Translations under genes and position numbers: made by a program
The notes under the pieces: model-generated
What the model was told of the DNA's origin: nothing
The model's input: only the letters and a program-made list of their open reading frames with translations
Database searches by the model: none
Source: an uncultured bacterium
Lineage (GTDB): Bacteria; Oederibacteriota; PGYV01; CAWJRG01
Assembly: GCA_963845185.1 (NCBI GenBank)
Contig: CAWJRG010000009.1
Span: forward strand, 128,001-192,000
DNA: 64,000 nt
Reading direction: 5' to 3'
In this document: piece after piece, positions 1 to 64,000 of the stretch
Numbering within the stretch: the first letter of the stretch is position 1
Layout of the letters: the number at the start of each line of letters is the position of its first letter

Positions 1-1
1 G

Positions 2-1126
2 GGCGGGATTGAAAAAACAGCAAGGGATGCGCGTTACAGGTTTTTTATCATGAGCGCGCGCAGATATAAAATAAATAAAATAGCCACGGCGCATACAAAA
101 GACGACAATATTGAAACTGTCCTGTTCAGGTTTATAAACGGTTCCGGCATTTCCGGGTTAAAGGGAATCCCTGCTCAAAGAAGGATAAAGCCCGGGGATT
201 TTGGATGCGATGATGCTTATTTAAAATATCCGGGGGTTTACATAATCAGGCCGTTGATTTCAATATATAAGAACGAACTCCTGCGGCACCTGAAAGAGAA
301 AAAAATAAAATACAATATAGACAGGACAAATCGCGGGGTTGCATTTGCGAGAAACAGGATACGGAACAGGCTGATACCGCTGATAGAAAAGGAATATAAC
401 AGAAATTTCAGGGAAAACCTGTCAAACGCGGCTCAAATTTTGACGGATGAAGATGAATATATGGAAGATATGGCCGGGAAACTGCTGCCGCCGGCAATAA
501 AAAAGACGGCCGGGAAAATCCAGCTTGATAAAAAGATAAAAAGTTTCCATAAAAGCATAAGGATGCGGATTATAAAACTTGTACTTGAAAATATTTTGGC
601 GCATAAAAGGAATATCAGCTTTAAATTGATCAGCGCAATAGACCGCCTGCTAAACAGCAGCAAAGATACTGCAGTGTCGCTGCCTGAGGGCGTCATGCTA
701 AAAACAGGCGGAGAAAAATTAAGTTTTACCAGGAATACCGTTGCCGGCAACAAGGTGAAAAAAATATTATTATACGCCGTTGGGAAAGGAAAAAATGTAT
801 CCGCCGGGGGTAGGAAACTGGAATTTAAAACAATAAAAACGCCGGGGAAAATCAGGTTCGGGGATAAATCAATTGCGTGGCTTGATGCTTCGAAAATCAA
901 GTTCCCGATTTGCGTGCGGGCAAGAGAACAAGGTGATAAATTCATGCCTTTCGGGCTTGATAAAAAAGTCAGGCTTAAGAAATATTTAAACTCGCATAAG
1001 ATGAAAGGCCCTGTAATAATCGTGAAAGACAGGGAAAAAATACTGTGGCTTGCCGGCGACAGGATTGATGAACGCTGCAAAATTGATGAAAATACGCGGA
1101 AGGTTCTGAAAATTACAATAGATTAA
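2..1126 (+). CDS. tilS: tRNA(Ile)-lysidine synthetase, 5'-truncated by the window edge
   Basis: The frame is open from nt 2: EKTARDARY...IATAHTKDDNIETVLFR...GSGISGLKGI...IIRPL...DRTN...RNRIRNRLIPLIE. It ends in a TilS_C-like segment (REQGDKFMPFG...LKKYL). Confidence 0.95.
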   Translation, partial: GGIEKTARDARYRFFIMSARRYKINKIATAHTKDDNIETVLFRFINGSGISGLKGIPAQRRIKPGDFGCDDAYLKYPGVYIIRPLISIYKNELLRHLKEKKIKYNIDRTNRGVAFARNRIRNRLIPLIEKEYNRNFRENLSNAAQILTDEDEYMEDMAGKLLPPAIKKTAGKIQLDKKIKSFHKSIRMRIIKLVLENILAHKRNISFKLISAIDRLLNSSKDTAVSLPEGVMLKTGGEKLSFTRNTVAGNKVKKILLYAVGKGKNVSAGGRKLEFKTIKTPGKIRFGDKSIAWLDASKIKFPICVRAREQGDKFMPFGLDKKVRLKKYLNSHKMKGPVIIVKDREKILWLAGDRIDERCKIDENTRKVLKITID

Positions 1127-2123
1127 AAGTGATATCGGCGTAAATATAACCGCTGTTTAAGTAAGTGTTGTCGGTGTAATGGGCCCTGAGAACCTCGAAT
1201 TTTAAGCCCGCATCAATACTCTTGAATGTTTCTTTCATCGCAAATGAATACATTGCCGACAGGGCAAAATCATGCGAAAAATCATTGCTGGCCGTATTGT
1301 AACTAAAAAAATAGCTGTCATAAGTGTAAGTGAAAGTAAGAGTTAAATCCCACATTTTTTTCGACAGGCCTGTGTAAATAGTGCCATTCAAAAATTGTAT
1401 CGCTGATTTCAATGTCTGGGAGGCCTTATTTGTATTCAGCGATGTACCCGTCGCATCGACAACCTTTTGCGCGTTGAAATCATAGCTGTCCTTTGTCGCG
1501 CCAAGCCATGTATAAAAATCAAGGGGAAGGCCTGAGTTAATGCTTAAATCATTTATTGTATTGTTGAAGGATTTATCGTAAAAGGTATCGTTTATTGTAC
1601 CAGAATAACCTAGGGGCCCGGTGAAGGTAATGTTTGCTTTTGTTATAAGCTTTTCAGGGTTTCGCGACAGATAATAATCCACGGACGGGATATAATCCTC
1701 AAGGAACGGCAGGTCATAGGAAAGGCCCCCTTTAAATGTATTTGTCGTAAGAATTATTGGGACATTCACACTTGCCTTAACCGCAGTGGCGACACCTTTT
1801 ATTGTTACTGAAGTTTCAGTGACAGCTTGATAAAGCGCATAAGTCCTGGAACCGTTATAATTATAGTTAAAAGACAAGGTGAGAGGCTCTACGATATTAT
1901 AATAAATCGTTCCGCCGCCGCCAATGGACCCGTCTGCAGTGTTGGCCCTTGACGCGGACAGCGTCAGTAAATAATCAATTTCTTTTGATGCCGAATTCTT
2001 GAAAGTCAGGGTATCTATAAAGTAATGTAACGGGCCGACGCCGGCTTCTTCATCAATATAACCAGCATTAACACAAGTGAAAGTCCCTGTTACTAAAATA
2101 AGAAAAAGGATAAATTTTTTCAT
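1113..2123 (-). CDS. Hypothetical exported protein, probable outer-membrane beta-barrel
   Basis: ATG at 2123 follows AGGAG. Signal peptide MKKFILFLILVTG. Alternating aromatic beta-strands, with a C-terminus (GYIYADITFNLL) resembling a beta-signal. Confidence 0.65.
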   Translation of the reverse strand: MKKFILFLILVTGTFTCVNAGYIDEEAGVGPLHYFIDTLTFKNSASKEIDYLLTLSASRANTADGSIGGGGTIYYNIVEPLTLSFNYNYNGSRTYALYQAVTETSVTIKGVATAVKASVNVPIILTTNTFKGGLSYDLPFLEDYIPSVDYYLSRNPEKLITKANITFTGPLGYSGTINDTFYDKSFNNTINDLSINSGLPLDFYTWLGATKDSYDFNAQKVVDATGTSLNTNKASQTLKSAIQFLNGTIYTGLSKKMWDLTLTFTYTYDSYFFSYNTASNDFSHDFALSAMYSFAMKETFKSIDAGLKFEVLRAHYTDNTYLNSGYIYADITFNLL

Positions 2124-2900
2124 GAATAAACTCCTTTTTAGACAAAAATATTTGTAAATCAAAAGAATTATATAGAAACAACTTAAATAAGCAATTAAAA
2201 TCTTTTATTTTTGACGTTTGGAGCGCGCGAATTGTTTACAGTATATTGCCGGGGAATTGAGTTTTGTCTTATTGCAGAGGCTTTTTTGATTCAAGAATTC
2301 AGTCGGAAAAAAGTAGAATCCGCCAATTTATTTAATTTAAAAAATTTATAAAATTTGCTCAAGTGCAAGAACTTATAAAAGATATAACAAACATATAACG
2401 TAATAATGTGCCTTTTGGCGCATTATGAAATAATTGACATAAAAATTACATTTATTTATCAATGATTTTGAGGAGGCATAGAAAATGCTTAATTATAAAA
2501 TGGGAAAAAGAAAGGCATAAAGATTAGATATGGAGAATTAAAATGAATAAAGAAAAAATTTTGGAGACAAATAATTGCAGGAAAAACAGTATTAGGGTGC
2601 CTGGGTTAATGGCTCACAAAGACAACATTATTCGGCATATGCTGTTTAAAATAAAAAACGAAAATATTTCGGGCTGGTTTTCATATTATATAAACGAAAG
2701 CCATCAGTTAAAAAATTCACAGGCTCACCTGGTTCTTACAATTATAATAAGCTTTTGCATTAGGCATTTTGTGAAGGCAATAATAAAGATTTTACACATG
2801 CCGCAGGCTGAAATGCATATTTTAACTACGCAATTAAACGCATATTGCAAGAAATACCTTTATAAATATAGCGTATTTAAAAATATTGTTAATTTTCTGC

Positions 2901-2929
2901 TTGATTTTATTCAAGTTTTTGTTTATGAT
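2901..2929 (+). promoter_or_regulatory. Putative sigma70 promoter for the large cargo/PorV unit
   Basis: TTGATT-17 bp-TATGAT, about 70 nt upstream of ATG 2999 (SD AGGAGG at 2984-2989). Confidence 0.5.
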
Positions 2930-2998
2930 TATTACAAAGTATATTGTTATTTGAAGTAGTTGTTTATAGTTTACTGCATACGCAGGAGGTTGTATATA

Positions 2999-5900
2999 AT
3001 GAGAAAAAAGATGACGAAATTTATCTTCTTGACTGCAATATTTATACTGTTTGCTTCGGCGATTTTCGCATTGACACCGAAAATTATAGTGGTGGCGCCA
3101 GGCGAAAGCTTTACAACAGGCTCTGGAAAATCGGGCACGCCATTACCCCAGACAGCAGGAGTATATTTTAACGTTACTGTTTACACAATAGACCAGGATA
3201 CATGGCAATATTACAATAACGGCGGTTCACAACAAGCCAGCATGACAGCATCCAACGTGAACGTAACTTTCCAGCCGCAAAGGCCGGTTATTAACCAGAC
3301 AGTTTCAAGCACGCAAGACTGCGCATATTACCCTGTAAGCACTTTGGCAAGCACAAGTATAGGTTCGTCGCAATATGTTACCATTACCAGCCAGGACGGC
3401 AGCAGCGTTGGTTACACCCCTATAACAGCCAGCAATTCTATCATACATATTTTTGACATAGCTTCTTATGCGTTTACAACAATAACAACCCAGACAGTAA
3501 CAACCCAGGCAGTAAGCAATCCTATTCAGGTTACGATAACAGCTTATGACTCAAACGGCGCCACGGTGACGTCATTTAATGGCCAGGCAAATTTAACAGC
3601 TTATTATACAGGCGGGAACGGTGATGCTACAGTTTCGCTGGGAGCCATTAATTTTACAAACGGCAAGTATATAGGTTCTTTTACCCTGGCCCAGTCAACA
3701 GCATCAGGGGAGACAGTTTACATACAATGCTCTTCAACCACTCCTCCTATCTCAAGCAATAATATCAGCAACCGCTTCTCGGTAAACCCGGGAGCTTTTT
3801 ACCAGCTTTTAATAATAGGGCCAGGACAGACATTTGCGCCGGGCAACCAGTTATTAAACGGCAGAGTCGGCGGCTCCACACAGACAAACACAGAGATGGC
3901 AGGCGTGCCTTTTTATGTTACGGTTTATGCCTGTGACGAGAACTGGAATAACATAACAGGCAATTCGAGCTGGGTTACCATGACTTCCACTGATTCGACT
4001 TACACTACATCTTCATTTGCGCTCGTAGCAGGCTTTAAAATTGTCCCAATTACTTTGGATACAGTAGGGGCGTTAGCACAGCAAAGCCTGATATCGCAAA
4101 GCATTAGCGTAACATCAAATACAGATTTTGTACCCATGACTTATAACAGCCTCGCAAGTTTTGCTTTCCAGCAAATAGGCACCCAGAGCGCAAGCCAGGC
4201 ATTCAGGGTTTCGATAACCGCGCTTGACGCTTATGGAAATACAGTCGGTAACTTTAGCAACAGCGTAAACCTTACAGCTTTAAGCGGCGGGGTAGCCATG
4301 AGTTCAGGACAATGGTCGCCGACAAGTGTTACATTCGCAAACGGGATATGGCAAGGCAATGTCATAATAAGAAGAATTTCGGTTCAGGCAACTTTGCAGG
4401 CGAGTTACAGTGGCACAACAGGAACAAGCAATATTTTTCAGGTCAACGCAGGCGTGGAGACTAAAATAGTGGTTACCGGGCCATCAACAGCAGTTGCCGG
4501 CAATCCGGTATTGATGAATGTTTATGTGTCTGACGCAAATGGGAATACAGTGGCTACAGGAGCAGGAAGCAGCGATATTATACAGATTACATCCACTGAC
4601 GCCCTTGCCACTATTGGAGGCCAGGCTTTGCCGCAATACGTGACACTTTCAGGAGGCGTCGGGTCTTTTAATATAGTCATGGGCACAGTAGGCACAGGGC
4701 CGCAGACTATCACAGGCACAGATAAGACAACGTCTCTTACTACGGGGAACGCCAACATCAGCGTGACTCCGGGCACCATGAGTTCTGTAGTATTTTCAAA
4801 CATAGGGAATCAGACAGCAGGCATTGCGGTCTCAGGCGGCATCACCATAACAACAGAAGACAAGTACGGCAATGCAACTCCGTATTCGGGGCTTTTGTAT
4901 GTTTCATCGCCTTTGACTGACTGGACAAATCCAAACGCGACGACAATATCAATAACAGCAGGCGGAAATAATAATGTATTTTTTGTCCAGCAGGAATACG
5001 CAGTAAGTTTTACAAGCCAGAGCTCGGCAGTTGTCGGATGCACATTTCACAGGGCCACTTACCCGCAATCAATAAGCATATTCGCGAGCACTCTTATTAC
5101 CGACGCTTTTTCTTCCACTCCGACAGGCCATCTTGGATGGAGCAACAGTTTCACGGTCAGCACAGGCGCCTCGTTTCAGTTGCAGGTTTTAGTGCCTGGC
5201 ATGAATGCAAGGCCTGGCACTGCCACTGGTTATTATGGACAGCCAACAGCAGAGGGAGTAAGCGTGCCTATTACAGTAACAGTGAACATGGTGGATAGCT
5301 GGTACAATATTACAAGTTCAACTGACCTTATTAGCCTCGACACAACTGACGATACTCATGCAGGGTCATCACCACCAGTGGGCCTTCCGATTTCAGGCCC
5401 GATTGGGACATACTACATATATGATGCTCAACCTAGCTCTGATTTTCAAATTATTGCAGCTGACTCTTCTCATCCTGTCACAATAGCGCAAGGCGAAACT
5501 CCATATATTACAATATTTAATATAAGCCAATTAATAGTTTCTGTTCCTACTGTCGGCACCCAGACTGTCGACCAGATGGCAGGCGTTGCTTTCTATATAA
5601 CTATAACAGCGTATTCTGCTTATCCAGTAACTGCAACCACATTTAACGGTACAGTAAATCTGGCTTCATCAACCAATTACAGCGCTTCCTTATATGTCAT
5701 AAGCCCGACTATATCAGCACAGTTTGTCAACGGTGTATGTGGCATGTGGATTACGGTTTACAAGGCAGATTCAACATACATAACCGGCAAACAAGTATTG
5801 CTGGAAGCAACACTGGGAAATGTTACAACTTACAGCAATCCTATCAATGTTGTGCCAAATGTCGGCACAAAAATAATGATTCTTGCTGACGGTATGTCAC

Positions 5901-8405
5901 CCGAACCGGGTTTATATGCTGTAGGAATCCCGGGATATGCAGGATACAGCGGTTCGCCAAATACAGAGATAGCAGGCAGGGCTTTTCCCATTGTGGTTCA
6001 AATAGTGGATGCCTATTATAACGGGGTAACCACAGTCTCAAATACAATAACTATTAATTCTACTGATACGCAGGCGCAGATAACTGATATTGGGACCCTG
6101 CCGCAAAGTAATATTCCAATAACTAATGGATACTTTACTGACGCGAACATGGTATTAAAAACAGTGGGCGCAAACGGGTTTCAGACCATTACAGTTCAAG
6201 ATTCAAATGTCAGCATTGGCTCAAACACAACGCCGAATATATATTTGCAGCACGCCGCACTGGCAGGATTTACAGTAGCGGCGCCGCCAGGCCCAATACT
6301 TGCGGGACAGTCTTTTAATATTAATGTAACAGCGGTTGACGCTTACGGCAATACTCTGGACAATGGCCAGGGCGCTACAGCATTTCCTGCCAATGACCCG
6401 GTAACCCTGAACGCTATTACCGGCGCAAATACCATATATCCGCTGCAGACATTTCTTTCAAACGGCACGATACAGGTACTCGTTACATTGTATGCATCAG
6501 GCTTGGATACAATTACAGCAAGCTGGGGAGGCAAATCCGGCACGAGTTTAGGGACTCAAATAAATGCGAATGTTTTCTATAGGCTGTGGATTGAAGGACT
6601 TGGAATGGCGCAAAATCCCGGAGTTTATTCTTTCGTGCCCCCGAGCGCTTATGGTTATAGTGATTTTTTAATGTATATTGGCATGCCTGTAACACGGTCA
6701 GTAAACGACAACAGTAATTCACCAAGCGGGTGGCCTTTTGAAGTTTACGCTGTTGATGAATATGGAAACCTGACAACTACAGGTGCTGATAATATACAAC
6801 TTATAACAAACGACCCTTACGCAATACCTGTGACAATCACGCCGATATCAGGAGACGTGGCGCCATTTCTCGTTATTTTTCATACTGCAATGGCAGGTGT
6901 AAGCGTTTCGGCAATTGATTTGAGCAATCCGGCAATCCTAGGATTTACAACTCCGGGATTCCCGACTACAGCCGGAGCTCCTTACGGCTTGCAGATAGTG
7001 CCCCCGGGAGAATATGTCTTGGCAGGCTCAGGCGGCATAGGAGCATATGGACTATGGAACAACGGCGTAACAGGCGTGGCAGATGCCCAGATTACCGGCA
7101 CTTATTTCCCTGTGTCAGTGCTGGCGTGTGACCAATTCGGCAATTTTACGTCAGGGGATAATAATGACGTTGTAGAAGTTACATGTACTGATTTATCACC
7201 TGCGATTCCAAATACAGGCACTCCTTTATTCGTTACTGTGGAGGCAGGCATCACAACATTTACAGCAAGGCTTATAACAGCTCACAGTTCACAGGTCATA
7301 ACTCTGGATGATTATACAAACAGCGTCACCATGAATCACAATCCGCTGTCGTTCGCATCCATAAGGGTTATTCAAAGCAGCGATTTAGTTTACAAAATAA
7401 TAGTAAATGGCGTATCAAATGTAACAGGAACAGAATCCGTGACTGTGACTGCTTATCCCGCGACTTTTAATGTGGAAGTTGAGCTGGTGGATGGAGTATC
7501 AGGCTTGCCGGTATCAGGCCTAAATGATGCCTTCGGGTTATATCCGGTGCTTGCTTCAAACTTAAACGCGCAAGGGCATGGCACTCTTGGAGTACAATTA
7601 GGCCAATTCCCACCGGGATTCCAGGGTGCAGTATGGCAGATAACAGGAACAGCAGGGGAAACATATACTGACTCTGAATCTATAAGGATATTTGTATCAG
7701 ACCAGACTAATACAAATGTGGATTCAGCATATTCGTGCAAGATAATTGTCGGAGCAAACCCGGCTACAGCCACGTTTACCCTGACAGCCAATCCGCCAAA
7801 TATCAGGGCAAATACTTCTTCGGTTATAAGCGCGCACCTTGTGGACGGAAACGGGAACCCGATAGTAGGCCAGACAGTTAACTTTTACATTTCGCAGGGC
7901 ACAGGCTCTCTGTCAACGTCCACGGCAAGTACGACAGCCCAGTACGGCGGCGGTTACCAGGACGCTTTCGGTTGACTTTATAGGATCTTTTGTAAACGGC
8001 AAGACTTCGGTTGTAGGATGGTTCCCCACATCAGCCGGGCCAAAATATGAAACAGTGACCGTGTCTGTATCACTTGTGGACCCGATAGACGGGGTTGTGT
8101 CGAATTATCCAAACCCGTTCAGGGCAGGTTTTGAATCCACAAATATTTCCTGGCTCATGACCACGCCAAACGACGTGAGCGTAAATATATATAATTTATT
8201 CGGAGACCTTGTGTACAAGACCTCGCTGACAAAACAGCAGGTGGACTCGCTCATACAAAATGAAGGGAATGTGGTTACCATACAATGGAACGGCAAGAAC
8301 AACAGGGGCCAGGTCGTGGGCAACGGCGGTTATATACTCATAGTGAATACGATAATAGACGGCCTGCCCAAGAAAATGGCCAGGAAGATAGCGGTGGCGA
8401 AATGA
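2999..8405 (+). CDS. Large secreted Ig-repeat (invasin/Big-like) surface protein with T9SS-type/FlgD-Ig C-terminal domain; split by a 1-nt frameshift near 7966-7968
   Basis: Signal peptide and about 10 repeats of VxxxDxxGN (VTITAYDSNG, VSITALDAYGN, VTAVDAYGN, VYAVDEYGN...). Removing one T joins ORF 2960-7975 to ORF 8055-8405 (DASVDFIGSF...NYPNPF...WNGKNNRGQVVGNGGY...KIAVAK). Confidence 0.8.
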
Positions 8406-8413
8406 TAATAATA

Positions 8414-8481
8414 AGTTTCCGGTTAACGGTTTAGAGTTTCCGGTCAAAGAGACAGTGAATAGGGAACTGGAAACTGGAAAC
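8414..8481. repeat. Heptamer tandem repeats forming an imperfect inverted repeat
   Basis: AGTTTCC GGTTAAC GGTTTAG AGTTTCC ... GAACTGG AAACTGG AAAC. The left and right arms are complementary. Confidence 0.65.
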
Positions 8482-8503
8482 ATAATATGAAGGAGGAAGA
8501 TAA

Positions 8504-9750
8504 ATGAAAAGATTACTGGCTGTAACAGCAGCAATATTGATACTGACAACCTTTGCTTTCGCGGCAGGGGATTACGGCACGCCGGGCGAGTTTCTGAACT
8601 GGGGCGCAGGCGCAAGGGCGCTGGGCATGGGTAGGGCATTTACCGGCCTGGCCGATGACGTGGCTGCCATTTATTATAACCCGGCAGGACTGGCGCAGCA
8701 AAACCCTTTCCAGATTTCGCTTATGCATGTGACTTTGTTTTACGACACCATGTACGATTTCGCCGCGGCGAGTTACCCGGTTTCAGGCATAGGGACTTTT
8801 GGCCTGGCTTACATAAGGCTCGGTCCACGAATTTTGACGGCAGGGATGAGAACTGGAACTCAACAGGCACCAACCAGTCAATATCAGACCAGGCCGTGAT
8901 ACTCTGCTACGCCAAGGACGTGCTTTCAAATTTAAGCGTGGGCATAAACCTGAAAGTGGTAAATGAAAGTGTTTTCAGTTACAGCGGCGCAGGGTTTGGA
9001 GCGGATATTGGCCTGCTTTTTTACCCGAACGAATACATAAATATCGGCCTTGACGTAATGAACGCGGTGCCGACTTCAATCAAGCTGCAGGACCAGGCTG
9101 AGGTACTGCCGCTTACAATAAAAGCCGGCATAGCATTGAAACTGCTGGGCGAGAGGATAATCCCGGTGGTGGATGTCCAGAAGGAAATGGATAATAAGGA
9201 TGTAAAGTTCATGTTCGGGCTCGAGGGATACCCGGCCCAGTTTATGGCCCTGCGCATAGGAATGGACGAGACCGAGCAGCTTACCGTGGGCGCAGGGGTA
9301 AATTTCATGAAATATTATAAAATCGACTACTCGTTTTCATCGGAAGCGCTCGGATATTCGCACAGGCTTTCGCTTACGATGGCTTTTGGAGGGTTTGACG
9401 TGAACCTGGCCGCGGACCCGAAGATATTCTCGCCTGTGGGAATAAGAAAGATAACTACCATTTCCATATACGCCATGACCAAATATGAAATCACGGAATG
9501 GGAGCTGGATGTAATAAACGAGGACGGCGACGTCGTGAGGACATACAGCGGCGAGGAAAAACCGCCTGCTTCGGTCATGTGGGACGGCAAGGACGACAGG
9601 GGGCTGCCTGTAGGCGACGGCGAGTATGTATGCCAGATGAAAGTCAAGGATAAGAACGGGAAAGAAATCAAGTCAAACGACGAAAAGGTAAAAGTGTCAA
9701 GCGCCCTGCCAATGCAGCCGGGCAACCTGGAAATACAGCAGGAGCAGTAA
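8504..9750 (+). CDS. PorV/PorQ-family (UPF0164-like) outer-membrane barrel with C-terminal FlgD-Ig-like module; 1-nt frameshift near 8822-8823
   Basis: Signal peptide and family motif GAGARALGMGRAFTGLADDVAAIYYNPAGL. Adding one base joins ORFs 8504-8899 and 8896-9750 (LG-STNFDGRDENWNSTG...AVILCY). The barrel end KIDYSFS...GYSHRLSL is followed by WELDVINEDGDVVRTY...WDGKDDRG. Confidence 0.85.
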
Positions 9751-9775
9751 ATAATAAAAAACCGTGTTTATAAAG

Positions 9776-9806
9776 AATTCCTCTCCCAAACAAGGGGAGA
9801 GGAATT
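9776..9806. repeat. CCTCTCCC/GGGAGAGG-type palindrome (REP-like or terminator hairpin)
   Basis: Perfect 12-bp stem AATTCCTCTCCC-AAACAAG-GGGAGAGGAATT, 26 nt after the stop at 9750. Confidence 0.7.
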
Positions 9807-9815
9807 GTTATTAAC

Positions 9816-9845
9816 TTGAAACCATAATATAGTTCATTGTATAAT
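9816..9845 (+). promoter_or_regulatory. Putative sigma70 promoter upstream of the hairpin cluster and TPR-exbBDD-tonB operon
   Basis: TTGAAA-18 bp-TATAAT. Confidence 0.5.
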
Positions 9846-9905
9846 AGGGTATATAAAAATAACCGGAACAAAAAGAAACAAACGGTATCTTAATGAATAA
9901 GAAGA

Positions 9906-10250
9906 TTATACCGCTTGTTCTCGGCCTGGCGGCCTCGAACTTGAGCGGCTTGACAGAGTTTGATTTTGCAAGTGTCAACAGCGAAGCAAAATCATTACTC
10001 TGACAAGTCCATGCGAAGCATGGAGTATAAATAATAAATGATGACTAACACCGCTTGTCCTCGGCTAAGAGCCTCGGACTGGAGCGGGTGTAAGATTTCG
10101 TAATACTTTGCCTGCGCCTGTTGACGGCTTGGCAAAGTAAACGCTTGGTTAATACCGCTTGTTCTCGGCCTTGTGGCCTCGAACTTGAGCGGGTATAAGA
10201 TAGCGTAATATTTTGTCGTCGTTTTTGGCTTGACAAAATAAACGCTATCT
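9906..10250. repeat. Three tandem copies of a structured two-hairpin element (REP/REPIN-like or ncRNA)
   Basis: Hairpin A (AYACCGCTTGTYCTCGGC..GCCTCGRACTKGAGCGG) starts at ~9908, 10048 and 10152. Each copy is followed by a long hairpin B, with compensatory substitutions between copies. Confidence 0.85.
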
Positions 10251-10265
10251 AAAAAGGAGAAGGAT

Positions 10266-20394: not shown

Positions 20395-21048
20395 ATGATT
20401 AAATTCAACCATGTTTTTAAAATCTATGAGAAGAACATACAGGCACTGGAAGACATAAACTTTGAGGTCCAAAAGGGCGAGTTCGCGTTTATTACAGGCC
20501 CGTCGGGAGCGGGAAAAACAACCGTATTAAAGCTTTTATACAGGGAAGAAATCCCCGACATGGGCACGGTGCTTTTCGACAGCCAGGACACGGCGCATAT
20601 ACATAAAAGGAAACTCCCGTATTACAGAAGAAACATTGGATTTGTTTTCCAGGATTTCAAGCTGCTGTTCGACAGGACAGTTTTTGAGAATATAGCGCTG
20701 CCGCTTGTCATAACAGGGGCAAGCCGCGAGTATATAAAGAAAACAGTGGATGACTCAATAATCAGAATTGGACTGGCAGGAAAAGAAAAATTCACGCCAT
20801 GGCACCTGTCCGGGGGCGAAAAACAAAAAGTGGCGACAGCAAGGGCATTAATAACCGCACCGCCCGTAGTGCTTGCCGATGAACCAACAGGAAACCTGGA
20901 TGACGACAGCGCCAGGGAAATCATTAAAATATTTAGTGAAATAAACGAAAAGGGAACCACGGTTTTATTTGCCACACACAGCAAAGAAATAATGCAGGAG
21001 ATGGGCAAAAGGGTCATAAAATTGCGCGAAGGGAGGATAGTAGAGTAA
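20395..21048 (+). CDS. ftsE: Cell division ATP-binding protein FtsE
   Basis: GPSGAGKTT, RRNIGFVFQDFKLL, LSGGEKQ, LADEPTGNLD; adjacent to ftsX. Confidence 0.93.
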   Translation: MIKFNHVFKIYEKNIQALEDINFEVQKGEFAFITGPSGAGKTTVLKLLYREEIPDMGTVLFDSQDTAHIHKRKLPYYRRNIGFVFQDFKLLFDRTVFENIALPLVITGASREYIKKTVDDSIIRIGLAGKEKFTPWHLSGGEKQKVATARALITAPPVVLADEPTGNLDDDSAREIIKIFSEINEKGTTVLFATHSKEIMQEMGKRVIKLREGRIVE

Positions 21049-21923
21049 TGCTGGGAAAAGAAGTTTACCTGAATTTAAAAAGAAGCGGATTTATGAGCCT
21101 TATATCAATAGGCACGATAATAATGGCCATTGTTACACTGGGCGGTTATTATATCATCAACAGCAGCGTGAATTATTTTATATTGCATATTGAAAATAAA
21201 GTCGAGATAGTGGCATTTTTAAAGGATTCCTGCGAGAAAGGCAAGTGCGACAACATCATAACCGAATTACAGGCGATGCCGGATGTGGCAGAGGCGAAGT
21301 TTATATCAAAGGAAGACGCATACCAGCAGTTCTCAAAGGACGACGAGATAAGGAAAATACTGGACAGCATCGGCTCAAACCCGCTGCCGGATACAATAGT
21401 AGTAAGGCTGAAAAAATATACGGCAAAAATAATCAAAGACACGGTTAAATTTATTTCTTCCAAGGATGGCGTTGAAGACGTGCAGTACGGCGAAGAGGAA
21501 ATAGAGAACCTGATAAATATAATAAATGTGGTAAAAATCATCACTTTTGTGGCCGGCGTCATTTTTATATTATCGGCTTTACTGGTGGTTTCGAATATAA
21601 TCAGGCTCACGATATACGCCAGGCGCGAGGATATATACGTTTTCCAGATGGTAGGCGCGGACGATAATTTCATCCGCGCGCCTTATATCATGGAGGGCAC
21701 GCTGCACGGTTTTATAGGCGGTTTAATAGGATGGGGAGTTCTTTATATTGTGATAAACGTACTTATAAGCCGGATAAAAATGGAAACGGGCATGGATTTT
21801 TCCAAGTTTTACCTTTTTACTCCTTATTTTTTCTCCTTTAAATTCATGGTTGCCCTTGTGGCTACAGGGATGGGGCTCGGGTTCCTGGGCAGCCTGCTTT
21901 CACCGTGGAGAACCCTGAAGTGA
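21048..21923 (+). CDS. ftsX: Cell division permease FtsX
   Basis: NPLPD, NIIRLTIYARREDI..MVGA..FIRAPYIMEG; four TM segments. Confidence 0.93.
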   Translation: MLGKEVYLNLKRSGFMSLISIGTIIMAIVTLGGYYIINSSVNYFILHIENKVEIVAFLKDSCEKGKCDNIITELQAMPDVAEAKFISKEDAYQQFSKDDEIRKILDSIGSNPLPDTIVVRLKKYTAKIIKDTVKFISSKDGVEDVQYGEEEIENLINIINVVKIITFVAGVIFILSALLVVSNIIRLTIYARREDIYVFQMVGADDNFIRAPYIMEGTLHGFIGGLIGWGVLYIVINVLISRIKMETGMDFSKFYLFTPYFFSFKFMVALVATGMGLGFLGSLLSPWRTLK

Positions 21924-21925
21924 CA

Positions 21926-23095
21926 ATGACAAGGCGTGCGCTGGTGGCAGCTTTGTTTTTTTTAATGCTTGCTTTTACCGCATACGCGCAACCGGCAGAT
22001 ACGGCGGAAAAAAAGCAAAAAGAACTTATCAATGTAAAACAAAAAATACAAAATCAAAAAATAGTCATAACCAAGGAAAAACAGGAAGAGCAGATAACTT
22101 TCCAGCATATACAGGGGCTGGAAAAAAATCTCGATATTACACGCAAGGAAATGTCGGTATTTGAGAACAATATAAAAGTCGTTGAGCTATCCATAAAAGA
22201 CCTGGATGAAAAGATAAGGTTAAACGAAAAATTAAAAGCCGAAAAGGAAGAGGAAGTAAAAAAAGTATTAAGGGACCAATACAAAAAAGAAGGCAATAAA
22301 TATATCATGCTACTGTCTAAATCGGGAAATTTTTCCGAATTCATAGAAAGATACAAGTTTATGAAAATCTTAAGCAAAAAAAACGTAGAATTGATAGAAA
22401 CTTACGCGCAATTAATAGACGACCTGCAACAGAGCAAAAAACAGGTGCAGGATTACAGGAACGAACTTGCGGGAATAAAGCAACAAAAGGAAAAAGAACA
22501 CAAAAAATATTTAAACCAGAGCTGGGAAAAGCATGTGTTTTTAAAAAAGATAAAACAGGACATCAAAAAACGGGAACGGGCACTTACTGAGCTTGAAAAA
22601 AGCGCGAAAGGCTTAGAGACCCTGCTTGACGGCATGGAAAAAACTGCAATGGAAAGGGAATTCATCAGCAAGGGTACGGATGAAGTTTTTAAAAAATATA
22701 GAAAAAGGCTGCCATGGCCAGTAGACAGCAGCAATATTATAGTAAATTTTGGAAAATACAGGCACCCGCAGTTTAAAAGCATAGTTTATAACAGGGGCAT
22801 AGACATAGCCGCGCCTTATGGCTCGCCGGTTTATTCCATTTTTAAAGGCGTGATAAAATACGCAGATTGGTTTGAGGGCTTCGGCAAAATGGTTATAATA
22901 CATCATGGCAGCGGGTATTACACAATATACGGGCATATGTCTGATATAAGCGTAAAAGAAGGTGAGCTTGTGGACACAGGATCTGAAATAGGCAAAGTGG
23001 GGGATACTGAGTCGTTTTACGGCAATGAATTATACCTTGAGATACGCCGCGGGTCTGAGCCTGTAAATCCGCTGTTATACCTCAAAAGAAGATAG
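21926..23095 (+). CDS. envC: Murein hydrolase activator EnvC (coiled coil plus M23-like domain)
   Basis: Signal peptide, long coiled coil, LPWPV, GIDI, HGSGYYTIYGH, LYLEIR (degenerate M23 ligands); follows ftsEX. Confidence 0.88.
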   Translation: MTRRALVAALFFLMLAFTAYAQPADTAEKKQKELINVKQKIQNQKIVITKEKQEEQITFQHIQGLEKNLDITRKEMSVFENNIKVVELSIKDLDEKIRLNEKLKAEKEEEVKKVLRDQYKKEGNKYIMLLSKSGNFSEFIERYKFMKILSKKNVELIETYAQLIDDLQQSKKQVQDYRNELAGIKQQKEKEHKKYLNQSWEKHVFLKKIKQDIKKRERALTELEKSAKGLETLLDGMEKTAMEREFISKGTDEVFKKYRKRLPWPVDSSNIIVNFGKYRHPQFKSIVYNRGIDIAAPYGSPVYSIFKGVIKYADWFEGFGKMVIIHHGSGYYTIYGHMSDISVKEGELVDTGSEIGKVGDTESFYGNELYLEIRRGSEPVNPLLYLKRR

Positions 23096-23143
23096 GGGGT
23101 TGCAAGCAAGAACAGAGTAAGCATTCATTGTCCCAGCCTAGGC

Positions 23144-24250
23144 CTACTTTCTAACCTTATACAAAAACACGCTGCCTATGGTCAAAAACACGATATTCGA
23201 TATCCAAGCCGATAATAACGGCGATAGGACGCCGACTTTACCGGCCGACAGTCCTATTGTTATAAAACCCATGTAAAAAAATGATGTTATGACAGTAAAA
23301 ATAAAGCCCAGCGCAGCGTTGATAAAAGAACGGTGGGATGAAAACAAAAATGGAAGCGATACTCCCAGTAACGCCAGTATAAAAGTTGCAAAAGGGAAGG
23401 CGAGTTTTAAATTATAGTTTACCTCTTCCTCCCTGAAATCAAAGCCGCTCTCCTTCAATATGCTAATCAGTTTTTTCAGCCTAAAGATATTTATCGCGAG
23501 CGTGTCTTCGGGTGACCACTTATGTGCCACAAAATCAGATGGAGCGTCCACGGTATTGAGGTCGTAGGTATTAAACTGCTCGACGTGATCTTCCGTGTCG
23601 TTTTTAAAAGTCCTGAATACGCCGTTTGACAATACCCATTTGTTCGGCTGCCATTTTGCTTCCTTGGCGTCGAGCCGCTCTATGACATGCAGGTCCTTGT
23701 CTATCTTCATAATGCATATACCCCGCATTATGCCCAGCAGGCCGTCAAAATATTTTATATAGTAAACTCTGCCGTTACTGCCGAGCTTAGCGAGGTTGAA
23801 GCGTATCTCGCCTCCGGAGGCGGATTTTTTTTCTATGAGGGATTCTTTAATATAAGTTGCCTGGTCGTAAGTCATGGAAACAAAAGTTTCGTTCACAACT
23901 ATTGAGAGTATACTTATTATAAGCGAAAGTATCAGGACGGGCGCGGCGATTTTATAAAAGCTAATCCCGAGCGCTTTCATGGCAAGCAGTTCATTATGCC
24001 TGCTGAACTGGCTGAAAACGAAAAGTATTGTCAGGAGCATGGCAAAAGGTATGGATTCGGCGGCATAAAACGGAGCCTTGTAAAGGAAAAAACTCACAAT
24101 GAGCCAGACGGACGGGTTGTACTGCAGGAGCATTGGCACTTCGTCTATGAGCGTTGAAATAAGAATGAAAACCAATATGCCGACTGCTATTACAATGAAA
24201 GCTTGCAAAATCTCGCTTATTATATATTTATAAATTATTTTAAGTTTCAT
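23144..24250 (-). CDS. lptG: LPS export permease LptG (YjgP/YjgQ family)
   Basis: HNELLAMKALGIS, KLAFPFATFILALLG, LLSAWISN; paired with lptF. Confidence 0.88.
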   Translation of the reverse strand: MKLKIIYKYIISEILQAFIVIAVGILVFILISTLIDEVPMLLQYNPSVWLIVSFFLYKAPFYAAESIPFAMLLTILFVFSQFSRHNELLAMKALGISFYKIAAPVLILSLIISILSIVVNETFVSMTYDQATYIKESLIEKKSASGGEIRFNLAKLGSNGRVYYIKYFDGLLGIMRGICIMKIDKDLHVIERLDAKEAKWQPNKWVLSNGVFRTFKNDTEDHVEQFNTYDLNTVDAPSDFVAHKWSPEDTLAINIFRLKKLISILKESGFDFREEEVNYNLKLAFPFATFILALLGVSLPFLFSSHRSFINAALGFIFTVITSFFYMGFITIGLSAGKVGVLSPLLSAWISNIVFLTIGSVFLYKVRK

Positions 24251-25407
24251 GCGGTTTTACCGGGTTTATTAAGATTTTTCCGGCGTATTGCCGGGAAAAT
24301 AACCGGGACATAAAACACAAGCCCCAGGGCTCCAATGACGATGTTGGGAAGCCATACTGCAAGAAAATGGTTCATTTTACCGCTGTAACCGTAAGACTGC
24401 CCGATGGAAAGCAAAATATAATAAATAAATATCAGCACAAGGGAAATACTTATACCGGTTATCCTGCCGCCCTTGCGTGCTACAAGGCCTATTGGAATGC
24501 CGATAATGGCAAAAATAAACGTTGCAAAAGGGATAGATAGTTTTTTGTGAAGTTCCACAAGCAGGTTGTTCCTGTCATGCTTGCTGTCTTTTCCTTTTTT
24601 GAGCTCGGCTAAAAGTTCTTCGGCGGTCATCTCTCTCGCGCCTTTAAAATCCTGCTCGTTTTGGCGAGCCTGCAGTACGCCTTTTATATCGAGGTCCACA
24701 TAATTAGTGCCGAAAGCTATCTCGTTCATTTTAAGCGGCGTGGCATAGGAGCTTACCTGTATGGTACCGTCCATTAATTTCAAAGCAACCCTAAGGCTTT
24801 TTTCATCCGATATAAACTGCCCTGTTTTGGCAAATATTATCTTTGTGGGATCCTTTTCATCATTTTGGCCCTTCACAAAAACAATTATATCTTTTAATAA
24901 ATCATTCTTGCTGTCTTTTGAGCCTATGTAAAATATATAGTTGTCGAAATCGTTTATAAAGGTGTGCTCCTGAATCATAATGCTTGAGCGTTTTTTTACT
25001 ATTTCGTAATACACTTTCTGGTAGGTAAGATTCGCGTAGGACAATACATAATTGTTAAAAAGAACCATTACCATGGTGATAACAAGGGAAAGTATTATTC
25101 CGGGTTTTGCTATTGTAGAAACGCTTATACCGTTTGCCTGCATGCCGTTGAATTCATTGTCCTGCACAAGCCGGGAATAAGTCAGCAGGACTCCCATTAA
25201 AACCGCCATGGGCACGGTAACGGCGACGGTAGACGGCAGCAGCAGAAGCAGCAGTTTGGTCACGTTTAAAAGGTCCACGCCGTATTTTATCAAAAGGTCG
25301 CTCATTACAAACAGGGAATTCATTATAAGAAAGAATGTTAATATAAAAAATCCGATTGCAGAAACCAACAGCACCTCTTTTGCTATGTATTTATGGATAA
25401 TTTTCAT
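24247..25407 (-). CDS. lptF: LPS export permease LptF (YjgP/YjgQ family)
   Basis: SRLVQDNEFNGMQANGIS, ELHKKLSIPFA, AVWLPN. Start at MKIIHKYI (25407). Confidence 0.88.
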   Translation of the reverse strand: MKIIHKYIAKEVLLVSAIGFFILTFFLIMNSLFVMSDLLIKYGVDLLNVTKLLLLLLPSTVAVTVPMAVLMGVLLTYSRLVQDNEFNGMQANGISVSTIAKPGIILSLVITMVMVLFNNYVLSYANLTYQKVYYEIVKKRSSIMIQEHTFINDFDNYIFYIGSKDSKNDLLKDIIVFVKGQNDEKDPTKIIFAKTGQFISDEKSLRVALKLMDGTIQVSSYATPLKMNEIAFGTNYVDLDIKGVLQARQNEQDFKGAREMTAEELLAELKKGKDSKHDRNNLLVELHKKLSIPFATFIFAIIGIPIGLVARKGGRITGISISLVLIFIYYILLSIGQSYGYSGKMNHFLAVWLPNIVIGALGLVFYVPVIFPAIRRKNLNKPGKTA

Positions 25408-25468
25408 TTTCCGTTTCCTTGCAGTTATTATATTCCGAATTGAAACATTGTTGAATCTAAAACAAAAA

Positions 25469-26938
25469 TTATTGCTTCGGCTGTGATGCCTGACTGCCCA
25501 AATAATCGCGGTCAAAATCAACATAAAATGTGTTTGTTAACTTATTATTCCTTTTTATTTCTATTTTGTCAACTATATCCGAGGACTTGAAAAATTTTCG
25601 CATTTCGTCATGTTCCCAATACTCCTGGTAAACATAAATACAGTTAAAATCAGGTATTTTTTTATAACTGTCCCAGAATCTGTAATTTTTATTTGATTCA
25701 TGCGGGACGAGAATATATACCTGAGGTTGACCTGGCAGATAAAAAGCCAGCGCACTTGCTATCTGATAGTGCCTGGCCGCAAAAAAGACGACGCCTTTAT
25801 CCTTATACCTGCTATAAATAAGGTTTACTTTTTCCGATAAATCTTTATACCCGTAAAATTTTCCTGTCATATCTGCTTTTTCAGGCAGGGGGATTACAGG
25901 GTATATTACCTGAGTATGTATTATCAGCAAAATAAAGAAGCCGGCACCATAAATAAAGTGCTTAACCCAGGATTTTTTTTTCATAATATAGTTCGTGGTC
26001 GTAAAAAACAGAGGAAAGAAAGCAAAAGCAGGCCAGTTTGCTTCTACCCTGCTTTTGAAACTTAATATAATAAAAGGAAGCATAGAGACTATGAAAAATA
26101 TTGAAAGCATATAATAGGGATTAAACCCGCGGTTTTTAAGATTTTTTACCAGTGATATGCCGAAAAAAGGAATCAGGAATATAGAAACCAGCACGAGCTG
26201 GCTTCCAATAAGCTCAAAAAAATATTTGAGATTAAGCAGTGATTTTGAGCCTGACTGGCTACGCAAAATAAGAAAATTCAAGGTCGCAAAATTATGATTT
26301 AAATTCCAGTAAATCACGGGTGACAGTGCCAGCAAAAAGAAAAGAGAGAAAAAAACAGGCCCTTTTATATATTTTTTATTAAACCCTGAACAAAAAAGGA
26401 AAATCAGCACTGCGGGATATATAATGCCGAGAGTGTATTTGCTCATGACTCCAATGGCCAAGATAATTCCTGCGTGAACCCAGCGTGCGTTATTGCCCGG
26501 ATCTTCCAGCACTCGAAGCATTTGATAAATAAAAAACGCGAAAAAAAATATCATTACTGTGTCGTGCATCATCAATACCGAGCCTGCGGAATAGATTATT
26601 GCCGAGTTCATAAACAGCAGGTTGAAAAAGTTTTCTTTTTTGGTTTTGTCTTCAGGGTACAGTTTGCTATATATAAGCACGGAAAGTATCATTGTTAAAA
26701 GTGATAATACGACGGTGCCGAGCCTGACCGTGAACGGCGTGTTTATCCGGGTAAAAAGCGTAAAAATAAATATTACCAGGGCAATTATCGGGCCCTGTTC
26801 ATAATAGCCTAAATCAAGGTGCCTTGCCCATTGCCAATAGTACGCCTCATCAGGCAGTAGGGGAAAAAGGTTGATATACACAAGCCTGAGAACCGTAATT
26901 GATGCTATGAAAACAAATATCGCTTTTTTGTAATTCAT
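25469..26938 (-). CDS. GT-C membrane glycosyltransferase (ArnT/PMT-like, GT39/GT83)
   Basis: PDEAYYWQWARHLDLGYYEQGP, MSKYT, SPVIYWN, VEANWP; multiple TM helices. Confidence 0.85.
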   Translation of the reverse strand: MNYKKAIFVFIASITVLRLVYINLFPLLPDEAYYWQWARHLDLGYYEQGPIIALVIFIFTLFTRINTPFTVRLGTVVLSLLTMILSVLIYSKLYPEDKTKKENFFNLLFMNSAIIYSAGSVLMMHDTVMIFFFAFFIYQMLRVLEDPGNNARWVHAGIILAIGVMSKYTLGIIYPAVLIFLFCSGFNKKYIKGPVFFSLFFLLALSPVIYWNLNHNFATLNFLILRSQSGSKSLLNLKYFFELIGSQLVLVSIFLIPFFGISLVKNLKNRGFNPYYMLSIFFIVSMLPFIILSFKSRVEANWPAFAFFPLFFTTTNYIMKKKSWVKHFIYGAGFFILLIIHTQVIYPVIPLPEKADMTGKFYGYKDLSEKVNLIYSRYKDKGVVFFAARHYQIASALAFYLPGQPQVYILVPHESNKNYRFWDSYKKIPDFNCIYVYQEYWEHDEMRKFFKSSDIVDKIEIKRNNKLTNTFYVDFDRDYLGSQASQPKQ

Positions 26939-27088
26939 TTTTACCTCGGAATAATATTATGGTGATATTAATAATAAAACAATATCAATAAGATAACAAT
27001 AGAAAAACACTCTTAATATTCAGGCTAAAAATTATCAGTTTTAAAGAATAGTTAAGCTGTTTATTGTATATAGACGCTATTTTATATG

Positions 27089-27117
27089 TTGAAACAGACA
27101 ATAATATATGGTATAAT
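27089..27117 (+). promoter_or_regulatory. sigma70 promoter with extended -10 for the GH5 gene
   Basis: TTGAAA-17 bp-TATAAT with TGn. The palindrome AAAACGTTTT follows at 27129-27138. Confidence 0.65.
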
Positions 27118-27165
27118 TATGCTATATTAAAACGTTTTCGGGCTATTTGTATCGTTAAAATATAA

Positions 27166-27194
27166 TGAAACTTTTTCATATTTTAGTTGTCTAA
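27166..27194 (+). promoter_or_regulatory. Putative ECF-sigma promoter (copy 1)
   Basis: TGAAAC-16 bp-TGTCTAA, repeated at 37172-37200. Confidence 0.55.
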
Positions 27195-27237
27195 ATATAT
27201 GTAGAAAAGAGATTTAATAAGATTCCAGGTGATCACT

Positions 27238-30200
27238 ATGAAGAAAAATATAAATTCATCTCTAAAGTTTTTAATAATAACCTTCATAGTATTATCATGC
27301 TTATTTTTAATAAATACCAAATATTTGTTTGCCGCACCGCCGCAACTTGAGATATCAGGGACTAGAATCGTCAGAGTAAGCGATGGCTGCGCAGTAAGGT
27401 TGGTAGGCGTGGATATATGCGGTCTTGAATGGGAGGAAAATGGTATGGGGCCGCCCAACGGCGCTGGCGGGGATATGACGCAGTCAATTACCGTTGCTGT
27501 CAATACATGGAAATGCAATATAGTGCGAATACCATTAGACCAGGATTTCTGGTTTGGCTATGATAACGGCACATCTTCTTCTTCAACAACACAGAATACA
27601 ACTTACGAGAGTAATTATAGAACTTATGTTACCAATGTGGTCAACGCGGCGTCGAACCTTAATTGTTATGCCGAACTTGATTTGCACTGGTCCGGCACCG
27701 GGTCGTGGGGGTCGTCTGTGGGTGCAGCACAACAGACTATGCCTGACAATAATTCTACAGCTTTCTGGGCAAGCGTTGCCGCGACATTTGCAAACAACCC
27801 GGCCGTTGTGTTTGACCTCTACAATGAGCCATATACTGCAAATGGCGTGACATGGACTACCTGGCAAAATGGCGGCTCAGCAGGGTCATTTAATACTCCG
27901 GGGTTCCAGTCTCTGGTACAGACTGTCAGGGATACCGGAGCAAAGAATGTAATCATAGTTGGCGGATTGGCCTATTCATACGATATGACAGGAATAGCAG
28001 GGCATGCACTTGTGGACAGAAACACAGGCAACACATTAAGCGGATACGGCATTATGTACGACGCGCATATATACGACAATAAGTCGGTCAACAACGCGAC
28101 TGGCTGGGATTCAAGTGTATCAATGTTGGTTCAATCAGGATACTGCGTAATGATAGGTGAATTTGGGCCTATGACAGACGGAAGCCAGGACAGTGGCACT
28201 GCATGCAATCCTTTTGAGTCGAGTCTAATTACATGGATAAACGGTTCAAACGCCGCGAATTATGATTATTCGGCTATGGGCTGGTGTTTTAATGATTCTG
28301 CCACTCCAAAACTGATATCAGACTGGAATTTTACAGCCACTACATGTCATGGTACCGATGTAAAGAACTGGCTTGCTGCAATAACGCAACCAACCTGCGG
28401 GCCAGCTTCGTCTCCAACAAACACTCCGAACATTACGCGTACTTTTACGCAGAGCCCCACACTGACTCAGACACCTACACTTACAAGAACATCAACATTG
28501 ACAGCAACCAGGACTTTTACGCCGACATTCACAGATACTTTTACTTTAACCATAACACCAACAGTTACTTATACGGCAACAAGGACAACAACACCAATAG
28601 CGACGATGACAATCACATCAACATGGACACCTACTGCAACAGGCACATTGACGGTAACAAGGACAAATACAGGAACATATACAGTTACTGGTACAAATAC
28701 ACCTTTGCCTACAGCAACTTTAACAGCGACAGCGACATACACGCAAACTCACACAGTTACATTGACTTGGACTAGTACGTTACAGAACACTATAACTTTG
28801 ACGGCGACAGGTACAAATACGCTATTGCCTACGTCAACAAGGACAAATACCGGCACATATACAATAACAGGCACAAATACGCTATTGCCAACAGCAACAA
28901 ATACAGCAACTCCTTCCTTAACGGCAATACGCACAAATACATCAACCCCGACTTTTACTACAACATCAACGTCGACATATACAGTTACATTAACTTGGAC
29001 AAGCACGCTGCAGAATACGGCAACTTTAACGGCAACACGCACAAATACCTTAACGCCAACATTTACTACGACGCCTACACCGACATATACAGTTTTATTA
29101 ACTTGGACAAGCACACTGCAAAACACGGCAACTTTAACAGCGACAGGCACAAGTACTACGACAAGGACGCCCACGCCGACGTATACAGTTTCATTAACTT
29201 GGACAAGTACACTGCAAAACACGGCAACTTTAACAGCGACAGGCACAAGTACTACGACAAGGACGCCTACACCTACGTATACAGTTACACTAACTTGGAC
29301 AAGCACACTGCAAAACACGGCAACTTTAACGGCAACAGGCACAAGCACTACGACAAGGACGCCCACGTATACAGTTACACTGACTTTTACATCGTCGGTT
29401 ACACCGACAAATACCAATTCACCTGTGGTGTCACCTACACCTACATTTACTAATATAGTTTTTACATGGACAATAACACAGACATTTACTATATCACCGA
29501 CAATAACAATGACAAATACACCTCTGCCGACTGGAACAAATACGGGGACACCTACGTTTACTACAACAAGGACAAACACAGAAACATCAACTTTTACTAT
29601 GACACATACGCCAACATATACAGCAACTCTGACTTGGACAAGCACAGCACAGAACACAGTAACTTTAACAGCGACGGGAACAAATACAGGGACACCTACG
29701 TTTACGGCAACAAGAACAAACACAGAAACATCAACTTTCACTATGACACATACACCAACATATACAGCAACTCTGACGTGGACAAGCACAGCACAGAATA
29801 CGGCGACTTTAACAGCAACAGATACAAATACACCGTTACCGACAAGCACAAGCACAAACACAACGACACCTACTTTTACAGCTACGAGGACAAACACAGC
29901 GACTGATACTCCGACAAACACGCCTTCATATACAGTAACATTGACTTATACATTGACGGTTACATTAACATTTACCAATTCGCCGGTGGTATCACCTACG
30001 CCGACATTTACTAATATAATATTCACGTGGACGATTACGCAAACATTTACGATATCACAGACAATAACAATTACAAACACTCCTACGCATACACCGAGCG
30101 ATACTCCAACAAATACACTTACTAATACAGAAACAAACACACCGGTAAATACAGCGACAAATACGCTTGTTAATACAAGGACAAACACGCCAGTAAATAC

Positions 30201-31311
30201 AGCAACTGATACACCAATTAATACAGAGACAAATACACCGGTTAATACTGCGACAGATACACCGATTAATACAGCGACAGACACACCGGTTGATACAGCA
30301 ACAGACACGCCGGTTGTGTCAGAAACACCGACTTATACAGCGACAATTTTTACGCCGACAATTTCACCGACATCGACCATAACGCCGACAATAACATTGA
30401 CAGATACGCCTTCAATAACTAATACAGTAACGTCTACTGCAACAGAAACAGAGACTTGGACAAATACATTATTACCTACACTTACAAATACGCCACAGAA
30501 TACCGCAACAAGCACAGTAACGCCTACTGTAGGAGCAAATCTTGTAGCGGCTATTACTATTTCACCAGGGAGTGCAATGATAGGGCAGGATATAACAGTA
30601 ATAATGCAGGTAGTAAATACAGGGACAAATGGCGTGGATAACTTGCAACCTTCAGCGCTGGCTCAAACAGGCGGTGGAACAGCTGTCCTTGTAAGTGGGC
30701 CCATGCCTGCAAGCACTGCAATAGTTTCAGATTCATCAGGATCATTTACGTGGGTATATACAGTGACTTCCGTGGCAGGAAATATAGCATTCAGCGGGTC
30801 GGCAAGCGGCACAGACGCGATAAACGGCACAATAGTATCAACTGCGATAGTGACCAGCAATCCATTAATATGCGTTACAGCCACAGCAACAATAGCAAAT
30901 TCAATTACAATTACCGTAACGCCGACATATACAATAACGCCTAGTATTACGACAACAAATCCAGTTGCGACAGCCAGCTTTACACCGACAAACCAGGTTC
31001 CTGTTTTCACTGCTACAGCCACATATGTAATTACTACGCAGCCGCCAGGGCTGCCAAGGATATATCCAAATCCAGTGAAAGACAGGTTTAGATATGTATT
31101 TCCCCTGACGGAAGATGCAGATATAGAAATAACTATATATACAGCGTCATACAGGTTGATAGCAAGATTTGACCAGAGACAGAGCGCAGGGTTAAACACT
31201 ATTGTAATTGACACACAAGGCATGGCAAACGGAACATATTTTATTGTATATAAGCAAAAAGGGCAGACAACAAATACAAAGAGAATTGATAAATTTATTG
31301 TATTAAAATAA
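27238..31311 (+). CDS. Secreted GH5 glycoside hydrolase (cellulase-like) with Thr-rich stalk, Ig-like domain and T9SS-type CTD
   Basis: Signal peptide; NIVRIPL, LDLHWS, FDLYNEP (acid/base), AHIY, IGEFG (nucleophile); TxT region; IYPNPV...IYTASYRLI...NGTYF...KFIVLK. Confidence 0.9.
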   Translation: MKKNINSSLKFLIITFIVLSCLFLINTKYLFAAPPQLEISGTRIVRVSDGCAVRLVGVDICGLEWEENGMGPPNGAGGDMTQSITVAVNTWKCNIVRIPLDQDFWFGYDNGTSSSSTTQNTTYESNYRTYVTNVVNAASNLNCYAELDLHWSGTGSWGSSVGAAQQTMPDNNSTAFWASVAATFANNPAVVFDLYNEPYTANGVTWTTWQNGGSAGSFNTPGFQSLVQTVRDTGAKNVIIVGGLAYSYDMTGIAGHALVDRNTGNTLSGYGIMYDAHIYDNKSVNNATGWDSSVSMLVQSGYCVMIGEFGPMTDGSQDSGTACNPFESSLITWINGSNAANYDYSAMGWCFNDSATPKLISDWNFTATTCHGTDVKNWLAAITQPTCGPASSPTNTPNITRTFTQSPTLTQTPTLTRTSTLTATRTFTPTFTDTFTLTITPTVTYTATRTTTPIATMTITSTWTPTATGTLTVTRTNTGTYTVTGTNTPLPTATLTATATYTQTHTVTLTWTSTLQNTITLTATGTNTLLPTSTRTNTGTYTITGTNTLLPTATNTATPSLTAIRTNTSTPTFTTTSTSTYTVTLTWTSTLQNTATLTATRTNTLTPTFTTTPTPTYTVLLTWTSTLQNTATLTATGTSTTTRTPTPTYTVSLTWTSTLQNTATLTATGTSTTTRTPTPTYTVTLTWTSTLQNTATLTATGTSTTTRTPTYTVTLTFTSSVTPTNTNSPVVSPTPTFTNIVFTWTITQTFTISPTITMTNTPLPTGTNTGTPTFTTTRTNTETSTFTMTHTPTYTATLTWTSTAQNTVTLTATGTNTGTPTFTATRTNTETSTFTMTHTPTYTATLTWTSTAQNTATLTATDTNTPLPTSTSTNTTTPTFTATRTNTATDTPTNTPSYTVTLTYTLTVTLTFTNSPVVSPTPTFTNIIFTWTITQTFTISQTITITNTPTHTPSDTPTNTLTNTETNTPVNTATNTLVNTRTNTPVNTATDTPINTETNTPVNTATDTPINTATDTPVDTATDTPVVSETPTYTATIFTPTISPTSTITPTITLTDTPSITNTVTSTATETETWTNTLLPTLTNTPQNTATSTVTPTVGANLVAAITISPGSAMIGQDITVIMQVVNTGTNGVDNLQPSALAQTGGGTAVLVSGPMPASTAIVSDSSGSFTWVYTVTSVAGNIAFSGSASGTDAINGTIVSTAIVTSNPLICVTATATIANSITITVTPTYTITPSITTTNPVATASFTPTNQVPVFTATATYVITTQPPGLPRIYPNPVKDRFRYVFPLTEDADIEITIYTASYRLIARFDQRQSAGLNTIVIDTQGMANGTYFIVYKQKGQTTNTKRIDKFIVLK
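30312..31311 (+). repeat. 1000-bp near-identical segment shared with 36105-37104 (3' ends of the GH5 and GH8 genes)
   Basis: Constant offset of 5793 nt at both ends; the protein C-termini are nearly identical. Confidence 0.9.
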
Positions 31312-31411
31312 AGACAAGAAATTTCATATAATATCATTATTGAAAATTGTCAAGATTTATGATTCTACTCTAAATTATCCGATTTTACATTACGAAAAAC
31401 AGTTCTGATAT

Positions 31412-31440
31412 TTGACAAATACTATTTTTTGATATATAAT
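31412..31440 (+). promoter_or_regulatory. Consensus sigma70 promoter for the GH8 gene
   Basis: TTGACA-17 bp-TATAAT. Confidence 0.8.
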
Positions 31441-31503
31441 TATAATAGAATTAAGAAGTTTAATAAACAATTAACTTAAAAACATTGACGAAAGGGAAGA
31501 AAA

Positions 31504-34500
31504 ATGAAAGACAGAAGTATGTTATTAAAGATACTTTACCCTTTCATAGTGGTAATTTTTATTTTTTCAAGCCGGATTTATGCCGCTTTTCCATGGAATG
31601 TTACTTACCCTTACGGCATTAAAGCGACCAATGCAAATTCTTCAACAGTACAATCAATATTCACTACATGGTCAGGCGCTTGCGTGACGACTTATGGAAG
31701 TTACCAAAGAATTCAAGATCCTCAAAGCGGAAGCGATACAGTGTCGGAGGGCATGGGATACGGCATGCTTATGGCAGCGTATTTTTCAAACCAGTCCCTA
31801 TTTAATAACCTATGGCAATATAAGCAAGAATTTAATGATGCAAACGGGCTTATGAACTGGCAAATCAGTTCTTCAGGAGGGATAAGCTCAGGGTCAGCCA
31901 CTGACGGCGATGAAGACATAGCATTTGCCCTTGTTATGGCATACAGGGAGTGGGGTACTGGCGGCACATTTAATTACCTGACGCTTGCGCAGGCTGAAAT
32001 AACAAAAATATTGGATTATGACGTAACTTCAAACGATTATTTGAACTCCGGCGATGGTTGGGGCACAAACACGGATGAGTATCCATCATATTATATGCCG
32101 TCGTGGTATACAGAATTTGGAATTATAAATTCAAGCGAGGCGTCTGCTTGGTCTACTGTTGAATCCAATTGTAATGCGCTTCTTGCAACGGCCCGCAATT
32201 CAAGCAATGGCCTTGTGGTAGACGAAATAACCCAAGCCGGGGCGAATGTGTCATCTACGTATAGTTATAATTCCTGCAGGGTGCCGTTCTATTACGGTTT
32301 AGATTATGTCTGGAATGGTGATTCAGCAGCGCAGACCGAATCAAGCGACCTTGCGTCATTTTTTAACACAATTGCGCCGGCAAGCGTAGACGATGGTTAC
32401 AACACTAATGGTACTAGTTCAAGCGGCAACCATAACGCCGCATTTACAGGTCCGGCAGCCTGCTCATTTATGGTTTCATCCACATACCAGACAACAATTA
32501 ACAATTATTATACTTGGCTTGTTGGCGATACGGCAGACGAGACAAATTACTACAATGGCGCCTTGCAAATACTTTCACTGCTTTTAATATCCGGCAACAT
32601 GCCGAAAAATTTCGGTCCGGTATTCACGCCTACAATTTCACCGGTGGTGTCGCCCACAAAGTCTTTTACTGTGACGCCTACATTGACGCTCACGCCAGGG
32701 CCAACATTTACACTTATGAAATCAGCCAATCAAACGACAAATATAACATCGGCTACACTGCTTACATTTACTTTGCAAGTCTGCAATAACGGCAGCGCAG
32801 TGACACAAAATTTCACAGTCATTGACGACTGGTCGTCGTCGGCGGCAGACGGCTGGTCATATGACGGCCCATATAGCTGGACGCCTCCATCCGGGATTCA
32901 ACAGATAAGCGATACCACAGGAACAAACAACGTAACATTTATAATTCAGCCTACTTCTTCGGGGTTTACCGGATGCTATTCTTTGCCTGTGTATCTAATT
33001 ATGTATTCCGGCACCGCGAACACTTGTTCCTGGCATAACAACGCGTCGCTCGGTTTCAACGGAGTACCATCGGTTGTATCTACGGTAAATATGTCGGACC
33101 AGTGTTCGTCACCAACTTTTACAATTACCCCTACACTTACGTCCACGAAAACACCGACATATACGTTGACGCAGACATATACAAGTACAAGGACGCAGAC
33201 GCCTACATATACAATTACTTTGACATGGACAAGTACACTGCAAAACACGGCAACTTTAACGGCAACAAGGACAAACACAGCAACGTCAACTTTTACTGCA
33301 ACGACTACACCAACCTATACAGTTACTCTAACATGGACAAACACGCTTCAAAACACAGCAACTTTAACGGCGACAAGGACAAACACAGAAACATCGACTT
33401 TAACTGCAACACCTACGCCTACCTACACAGTTACTATGACCTGGACAAGTACAGCGCAAAACACAGCAACTTTAACGGCGACAAGGACAAACACAGAAAC
33501 ATCGACCTTAACTGCAACGCCTACGCCTACCTATACAGTTACTCTAACCTGGACAAACACGCTTCAAAACACAGCAACTTTAACGGCGACAAGGACAAAC
33601 ACAGAAACATCGACTTTAACTGCAACACCTACGCCTACCTATACAGTTACTATGACCTGGACAAGTACAGCGCAAAACACAGCAACTTTAACGGCGACAA
33701 GGACAAACACAGAAACATCGACCTTAACTACAACGCCTACGCCTACCTATACAGTTACTCTAACCTGGACAAACACGCCACAAAATACTGCAACTTTAAC
33801 AGCGACAGGGACAAACACACCAATACCTACAGGAACAAACACAGCAACTCCTTCCTTAACAGGAACACGGACAAACACGTCAACGTCGACTTTCACTGTG
33901 ACATTTACGCCCACATATACAGCTACTCTAACTTGGACAAGTACGCCTCAGAATACTGCAACTTTAACGGCAACACGCACAAATACCTCGACGTTGTCCT
34001 TTACTGCGACGCCTACGCTGACATATACAGTTACATTGACTTGGACAAATACACTACAGAATACTGTAACATTAACCACTACAGGAACAAATACAGCAAC
34101 TCCTTCCTTAACAGAATCACGGACAAACACAGCGACGTCGACCTTTACTGCGACACCCACACCTACCTATACAGTTACTCTGACATGGACAAGTACTTTG
34201 CAGAATACAGCAACTTTAACTGCGACACGGACAAATACTGCAACATCGACTTTCACTGTTACATTTACGCTTACATATACAGTTACTCTAACTTGGACAA
34301 ATACGCCTCAGAATACTGCAACTTTAACTGCAACAGGGACAAATACCCCGGTACCAACAGGAACAAATACGGCAATGCCTACCTTAACGGCAACACGTAC
34401 AAATACAACAACGTCGACTTTCACTGTTACGCCCACGCCGACATATACAGTTACGTTGACTTGGACAAACACATCGACGCCTACGTTTACAGCGACTGGA

Positions 34501-37104
34501 ACATTTACGGTGACATTGACTTTTACAAGGACAGTTACACCAACATTTACCAATTCACCGGTGGTATCACCAACACCTACATTTACTAATATAGTATTCA
34601 CGTGGACTATTACGCAAACATTTACCATATCACCGACAATTACATTAACAAATACACCATTGCCTACAGGTACGAGCACGGCGACGCCTTCCTTAACAGC
34701 GACACGGACAGATACACCTACATCGACTTTTACTGCGACACCTACAACAACGTATACAGTAACCTTGACCTGGACAAACACACCACAGAATACAGCAACT
34801 TTAACTGCGACAGGTACAAATACATTAACGCTTTCCTCAACAGCGACGCGAACAAGCACAGCAACATCGACTTTTACTGCAACGCCTACACTGACATATA
34901 CTGTAACTCTGACATGGACGAATTCGCCACAGAATACGGTTACTTTAACAGCGACAGGTACAAATACAGCTACGCCTTCCTTAACAACAACACGGACAAA
35001 CACTTTAACTTTAACCTTTACTGTGACGCCTACGCCGACATATACAGTTACTCTGACTTGGACAAACACGCCACAAAACACGGCAACTTTAACAGCTACA
35101 GGAACAAACACACTTAATCCAACAGGTACAAGTACAGCAACGCCTACGTGTACGGCGACAAGGACAAATACTCCGACAAATACTCAGACAAACACTGCGA
35201 CATTTACAGTAACATTGACTTATACATTGACAGTGACATCAACATTTACCAATTCACCCGTAGTATCACCTACGCCTACTTATACAGCGACTATATATTC
35301 GCCGACCATTTCGCCGACGTCTACCATATCTCCGACAATTACGTTGACAAATACGCCGTTGCCAACAGGAACAAATACGGGAACGCCTACTTTTACGGCT
35401 ACAAGGACAAACACGGTAACATCGACTTTTACTGCGACACCTACACTGACATATACTGTAACTCTGACATGGACGAATTCGCCACAGAATACGGTTACTT
35501 TAACAGCGACAGGTACAAATACAGCTACGCCTTCCTCAACAACAACACGGACAAACACTTTAACTTTAACCTTTACTGTGACGCCTACGCCGACATATAC
35601 AGTTACTCTGACTTGGACAAACACGCCACAAAACACGGCAACTTTAACAGCTACAGGAACAAATACACTAAATCCAACAGGTACAAGCACAGCAACGCCT
35701 ACGTGTACAGCGACAGGGACCTTCACAGTAGCAAACACGCCGACATATACAGTTACGCTAACGTGGACAAACACGCCACAGAACACAATAACTTTAACAG
35801 CTACAAATAGTTGTGCTTGTACAGGTACACCTACTTATACAGCTACAATTTTTACGGCTACAACGACACCGACATATACAGTGTCGCCGACAATTACATT
35901 GACAAATACGCCGTCGCCTACAACAACAAATACATTGACATCTACAGGAGCAAGGACAGATACACCGACATGGAGTTCCACAGATACACCCACACTGACA
36001 AATACAGCGACATTCACAAAGACAACGACAGGGACAAATACACCTTCGTTTACAGAAACATTGACATTCACAACAACAATTACATTAACATTAACTAATA
36101 CTGAGGTTGTGTCAGAAACACCGACTTATACAGCAACGATTTATACGCCGACAATTTCACCGACGTCTACCATAACACCAACAGTAACATTGACAGATAC
36201 GCCTTCATTAACAGACACGGCAACGTCGACTGCAACAGAAACAGAGACAAGGACAAATACATTATTACCTACACTTACAAATACGCCACAGAATACCGCA
36301 ACAAGCACAGTGACGCCTACTGTGGGAGCAAATCTTGTGGCGGCTATTACTATTTCACCGGGGAATGCAATGATAGGGCAGGATATAACCGTAATAATGC
36401 AGGTAGTAAATACAGGGACAAATGGTGTGAATAATTTACAGCCTTCAGCGCTGGCTCAAACAGGCGGTGGAACAGCTATCCTTGTAAGCGGGCCCATGCC
36501 TGCAAGCACTGCAATAGTCTCAGATTCAGCAGGATCATTTACGTGGGTATATACAGTGACTTCCGTGGCAGGAAATATAGCATTCAGCGGGTCGGCAAGC
36601 GGCACAGACGCGATAAACGGCACAATAGTATCAACTGCGATAGTGACCAGCAATCCATTAATATGCGTTACAGCCACAGCAACAATAGCAAATTCAATTA
36701 CAATTACCGTAACGCCGACATATACAATAACGCCGAGTATTACGGCGACAAATCCAATTGCGACAGCCAGCTTTACCCCGACAAACCAGGTTCCTGTTTT
36801 CACGGCTACTGCAACATATGTTATTAATACACAGCCGCCAGGGCCGCCAAGGATATATCCAAACCCGGTAAAAGACAGGTTTAGATATGTATTTACCCTG
36901 ACGGAAGATGCAGATATAGAAATAACCATATATACAGCGTCATACAGGTTGATAGCAAGATTTGACCAGAGACAGAGCGCAGGGTTAAACACTATTGTAA
37001 TTGACACACAAGGCCTTGCAAACGGAACATATTTTATAGTATATAAACAAAAAGGGCAGACAACAAATACAAAGAGAATTGATAAATTTATTGTATTAAA
37101 ATAA
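31504..37104 (+). CDS. Secreted GH8 glycoside hydrolase with DUF11-like Ig domain, Thr-rich stalk and T9SS-type CTD
   Basis: [37 protein letters not shown]; ~1070-aa TxT region; YPNP...KFIVLK. Confidence 0.9.
33205..33800 (+). repeat. 108-bp (36-aa) tandem repeat with 216-bp higher-order alternation
   Basis: Units start at 33205, 33313, 33421, 33529, 33637 and 33745 ([36 protein letters not shown]). Confidence 0.9.
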
Positions 37105-37171
37105 AGGCGAAAAATTATATATAATTCCATTTACAAACACTGTTTTTTATTGTAAAATTCCATAAATTTAA

Positions 37172-37200
37172 CGAAACTTTTTCGCAAATAAGTTGTCTAA
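37172..37200 (+). promoter_or_regulatory. Putative ECF-sigma promoter (copy 2)
   Basis: CGAAAC-16 bp-TGTCTAA, with the same spacing as 27166-27194. Confidence 0.55.
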
Positions 37201-37290
37201 AATAAGTGTAAAGAAAAAAAATCTTAAAAAATAATAGGTTATTGGGATTTAATTTAAGGATTTTAAACGGAGTGAAGGAGGAAAGGCGTT

Positions 37291-40200
37291 GTGAATAGAA
37301 AAATATACCTCACAATAATTTTTATCTTATTTTTTGCATACAGCATTTTCCCTTATGGAGGCAGTATTCCAGCCGGATTGCCAACAAATTTTGGCTTTGG
37401 TGCAATTGATAAATGGGACAATCAGGGTGGAGATACGCCTACACGATGGAAAGATGGTCAGAATTCGGGTTGTAATGTTTGGGATTACAATTATCAGTAC
37501 CTGACATCAGGATGGGAGACATGGCAGTCTCCGACCGGACAATGGGCGACAAGTGAGTTGACTGCCTGGCAAACTGAGGGACAGGAAACTTTATTTACAT
37601 ATTACTATAACAACGGCTCGACAAGTATGCTTACCAACACCAGCACCATGACTACATGGTTTAACAACCTAATAACACTGTTCAAACTCATCAACACCAA
37701 TACATCTTCGGGCAAGGTTACAATAGTGCATATAGAACCGGATTTATTGGGGTTCTGCGAAACCGGCGGCATGACATCTTCCAGTACCGTAGAAGTAGCA
37801 GCCACTGGAATTTCAGACCTTTCGGGCATTCCAAATACATTGGCAGGCTGGTGGCAGGCTATAATAACACTCCGCAATAAATATGCTTCAGGCAAAGCAC
37901 TTGTTGCCATACATTACAGCCACTGGGCAGATGATGATGTGTTCAATTCCACATCTATTTCCTCAGTAAGCCAGTTAAATACGGACGTTGATGCCGTATC
38001 CACTTTTCTTAAAAATGTAATGGGCTCATATCCTGCAGACCTAATAGCAGCGGAATCGTCTGACAGGGATGCAGATTGGTATGCTTATGCAAGCAATGAT
38101 ACCACAAGATGGGCGAACATGGACTTCACGGATCCACCGACTTTACCAGGCCAAAAGACATGGGGGAGAATAGCATATATAGTTGACAGGGTCTCCTATA
38201 ATCTAGGCCTGCGCGTTATTATGTGGCAGATACCGGTTGGCAACACATATTTCAAGACATGCGATAACGATGAAACCAGCTTCAGCTGTTCAGCAGGCAC
38301 TGGCTATGGTGGGCATTTCAGGGATAATGCAGCACAGGCGTTTATACCATCCACTTCAAATAACGGCTCATCAGGCAGTCCGGGCGATGCGTATTCAGCT
38401 TCGAGTACAACCACTGGTCCAGGCTACTGGGCCGCGCATGGAGTTATCGCAGTATTCTTCGGTGAGGGTTCATATAATTGGCTTCCTGGCGGTAGTGCTC
38501 ACAGTAACGTCAGCCCGACACATTTAAGAGATTGGGGGCCGACAGACAATACCACAAATCCAACCAGCAGCACTTTTAACACAACAGGCAATGTTACGGC
38601 AGATGTTTGGGGGCAAGCAACGTCCAGTTATGCCGACAATGATGGTGGATATATAAGGCTTGCAGTTACAAAATACTGCTCGACCGGCAAATACTCGCTG
38701 ACCGGCTCACAGAGCACGCCTACCTACACACCGACGAGCGGGCCCTCGCCGACCAGAACGCCTACTTTTACGATAACGCCAACAGCTACGAATACGCCTT
38801 TTATCTGCTCGAAAATGATTTATACAGGCGACGCGGCAGGCCTGAACCTTGCAGCCGGGACAGTTACGAATAACTCACCTGCCACAATGACCGAGGCCAC
38901 AGGCGGAAACCCGGGGAATTGTATGAACTTAAATTACGTGCTTCCTGCAGCCACGCCGTACTGGCAGCCGTTATTGTGGACGCTCTCAACCCCTGTACCA
39001 ATATCGGACAACACAGATTTAAGGCTTGATGTAAAGACAACTTCCGGGACAGCGCCGAAATTCATCATAGTTATAGACTGGGGATCGACTGCATATCAAA
39101 TTGACGTGAATAGTTATATTTCCGGCGGAATAAACGGCACCTGGCAGACGGCTGATATACCGCTTTCTGTCCTGAAAGCATCAACCACGACATCCATAAC
39201 TTTTATAGACTTTATAGACGGAAACAACACTGCATACACAGTGCTTGTTGACAATATACGCCTGACAGGCGGCGCATGCCCTTCAGCCACGCCTACCATC
39301 ACAGATACTTTCACTATATCACCCACTGCGACTTACTCGATGACAACCAGGCCCTCGTCTACGTATACCTGGACGCCGACTTTTACGTTAACAAGTACGA
39401 GGACATCAACGAGCACCCAGATGCCATCGGCAACATCCAGTATGACTCCAACTGCAACTGCAACAATTACAGCTACAAGAACAAATACACCCACACTGAC
39501 AAGTACAGCGTCAAATACTTCTGTTAATACAGCAACAGTAACGCCTACAGATACAAGTACGGAGACAAAGACAAATACACAGACAGACACAATTACTCTG
39601 ACATTGACTAACACGCCGGTAAACACAGCAACTTTAACAGCGACAGGCACAAACACATTGACAAGAACAAATACAGTGACATATACAGTTACGCTGACGC
39701 CGACAAGCACACTGCAGAATACGGCAACTTTAACAGCAACAGAGACAAACACGCCGGCAAATACTGTTACTTTGACAGCAACAAGGACAAATACGGCGGT
39801 GAATACAGCAACTTTAACAGCGACGGGAACAAACACTCCTGTAAATACCGCAACTTTAACATCGACAAGAACAGATACATTGACATATACAGTTACAGTG
39901 ACTTTGACAAGCACACTACAGAATACAGCGACATTAACAGCAACGGGAACAAACACTCCTGTAAATACTACAACTTTGACATCGACAAGGACAAATACAT
40001 TGACATATACAGTTACAGTGACCTTGACAAATACATCAATTAATACAGCTACTTTAACAGCAACAGGGACAAATACGCCGGTAAATACAGATACAAGTAC
40101 TGCAACAAGGACAAATACGGCTACGAATACGCCAACGAACACGCAGACGGCGTCGTACACTATAACAATGACTTATACAACAATAATAGTATCAGCGACG

Positions 40201-42225
40201 ATTACGCCCACATACACAATTAGTCCTTCATTTACAATTACTAAGACAACAACGTCGACAGTCACACTAACAAATACGCCAACGCATACAGTTACTCTGA
40301 CTTTGACAAGCACGCAACAAAACACAGCAACTTTAACAGCGACAGAAACAAACACGGTAGCGCCTACATTTACAAACACAGGTACGCCTACGTTTACGGT
40401 TACAAGGACAAACACAGGCACAAATACAGCGACAAATACGCCGACAAACACACAGACGCCTACATACACAATAACAATGACTTTTACAACAATTATAGTA
40501 TCAGCGACGATTACGCCTACATATACTATCACGAAGACAATAACACCGACAGTCACACTGACAAATACGCCAACGCATACAGTTACTCTGACGTTGACAA
40601 GCACGCAACAAAACACAGCAACTTTAACAGCGACAGGAACAAACACGGTAGCGCCTACATTTACAAACACAGGTACGCCTACATTTACGGTTACAAGGAC
40701 AAACACAGGCACAAATACAGCGACAAACACACAGACGCCTACATACACAATAACAATGACTTTTACAACAATTATAGTATCAGCAACGATTACACCCACA
40801 TACACCATATCGAGAACATCAACGCTGACATTTACTGCAACATACACAGTAACGCCAACATATACAGTAACGATGACTATGACTTGTGCCTGCTTTACAG
40901 GTACATTTACGCCCACAAATACGGCAACAAGTACGTACACGTATACTGATACCTTTACAAAAACGCATACGCAAACAGCAACTCTGACAGCAACACCAAC
41001 GGCAACAAGTACATTTACGCTTACTGATACCTTCACGGACACGTATACGCCGACATTGGCAGACACACATACACCAACAAATACGGTTACTAACACATCA
41101 ACAGATACGCCGGTTGATACAACTACAGATACGCCTATTGTTTCAGAAACACCCACTTATACAGCGACAATTTATTCGCCTACAATTTCGCCAACATCTA
41201 CCGTATCGCCGACAATAACTTTAACAAATACACCGGTTAATACATTGACAGATACGCCGGTTAATACAGCAACGGACACACCGGTTAATACATTGACAGA
41301 TACGTCGGTTAATACATTGACAGGTACGCCAGTTCACACAATGACTAATACACCTGTTGATACAACGACAAACACGCCAACAGCAACGCCGACAATAGCT
41401 ATAAACCTTGTGGCAAATATAACAGTATCGCCGGCAAGTACTGGAACCGGGCAGTATATAACGGTAATTATGCTGGTAGTTAACACAGGCGCTAATATTG
41501 CGAATAACGTAGCACCGTCTGTTTTGGCGCAATCCGGTAGTGGATCTGCTACACTGGTAAGCGGGCCAAGCCCTGCAAACGTTCCAATAGGAGGAAGTTC
41601 GCAAGCATCATTTACTTGGGTATATATTACATCTTCTACAGGCAACATAATATTTGACGGGACTGCAAGCGGCACAGACGCGGTGGACGGAGTAAGCATG
41701 ACAAGTGTTTTAGTGTCGAGCAATCCATTTATATGCGCTACAGCGACAATGACAGCAACTGAAACAGTTACAGTAACGGTAACAGCAACATCGACACTGG
41801 CAATACCGTCAACGGCTACAGCGACAACCGGCTTTACCAGAACGACCACACAGGCACCTACGGCCACGGTGACGCAGACACCTGTGGCGACAGTGGAGCC
41901 AACAGGTGTTATTACAATAGGGCCGATAAAGCCTTATCCGAACCCGATTAATCCTGCAAAATGGCCTTTAAAAATTGAGGTTCAAATAACGCCAAATGAC
42001 ATAGAAAGCATAACGCTCAGGATATATACAACAGCGTACAGGCTTATAAAAGAACAGATATTTAATGGGACAGAAGTGGATAAAGTTAGTAATGGAATTA
42101 TTTTAACCTGTGACAGCAAGACCCTTAGTGACCTCAGCGATGGTGCATATTATTATGTGGTAATAGCGCAAAAAGGTGGGGTTAAGGTAAGGTCTAAGGT
42201 GGACAAAATTATTATATTAAAATAA
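37291..42225 (+). CDS. Secreted protein: unassigned glycosidase-like domain, CBM-like domain, Thr-rich stalk, T9SS-type CTD
   Basis: GTG start after GGAGG and a signal peptide. Trp/Asp-rich domain (YQYL, VHIEPD, WQIPVGN, DNDGGY), then a beta-sandwich ending WQTADIPLS...VDNIRL. C-terminus PYPNP...IYTTAYRLI...DGAYYY...KIIILK. Confidence 0.8.
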   Translation: MNRKIYLTIIFILFFAYSIFPYGGSIPAGLPTNFGFGAIDKWDNQGGDTPTRWKDGQNSGCNVWDYNYQYLTSGWETWQSPTGQWATSELTAWQTEGQETLFTYYYNNGSTSMLTNTSTMTTWFNNLITLFKLINTNTSSGKVTIVHIEPDLLGFCETGGMTSSSTVEVAATGISDLSGIPNTLAGWWQAIITLRNKYASGKALVAIHYSHWADDDVFNSTSISSVSQLNTDVDAVSTFLKNVMGSYPADLIAAESSDRDADWYAYASNDTTRWANMDFTDPPTLPGQKTWGRIAYIVDRVSYNLGLRVIMWQIPVGNTYFKTCDNDETSFSCSAGTGYGGHFRDNAAQAFIPSTSNNGSSGSPGDAYSASSTTTGPGYWAAHGVIAVFFGEGSYNWLPGGSAHSNVSPTHLRDWGPTDNTTNPTSSTFNTTGNVTADVWGQATSSYADNDGGYIRLAVTKYCSTGKYSLTGSQSTPTYTPTSGPSPTRTPTFTITPTATNTPFICSKMIYTGDAAGLNLAAGTVTNNSPATMTEATGGNPGNCMNLNYVLPAATPYWQPLLWTLSTPVPISDNTDLRLDVKTTSGTAPKFIIVIDWGSTAYQIDVNSYISGGINGTWQTADIPLSVLKASTTTSITFIDFIDGNNTAYTVLVDNIRLTGGACPSATPTITDTFTISPTATYSMTTRPSSTYTWTPTFTLTSTRTSTSTQMPSATSSMTPTATATITATRTNTPTLTSTASNTSVNTATVTPTDTSTETKTNTQTDTITLTLTNTPVNTATLTATGTNTLTRTNTVTYTVTLTPTSTLQNTATLTATETNTPANTVTLTATRTNTAVNTATLTATGTNTPVNTATLTSTRTDTLTYTVTVTLTSTLQNTATLTATGTNTPVNTTTLTSTRTNTLTYTVTVTLTNTSINTATLTATGTNTPVNTDTSTATRTNTATNTPTNTQTASYTITMTYTTIIVSATITPTYTISPSFTITKTTTSTVTLTNTPTHTVTLTLTSTQQNTATLTATETNTVAPTFTNTGTPTFTVTRTNTGTNTATNTPTNTQTPTYTITMTFTTIIVSATITPTYTITKTITPTVTLTNTPTHTVTLTLTSTQQNTATLTATGTNTVAPTFTNTGTPTFTVTRTNTGTNTATNTQTPTYTITMTFTTIIVSATITPTYTISRTSTLTFTATYTVTPTYTVTMTMTCACFTGTFTPTNTATSTYTYTDTFTKTHTQTATLTATPTATSTFTLTDTFTDTYTPTLADTHTPTNTVTNTSTDTPVDTTTDTPIVSETPTYTATIYSPTISPTSTVSPTITLTNTPVNTLTDTPVNTATDTPVNTLTDTSVNTLTGTPVHTMTNTPVDTTTNTPTATPTIAINLVANITVSPASTGTGQYITVIMLVVNTGANIANNVAPSVLAQSGSGSATLVSGPSPANVPIGGSSQASFTWVYITSSTGNIIFDGTASGTDAVDGVSMTSVLVSSNPFICATATMTATETVTVTVTATSTLAIPSTATATTGFTRTTTQAPTATVTQTPVATVEPTGVITIGPIKPYPNPINPAKWPLKIEVQITPNDIESITLRIYTTAYRLIKEQIFNGTEVDKVSNGIILTCDSKTLSDLSDGAYYYVVIAQKGGVKVRSKVDKIIILK

Positions 42226-42295
42226 TATATAATTTTTATAAAAAATTTTTTTAATTTTATTAAAATGTATTATATAACTTAATCAATAACGAATA

Positions 42296-42472
42296 TTATT
42301 CTTTCCCGTAATTCTTTCCGCACCGCAAGCAAAAAAATTCACCTTTGCCATTTTTTAGTTTAATTTCAATTTTGCCGCCGCATGAGCAAACCAGCCTGCG
42401 GGGGCCCTTTCTGCGTTCAGGTTTTGCCTTTATTTCCTTTTTTCTCCGATCGCTTTTTCTATTTTCCAGCAT
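42296..42472 (-). CDS. 58-aa Arg-rich zinc-ribbon protein
   Basis: SD GGAGG before ATG 42472. MLENRKSDRRKKEIKAKPERRKGPRR followed by CSCGG...CLRCG. Confidence 0.7.
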   Translation of the reverse strand: MLENRKSDRRKKEIKAKPERRKGPRRLVCSCGGKIEIKLKNGKGEFFCLRCGKNYGKE

Positions 42473-42654
42473 TCCAGCACCTCCTATAGATATTTTATGC
42501 ATAATAATGAACTGTATTTGTTGGGGGCCATTAAAAATTTACCATAAAAGCTATAAAAAGTAAAACAAATTATTTAAAAAGAACTTATAAAATGTGCTTT
42601 TAAGCTAAAAAATGAAACAAAAACCTTTTCTGTAACGAAAATTACGAAAAATAC

Positions 42655-42683
42655 TTGACAGCTTTTTACGAAAGTGTTATAAT
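42655..42683 (+). promoter_or_regulatory. Consensus sigma70 promoter for the long co-directional cluster starting at 42784
   Basis: TTGACA-17 bp-TATAAT with TGn. Confidence 0.8.
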
Positions 42684-42783
42684 TTTTAGTAGCGAAAGAC
42701 TGTTAAAGTTAATTTAAATACTAATGGCATGAAAAATTACTTTTTCGTGACCTTAGGGAATCCATTAAAAAAGTGGAGAAAAT

Positions 42784-44828
42784 ATGGGGCTAAAAATGAG
42801 GTTTTTAGGAACGTTTTTTTTCGTAATAATTGTTTTTGCCCCTTTTTCGATTTTAAGCCAGGATTTTGGAACAACCACAGGGGAGTTTTTAAAAATAAAT
42901 CCCGATGCCGAAGCAGAAGCAATGGGTGAAGCATATATAGCCCAAGCAGACGGCACAGCAGCTCTCATATATAACCCATCTGGACTTTCACTTCTTGATA
43001 AAGCCGAATTATCCCTAACTGAGTTATTATGGTTTAACAGTCTCTATATAGAACACGCCGCAGTTGCATATCCTTTTAGCCCGGGATTTGCGATAGGCGG
43101 CAGTGTTTTATGGATGGATACCGGAAAATTTGATTCGACCGGATATGCGCAGAACGCAATAAGCATTCAGGACGGGTTTTTTAATTTTGGAATTGGATGC
43201 AGCCTGCTTGATTCACTTCATATCGGCGCGGATGCAAAATTAATTTATGAAAATTACTTTGGCAACGCATCCTTTGGCACATCTTTTGACCTGGCGGGGA
43301 TTGTTAATTTTATAGGGAATAATTTTTCGGGCGGGATCGTAATTAAAAACCTCGGGTTTCTATCAGGTACCACCGATATGCTGCCTTTTGAAGCAGGAGT
43401 AGGACTTAATTATTCGGTTTTTGACGGAACGACAAGGACTTTTTCCATAAATTTGGACGCAGACAAAATACTGAATACTGACAACATTTACGTTGCATTA
43501 GGAGCGGAAACACTTGTTTTTAATGTGCTGGCCCTGAGGCTGGGCGTAAAATACAACAACGCGCTTAATATTGATTTTAATAATATTTCATTTTCGAATA
43601 TTGAAAGCCTAATGATACTTTCAGGCGGATTCGGCATAAACATTGGAAACGCATTTGCCATCGATTATGCTTTTACTCCCATGGGAGAGCTCGGGGCCGT
43701 ACAGCGGGTTACTTTAAAATTCAAATTTGGAGAGTCAATGCGCGAAAAGGCAATGTACGCTAAAGCAAAAGAGGCTGTTGTCGCTCCTAAAAATATGGAA
43801 ATACCGAAGGTTGAAACCTCGCAGGGAAAGATAAAGGAAGTTTCTTTTAAACCGCAGGTACCACAGGAAAATGTAAAGGAATGGAAACTGGAAATTAAGA
43901 CTTCCGACGGCAAGATAGTAAAAACATTCAGCGGAGTTGGCGAGGTGCCGAAAAATATAGCATGGGACGGGACAGACAGCTACGGCAAAATAGCCGCAGC
44001 CGGCGTGGGGTATGTGTACGATTTCAAGGCGAAGAGTACCGAGGGCAAAATTACGGAAAATACTGGCAAGATAACGTCGGCAAATAAATTCAGTTTCATG
44101 GAAGATGAAGTCCGGTATATTCCGGAAAGGAACAAGGAAATACTGGTTGTGCCTTTGACGCTTTTAATTTCGTCCGACAAAGAGGAAAGGAAAAAAGTGC
44201 CTTTTGTCATGGTCAATAAAGAAATAAAAAAGGTAACAGGATGGGAATTCACAATAAAGGACAAGAATGGCGAAATTGTCAGGTCATACAAAGGCAACGG
44301 GGACGTACCTTCTTACCTTGTATGGGACGGTAAAAATATGCAGGGCGAGACGGTACCGGATTCCAAATCCTGTGCGTATACACTTAGCATAAAAGGCGAA
44401 AAAGGGAAGGAAGCCCAAGTAACGAGCCCTGAAATAATGAGGGATCCGTTTACAGCTGCAACCAATACAAAGGTGGTAAAGCTCGCGAAGAAGATATACT
44501 TTGAATTGGATTCCGCTGCAATAGCTCCAGAAATGTATGACAGGCTTTCTCAGATTGCCGCTGAAATCAAGAGTTACGGCGCAACTTCCATATATATCCA
44601 GGGCATTCGAGCAAAGAGGGAGATGAAGCCCATAACCTGGCACTTTCTTACGAAAGGGCAAAAGCTGTTTTGAAATACCTGGTGGAGGTATTAAAAGTCG
44701 AGTCGGAATCAATAAACGCGGTCGGTTACGGTACGGAAATACCTGCGGCAAGCAATGAGACAGAAGAAGGCAAGGCAAAGAACCGAAGGGTTGAAATCGT
44801 CATAATAGCGGAAAAAAACTTCAAATGA
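42784..44828 (+). CDS. PorV/PorQ-family barrel fused to two FlgD-Ig-like modules and an OmpA-like peptidoglycan-binding domain; 1-nt frameshift near 44601-44603
   Basis: FLKINPDAEAEAMGEAYIAQADGTAALIYNPSGL; IDYAFTPMGELG; two W...I.WDG modules. Adding one base gives GHSSKEGDEAHNLALSYERAKAVLKYL...GYGTEIP...NRRVEI, ending at TGA 44826-44828 (ATGA overlap with the next gene). Confidence 0.85.
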
Positions 44829-45877
44829 TTAAAGGTATATTTTTTACAGCGCTCATAACTGGATTTTTGTTTTTGCCGGTTGCCGCTGAGGAAACCCCGG
44901 AGCACATCTATAATATGGCAACGGACGCCATGACAAAAGGCGAAGACGCCGTCGCCATACAGCTTTTTTACAAGGTAACTGAAGAATACCCGAATTTTAA
45001 AAAATACAGGGCCGACGCGCTGTACATGCTAGGGCAGCTCCTTTTTAAGACCGAGCGTTATGACGAAGCGGAAAAAACTTTCAGCACGCTTATTTCCAAA
45101 TATAAAAAGTACCAAAAAATAGACAAGGCTTATGAGTACCTCATTTATATTTATACCGAGGAATTCAACGATAATGAAAAGGCAAAGAAAATAAGGGACC
45201 TGTACGCAAAGGAGTTTGGGACGGACCGCACGCTAACCAATATTGACAGGACCATGGATTTGCTCGACAAGGAGAGGAATTACGATATGCTCAAACTTGA
45301 CGCTTCAAACATGGAGATAAGCAGGTTTGAGGAAGCGACGGATTTCCAGACAGAAATTTTCCCCATCCTTTGCTATAAAAAAGATAAAGCCATGTCGAAC
45401 GACAAATCGATGTCGGTAGAAAGGAAGAAGACGCGGGGCGGCTATTATTTATTTTTAAACTACCCGCGGGGAAAAAATGGAAAAAAAGTACCTGACAGCA
45501 AAAATGGGTACATGCCGCAATGGGCGTGGGACGGCAAGTATGTAATTTTTACTTCCATGAACTGGGATACAATGTTGAGAAGAATAATGCTTTATGACCT
45601 TGAGAAGAACAAGACAAAAGTGATTTTTAGGGCTAAAAAAATAGATCCTCTTTTGTGCTTTTCACCGGATTCATCGAAAATAATTTTTATATTTGAAGGC
45701 AAACTGTGGATAACAAACAGGGATGGAGGCAATATATCAAAGTTAAACAACAAAATTACAGTAAAGGATGCTTTTGTAATGGCATGGGCTAAAGAGGGGG
45801 ATAAGTTATTGCTTAAAGAGGATTTACAAGGCAGCAAATACAAGATTTGTTACCTGACAAAAAGAGAGCTTAAATGA
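44825..45877 (+). CDS. Exported TPR plus TolB/PD40-like beta-propeller protein
   Basis: Signal peptide; ADALYMLGQLLF TPRs; PQWAWDGKYVIFTS, CFSPDSSKIIF, AWAKEGDKLL. Confidence 0.75.
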   Translation: MIKGIFFTALITGFLFLPVAAEETPEHIYNMATDAMTKGEDAVAIQLFYKVTEEYPNFKKYRADALYMLGQLLFKTERYDEAEKTFSTLISKYKKYQKIDKAYEYLIYIYTEEFNDNEKAKKIRDLYAKEFGTDRTLTNIDRTMDLLDKERNYDMLKLDASNMEISRFEEATDFQTEIFPILCYKKDKAMSNDKSMSVERKKTRGGYYLFLNYPRGKNGKKVPDSKNGYMPQWAWDGKYVIFTSMNWDTMLRRIMLYDLEKNKTKVIFRAKKIDPLLCFSPDSSKIIFIFEGKLWITNRDGGNISKLNNKITVKDAFVMAWAKEGDKLLLKEDLQGSKYKICYLTKRELK

Positions 45878-45958
45878 TAAAGTAGGTCTATTCAGTGCTC
45901 GAACTGGAATAGGTTTAAATAATAGAAATATTTTGCCGTACATAGAAGGAGGATTTTG

Positions 45959-47833
45959 ATGAAAAAAGTTTCACTAACTTTACTGACTTTAATACTTACA
46001 GCATTATTTGTTGTGCCTGCAGGTATTTTAGCGGATTCCATCGAGGAAAAGAAAAAAGCCTCGGAACTTGACCAGCAGAATGTTATAGCGCGTTATAACC
46101 TGGGCTTTGCATATTATCAGAACGGGCAGGCTGATAACGCAATTGACGTCTTAAAACAAACGCTTGATTTAAACAAAGCTGATAAAGCAGCACACGCGAA
46201 GGTTGATTCAGCGGCAACGCAGATGCTGGGGATACTTTATTTTAACGAAAAACAAAACGATGACGAGGCAATCAACTGGTTTAAAAAAGCGATTGAATTG
46301 ACACCTGGAAGCGGGGACAATTATTATTTTATGGGCCTGGCCATGGCTCGAAAACAAAATTATGAAGAAGCCCTCGCGGCTTTTGATACATCCCTGAAAA
46401 AAGGCACGGAAAACGCTGCTGACGCCAACTTCCGGATAGGCCAGATATGTTACAAAAGGGGGGACGCTGATAAAGCTGAGGCTTACCTTAAAAAAGCGAT
46501 TGAATCAAACCCCAAGAACCAGGAAGCACTTGAACTTCTCGGGATTATTTACCACAAAAAAGGCGACGCTGAAAAGGCAAAAAATATTTTTGAAAAAGTA
46601 GTCAAATTAAACAGCACAGATTTTAACTCGTATTACATACTGGGGCTCAGTTATTATCAGTTGAAGGAATACGATAAAATGATTGGGGCTTATAAAGAAG
46701 CCATAAAGATAAATCCGAATTTTCCGGACGCCCATTATAACCTTGGAATGGCGTATTTTTTCAGGAATATGTACGAGGATGCTATATCTGAGCTTGAAAA
46801 GGCAAAGGAATTGAACCCTTCCGACGCGGCTACCTTTGCCCTTTTGGGGCAGTCGAAGGATGCGGCTTATGATTATCACATGAAAAATGGCGCGACTTTT
46901 ATAACGTCCGAGGAATTCGGCAAGGCAAAGCAGGAACTCGAGCTTGCGCTGAAAGCAAGGGCCGACGACCAGCAGGCTGAGAACCTTCTTTCCTCATTAA
47001 AAGAAATGATAACCAAAGACGTACAGACCAGGAATCCCAAGGCGAAAAAATATTTTAGTGAAAAAAAATACACAGAAGCACTTTATGAATGGCAAGCTGT
47101 ACTGGCTGAAGACCCGGAAAATTCCGAGGCAAAAGACGGAGTGCAAAACATGCCTTCCGGGCTGAAAGATATGGCAAAGGCCAAAGAAAAGAAAGCAAAC
47201 GAGGACATGGCGACAGGAGACCTCGCCGGAGCGCTGAAGGAATATAAAGATGCGGCTTCAAACGCAAAAGATAAAGATAATGTAAAGCACAAGATTTCCA
47301 CAATCCAGACGCAAATAAACAAAAAGATAAAGAACCTGCTTTCAAAAGCGGATAAATCGTATGCTTCGGGCGGGTACAAAGCCGCCCTTGATGACTATAA
47401 CGAAATTTTAAAATATGATGAAAACAATGAAAAAGCACTTGACGGCCTCACCAGGGTTAACGCAAAGATAGAAGATGCCAAGGCCAAATACCTGGATACG
47501 GCAAAAAGAATCAAGTCACAGGATAAGTCAAGAGCGATAAGCCTGCTGAAAAAAGTCCTTGCGCTGGATCCTACAAACGCCGAGGCAAACAAATATATCG
47601 AGGAATTAACAGGCTCGAAATCGGAAATCGCGGCAAATGCGCAGCAGATTAAAAAGCTTTACTATGAAGGCGTGGATAAATACGTAAACGGAGACATAGA
47701 GGATGCAATTAAAATATGGAAAAAAGTTTTAAGCCTGGACCCAAGCTACACCGAAGCCAAGAAAAATATAGGCAGAGCCCAGGAAAAACTCGCGGCCATA
47801 AAGAATTTGACAAATGGAGGGGCTGGACAATGA
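45959..47833 (+). CDS. Exported TPR protein
   Basis: Signal peptide and canonical TPRs (PNFPDAHYNLGMAYF, AIKIWKKVLSLDP). Confidence 0.88.
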   Translation: MKKVSLTLLTLILTALFVVPAGILADSIEEKKKASELDQQNVIARYNLGFAYYQNGQADNAIDVLKQTLDLNKADKAAHAKVDSAATQMLGILYFNEKQNDDEAINWFKKAIELTPGSGDNYYFMGLAMARKQNYEEALAAFDTSLKKGTENAADANFRIGQICYKRGDADKAEAYLKKAIESNPKNQEALELLGIIYHKKGDAEKAKNIFEKVVKLNSTDFNSYYILGLSYYQLKEYDKMIGAYKEAIKINPNFPDAHYNLGMAYFFRNMYEDAISELEKAKELNPSDAATFALLGQSKDAAYDYHMKNGATFITSEEFGKAKQELELALKARADDQQAENLLSSLKEMITKDVQTRNPKAKKYFSEKKYTEALYEWQAVLAEDPENSEAKDGVQNMPSGLKDMAKAKEKKANEDMATGDLAGALKEYKDAASNAKDKDNVKHKISTIQTQINKKIKNLLSKADKSYASGGYKAALDDYNEILKYDENNEKALDGLTRVNAKIEDAKAKYLDTAKRIKSQDKSRAISLLKKVLALDPTNAEANKYIEELTGSKSEIAANAQQIKKLYYEGVDKYVNGDIEDAIKIWKKVLSLDPSYTEAKKNIGRAQEKLAAIKNLTNGGAGQ

Positions 47834-48846
47834 AAATAACAATTTACGAAGTTGCAAGAAGGGCAGGAGTATCAATATCAACAGCGTCCAAAGCTTTAAA
47901 CGATAAAAAGGATGTAGGCGAAGCAACAAAACAAAAAGTCAGGGAGATAGCCAGGGAATTAAATTATGAACCGTCTCATTTTGCCCGCGCACTGGCCAGG
48001 AGGAAAACGGACAACATCGGGGTAATAACAGTCCGGTATTACAAAGAGCCCATGATTACAAATCCTTTTTACGCTAAAATACTCGAAGGTATTGAAGAAG
48101 AACTGATAAACAGCAACTTGAATCTTCTTACCAATATTTTGAGGAAAGAACAGATGGATTTGCTTGATATACCGAAAATGGTAAAAGAAAAGAGCGTGGA
48201 TGGGATTATCCTTCTTGGCCATATGCCCGAGCCTTTTGTGAGGATGGTGTCTGATAAAGGCCTGCCCGTGGTTATGATAGACAATTATTTTGAAGACGCG
48301 AATATTTCATCCATTATCGCTGACAACGTAGGCGGTGCTTTTTACGCGGTGGAATACCTCGCTAGGACCGGACATAAGAAGATAGCTTACCTGTCAGGAC
48401 CGGCAGCGAGATACAGTTTTAAGCAAAGGGAACAGGGGTTTAGGCAGGCGATGCAAAAATATAACCTGCCTGTTGACGAGAGGTTTGTTATCTTCAACGA
48501 GGGAGAGAACATGTCATACGAATGGATGAAAAAAATACTGGACTACGACGTGAAACCGGATGCGGTATTCACGTGCAACGACATTACCGCGTTAATGGTG
48601 ATAAATATGCTTAAAGACGCGGGGTTAAAGGTTCCCGAGGATATGAGCGTCATGGGTTTTGATAATATAGATATAGCAGGGCACTTTATACCTTCCATTT
48701 CTACGGTTGATGTAAAAAAAGAAGAAATGGGAATAAATGCTGTTAAAAAGCTGCTTAATATAATAAATCAAAATGATACCACAGTGGAAAATATGACATT
48801 TCCGACAAGCATAGTCATAAGGGATTCCACAAAAAAACAAGCATAG
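47830..48846 (+). CDS. LacI-family transcriptional regulator
   Basis: TIYEVARRAGVSISTASKAL HTH, LNYEP...ARAL hinge, GHKKIAY, VPEDMSVMGFDN. ATGA overlap at 47830. Confidence 0.95.
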   Translation: MKITIYEVARRAGVSISTASKALNDKKDVGEATKQKVREIARELNYEPSHFARALARRKTDNIGVITVRYYKEPMITNPFYAKILEGIEEELINSNLNLLTNILRKEQMDLLDIPKMVKEKSVDGIILLGHMPEPFVRMVSDKGLPVVMIDNYFEDANISSIIADNVGGAFYAVEYLARTGHKKIAYLSGPAARYSFKQREQGFRQAMQKYNLPVDERFVIFNEGENMSYEWMKKILDYDVKPDAVFTCNDITALMVINMLKDAGLKVPEDMSVMGFDNIDIAGHFIPSISTVDVKKEEMGINAVKKLLNIINQNDTTVENMTFPTSIVIRDSTKKQA

Positions 48847-48918
48847 CAGCAAGCTTTATATTACGGAAATTTTTAGTTTTTAGTATTAAATTATTTTTTT
48901 AAAACTTCCGGGTTAAAA

Positions 48919-50163
48919 ATGAAGGAAAATATAAAAAAATATATAACCTACAGTCTGTTTTTATATGCTTTTGTTTCGACAATATCAATAACCCTTGCCG
49001 AAATATTTTTTATTGCAGGGCTGCTGCTGTGGCTGGCTGACGCAATAATAAATAAAAAAGACATAAAAAAAGATTTCCCTGTTTTTATAAGCCTGCCGAT
49101 TCTGTTTTTCATTCTCATACACTTTTTAGCTGCAGTTACAGGGCTTGATCCAATAAGCAGCCTGAAAGATTTCAGAAAAGTATACATTTTTTTAATTCTT
49201 TTTCTTGCCGGAAACTATTTAAAAAACGAGAAAGACATTAAAAAAGCATTCGATTTTTTTGTCGCGGGCGCGGCAATCGTGGGGATATATGCGGTAATTA
49301 CCACAATAAAATTCAGGTACATTGGTCACAACCCGGATTTCAGGGCATCGTCTTTTTCCGGCAACCACATGCATGCAGGCGGCATGCTGATGATGGGATT
49401 AATTGTTAATGCGGCTCTTTTGGCAGGTTTGTTAAAAGACAAAATGAAAAATTTAAAATTGGGCGCGCTATACACTGCTGCATTTGTACTAATTGCGGCA
49501 GGGCTGGCATGCACGGCTACAAGAGGCTCGTGGTTTGCCGCTTTTGCAGGGATATTGATAGTAGCGTTTTTAGCAGACAAAAGGGTGTTTACCGGCGTTA
49601 TTATTTTTGCTTTGTTTGGGCTTTTTCTGATAAGGGACACATCCTATGGAAAACGCATTACTGATACTTTTAAGGTTTATTACGGCACATCCGCAATTGA
49701 AAGGGTTTATATGTGGAAAAGCGGTCTGCAGATAATAAAGGATTACCCTTTACACGGGGTTGGCACGTCTAATTTAGGAAAGGTTTACCCGAAATACAAG
49801 AATAAGGATGCTTTTGAGGCAAACGAAGGCCATTTGCACAACAACCTTATACAGATTGCGGTTATCGACGGAATACCAGGGCTTGGAATATTTTTATGGC
49901 TTTTTACAGCTTTATGGGTTTTTGCAACCGGGTTGATCCGGAAAGCGGCAAAAAGCAGATTGAGATATTTTGCTTTTGCTGTTTTTGCTATAAGCATAGC
50001 GTTTTTTATTAACGGATTTTTTGAGTATAACTTTTTTTCATCACAGGTAGCCACGATATTCTGGTTCATTACGGGCGCAGGCCTGGCAATAAACAACCTT
50101 TTTGCCTCAGGCTGGAAAGAAGAAACTGAGCAGGCCGGGGAAATAACGGCAGCAAAAGAATGA
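48919..50163 (+). CDS. O-antigen ligase (WaaL/Wzy_C) family protein
   Basis: TATRGSW, ERVYMWKSGLQIIKDYPLHGVG, HLHNNLIQI..GIPG; multiple TMs. Confidence 0.88.
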   Translation: MKENIKKYITYSLFLYAFVSTISITLAEIFFIAGLLLWLADAIINKKDIKKDFPVFISLPILFFILIHFLAAVTGLDPISSLKDFRKVYIFLILFLAGNYLKNEKDIKKAFDFFVAGAAIVGIYAVITTIKFRYIGHNPDFRASSFSGNHMHAGGMLMMGLIVNAALLAGLLKDKMKNLKLGALYTAAFVLIAAGLACTATRGSWFAAFAGILIVAFLADKRVFTGVIIFALFGLFLIRDTSYGKRITDTFKVYYGTSAIERVYMWKSGLQIIKDYPLHGVGTSNLGKVYPKYKNKDAFEANEGHLHNNLIQIAVIDGIPGLGIFLWLFTALWVFATGLIRKAAKSRLRYFAFAVFAISIAFFINGFFEYNFFSSQVATIFWFITGAGLAINNLFASGWKEETEQAGEITAAKE

Positions 50164-51215
50164 AAATTGAAATTGATAAATTACACCGCGCTTTGATAAT
50201 CAGGCCGCGGGCCATAGGCGATATATTGCTTACGACGCCTTTCATAAGAGCTTTAAAAAAACGTATCCCCGGCATAAAAATAGACTATTTATGCGAGCCG
50301 ATGGGGTTGCCGATACTTGAAAACAACCCTTATCTGTCAGATGTCATTGTATATGAAAAAAATAAGTTGAAAAAAATGGCTCCTTCTGTCAAAATGATGG
50401 AAACTGCAAGATTTTACAATGGTTTAAGGGCAAGAAAATACGATATTGTTTTCGACCTTTTCGGGAATTTGAGGACCGCCTTAATGAGTTTTTTGACAGG
50501 CGCCAGATACAGAGCCGGATTCACCTTCAGGGGAAGGAAAATCTTTTATAATATTAGGGTAAAACCCGACCGTGCACCAAAGTATAATGTTTATTATCAT
50601 ATGGACCTTCTAAAGGCCATAAACGTGCAGGATGACGGCGAAAAAATGGATTTTTATTTTGGAAATGAAGAAAAAGCATATATCAGCAATTTCTTTAAAA
50701 GCAAGCGCATAAGCGACAAAGACCTGATTGTAGGCATAAATCCGGCGGGTTCATGGCCGACAAAAAGGTGGCCGGAACAAAAATTTTCAACCCTTGCAGA
50801 CAGGATTATTGAGGATTTAAAAGGCGTAAAAATAATAGTGCTGTGGGGTCCAAACGAGGAGGCCATGGCAGAGCTCGTCGTTTCAGGCATAAAAAACGAC
50901 AAGTCAGATGTATATATCGCGCCGGAGACAAGCATAAAGCAGCTTGGCGCGCTGATTGAAAAAATAAAAGTACTTGTAACAAACGACGGCGCTCCAAAAC
51001 ACATAGCAGACGCGCTTGGCACGCCGACAGTAGCCATTTTCGGGCCGACCAATTACAAGTCTTGGAACCCGGCGAACAGCGAGATACATACGGCAGTCAC
51101 AGGCGGGGAGGCCTGCGCGCCGTGCGACAAGACAGAGTGCAGCAATATCAGGTGCATGGAGTCTGTTACGACCGCGGAAGTATTCGGGCATGTGAAGCGG
51201 ATGCTGAAATTATAA
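50160..51215 (+). CDS. GT9 family LPS heptosyltransferase-like protein
   Basis: AIGDILLTTP, KRWPEQKF, VTNDGAPKHIADALGTPTVAIFGPT. Confidence 0.9.
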   Translation: MKIEIDKLHRALIIRPRAIGDILLTTPFIRALKKRIPGIKIDYLCEPMGLPILENNPYLSDVIVYEKNKLKKMAPSVKMMETARFYNGLRARKYDIVFDLFGNLRTALMSFLTGARYRAGFTFRGRKIFYNIRVKPDRAPKYNVYYHMDLLKAINVQDDGEKMDFYFGNEEKAYISNFFKSKRISDKDLIVGINPAGSWPTKRWPEQKFSTLADRIIEDLKGVKIIVLWGPNEEAMAELVVSGIKNDKSDVYIAPETSIKQLGALIEKIKVLVTNDGAPKHIADALGTPTVAIFGPTNYKSWNPANSEIHTAVTGGEACAPCDKTECSNIRCMESVTTAEVFGHVKRMLKL

Positions 51216-51267
51216 ATTTTGGGATCACAACCGGTAATCTAAAATAAAAGACAGGAGGTTTTGCGCC

Positions 51268-51927
51268 ATGGTGGAAGTTGATATAGACAAAATACTTGAA
51301 AACAGCGAGAAAAAAGAAGTCAAGGAAAAGGCAAAATCAAAAACTAAATTTTTCATTATACTGGGAGCCGCAGTTTTAATAGCGGCGGGGATAATTTCGC
51401 TTGTGACAATAACAATTATCGGAGAATCAAGCGCGGCATACATGCCATTTGTCAACGGGGCAAAATACACTTATAACAGGTCGGGCAAAAGCCCTGAGGA
51501 ATGGAACACGATGGAAAAAACAAAGAATATAGACGGTTACGTTTGCCAGGGCATAAACAAGGTCGACAAGGGCACAAACCTTTCATACCAGGATTACTAC
51601 TGTGTGGGCAAGTCCGGCATAGTGCGGATAGCTTATTCCGAGAATTTCGGGCAGATAAAAGAATCGCCTTTCGGGATTCTCCCTGGCAGGATCAAGGCAG
51701 GCAAGGAATTCGAGGCCGGTAATATCAAGGACAAGATAGTTTACGCTAAGATACTGGCAAAGGAGAAAGTATCAACGCCTGTGGGCGTCATAGAAGCGTT
51801 GAAAGTGGAATACAGCGCAGAACCTTATTATCATAAAACAGTCTGGTACGGCAAAGGGATTGGCGTAATAAAAGAAGTGAATGACCTGACCAACGAGGAG
51901 AGGTCAATTATCAACGTGGTGAATTAA
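51268..51927 (+). CDS. Hypothetical membrane-anchored protein (DUF3108-like beta fold possible)
   Basis: SD AGGAGG, single [10 protein letters not shown]...[11 protein letters not shown] motif. Confidence 0.65.
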
Positions 51928-53564
51928 TGCAGATTAAAAAACAGATTTTCGGAAAGGATTTCATGTTTTACCTTGCGGGGATATGCATATTCCTTACGGT
52001 TGTTTCTTTTTCAATAGTCATCGTAAATATAAAAAGAACCGCGGCAGACAACAACAGCCGTATGGAAGTATATGCGGACGAATACATGAAACTGGCGGCC
52101 GTTTACAATAAGATGACAAATTTCAACGAGACGCTTAAATATGTGGCGTGGCTTAAGCAGGAATACCCAAAGAAGTTTTACTACAAAAATTACGCGGGCA
52201 TAAACGATATAATCGCGCTGGCTTCCAAGCTAAGCGATGAGAATGCCAAAAAGACCATAATGGATTTTACGGCCCCTTACAGGAAATTCGACGTGAACAC
52301 AATACCCCTTAAAGATTTAAGGGAAAAAATAAAAAGCAACATTGCGGTAATAAAAACAGTTGACGGCACTGCAAGCAAAACAGGGGAAGAAATTAGGGCC
52401 CTTGCCGGCCGGGGCGGCAGCGCGGGCATGGTTATGTATCTTTTTTTCCTGGAACTTATAATTGTGCTGGCGCTCAGTATTTGGTCGGTTTTTCATTATT
52501 TGCAGGCAAGCGGGCTGATGAAGAAATTTTTCGAGAGAGATTTTGACATAAGCGGCCTTGACGACGAGTTTTTAAGCGTATTCGACATCGGGGAGGACAA
52601 AAGCAGGTTCTTCAGCAACGTGAAGAAGCTGCGGAACAATTTTTTTGTCATCGGCAACGAGTTTAAGACAATGCAGGAAATGTTCAGGACAATAATAACG
52701 TCGTTTAACGAGGTTTCCAGCACGGCAGATGCGATTTCAAACGCGACGCAGGACCTTTCAAAAAAAGTAACAGGCTACAGCGAGAGCGTAAAAAACACCA
52801 AACAGATTACCGAGAAAATAGCGGATGACATAGAGCAAATCAGGGTTGACACGAACGCAGGCGCGGAAAACAGCAAAAAAATGGATTTGACGGCCAAGGA
52901 AGGCGAGGATTCCATAAACAGCATAATAAACGAGATTAACAATATATACAAAGTGGCCAACGAGCTTGAGCAGGTTGTCCTGCACCTGGGAGGCAAGACC
53001 GTGGAAATAGGAAAGGTTACGACGCTCATAAAAGAAATAGCCGAGCAGACTAACCTTCTCGCGCTTAACGCTTCCATAGAGGCGGCCAGGGCAGGAGAGG
53101 CAGGCAGGGGTTTTGCTGTAGTTGCCGAGGAAATAAGGAAACTCGCCGAATCCACAGCGGGCGCGTCGAAAAAGATAACCGAGGAAATAAAACAGATAAA
53201 CAAGGACATGGATTTTACGGTGAACCAGATAAAAGTCACGACAGACAGCATAAACAAAGGCGTGAACATGGCAAACGAGGCAGGAGTAGCATTTTCAAGA
53301 ATCAAGGAAGTCATAATGGAGACAATGAAAATAACAGGCAGCATATACACCCTCACCGGCGGCGAGGTCGAAAAAATACAAAACATGATCAAGATTATAA
53401 GCGAAGTCGAGGATATCATCGAGGATATGGCTGCAAATATAGAGGAAATATCGGCTTCGATAGAGCAGGAAACCGCAAGCATAGAGAATTTAAAAGCTGT
53501 CACGGACGAGCTTTTCCAGAAATCCGAGAAAATCAAAGCGGTTTTTGATAATCTGAAGATATAG
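51927..53564 (+). CDS. Methyl-accepting chemotaxis protein
   Basis: Two TMs; [38 protein letters not shown] signalling hairpin. Confidence 0.95.
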
Positions 53565-53573
53565 CGCAAAAAA

Positions 53574-56500
53574 GTGAGAAAAAAAAATTCCGCACAAATA
53601 CCCTTTAAGTTTCTGATAATATTATCCTTTCTTTTGCTGCCTCAGATGCTTTTCGCGGCCGGTGAAATGTACCTGGGCTCGGCCGTGCCGCCAACCCCAA
53701 TTGCAACTGCTTCCGGAGTGTCAACACAGGCTTCACCTTCCGCAATATCACCGCAGGCATCGCCTTCAGGCGTATCGGGGTCGGCATCGGGTGTCACAGG
53801 CACGGCAAGCGCCGTCACACAAACCGCGACTTTGGCTTCACTGGGAGCAGAGGACATGACAGGGAACGGCAAAGGCCCGGCGAACTTCAAAGTCCAGGCA
53901 GAAGGCATGAAAATAACCTTAAGCTGGTCCGCCGCACAAGGCGGTACGGACGTGTATTACAATATTTACAGGAGCACAGACCAGGCGAGGGCCGATTTTA
54001 TCAAAATAAACAAAGACGACAGCCTGCAAAGCCTGACATACATAGACAATTCGAAAAACAGCTTTACGCGGCCGAAGCAAAAAATAAAATATTTTTATAA
54101 AGTGGCTTCGCTTGTGCTGGCAAAAGAAACAGGGGAGACCGACATGCTCACGGTCACGCCGACCGGGCCGCTTGTACCGCCGCCGGCCGACAGCATAAGT
54201 TTTAAGGCGGCAGACAAGGAAATCTCGCTTGCTTGGGAAGAGCCGGAGTCAAGCGGCGAATACGACTTAAGCGGGTTTAACGTTTTCAGGTCAACGGACA
54301 GCAGCAATAACGGGAACAAATTAAACGAAGAACTTTTAAAGAAATACACCTATGATGACTTTGGGGAAGCGGACAACCCGCTTGACAACGCAGTAAAATA
54401 CTATTACAAACTGCAGAGCGTGGACTCGGCAGGCAACACGTCGGATTTTTCAGTACAAATCGCGGCTGAGCCGCATGTCAGCATCAGCGAGCCGAAAAAT
54501 GTCACCGCAGCCGTTTCTTCAAACGAAAGCATAAAGCTCGCGTGGGGTTCGCCTGAAGTCAAAGGCACGTTCGGCCTGTCGGGATATAATATTTTCAGGA
54601 GCTCGATAGCCGGAGTTTTTCCCGACCAGCCGATAAACGTAAACTTAAGGCCGGAATACACGGACGACGCGGGGAAAGTATTTTATTTCGACAACATCAT
54701 AAACAGCGTAACGCCCCCGGAAATGGGCGTGACATATTATTACAAGATTCTGCCCATGGACATGAAAGGCAACACAGGCACGCCCAGCGCCGTGATAACC
54801 GCGGGTATAGCGTATTTAAACGTGCCCCAGAGCGGCATTGTTTCGGCTGAAATGTCCCAGTACGGCCTGCCGCCGGAATCGAAACTTACCGTATCGGGCA
54901 TGAAGACCGTGGACCTTTCCTACGGACAGGTCTGGCCAAGCTCGGCTTATTCGACGAACATAGTAAAGGGGTTCCAGCCGAAACAGGAGCTCAGGATAAA
55001 ACTGCAGGGCCAGATAGGCACCAACATACTGGTTGACGTTGACTACGACGACAACGCCGTGGAAGCGGAAAGGAAAAAGATTTCAATAAAGTACCAGGGC
55101 AGCAAGGACGAGACGGTCCAGGAAGCGGCTTTCGGCGACATAACGCTCTCCCTGCCGTCCACAAGGTTTGTCAGCTACAGCCAGTCGCTTTTTGGAATAG
55201 AGGCAAAGGTCAACATCCTGGGCGACAAACTCAGCCTTACAGGCATAGCGGCGCAGACAAAAGGGATTTCTGATGTGCAGACATTCACGGGCAATTTGAG
55301 GTTTTTTGAAGTAAACGGAAAAAGGGGCATTGATATTTATGACACGTCATTCATTGCGAACAAATATTATTACCTCTATAACCCTACCACAAATACCTGG
55401 CCAACGGGATCTTCGGTAGTACCGGGCTCGGTGGTGGTGTACGTAAACGACGAGATAGCGTCGGATGACAATGCCAATACAGTTCACGGCTATGACTTGA
55501 AATTACTGGGCGCGGATTATACCGTGGATTATAAAAACGGCATTATAATGTTTACATCCCCAATGAACGTCTATTACCAGGTGGCAGTAGCATACCTTTA
55601 TACCGACAGCAGCGGAGGCGTCCATAGCGTTGGTTTTAACTCGGCGGGCACAGCAAATCCGGTGCCTGCGAATTTTGAATTCAGCAATCTCAGCAACCTT
55701 TATTGGATACAAAACGGCTTCGGCGATATTTCACATAAGGTCATGAACTATTATTACCTTGGAGCGACCCAGATATATAACCCGTCGTCAGACCCGAATT
55801 TTATAATAAAGATTTATCAAAAAGGAGGCACAAACGAAAATGACCTTCCGCCGCCGAACAGCACCCTTGCTGCGAACTATTATTCGATAGATACATCTTT
55901 CGGCATATTAAAATTCAACAACCAGAACTTCCCGTATCCTTTTGTGCTTGGACAAAACAATTCGCAGATAGCAGTGCCGGTGGGAATTCCCACCGATGGT
56001 TCAGCACCTGCGCCTATAAGCGGGAACGCAGACTGCTATAACCAGTACAGCCCGCAGTCCAATTATTACATGCACGTGGAATTCCAGTATTACGTATCGT
56101 CATATACACTTGACCATTCACCTGTTGTCCTTGGGAGCGAAAAAATTTATATCAATAATGTACTGCAGAAAAAAGACGTTGATTATTACATGTTTTACGA
56201 AACAGGGGAAATTCATTTTTACGACCCGAGCAAAATTCAGCCGAATGACCAGATAACCGTGGCTTATGAATATTCGCCGTTTTTACAGACATACGAGGAC
56301 AATCTGCTCGGAGCCAGGGCAGAGTACAAGATGCTCGACAATTTGTTTTTAGGCTCCACGTTTTTATGGAAAAGCAGCAACACACAGGGGGACCTTGCGC
56401 CTGACGCGCGCTCCACGTCCACTTCGCTGTCAACGCCTTACAGGATGTTCATACTTGACGCCAACGCCATCTATGACCTTGGCAAGGACCAGATAAACCA

Positions 56501-59500
56501 GGCGTTAAGCACTTTGCCTTTTGTCGGGAAAACAGATTTGCCGCTGTCCCTGACTACAAGCGCGGAAATAGCCCAAAGCAATTTCGACATAAATATTTTC
56601 GACAGGAACAATGAAACCGGAGTCGCAATGATAGACAGCATGCAGGGCACGGACAATACATGGCAGACAGTAATGGATTTGAACTCGTCGCCCTCATGGT
56701 TCCCTTCAAGCAAGCCGCTTGCAGTTGACAGCGTGCTTGTGTCGCAGACTACAAGGGTGCCCATAAGGCGCACCAGCAAGCTGGAAATGGGACATTTGTC
56801 AACCCAGGTCGTAAACGGGGCCACAGTGGCTGCCTCGCCCGAAGCGATTCTTACTTACAGTTACAATGGCCTTAATAATCATCAATGGGACGGAATACGA
56901 TATGTTGTTTCGCCCCACGGCCAGGATTTTCACTCGTACAATTACCTTAACATGTGGGTTAATGTCAGCACTGACAACCCGGTAAACCTTTGCGTTGATA
57001 TCGGCATTATGAACGAGGATTCAGTGGGAGACGGGAACCTTTACACAGAGGACCAGGCAGGCAACGGACAATACAATTCAGCGTATGACACAGGGGTCCA
57101 GTGGAAAAACCCTGCAACAGGGCTGTGGCAATACCCGCCGTTTAACGGAGGGGACCAAAACTATTGGGGGGCGGGCAATGGCCAGCTCGATACAGAAGAC
57201 GTAAACGGCAACGGTTCGCTTGACCCGACCGACGCTTATTATGAATATTCGCCTTTTGGCGGTACCATACCGCATCCTGAGTTACAGCTTTCCGGGACAG
57301 GCGGATGGAAAAACATAAAAATACCGCTGAGGGATTTTGCAGCGGCATATAATGTGACCACAGACCCTACTCAGCCGAGTTTCATGTCGTCGGTAGAGTG
57401 CATCAGGGTATGGCTCAGCGGCGCAGGCTCTGCAGGAAGCACGGGATATGTGAAATTTGAGCCAATACAGCTGACAGGCAATTCGTGGCAGCTAGAGGTG
57501 GAACCAAACGCAGTGGACAAGGCAGGTAACTTCATTACCTCGCCTGACACGTCGAAATTAAACGCGGTTACCATAAACCAGAGCACAAACGCGGCCTACC
57601 AGCCCAACAAGGAATTTTTTGATTACCAGACAGCGACAGACCTGCAATCGCAGCAGGCGCTGGAGCTCGATTATAACCTTTCAATCAATGACATGGACAG
57701 CAACACCCAACCTGTATATACGGTTTCGAAAACATTGAGCCAGACTGTAGGGTATGATTATTATTCCTACAACTATTTAAAAGTGGACGTATTTTACGCA
57801 AAAAAAGACCCGACTGCGCACGGCAAGGTGCTTTTCCTGAGGCTCGGCTCAGGCACGAACACGGATATATCGCCGAATTATTACCAGTATAATATCCTGC
57901 TTGACGACGCCGTGCCGACCGACAACAACTGGCACACAGTAACCATAGCGCTTGACGGCTCGGACAAAATGAGGGGCGCACCTGTGGGCATACCGAACCT
58001 GAGGAGCGTGCAGTATATCACAATGGGCATAATAGACCCGAACAGCGTGCCCACGAACAAGACCGTCTGGATAGACAATATCAGGCTTACAGACCCGAAA
58101 CCAAGGGTAGGAACGGCAAAATACGAAAACACCACGGTAAATTACGCGGGTTTAGGGACATTTACCCAGGAATACGAGGAAAGGGATACTGATTTTTATA
58201 CAATAGTGGACGTGGATAACGAGCAGATAAAACCGCATTCTATAAGGAACAGCCTAGATTTTCTGTACACACAGATACCGTTTTTACAGATGGACAACAA
58301 TTACACCAGGCAGATTTATAAAACCGAGGACAAATACAAGGACGACCTTTTATTTACAAACAATTATTTAAATCCCGACACTGACAATAGTACTTTATCC
58401 AACAAAGCAACCTTGAGCCTCATACCCGGGCTTTCCCTTGCTAATAACCTGAGTTTTAGCGGCATGAGAAGCAATTACCTGCCTTATTACTACTACGAGA
58501 CTAATTATTCGCAGGTTTTTACAGAAAGGCCGGTTGCCCAGTACACGGCGCCGACCGAGATTCCGTTGTACGGCGGCGCAAAAATACCGCTGGGCGCGAA
58601 TACCCTGTCAGCCGATGTACTCGTGAAAAAAACAAATGTTACGTATTTTTACCCAATGCCGGTTTCCGCGACAATAAACTGCGCCAATTGCTGGAGCCAG
58701 TTGAACTGGCACAGGGAACAGCTTTATTCATGGAAGGACGCCATCAACGCGAACATATTCACGCTCACGCCTTCATACGCTTTTAAGATTGTGGATGAAG
58801 AGGGAAACCTGGCGAGCAACTACACATATTACCAGAATGACGTAGACAACCATTTTTCCACAAGAGGCAGGACTCTCATGCTGCACAAGGAAAACGCGCC
58901 TGCATTGAGCCTGGCTGTGGCAAAACTCTGGATTTTAAGCCCGAAACTTGATTATTCCTCATCTCAGGTCAGGGATTACAGCCAGGGCACATTAAACGTT
59001 AATAATACCACGGCTTTTTCGAGCGGCCTGGCATTTAGTTCCATCACAAACCAGCTGGTACCGGACGGCACTTATTCGCTGAGGATTAATACAACAGCCA
59101 TGTACAACGACCTGGCGCCATACACGGATTCGACTTATTTGTTTTACAAAATGCCTTTTGAGTCGCAATGGGGAATAAATGAATGGAAAATGCCTTTCGG
59201 CGATAAATTTAAAACCCAGGGCAAAAGTGAAATGTCCTGGTATGAAGACTCGGCAAATACCGACTCGATAACGATTTCGCACAGCATCGGCCTTAGCGCA
59301 GTAAAGCTTTTAAATTACCTGAGCTTTACGCCGCAGCTCACGCTGAGCACGCAGAGAAATGCGAGCAGCAGGCTTTTAAGCGGGCTGCAGTACACGACCA
59401 CCCTTTCCATTACGCCAATCACCATAGGAAAAATAACGCTTATCAAAGGGCTTGTCGAGGACCAGACCATAAGCGGAGGCTATACAAACACCGACAACAA

Positions 59501-60011
59501 AAGCATGGATCCGCAGAACCAGACAAGCGTAAACAGCCACTCGGTCGCGCAGACCGCAAACGTGAACCTGCCTTATTCGGTAAAGGACGGTGTAAGCGGG
59601 GCGCTGGGGCTGACAGGCAACTGGACAAACAACCAGCTGCTGGATGTATCGTCATGGGCATATACTCTTTCGCCGAATTTTACAATCAATTATGTCCTGA
59701 AGCTGGTCAAGCCGGTCCAGATCGCGAATTTTATACCGTGGATAGGAGGCAAGGAAATAAAATTCACCCAGGACATAAACCTGAACGGCACCCTGGGTAT
59801 GGATATGACAAGGGGCGGGGGAGTAGGAGACAACGGAATTAATAAAAAAGATTCCAGTACATACAAGATAAGCGCAAGCGCGGATTATAAATTCCTGCAG
59901 AATGTCGAGGGCCGCCTGACTTTCAGTTATAATAAAAACATAGACATGATACTGAAACAGAACCGCTACGACGCCATAATGATAGATCTTTATTTTAAAG
60001 TGGAATTTTAG
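53574..60011 (+). CDS. sprA: SprA/Sov-family large outer-membrane translocon with N-terminal FN3-like domains
   Basis: LQGQIG...VDYDD...ISIKYQGSKDETVQEAAFGDITLSLPSTRFVSYSQSLFGI; GSEKIYIN...DVDYY...GEI; LGSTFL; DTEDVNGNGSLD; C-terminal Phe (DLYFKVEF). Confidence 0.82.
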   Translation: MRKKNSAQIPFKFLIILSFLLLPQMLFAAGEMYLGSAVPPTPIATASGVSTQASPSAISPQASPSGVSGSASGVTGTASAVTQTATLASLGAEDMTGNGKGPANFKVQAEGMKITLSWSAAQGGTDVYYNIYRSTDQARADFIKINKDDSLQSLTYIDNSKNSFTRPKQKIKYFYKVASLVLAKETGETDMLTVTPTGPLVPPPADSISFKAADKEISLAWEEPESSGEYDLSGFNVFRSTDSSNNGNKLNEELLKKYTYDDFGEADNPLDNAVKYYYKLQSVDSAGNTSDFSVQIAAEPHVSISEPKNVTAAVSSNESIKLAWGSPEVKGTFGLSGYNIFRSSIAGVFPDQPINVNLRPEYTDDAGKVFYFDNIINSVTPPEMGVTYYYKILPMDMKGNTGTPSAVITAGIAYLNVPQSGIVSAEMSQYGLPPESKLTVSGMKTVDLSYGQVWPSSAYSTNIVKGFQPKQELRIKLQGQIGTNILVDVDYDDNAVEAERKKISIKYQGSKDETVQEAAFGDITLSLPSTRFVSYSQSLFGIEAKVNILGDKLSLTGIAAQTKGISDVQTFTGNLRFFEVNGKRGIDIYDTSFIANKYYYLYNPTTNTWPTGSSVVPGSVVVYVNDEIASDDNANTVHGYDLKLLGADYTVDYKNGIIMFTSPMNVYYQVAVAYLYTDSSGGVHSVGFNSAGTANPVPANFEFSNLSNLYWIQNGFGDISHKVMNYYYLGATQIYNPSSDPNFIIKIYQKGGTNENDLPPPNSTLAANYYSIDTSFGILKFNNQNFPYPFVLGQNNSQIAVPVGIPTDGSAPAPISGNADCYNQYSPQSNYYMHVEFQYYVSSYTLDHSPVVLGSEKIYINNVLQKKDVDYYMFYETGEIHFYDPSKIQPNDQITVAYEYSPFLQTYEDNLLGARAEYKMLDNLFLGSTFLWKSSNTQGDLAPDARSTSTSLSTPYRMFILDANAIYDLGKDQINQALSTLPFVGKTDLPLSLTTSAEIAQSNFDINIFDRNNETGVAMIDSMQGTDNTWQTVMDLNSSPSWFPSSKPLAVDSVLVSQTTRVPIRRTSKLEMGHLSTQVVNGATVAASPEAILTYSYNGLNNHQWDGIRYVVSPHGQDFHSYNYLNMWVNVSTDNPVNLCVDIGIMNEDSVGDGNLYTEDQAGNGQYNSAYDTGVQWKNPATGLWQYPPFNGGDQNYWGAGNGQLDTEDVNGNGSLDPTDAYYEYSPFGGTIPHPELQLSGTGGWKNIKIPLRDFAAAYNVTTDPTQPSFMSSVECIRVWLSGAGSAGSTGYVKFEPIQLTGNSWQLEVEPNAVDKAGNFITSPDTSKLNAVTINQSTNAAYQPNKEFFDYQTATDLQSQQALELDYNLSINDMDSNTQPVYTVSKTLSQTVGYDYYSYNYLKVDVFYAKKDPTAHGKVLFLRLGSGTNTDISPNYYQYNILLDDAVPTDNNWHTVTIALDGSDKMRGAPVGIPNLRSVQYITMGIIDPNSVPTNKTVWIDNIRLTDPKPRVGTAKYENTTVNYAGLGTFTQEYEERDTDFYTIVDVDNEQIKPHSIRNSLDFLYTQIPFLQMDNNYTRQIYKTEDKYKDDLLFTNNYLNPDTDNSTLSNKATLSLIPGLSLANNLSFSGMRSNYLPYYYYETNYSQVFTERPVAQYTAPTEIPLYGGAKIPLGANTLSADVLVKKTNVTYFYPMPVSATINCANCWSQLNWHREQLYSWKDAINANIFTLTPSYAFKIVDEEGNLASNYTYYQNDVDNHFSTRGRTLMLHKENAPALSLAVAKLWILSPKLDYSSSQVRDYSQGTLNVNNTTAFSSGLAFSSITNQLVPDGTYSLRINTTAMYNDLAPYTDSTYLFYKMPFESQWGINEWKMPFGDKFKTQGKSEMSWYEDSANTDSITISHSIGLSAVKLLNYLSFTPQLTLSTQRNASSRLLSGLQYTTTLSITPITIGKITLIKGLVEDQTISGGYTNTDNKSMDPQNQTSVNSHSVAQTANVNLPYSVKDGVSGALGLTGNWTNNQLLDVSSWAYTLSPNFTINYVLKLVKPVQIANFIPWIGGKEIKFTQDINLNGTLGMDMTRGGGVGDNGINKKDSSTYKISASADYKFLQNVEGRLTFSYNKNIDMILKQNRYDAIMIDLYFKVEF

Positions 60012-60046
60012 TATAATTTTTTTTAAATATCAGGAGGACTTTTTAA

Positions 60047-63000
60047 ATGAAAAAAACGCTGTTAACGCTGGTTTTGCTTGCGGCGACGGCTGCTTTTGCG
60101 CTTGCCGTGGACCCGCCGGCTAACTTTGTGCTGACATATCCGGGAAGCGGCTCATTGCAGCTTAACTGGTACGCGTCGGATACTTATACAGGCATAGGTT
60201 ATAATATTTACAGGAGCATTGGCGACACGTCTAATTTCAGCCTGCTTACGGCAACGGCAAATACAACGTATACGGATACCACGGATACGGCGCAGACATA
60301 TTACTATTACATTGAGGCGTTCGACAGCAACAATAATAAAAGCACAATTACACAAATTATGCCGTCAAGGCCATACCCGCCCATGAGCGTGGCGATAACG
60401 CCTTATAATGCGAAAATATATTTGGAATGGAATAACAGCATTGAATCAGACAGCAGTACTTATAATATTTACAGAAGCAGCACGGATAATGTTGAATATT
60501 CACTTTTACCGGCAACAGGGAATGATTATATTGATTCGCCGGTTTTAAATGCACTTACTTATATATATAAAATTGCCGCCACAAATCCCAGCGGGCCATA
60601 TTCAATAACGTTGCCGGCATCAGTAACCGTGTCGGCGCAGGGGCCTTATTCAGCACCTGTATCAGCCGTGCCGTATTCGGCCCCTTTCGCGCCGCTAGGC
60701 ATTAGTTCCGGCCTGTCAACCACGCAAAATACAATGTACCTGAGCTGGGCGCAGACAAATACGGCAGGCACTTTTGAAACGACATATTACGAAATTTACC
60801 GCTCAACTTACGACATGATGCCCGGGCCCGCAACCTTTGATGCTTACGATACTTTCCCTTTCCCAGCGCCGCAGACATACACGGTGACCAATACTTATTA
60901 TTACAACCCGATGACTCCGGGCGTAAACAATTATTTCAGCATATATACGGTTGACAGCATGGGCAATTTTTCGTTGCCTGCGAGCGGTTATGTATATGAC
61001 CCGATACAGTCAATGCCGCTTGCGCCGACAGGCCTCACAATAACTTCCTCGAATTTGACAGGAGTGTCTTTGGCATGGGCTGCAAACCCATCGGCTGATA
61101 ATGTGACACAGTATGCGGTTTACAGGGGCACAACATTAGCTGCGCAGGCACTGTATGTTACGGTTGCTGCAGCATCTTTTACAGATACAACAATTACAGC
61201 AGGTCTATTTTATGATTACTCAATTGTTGCGTCCAATGCTTTTGGCTCCGGCACAAACTCATACAATGTTTCAGCAACAGTATTACCGGTTGCGCCGGCT
61301 AATTTTAAAGCATTGTATAATAACATTACTTATACTCCAGGCATCGGTGTAAATCTTACCTGGACCCAGGGTTCTTCAAACGACAACATAACCCAGTATA
61401 ATGTTTACAGGACAACGAACCTGAGTAATTTAATACCCCAGCCGGTTATAACTCCGATTATAATTTATCAGGGGACTACTTATACCGTTTCTTATAGTTA
61501 TGCGGATATATCAATAACCACGGGCAATATTTACTATTATGCTGCAACTGCCCTGACAACAAGCAGTGTCCAGAGCCTGGAATCAGCAATAATTTGCGTC
61601 ACTGTCACAACACTGCCGGCACAGCCGCAGAATTTGACCGGCACAGCTTATGACTCTTATAATACTTTGAATTGGGCGCCAAACAATACCGCAGACCTTG
61701 TTTCGGTATATAATGTTTACAGGTGGACAACCCCGACTTCTATTGCAAATATAACAGCTACAGCTTTGACTAATTATCTTGACGCCAATTTGAATACATC
61801 AACAACCTATTATTACACTGTAGCTGCGTTAAACAACATAGGCGAAGGCCCGAGAGCAGTCACAATCACGCTTGAGCCTGCAAGCAATATCCCGCCTCAT
61901 ACGCCTGTTTTAAGCGCATCATGCAATGGATTAGGACAAATAGTACTGTCGTGGGACCAGGACCCTGCTCCCGGAATTTATTATAATGTTTACAGGGCAA
62001 TCTCTACATCCGCGGAGGCCTGGCTAAACAGCACTAATGCAAATACCACAACATATATTGATTCGGTCATGAATCCCACAAGTGTTTCATCGGTTGCAAA
62101 TATTTCTACTGTTTATTCCTACAATGTGGGAGCGAGTAATACCATTACCGGCTATTCAAGCTTTTCGAACACTGCTACAGCCTCTGCCTTTGTAGGGCCG
62201 AACTCAAGCACTTTACAACATATAGTCTTTACAAATGTAAGCGGCAATGTGCTTATCACCTGGGATAATCCAAACACGATATGTTCATATTCTTTAACTG
62301 GGTATAACATATACAGGAGTACAACAACCGCTGTTATAAATGGCAATAATGAACCTGTTTTCAGCCCAATGCCGATAACAAATCTGGCTTATCCTGCCAA
62401 TAATTATCTTGATACAGGCCTTAACGCGAATACGACTTATTATTATGAAGTGCAACTGGTGGATTCTGCAGGGAATTCCTATACTTCAACATATACTGGG
62501 TTTTATGTGGATTCTGTCCTGCCGCCGCCTCCTGAAGTAGTAGCCATATCCCAGCCCAGCCAGGTTACGCTTGAATGGAGATTAATCAATGCATCAATTA
62601 TTTCTTACAACATATACAGGAGAACAGCATCGGGTGTTTACACATCAGCTATATACAGTGAAAAGAATGCGCTTAAAAGTCAATACACAGACGCAGACGT
62701 TATTCCAAAAACAACATATTATTATACAGTAGCTGCGGTAAATGACGCGGGCGAAGGCCCAAAATCACAGGAAGTTTTTGCGACTCCTTACCTGCCGCTG
62801 CTGGTGCCTGCAAATTCGGGCGAGGCTATAAATATTATTAACAAGAAAGATATTTCATTATCTTGGGCCCAGGCAGTGAGCGTTACCGTCGATTCGAAAG
62901 GCAATACTTACATGAGCAGTTTCGGCATAAGCGGCTATAATGTTTACAGGAGCAATGACAACGGCGGAACCTATACTTGCATTACATTTTTGGCAGGCGC

Positions 63001-63457
63001 TGCAAATACCAGTTTTACAGACTATACCACGGCGTGGGGTAGTGATTATCTTTACGAAATTATTGCCATGGACACGGCAGGAAACCTTGACGCAATATAC
63101 CCGGTTATGTCAAAAGGCATACCAAAGACAGCCAATAAATTAATGATATACGCGAATATGATTAATTTAAGCAAGAGCCAGGCATTGACATGGAATTACG
63201 AAGTCATAAGGTCGGACAACATGAAAGTGATTGTTTATACCTTAAGCGGGCAGATGGTAAAAAAATTGTTTGACGGCAGCCCGCCATCCGGCGCTGACCC
63301 GGGCAATCCGCTTGACGGGTGGTCAGGCCAACCGCCACCCGGTTTTATCTGGGACGGAAAAAATTCATACGGCCAAAAAGTGGCGTCCGGAGCATATATA
63401 ATAATGATGGAATTCAAGGACTGGAAAACAACGTATAAAGTGGCGGTTGTAAAGTAG
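60047..63457 (+). CDS. Secreted fibronectin type III repeat protein with FlgD-Ig/T9SS-type CTD
   Basis: Signal peptide; about 9 LxW...YNIYR...YxD...YYY repeats; C-terminus VYTLSGQMVKKL...WDGKNSYGQKVASGAY...KVAVVK. Confidence 0.88.
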   Translation: MKKTLLTLVLLAATAAFALAVDPPANFVLTYPGSGSLQLNWYASDTYTGIGYNIYRSIGDTSNFSLLTATANTTYTDTTDTAQTYYYYIEAFDSNNNKSTITQIMPSRPYPPMSVAITPYNAKIYLEWNNSIESDSSTYNIYRSSTDNVEYSLLPATGNDYIDSPVLNALTYIYKIAATNPSGPYSITLPASVTVSAQGPYSAPVSAVPYSAPFAPLGISSGLSTTQNTMYLSWAQTNTAGTFETTYYEIYRSTYDMMPGPATFDAYDTFPFPAPQTYTVTNTYYYNPMTPGVNNYFSIYTVDSMGNFSLPASGYVYDPIQSMPLAPTGLTITSSNLTGVSLAWAANPSADNVTQYAVYRGTTLAAQALYVTVAAASFTDTTITAGLFYDYSIVASNAFGSGTNSYNVSATVLPVAPANFKALYNNITYTPGIGVNLTWTQGSSNDNITQYNVYRTTNLSNLIPQPVITPIIIYQGTTYTVSYSYADISITTGNIYYYAATALTTSSVQSLESAIICVTVTTLPAQPQNLTGTAYDSYNTLNWAPNNTADLVSVYNVYRWTTPTSIANITATALTNYLDANLNTSTTYYYTVAALNNIGEGPRAVTITLEPASNIPPHTPVLSASCNGLGQIVLSWDQDPAPGIYYNVYRAISTSAEAWLNSTNANTTTYIDSVMNPTSVSSVANISTVYSYNVGASNTITGYSSFSNTATASAFVGPNSSTLQHIVFTNVSGNVLITWDNPNTICSYSLTGYNIYRSTTTAVINGNNEPVFSPMPITNLAYPANNYLDTGLNANTTYYYEVQLVDSAGNSYTSTYTGFYVDSVLPPPPEVVAISQPSQVTLEWRLINASIISYNIYRRTASGVYTSAIYSEKNALKSQYTDADVIPKTTYYYTVAAVNDAGEGPKSQEVFATPYLPLLVPANSGEAINIINKKDISLSWAQAVSVTVDSKGNTYMSSFGISGYNVYRSNDNGGTYTCITFLAGAANTSFTDYTTAWGSDYLYEIIAMDTAGNLDAIYPVMSKGIPKTANKLMIYANMINLSKSQALTWNYEVIRSDNMKVIVYTLSGQMVKKLFDGSPPSGADPGNPLDGWSGQPPPGFIWDGKNSYGQKVASGAYIIMMEFKDWKTTYKVAVVK

Positions 63458-63563
63458 GAAACGCGCATAAATGCGATAAATAGGCGATGAAAAACCATTG
63501 TTTTTTCCATTGCAAAAAAACATTTTAAAATAGTCCAAACTATAATATTTTCAGGAGGGAATA

Positions 63564-64000
63564 GTGGCAAAAATTCAGGTTTTGCCGGAAAATGTGGCAA
63601 ACCAGATAGCGGCAGGCGAGGTAATAACAAGGCCTGCTTCCTGCGTTAAGGAACTGCTGGAAAACGCAATTGACGCGGGCGCGTCAAGCATATCGATAAA
63701 AATAGAAAATGCCGGGAAAAAACTGATAGAAGTGAAAGACAACGGCGAAGGCATGTCGGGCGAAGACGCGAAAAAAGCTTTTCTGCGCCACGCAACAAGC
63801 AAGATAAAAAGCATAGAAGACCTGAATTACATAGAAACCCTGGGTTTCAGGGGCGAGGCGCTGGCTTCAATCGCGGCGGTGTCATGGGTTGAGCTGCTCA
63901 CGAGGGACAGCAATGATGACACTGGCATATACCTGGAAATGAAAGCCGGCCAGGTAAAAAAAACCGAAGAAAGAGCCACTAATACGGGAACAATAATCAA
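63564..64000 (+). CDS. mutL: DNA mismatch repair protein MutL, 3'-truncated by the window edge
   Basis: GTG start after AGGAGG. Hand translation gives [29 protein letters not shown]...DNGEGM...RHATSKI...[11 protein letters not shown]. Confidence 0.97.

Follow-up and report, generated by a model that had tools for sequence, protein, structure and literature searches.

A T9SS-like export system without a detected PorLM motor and an adjoining candidate envelope motor operon in an uncultured Goldbacteria bacterium

Introduction

SprA-type secretion is thought to require the PorLM/GldLM motor. The window analysed here, a stretch of 64,000 nucleotides from the genome of an uncultured Goldbacteria bacterium (99.4% complete), encodes a SprA-like translocon, PorV-like barrels and cargo proteins with a C-terminal domain (CTD), together with an ExbB/ExbD/TonB set. 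A first-pass annotation had proposed that this set drives SprA export in place of PorLM. We asked whether it does so or serves another purpose. The host is a cellulose-degrading Goldbacteria organism, and many glycoside hydrolases with a CTD tag are encoded in its genome (Pfam). Relatives were sampled as 41 genomes of the same phylum, with 23 genomes in the order, and 31 genomes of another phylum, that of Melioribacter and Ignavibacterium, were compared with them.

Components of the export system

The features of the window are listed in Table 1. The SprA-like translocon of the first-pass annotation was upheld. The candidate, 2145 aa in length, matched TIGR04189 in four collinear stretches (E 3.6e-54) with 183.7 bits, just below the cut-off of 200 bits, and gave no match to the Pfam SprA model. 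A profile of this protein and 10 phylum orthologues matched residues 422-1577 of the F. johnsoniae SprA chain 6h3i_A (E 5.7e-44). SprA was found in 40 of the 41 genomes of the phylum sample. The CTD protein directly 3' of the SprA gene occupies the same place in 7 of 10 relatives examined.

Table 1. Features of the window, in order of position.
Position	Strand	Feature	Basis
2960..8405	+	Giant secreted protein, about 1790 aa, signal peptide, Big_1 domain, C-terminal CTD	Pfam, NCBIfam, genome CTD profile
8504..9750	+	PorV/PorQ-family 14-strand barrel, C-terminal Ig-like (FlgD_ig) domain	NF052325, NF033709, NF033711 on both halves
10266..13386	+	Giant TPR protein, about 1040 aa, signal peptide	TPR families (Pfam, NCBIfam)
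13421..14078	+	ExbB/TolQ-type proton channel	PF01618, match truncated at position 77 of the 127-position profile
14041..14496	+	ExbD/TolR-type protein 1, transmembrane Asp kept (PLVDV)	PF02472, 76.3 bits
14558..14977	+	ExbD/TolR-type protein 2, transmembrane Asp kept	PF02472, 101 bits
14994..15962	+	TonB-like transducer: N-terminal transmembrane helix with SxxxH, Lys/Pro-rich linker, TonB_C	PF03544, 49.3 bits
15970..16893	+	Secreted Ig-like and OmpA/MotB-like protein	Fold model, Foldseek
16928..17500	+	190-aa protein without signal peptide	Kept after operon within order only
27229..31311	+	GH5 cellulase with type A CTD (cargo)	PF00150, PF18962; genome CTD profile
31504..37104	+	GH8 enzyme with type A CTD (cargo)	PF01270, PF18962; genome CTD profile
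37291..42225	+	1644-aa secreted protein with CTD (cargo)	Genome CTD profile, C-terminal motifs
42784..44828	+	Second PorV/PorQ-family barrel, Ig-like domains and C-terminal OmpA domain	NF033709; OmpA match in another frame
44825..45877	+	TPR protein, weak TolB-like propeller in C-terminal part	Pfam, NCBIfam
45956..47833	+	TPR protein, 625 aa	Pfam, NCBIfam
53574..60011	+	Divergent SprA/Sov-like translocon, N-terminal fn3 domains	TIGR04189; profile vs 6h3i_A
60047..63457	+	fn3-rich 1136-aa protein with CTD	Pfam; genome CTD profile

Both annotated PorV/PorQ barrels were recovered, as were the three TPR proteins, the first of them as one frameshifted gene. ORF 42784-44673 of the second barrel passed the PorV/PorQ family model NF033709 (103.4 bits, cut-off 90); a frameshift near 44595 leaves its OmpA domain running on in the other frame. 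The first barrel is split into ORFs 8504-8899 and 8896-9750 by a frameshift between 8680 and 8899, with family matches on both halves, and its orthologues are single ORFs of 410-427 aa in 16 of 16 relatives. Its fold model matched FadL and PorV (6h3i_F) about equally in Foldseek and also matched 8gl6_F. The PorV equivalog model NF033710 reached 23.7 bits against a cut-off of 250. The genome holds 32 PorV-like genes, and cargo genes are usually paired with a PorV-like barrel gene of their own: 21 of the 32 have a CTD-ending frame no more than 1 kb upstream, on their own strand.

A CTD profile built from the genome recovered all five proteins that had been annotated as ending in a CTD (ends at 8405, 31311, 37104, 42225 and 63457), two of which pass Pfam Por_Secre_tail (PF18962). 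For the 1644-aa protein, which has no Pfam match, the CTD is the sole recognised domain. Genome-wide, the profile finds about 140 open frames with a CTD at their end.

T9SS proteins sought in the genome and in the phylum

No PorK, PorL, PorM, PorN or PorU was found in the window, confirming the first-pass annotation on this point. No full porKLMN set was found elsewhere in the genome either: GldL (TIGR03513) and GldM (TIGR03517) gave no whole-genome match at E<=1, PF12081 gave none, and neither did GldN, in a search that lacked a positive control. The best GldK match (45.2 bits, cut-off 350) covered the FGE-sulfatase part only, and no gldLMN-like genes adjoin the FGE genes. GldM was found in none of the 41 phylum relatives. 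The same searches found adjacent GldL and GldM in 6 of the 31 genomes of the other phylum. Of the 26 SprA-positive genomes in that phylum, 20 gave no GldL/GldM match, suggesting that these models may be narrow. All genome matches to the PorU equivalog NF033707 were at or below 47.5 bits (cut-off 420). A PorU-like protein of 1657 aa is encoded outside the window at C5:17878-22908, with Peptidase_C25 (129 bits) and a type A CTD (Por_Secre_tail, 40 bits).

These results bear out the annotated outer-membrane half of a T9SS, with PorLM and PorN undetected in the genome and the phylum sample. The export system would consist of a SprA-type translocon, the 32 PorV-family barrels, the CTD-ending proteins and a CTD-bearing C25 peptidase, without detectable GldL, GldM or GldN. 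It resembles the Bacteroidota T9SS in its SprA homologue, PorV/PorQ-family barrels, type A CTD cargo including cellulases, and C25 peptidase with CTD. It differs in the undetected GldL, GldM and GldN, in GldK matches confined to the FGE domain, in SprA and PorV scores below the equivalog cut-offs, and in having many PorV paralogues, most of which pair with one cargo gene each. A whole phylum as sampled here, along with many sampled SprA-positive genomes of another, without detected PorLM/GldLM raises the question of what powers export, or whether power is needed. PMC11285876 does not list Goldbacteria as an FCB phylum. In the available portion of PMC11705866, SprA, PorV and Plug are the only T9SS proteins of Melioribacter and Ignavibacterium genomes, and neither an energy source nor a motor operon is given; these genomes are alike in having outer-membrane T9SS parts without other T9SS proteins, but belong to a different phylum.

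Genes of the motor operon

The operon is a fixed set of eight genes, encoding a giant CTD protein, a PorV-like barrel, a TPR protein of about 1040 aa, ExbB, two ExbD proteins, a TonB-like protein and an Ig+OmpA-like protein. Homology identifies ExbB, ExbD1 and ExbD2 as a predicted proton channel and the TonB-like protein as its predicted transducer. The TPR protein, the Ig+OmpA-like protein, the PorV-type barrel with its periplasmic Ig domain and the surface CTD protein were assigned by domain content or fold model.

A frameshift between 7869 and 7975 splits the gene for the giant CTD protein into ORFs 2960-7975 and 8055-8405. The CTD in the latter matched CHU_C at 23 bits, below the cut-off of 27, and no carbohydrate-binding module was recognised in the protein. 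The TPR gene has a frameshift between 11938 and 12194, and a frameshift near 13854 places the third transmembrane helix of ExbB in the +1 frame; a search for ExbB proteins recovered the gene in two pieces. In the TonB-like transducer the linker is about 200 aa long, and the His of the SxxxH motif is nearly invariant in an alignment of orthologues, which are found in 21 of the 23 genomes of the order. The fold model of the last protein matched OmpA-like domains in Foldseek (TMt 0.5-0.66); it has no Pfam match, and its signal peptide lacks a lipobox Cys. It is probably a peptidoglycan anchor. The 190-aa protein encoded after the operon was not found at loci L061 and L062. Farther downstream lie genes for FtsE, FtsX and an M23 peptidase (Pfam), and FtsE is retained there within the order.

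At the assembly level, frameshifts affect five genes of the window: those for the second PorV-like barrel and for the operon's cargo, PorV-like barrel, TPR protein and ExbB. With four of its eight genes broken in this assembly, ExbB included, this organism may have a machine that no longer works. The genes broken here are single ORFs at the loci of relatives, including the TPR gene (1023-1059 aa in 16 of 16 complete relatives) and ExbB (213-244 aa, unbroken in 17 of 17); the exception is the cargo gene, which is split in 1 of 14 relatives and forms one ORF (1783-1939 aa) in the other 13.

Conservation of the operon and its relation to SprA

Operon gene order was the same at 17 of 17 orthologous loci (in 16 other phylum genomes), as far as the contigs reach. 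It was also found at 26 of 76 loci from a genome collection, under the labels Goldbacteria, Goldiibacteriota, FCPU426 and Firestonebacteria; that search returned no operon under labels other than Goldbacteria-type. On two divergent metagenome contigs, L175 and L176, the order was rearranged to TPR-ExbB-ExbD-ExbD-TonB-OmpA-like-cargo-PorV. An unstudied machine is suggested by the linkage, kept despite rearrangement, of a predicted proton motor, TPR scaffold and peptidoglycan anchor with a PorV-type barrel and a giant surface protein. The block is linked to CTD cargo and a PorV-like barrel, in keeping with the first-pass annotation, and not to a TonB-dependent receptor or tolB/pal.

The further claim that the TPR-ExbB-ExbD-ExbD-TonB unit replaces PorLM/GldLM as the general motor for SprA export of all CTD cargo was not supported, and we consider it very unlikely. 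It is consistent with the failure to detect GldL, GldM and GldN (the GldL and GldM searches being validated by positive controls) and with a block that always adjoins CTD cargo and a PorV-like barrel; moreover, GldLM and ExbBD are both 5:2-type proton motors. However, the synteny with sprA that the claim led one to look for was not seen: the block and SprA are 38 kb apart in the window, and about 29 kb, 390 kb and 950 kb apart in genomes G004, G034 and G019, respectively. Both operon markers were absent from 11 of the 41 phylum genomes, several of them 96-100% complete, as called from two markers in draft genomes, every one of which has other ExbB paralogues. SprA is kept in all 11, and the five of them tested had 14-34 CTD matches each. 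The marker profile was found in none of the 31 genomes of the other phylum, including the 20 with SprA and no GldL/GldM match. Among the PorV-like genes of this genome, just 1 in 32 has motor genes as neighbours. Genuine frameshifts would mean that this organism has a broken ExbB alongside an intact SprA and about 140 intact CTD frames.

The motor set is not tied to SprA, and a private machine dedicated to its own cargo is therefore more probable than a general secretion motor. Taking both parts jointly, we lean slightly towards reading the window as holding two adjoining systems, a motorless T9SS-like export system and a separate, self-contained envelope machine encoded at 2960-16893.

Possible functions of the operon

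Operon ExbB and ExbD proteins had their best NCBIfam matches to TolQ and TolR, below threshold, and the giant TPR protein passes the tol_pal_ybgF cut-off, so a Tol-like role is possible. The set would then be a Tol-Pal-like system (TolQ, TolR, TolR, TolA-like, an OmpA-like Pal analogue and a YbgF-like TPR protein) for outer-membrane tethering or constriction, with cargo and barrel as mere neighbours. The OmpA-like fold of the last protein and the FtsE, FtsX and M23 peptidase genes downstream fit this reading. We nevertheless regard it as unlikely: the operon has neither TolB (TolB-like propellers are encoded elsewhere) nor a Pal lipoprotein, the OmpA-like protein lacking the lipobox Cys, and the TolA model failed (24 bits, cut-off 59.45). 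The linkage to cargo and barrel persists in the rearranged contigs, distribution is patchy, with the set missing even from nearly complete genomes, and a second module, TPR-barrel-ExbB-ExbD-TonB on contig C10, is present in all 23 genomes of the order.

TonB-dependent uptake was also considered, in which the FadL/PorV-like barrel would import, for example, cellodextrins and the giant CTD protein would bind substrate at the surface as its partner. The barrel fold equals that of FadL-type transporters, CTD-tagged glycoside hydrolases abound in the genome, and FSU_2400-2403 of Fibrobacter is induced on cellulose, for which the authors propose TonB-dependent cellodextrin import (available portion of PMC6851124). 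TonB-ExbB-ExbD systems with receptors likewise combine ExbB, ExbD and TonB_C domains in one operon, with an SxxxH helix and the ExbD transmembrane Asp. The window operon, in contrast, has two ExbD proteins and a TPR partner of 1040 aa, and it encodes neither a plug domain nor a TonB-dependent receptor. All six receptors of the genome with a Plug domain lie outside it, and a classical ExbB/ExbD/TonB set adjoins receptors on contig C5. With PorV/PorQ family signatures on the barrel and no recognised carbohydrate-binding module in the giant protein, uptake appears quite unlikely.

We return to the private machine. The OmpA-like protein may anchor its motor to peptidoglycan, with the TPR protein as scaffold, and the motor could act through TonB on the PorV-type barrel, which would hold the CTD of the giant protein. 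Such a motor would export, tension, move or expose this one protein, in the fashion of the Agl-Glt core complex, and would not power SprA export of cargo at large. As a tentative proposal, to which we give a little less than even weight, the eight genes encode an undescribed envelope machine in which a Ton/Agl-type motor performs mechanical work on one giant CTD protein through a private PorV-type barrel. If true, the machine would be an evolutionary and mechanistic bridge from T9SS carrier barrels to Agl-Glt/Ton motors, in a lineage with SprA export and no known motor for it. In biomass breakdown by a cellulose degrader, it could serve substrate adhesion or display of the degrading apparatus.

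Comparison with published systems

By architecture, set against published descriptions, the closest published relatives of the operon are the Agl-Glt core complex and the Fibrobacter cluster FSU_2396-2403, to which we infer that Fisuc_1892-1897 corresponds. Both are without known function. According to the available text of Luciano et al. 2011 (PMC3169522), the core complex comprises aglR, aglQ, aglS, gltD, gltE, gltG, gltC and one extra gene in a single operon of unknown function, which is widely scattered and occurs in F. succinogenes as Fisuc_1892-1897. It shares with our operon one ExbB-type, two ExbD-type, TonB-like and large TPR proteins. A PorV-type barrel and CTD cargo, however, are undescribed for it in that text, and the FHA domain of GltG is absent from the TonB-like protein of the window. 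The NCBIfam GltE model NF033758 had no match on the operon TPR protein and matched only the TPR protein at 45956-47833, unrelated to it (34 bits, cut-off 225). The Fibrobacter cluster, described as cellulose-induced in the available portion of PMC6851124, likewise includes an OmpA protein and has a link to the cellulase apparatus.

To our knowledge, no motor is known beside the cognate cargo-barrel pairs of Bacteroidota. The pairs named in the available portion of PMC10202324 are type B CTD proteins with PorP/SprF, PorZ with PorQ and PorU with PorV. Ours differ in that the barrels match PorV/PorQ models and the CTDs are type A-like, with CHU_C (PF13585) below its cut-off. They are alike in arrangement, a cargo gene being followed by its own PorV-like barrel gene in most cases.

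Gene content and conservation of the motor operon

An ORF listing combined with Pfam and NCBIfam scans gave the gene content of the window. The operon examined here (2960-16893) encodes a giant cargo of about 1790 aa with a C-terminal sorting domain (CTD), a PorV-like barrel and a Ton-type motor block.

Genes of the window, from the ORF listing and domain scans (window coordinates)
Feature	Coordinates	Strand
Giant secreted protein, CTD in a separate ORF	2960-7975 and 8055-8405	+
PorV/PorQ-family barrel, two ORFs	8504-8899 and 8896-9750	+
TPR protein, two overlapping ORFs	10266-12194 and 11989-13386	+
Short ExbB	13421-13876	+
Two ExbD genes, between the ExbB and TonB_C genes		+
TonB_C protein	14994-15962	+
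Two proteins given no known identity by the scans	15970-16893 and 16928-17500	+
Housekeeping genes: PFK, beta-CASP nuclease, FtsEX, M23 peptidase, LptFG		+
Three large CTD proteins: GH5, GH8 and a 1644-aa protein		+
Second PorV-family barrel, followed by two TPR proteins	42784-44673 (barrel)	+
SprA-like protein, 2145 aa	53574-60011	+
fn3-rich CTD protein, 1136 aa, after SprA	60047-63457	+

The source genome carries three ExbB-ExbD-TonB sets: one in the window, one on contig C5 and one on contig C10. The C5 set adjoins two plug-domain receptors; six Plug domains were found in the genome in total. The C10 set (529996-536958; locus L015) encodes a 996-aa TPR protein, a 567-aa plug-less receptor-like barrel, ExbB, ExbD and TonB. 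Each of the order's 23 genomes has an orthologue of the C10 ExbB; this module is kept more widely than the window's operon. The TonB-like protein of the operon had matches at 43-55% identity in 21/23 genomes of the order, and elsewhere in the phylum in three more. These matches are full length except at contig ends.

The first-pass annotation had linked a Ton-type motor to a PorV-type barrel and CTD cargo, and this linkage was present in every one of the 17 loci fetched. All encoded cargo, barrel, TPR, ExbB, ExbD, ExbD, TonB and a 300-aa protein in the same order to the contig limits; within the order, a 190-aa protein, PFK, the nuclease and FtsE lay downstream. Scanning a genome collection with the barrel alignment gave 76 loci, and TPR and ExbB follow the barrel in 26 of them. 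Titles of these 26 were Candidatus Goldbacteria, Goldiibacteriota, candidate division FCPU426 and Firestonebacteria, along with unnamed MAGs and a few titles that are probably wrong. No ExbB, ExbD or TonB lay within 10 kb of the PorV-like matches in any of 41 loci under other labels (Eisenbacteria, Ignavibacteriota, Elusimicrobiota, Leptospiraceae and others). Searching metagenomes with the TonB alignment yielded 22 loci, 17 of which keep the order as far as they reach. Among the other five, two divergent contigs (L175, L176) showed TPR-ExbB-ExbD-ExbD-TonB-OmpA-like first and cargo-barrel after it, and two more (L173, L174) agreed with this rearranged order as far as they reach. Because the same parts stay linked after rearrangement, gene order argues for the operon parts forming one functional unit.

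The gap between barrel and TPR gene (9750-10266) measured 516 bases, and about 10-150 bases in the relatives examined. Two copies of a 41-base repeat (9908-9948 and 10152-10192) lie in it, as does part of a third; it is possibly a small inserted element.

Proteins of the operon

The transmembrane Asp is kept in both ExbD proteins. In the TonB-like protein an SxxxH helix, whose His is almost invariant, is combined with a long Lys/Pro-rich linker and TonB_C. The 307-aa protein encoded next (15970-16893) carries a signal peptide that lacks a lipobox Cys, and its model shows Ig-like and OmpA/MotB-like domains (pLDDT 77-90 over residues 110-305); Foldseek matched it to PA0833, YfiB, a T6SS wall anchor and MotB at TMt 0.5-0.66. 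The first barrel, modelled from 13 orthologues at a mean pLDDT of 67.5, resembles FadL and the PorV chains 6h3i_F and 8gl6_F. It carries a highly conserved C-terminal Ig-like domain, which the usual topology of outer-membrane barrels would place in the periplasm. Only Big_1 and CTD were recognised in the cargo; its nearest Atlas clusters, Big_1/FlgD_ig proteins of Krumholzibacteriota and WOR-3, provide a lead only. Complex prediction for the PorV-like barrel with the TonB C-terminal domain scored 0.00 and gave no answer either way.

The motor half of the operon shares its architecture with the Agl-Glt core complex and with a Fibrobacter cluster. Luciano et al. 2011 (PMC3169522) define the core complex as aglR, aglQ, aglS, gltD, gltE, gltG, gltC and one extra gene. 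They report it as a single operon whose function is unknown, present in Gammaproteobacteria, Geobacter and F. succinogenes; in F. succinogenes it comprises Fisuc_1892-1897 (Fisuc_1894 being a 212-aa ExbB). Raut et al. 2019 (PMC6851124) report that FSU_2400-2403 (ExbB, ExbD, ExbD, TonB) were up-regulated on cellulose and that two neighbours, OmpA (FSU_2396) and a TPR protein (FSU_2397), occurred in a complex with cellulases. The Fisuc_1892-1897 and FSU_2396-2403 series probably denote the same cluster. The window's operon has a PorV-type barrel and a CTD cargo of its own, both absent from the available parts of the published account. A literature search, mostly of titles and abstracts, found no operon described as combining a PorV-type barrel with ExbB/ExbD/TonB.

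Frameshifts in the operon

Three-frame reading showed that cargo, first barrel, TPR protein and ExbB each run on in another frame, and that the second barrel does so at its OmpA end. In total there are five frameshifts, within 7869-14078 and at about 44595, and half of the machine's genes are interrupted in this assembly. The sites are not homopolymers. Among the large genes of the window, those for SprA, GH5, GH8, the 1644-aa protein and the 1136-aa protein are intact. In relatives the affected genes are single ORFs: cargo of 1783-1939 aa in 13/14 loci, barrel of 410-427 aa in 16/16, TPR protein of 1023-1059 aa in 16/16 complete loci and ExbB of 213-244 aa in 17/17.

Inspection of short frames by hand revealed further split genes elsewhere in the genome, among CTD and receptor/Plug frames, and these suggest that the frameshifts are assembly indels. 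Four of the five breaks lie within 11 kb of one operon, and real decay of the operon may therefore also account for them. A crude count of overlapping same-strand frames (162 per Mb in the source genome versus 226 per Mb in the relatives' loci) did not separate the two.

SprA export without a recognisable GldLM motor

The SprA-like protein matched TIGR04189 at 183.7 bits in four collinear stretches, just missing the cut-off of 200. When 11 orthologues of the phylum were combined into a profile, the profile matched chain residues 422-1577 of F. johnsoniae SprA (6h3i_A) with E 5.7e-44, whereas a single-sequence search of solved structures returned no match. SprA-like genes were found in 40 of the 41 genomes of the phylum sample. 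The fn3-rich CTD protein directly followed SprA in 7 of 10 relatives examined. In two relatives (G004, G019) a 219-aa single-pass membrane protein and a GT9 heptosyltransferase directly preceded SprA; in the window (51268-63457) an MCP gene lies between a membrane protein of the 219-aa type and SprA.

The source genome (3.50 Mb, 11 contigs, 99.38% complete) was searched for the T9SS motor and ring. GldL, GldM and GldN had no match at E<=1, PF12081 had none, and GldK gave matches of at most 45 bits, to its FGE-sulfatase part. Neighbours of the FGE-sulfatase genes showed no arrangement resembling a diverged gldKLMN, and GldM was found in none of the 41 genomes of the phylum sample. The whole-genome search thus bore out the absence of PorLM expected from the window, and SprA, PorV-like barrels and CTD cargo form a T9SS-like system with no detectable motor of that kind.

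A first GldM control, on five genomes whose loci carry the labels Firestonebacteria, Ignavibacteriota, Bacteroidota, Elusimicrobiota and Eisenbacteria, gave no match. A wider positive control covered 31 genomes from the phylum of the Ignavibacteriota-labelled MAG (G042). SprA was found in 26 of these; GldM and GldL, adjacent, exceeded the cut-offs in the same six genomes, and 20 of the 26 SprA-positive genomes had no GldL/GldM match. Two of the 20 are single-contig genomes, with SprA at about 2600 bits. Either the GldL/GldM models have a narrow reach, or SprA commonly occurs without GldLM. The latter agrees with a remark in a passage of PMC11705866 that Melioribacter and Ignavibacterium have PorV, SprA and Plug and no other T9SS protein.

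The PorU equivalog model matched CTDs only. A 1657-aa protein that combines Peptidase_C25, CBM_3 and a type A CTD (C5:17878-22908; L178:879-5852, minus strand) is, from its domains, a PorU-like candidate for CTD cleavage. A second C25 protein, with no CTD, lies at about C9:89683-91182.

Relationship between the motor block and SprA

The first-pass annotation had proposed that the motor block energises SprA export, to be checked by synteny and co-occurrence in related genomes. The distance between them was 38 kb in the window and about 29 kb, 950 kb and 390 kb in three relatives (G004, G019 and G034, respectively). A profile of the OmpA-like protein gave strong orthologous matches in 21/23 genomes of the order (three cut by contig ends) and in 6/17 other genomes of the phylum. 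The remaining 11 genomes, from five families, had partial matches only, of up to about 43 bits, and no full-length match to the TonB query; completeness is 99-100% for three of them and 96% for another, which is a single contig. All 11 carry SprA-like genes, and the five tested had 14, 34, 23, 18 and 18 Por_Secre_tail matches. The OmpA-like profile matched none of the 31 genomes of the other phylum; it matched 41/41 genomes of its own phylum sample, counting strong and partial matches together.

Neither synteny nor co-occurrence therefore supported the proposed coupling, and a causal link from this motor to SprA export is more likely wrong. The operon absences are defined by two markers in draft genomes, and other ExbB paralogues occur in all genomes; another Ton-type motor may thus serve SprA.

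The window is best read as holding two systems side by side. One would be SprA/PorV/CTD export, in which no GldLM-type motor was detected; the other would be a machine with its own motor, dedicated to one giant surface protein. Such a machine is best regarded as a putative new form of Agl-Glt/Ton system, one that employs a barrel of the T9SS type.

CTD proteins and barrel paralogues

The literature search found no description of T9SS parts in Goldbacteria; in the Goldbacteria paper PMC7031533 type IX secretion appears nowhere but among the references. A section of the T9SS review PMC10202324 calls CTD proteins restricted to Bacteroidota, and a part of PMC11285876 lists other FCB phyla as possible carriers, Goldbacteria not among them.

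A CTD profile was built from 50 of 51 rows of PorU-model matches, the dropped row aligning to another part of the PorU model. This genome-built profile recovered 140 CTD-ending open frames in the source genome, including all five of the window. The tblastn search gave 32 PorV-like gene starts. For 21 of them an open frame ending in a CTD lies on the same strand no more than 1 kb upstream, so that pairing of barrel with cargo is the norm in this genome. Cognate pairs are described in the same review, PMC10202324, where PorP/SprF are PorV-like barrels encoded beside their type B cargo, along with PorZ-PorQ and PorU-PorV pairs. The principle is the same here, but the barrels are of the PorV/PorQ family and the CTDs are type A-like. 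Two loci (L101, L107) carry paralogues, at about 40% identity, of the giant cargo and its PorV-like barrel; the 10 kb downstream of them contain neither TPR nor motor genes.

A PorV-like subfamily of 650-780 aa with Ig-like domains and a C-terminal OmpA domain occurs genome-wide (for example C9:786522-788351, C10:689186-691042, C10:781099-782961 and C6:114268-116124). It joins an outer-membrane barrel and a peptidoglycan-binding domain in a single chain. The window's second barrel belongs to it; a single-sequence search of solved structures with that barrel gave nothing meaningful.

The last 1000 or so bases of the GH5 and GH8 genes (30300-31311 versus 36100-37104) are about 95% identical, and identity drops upstream. 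This similarity suggests a recent duplication or gene conversion of the C-terminal regions and their CTDs.
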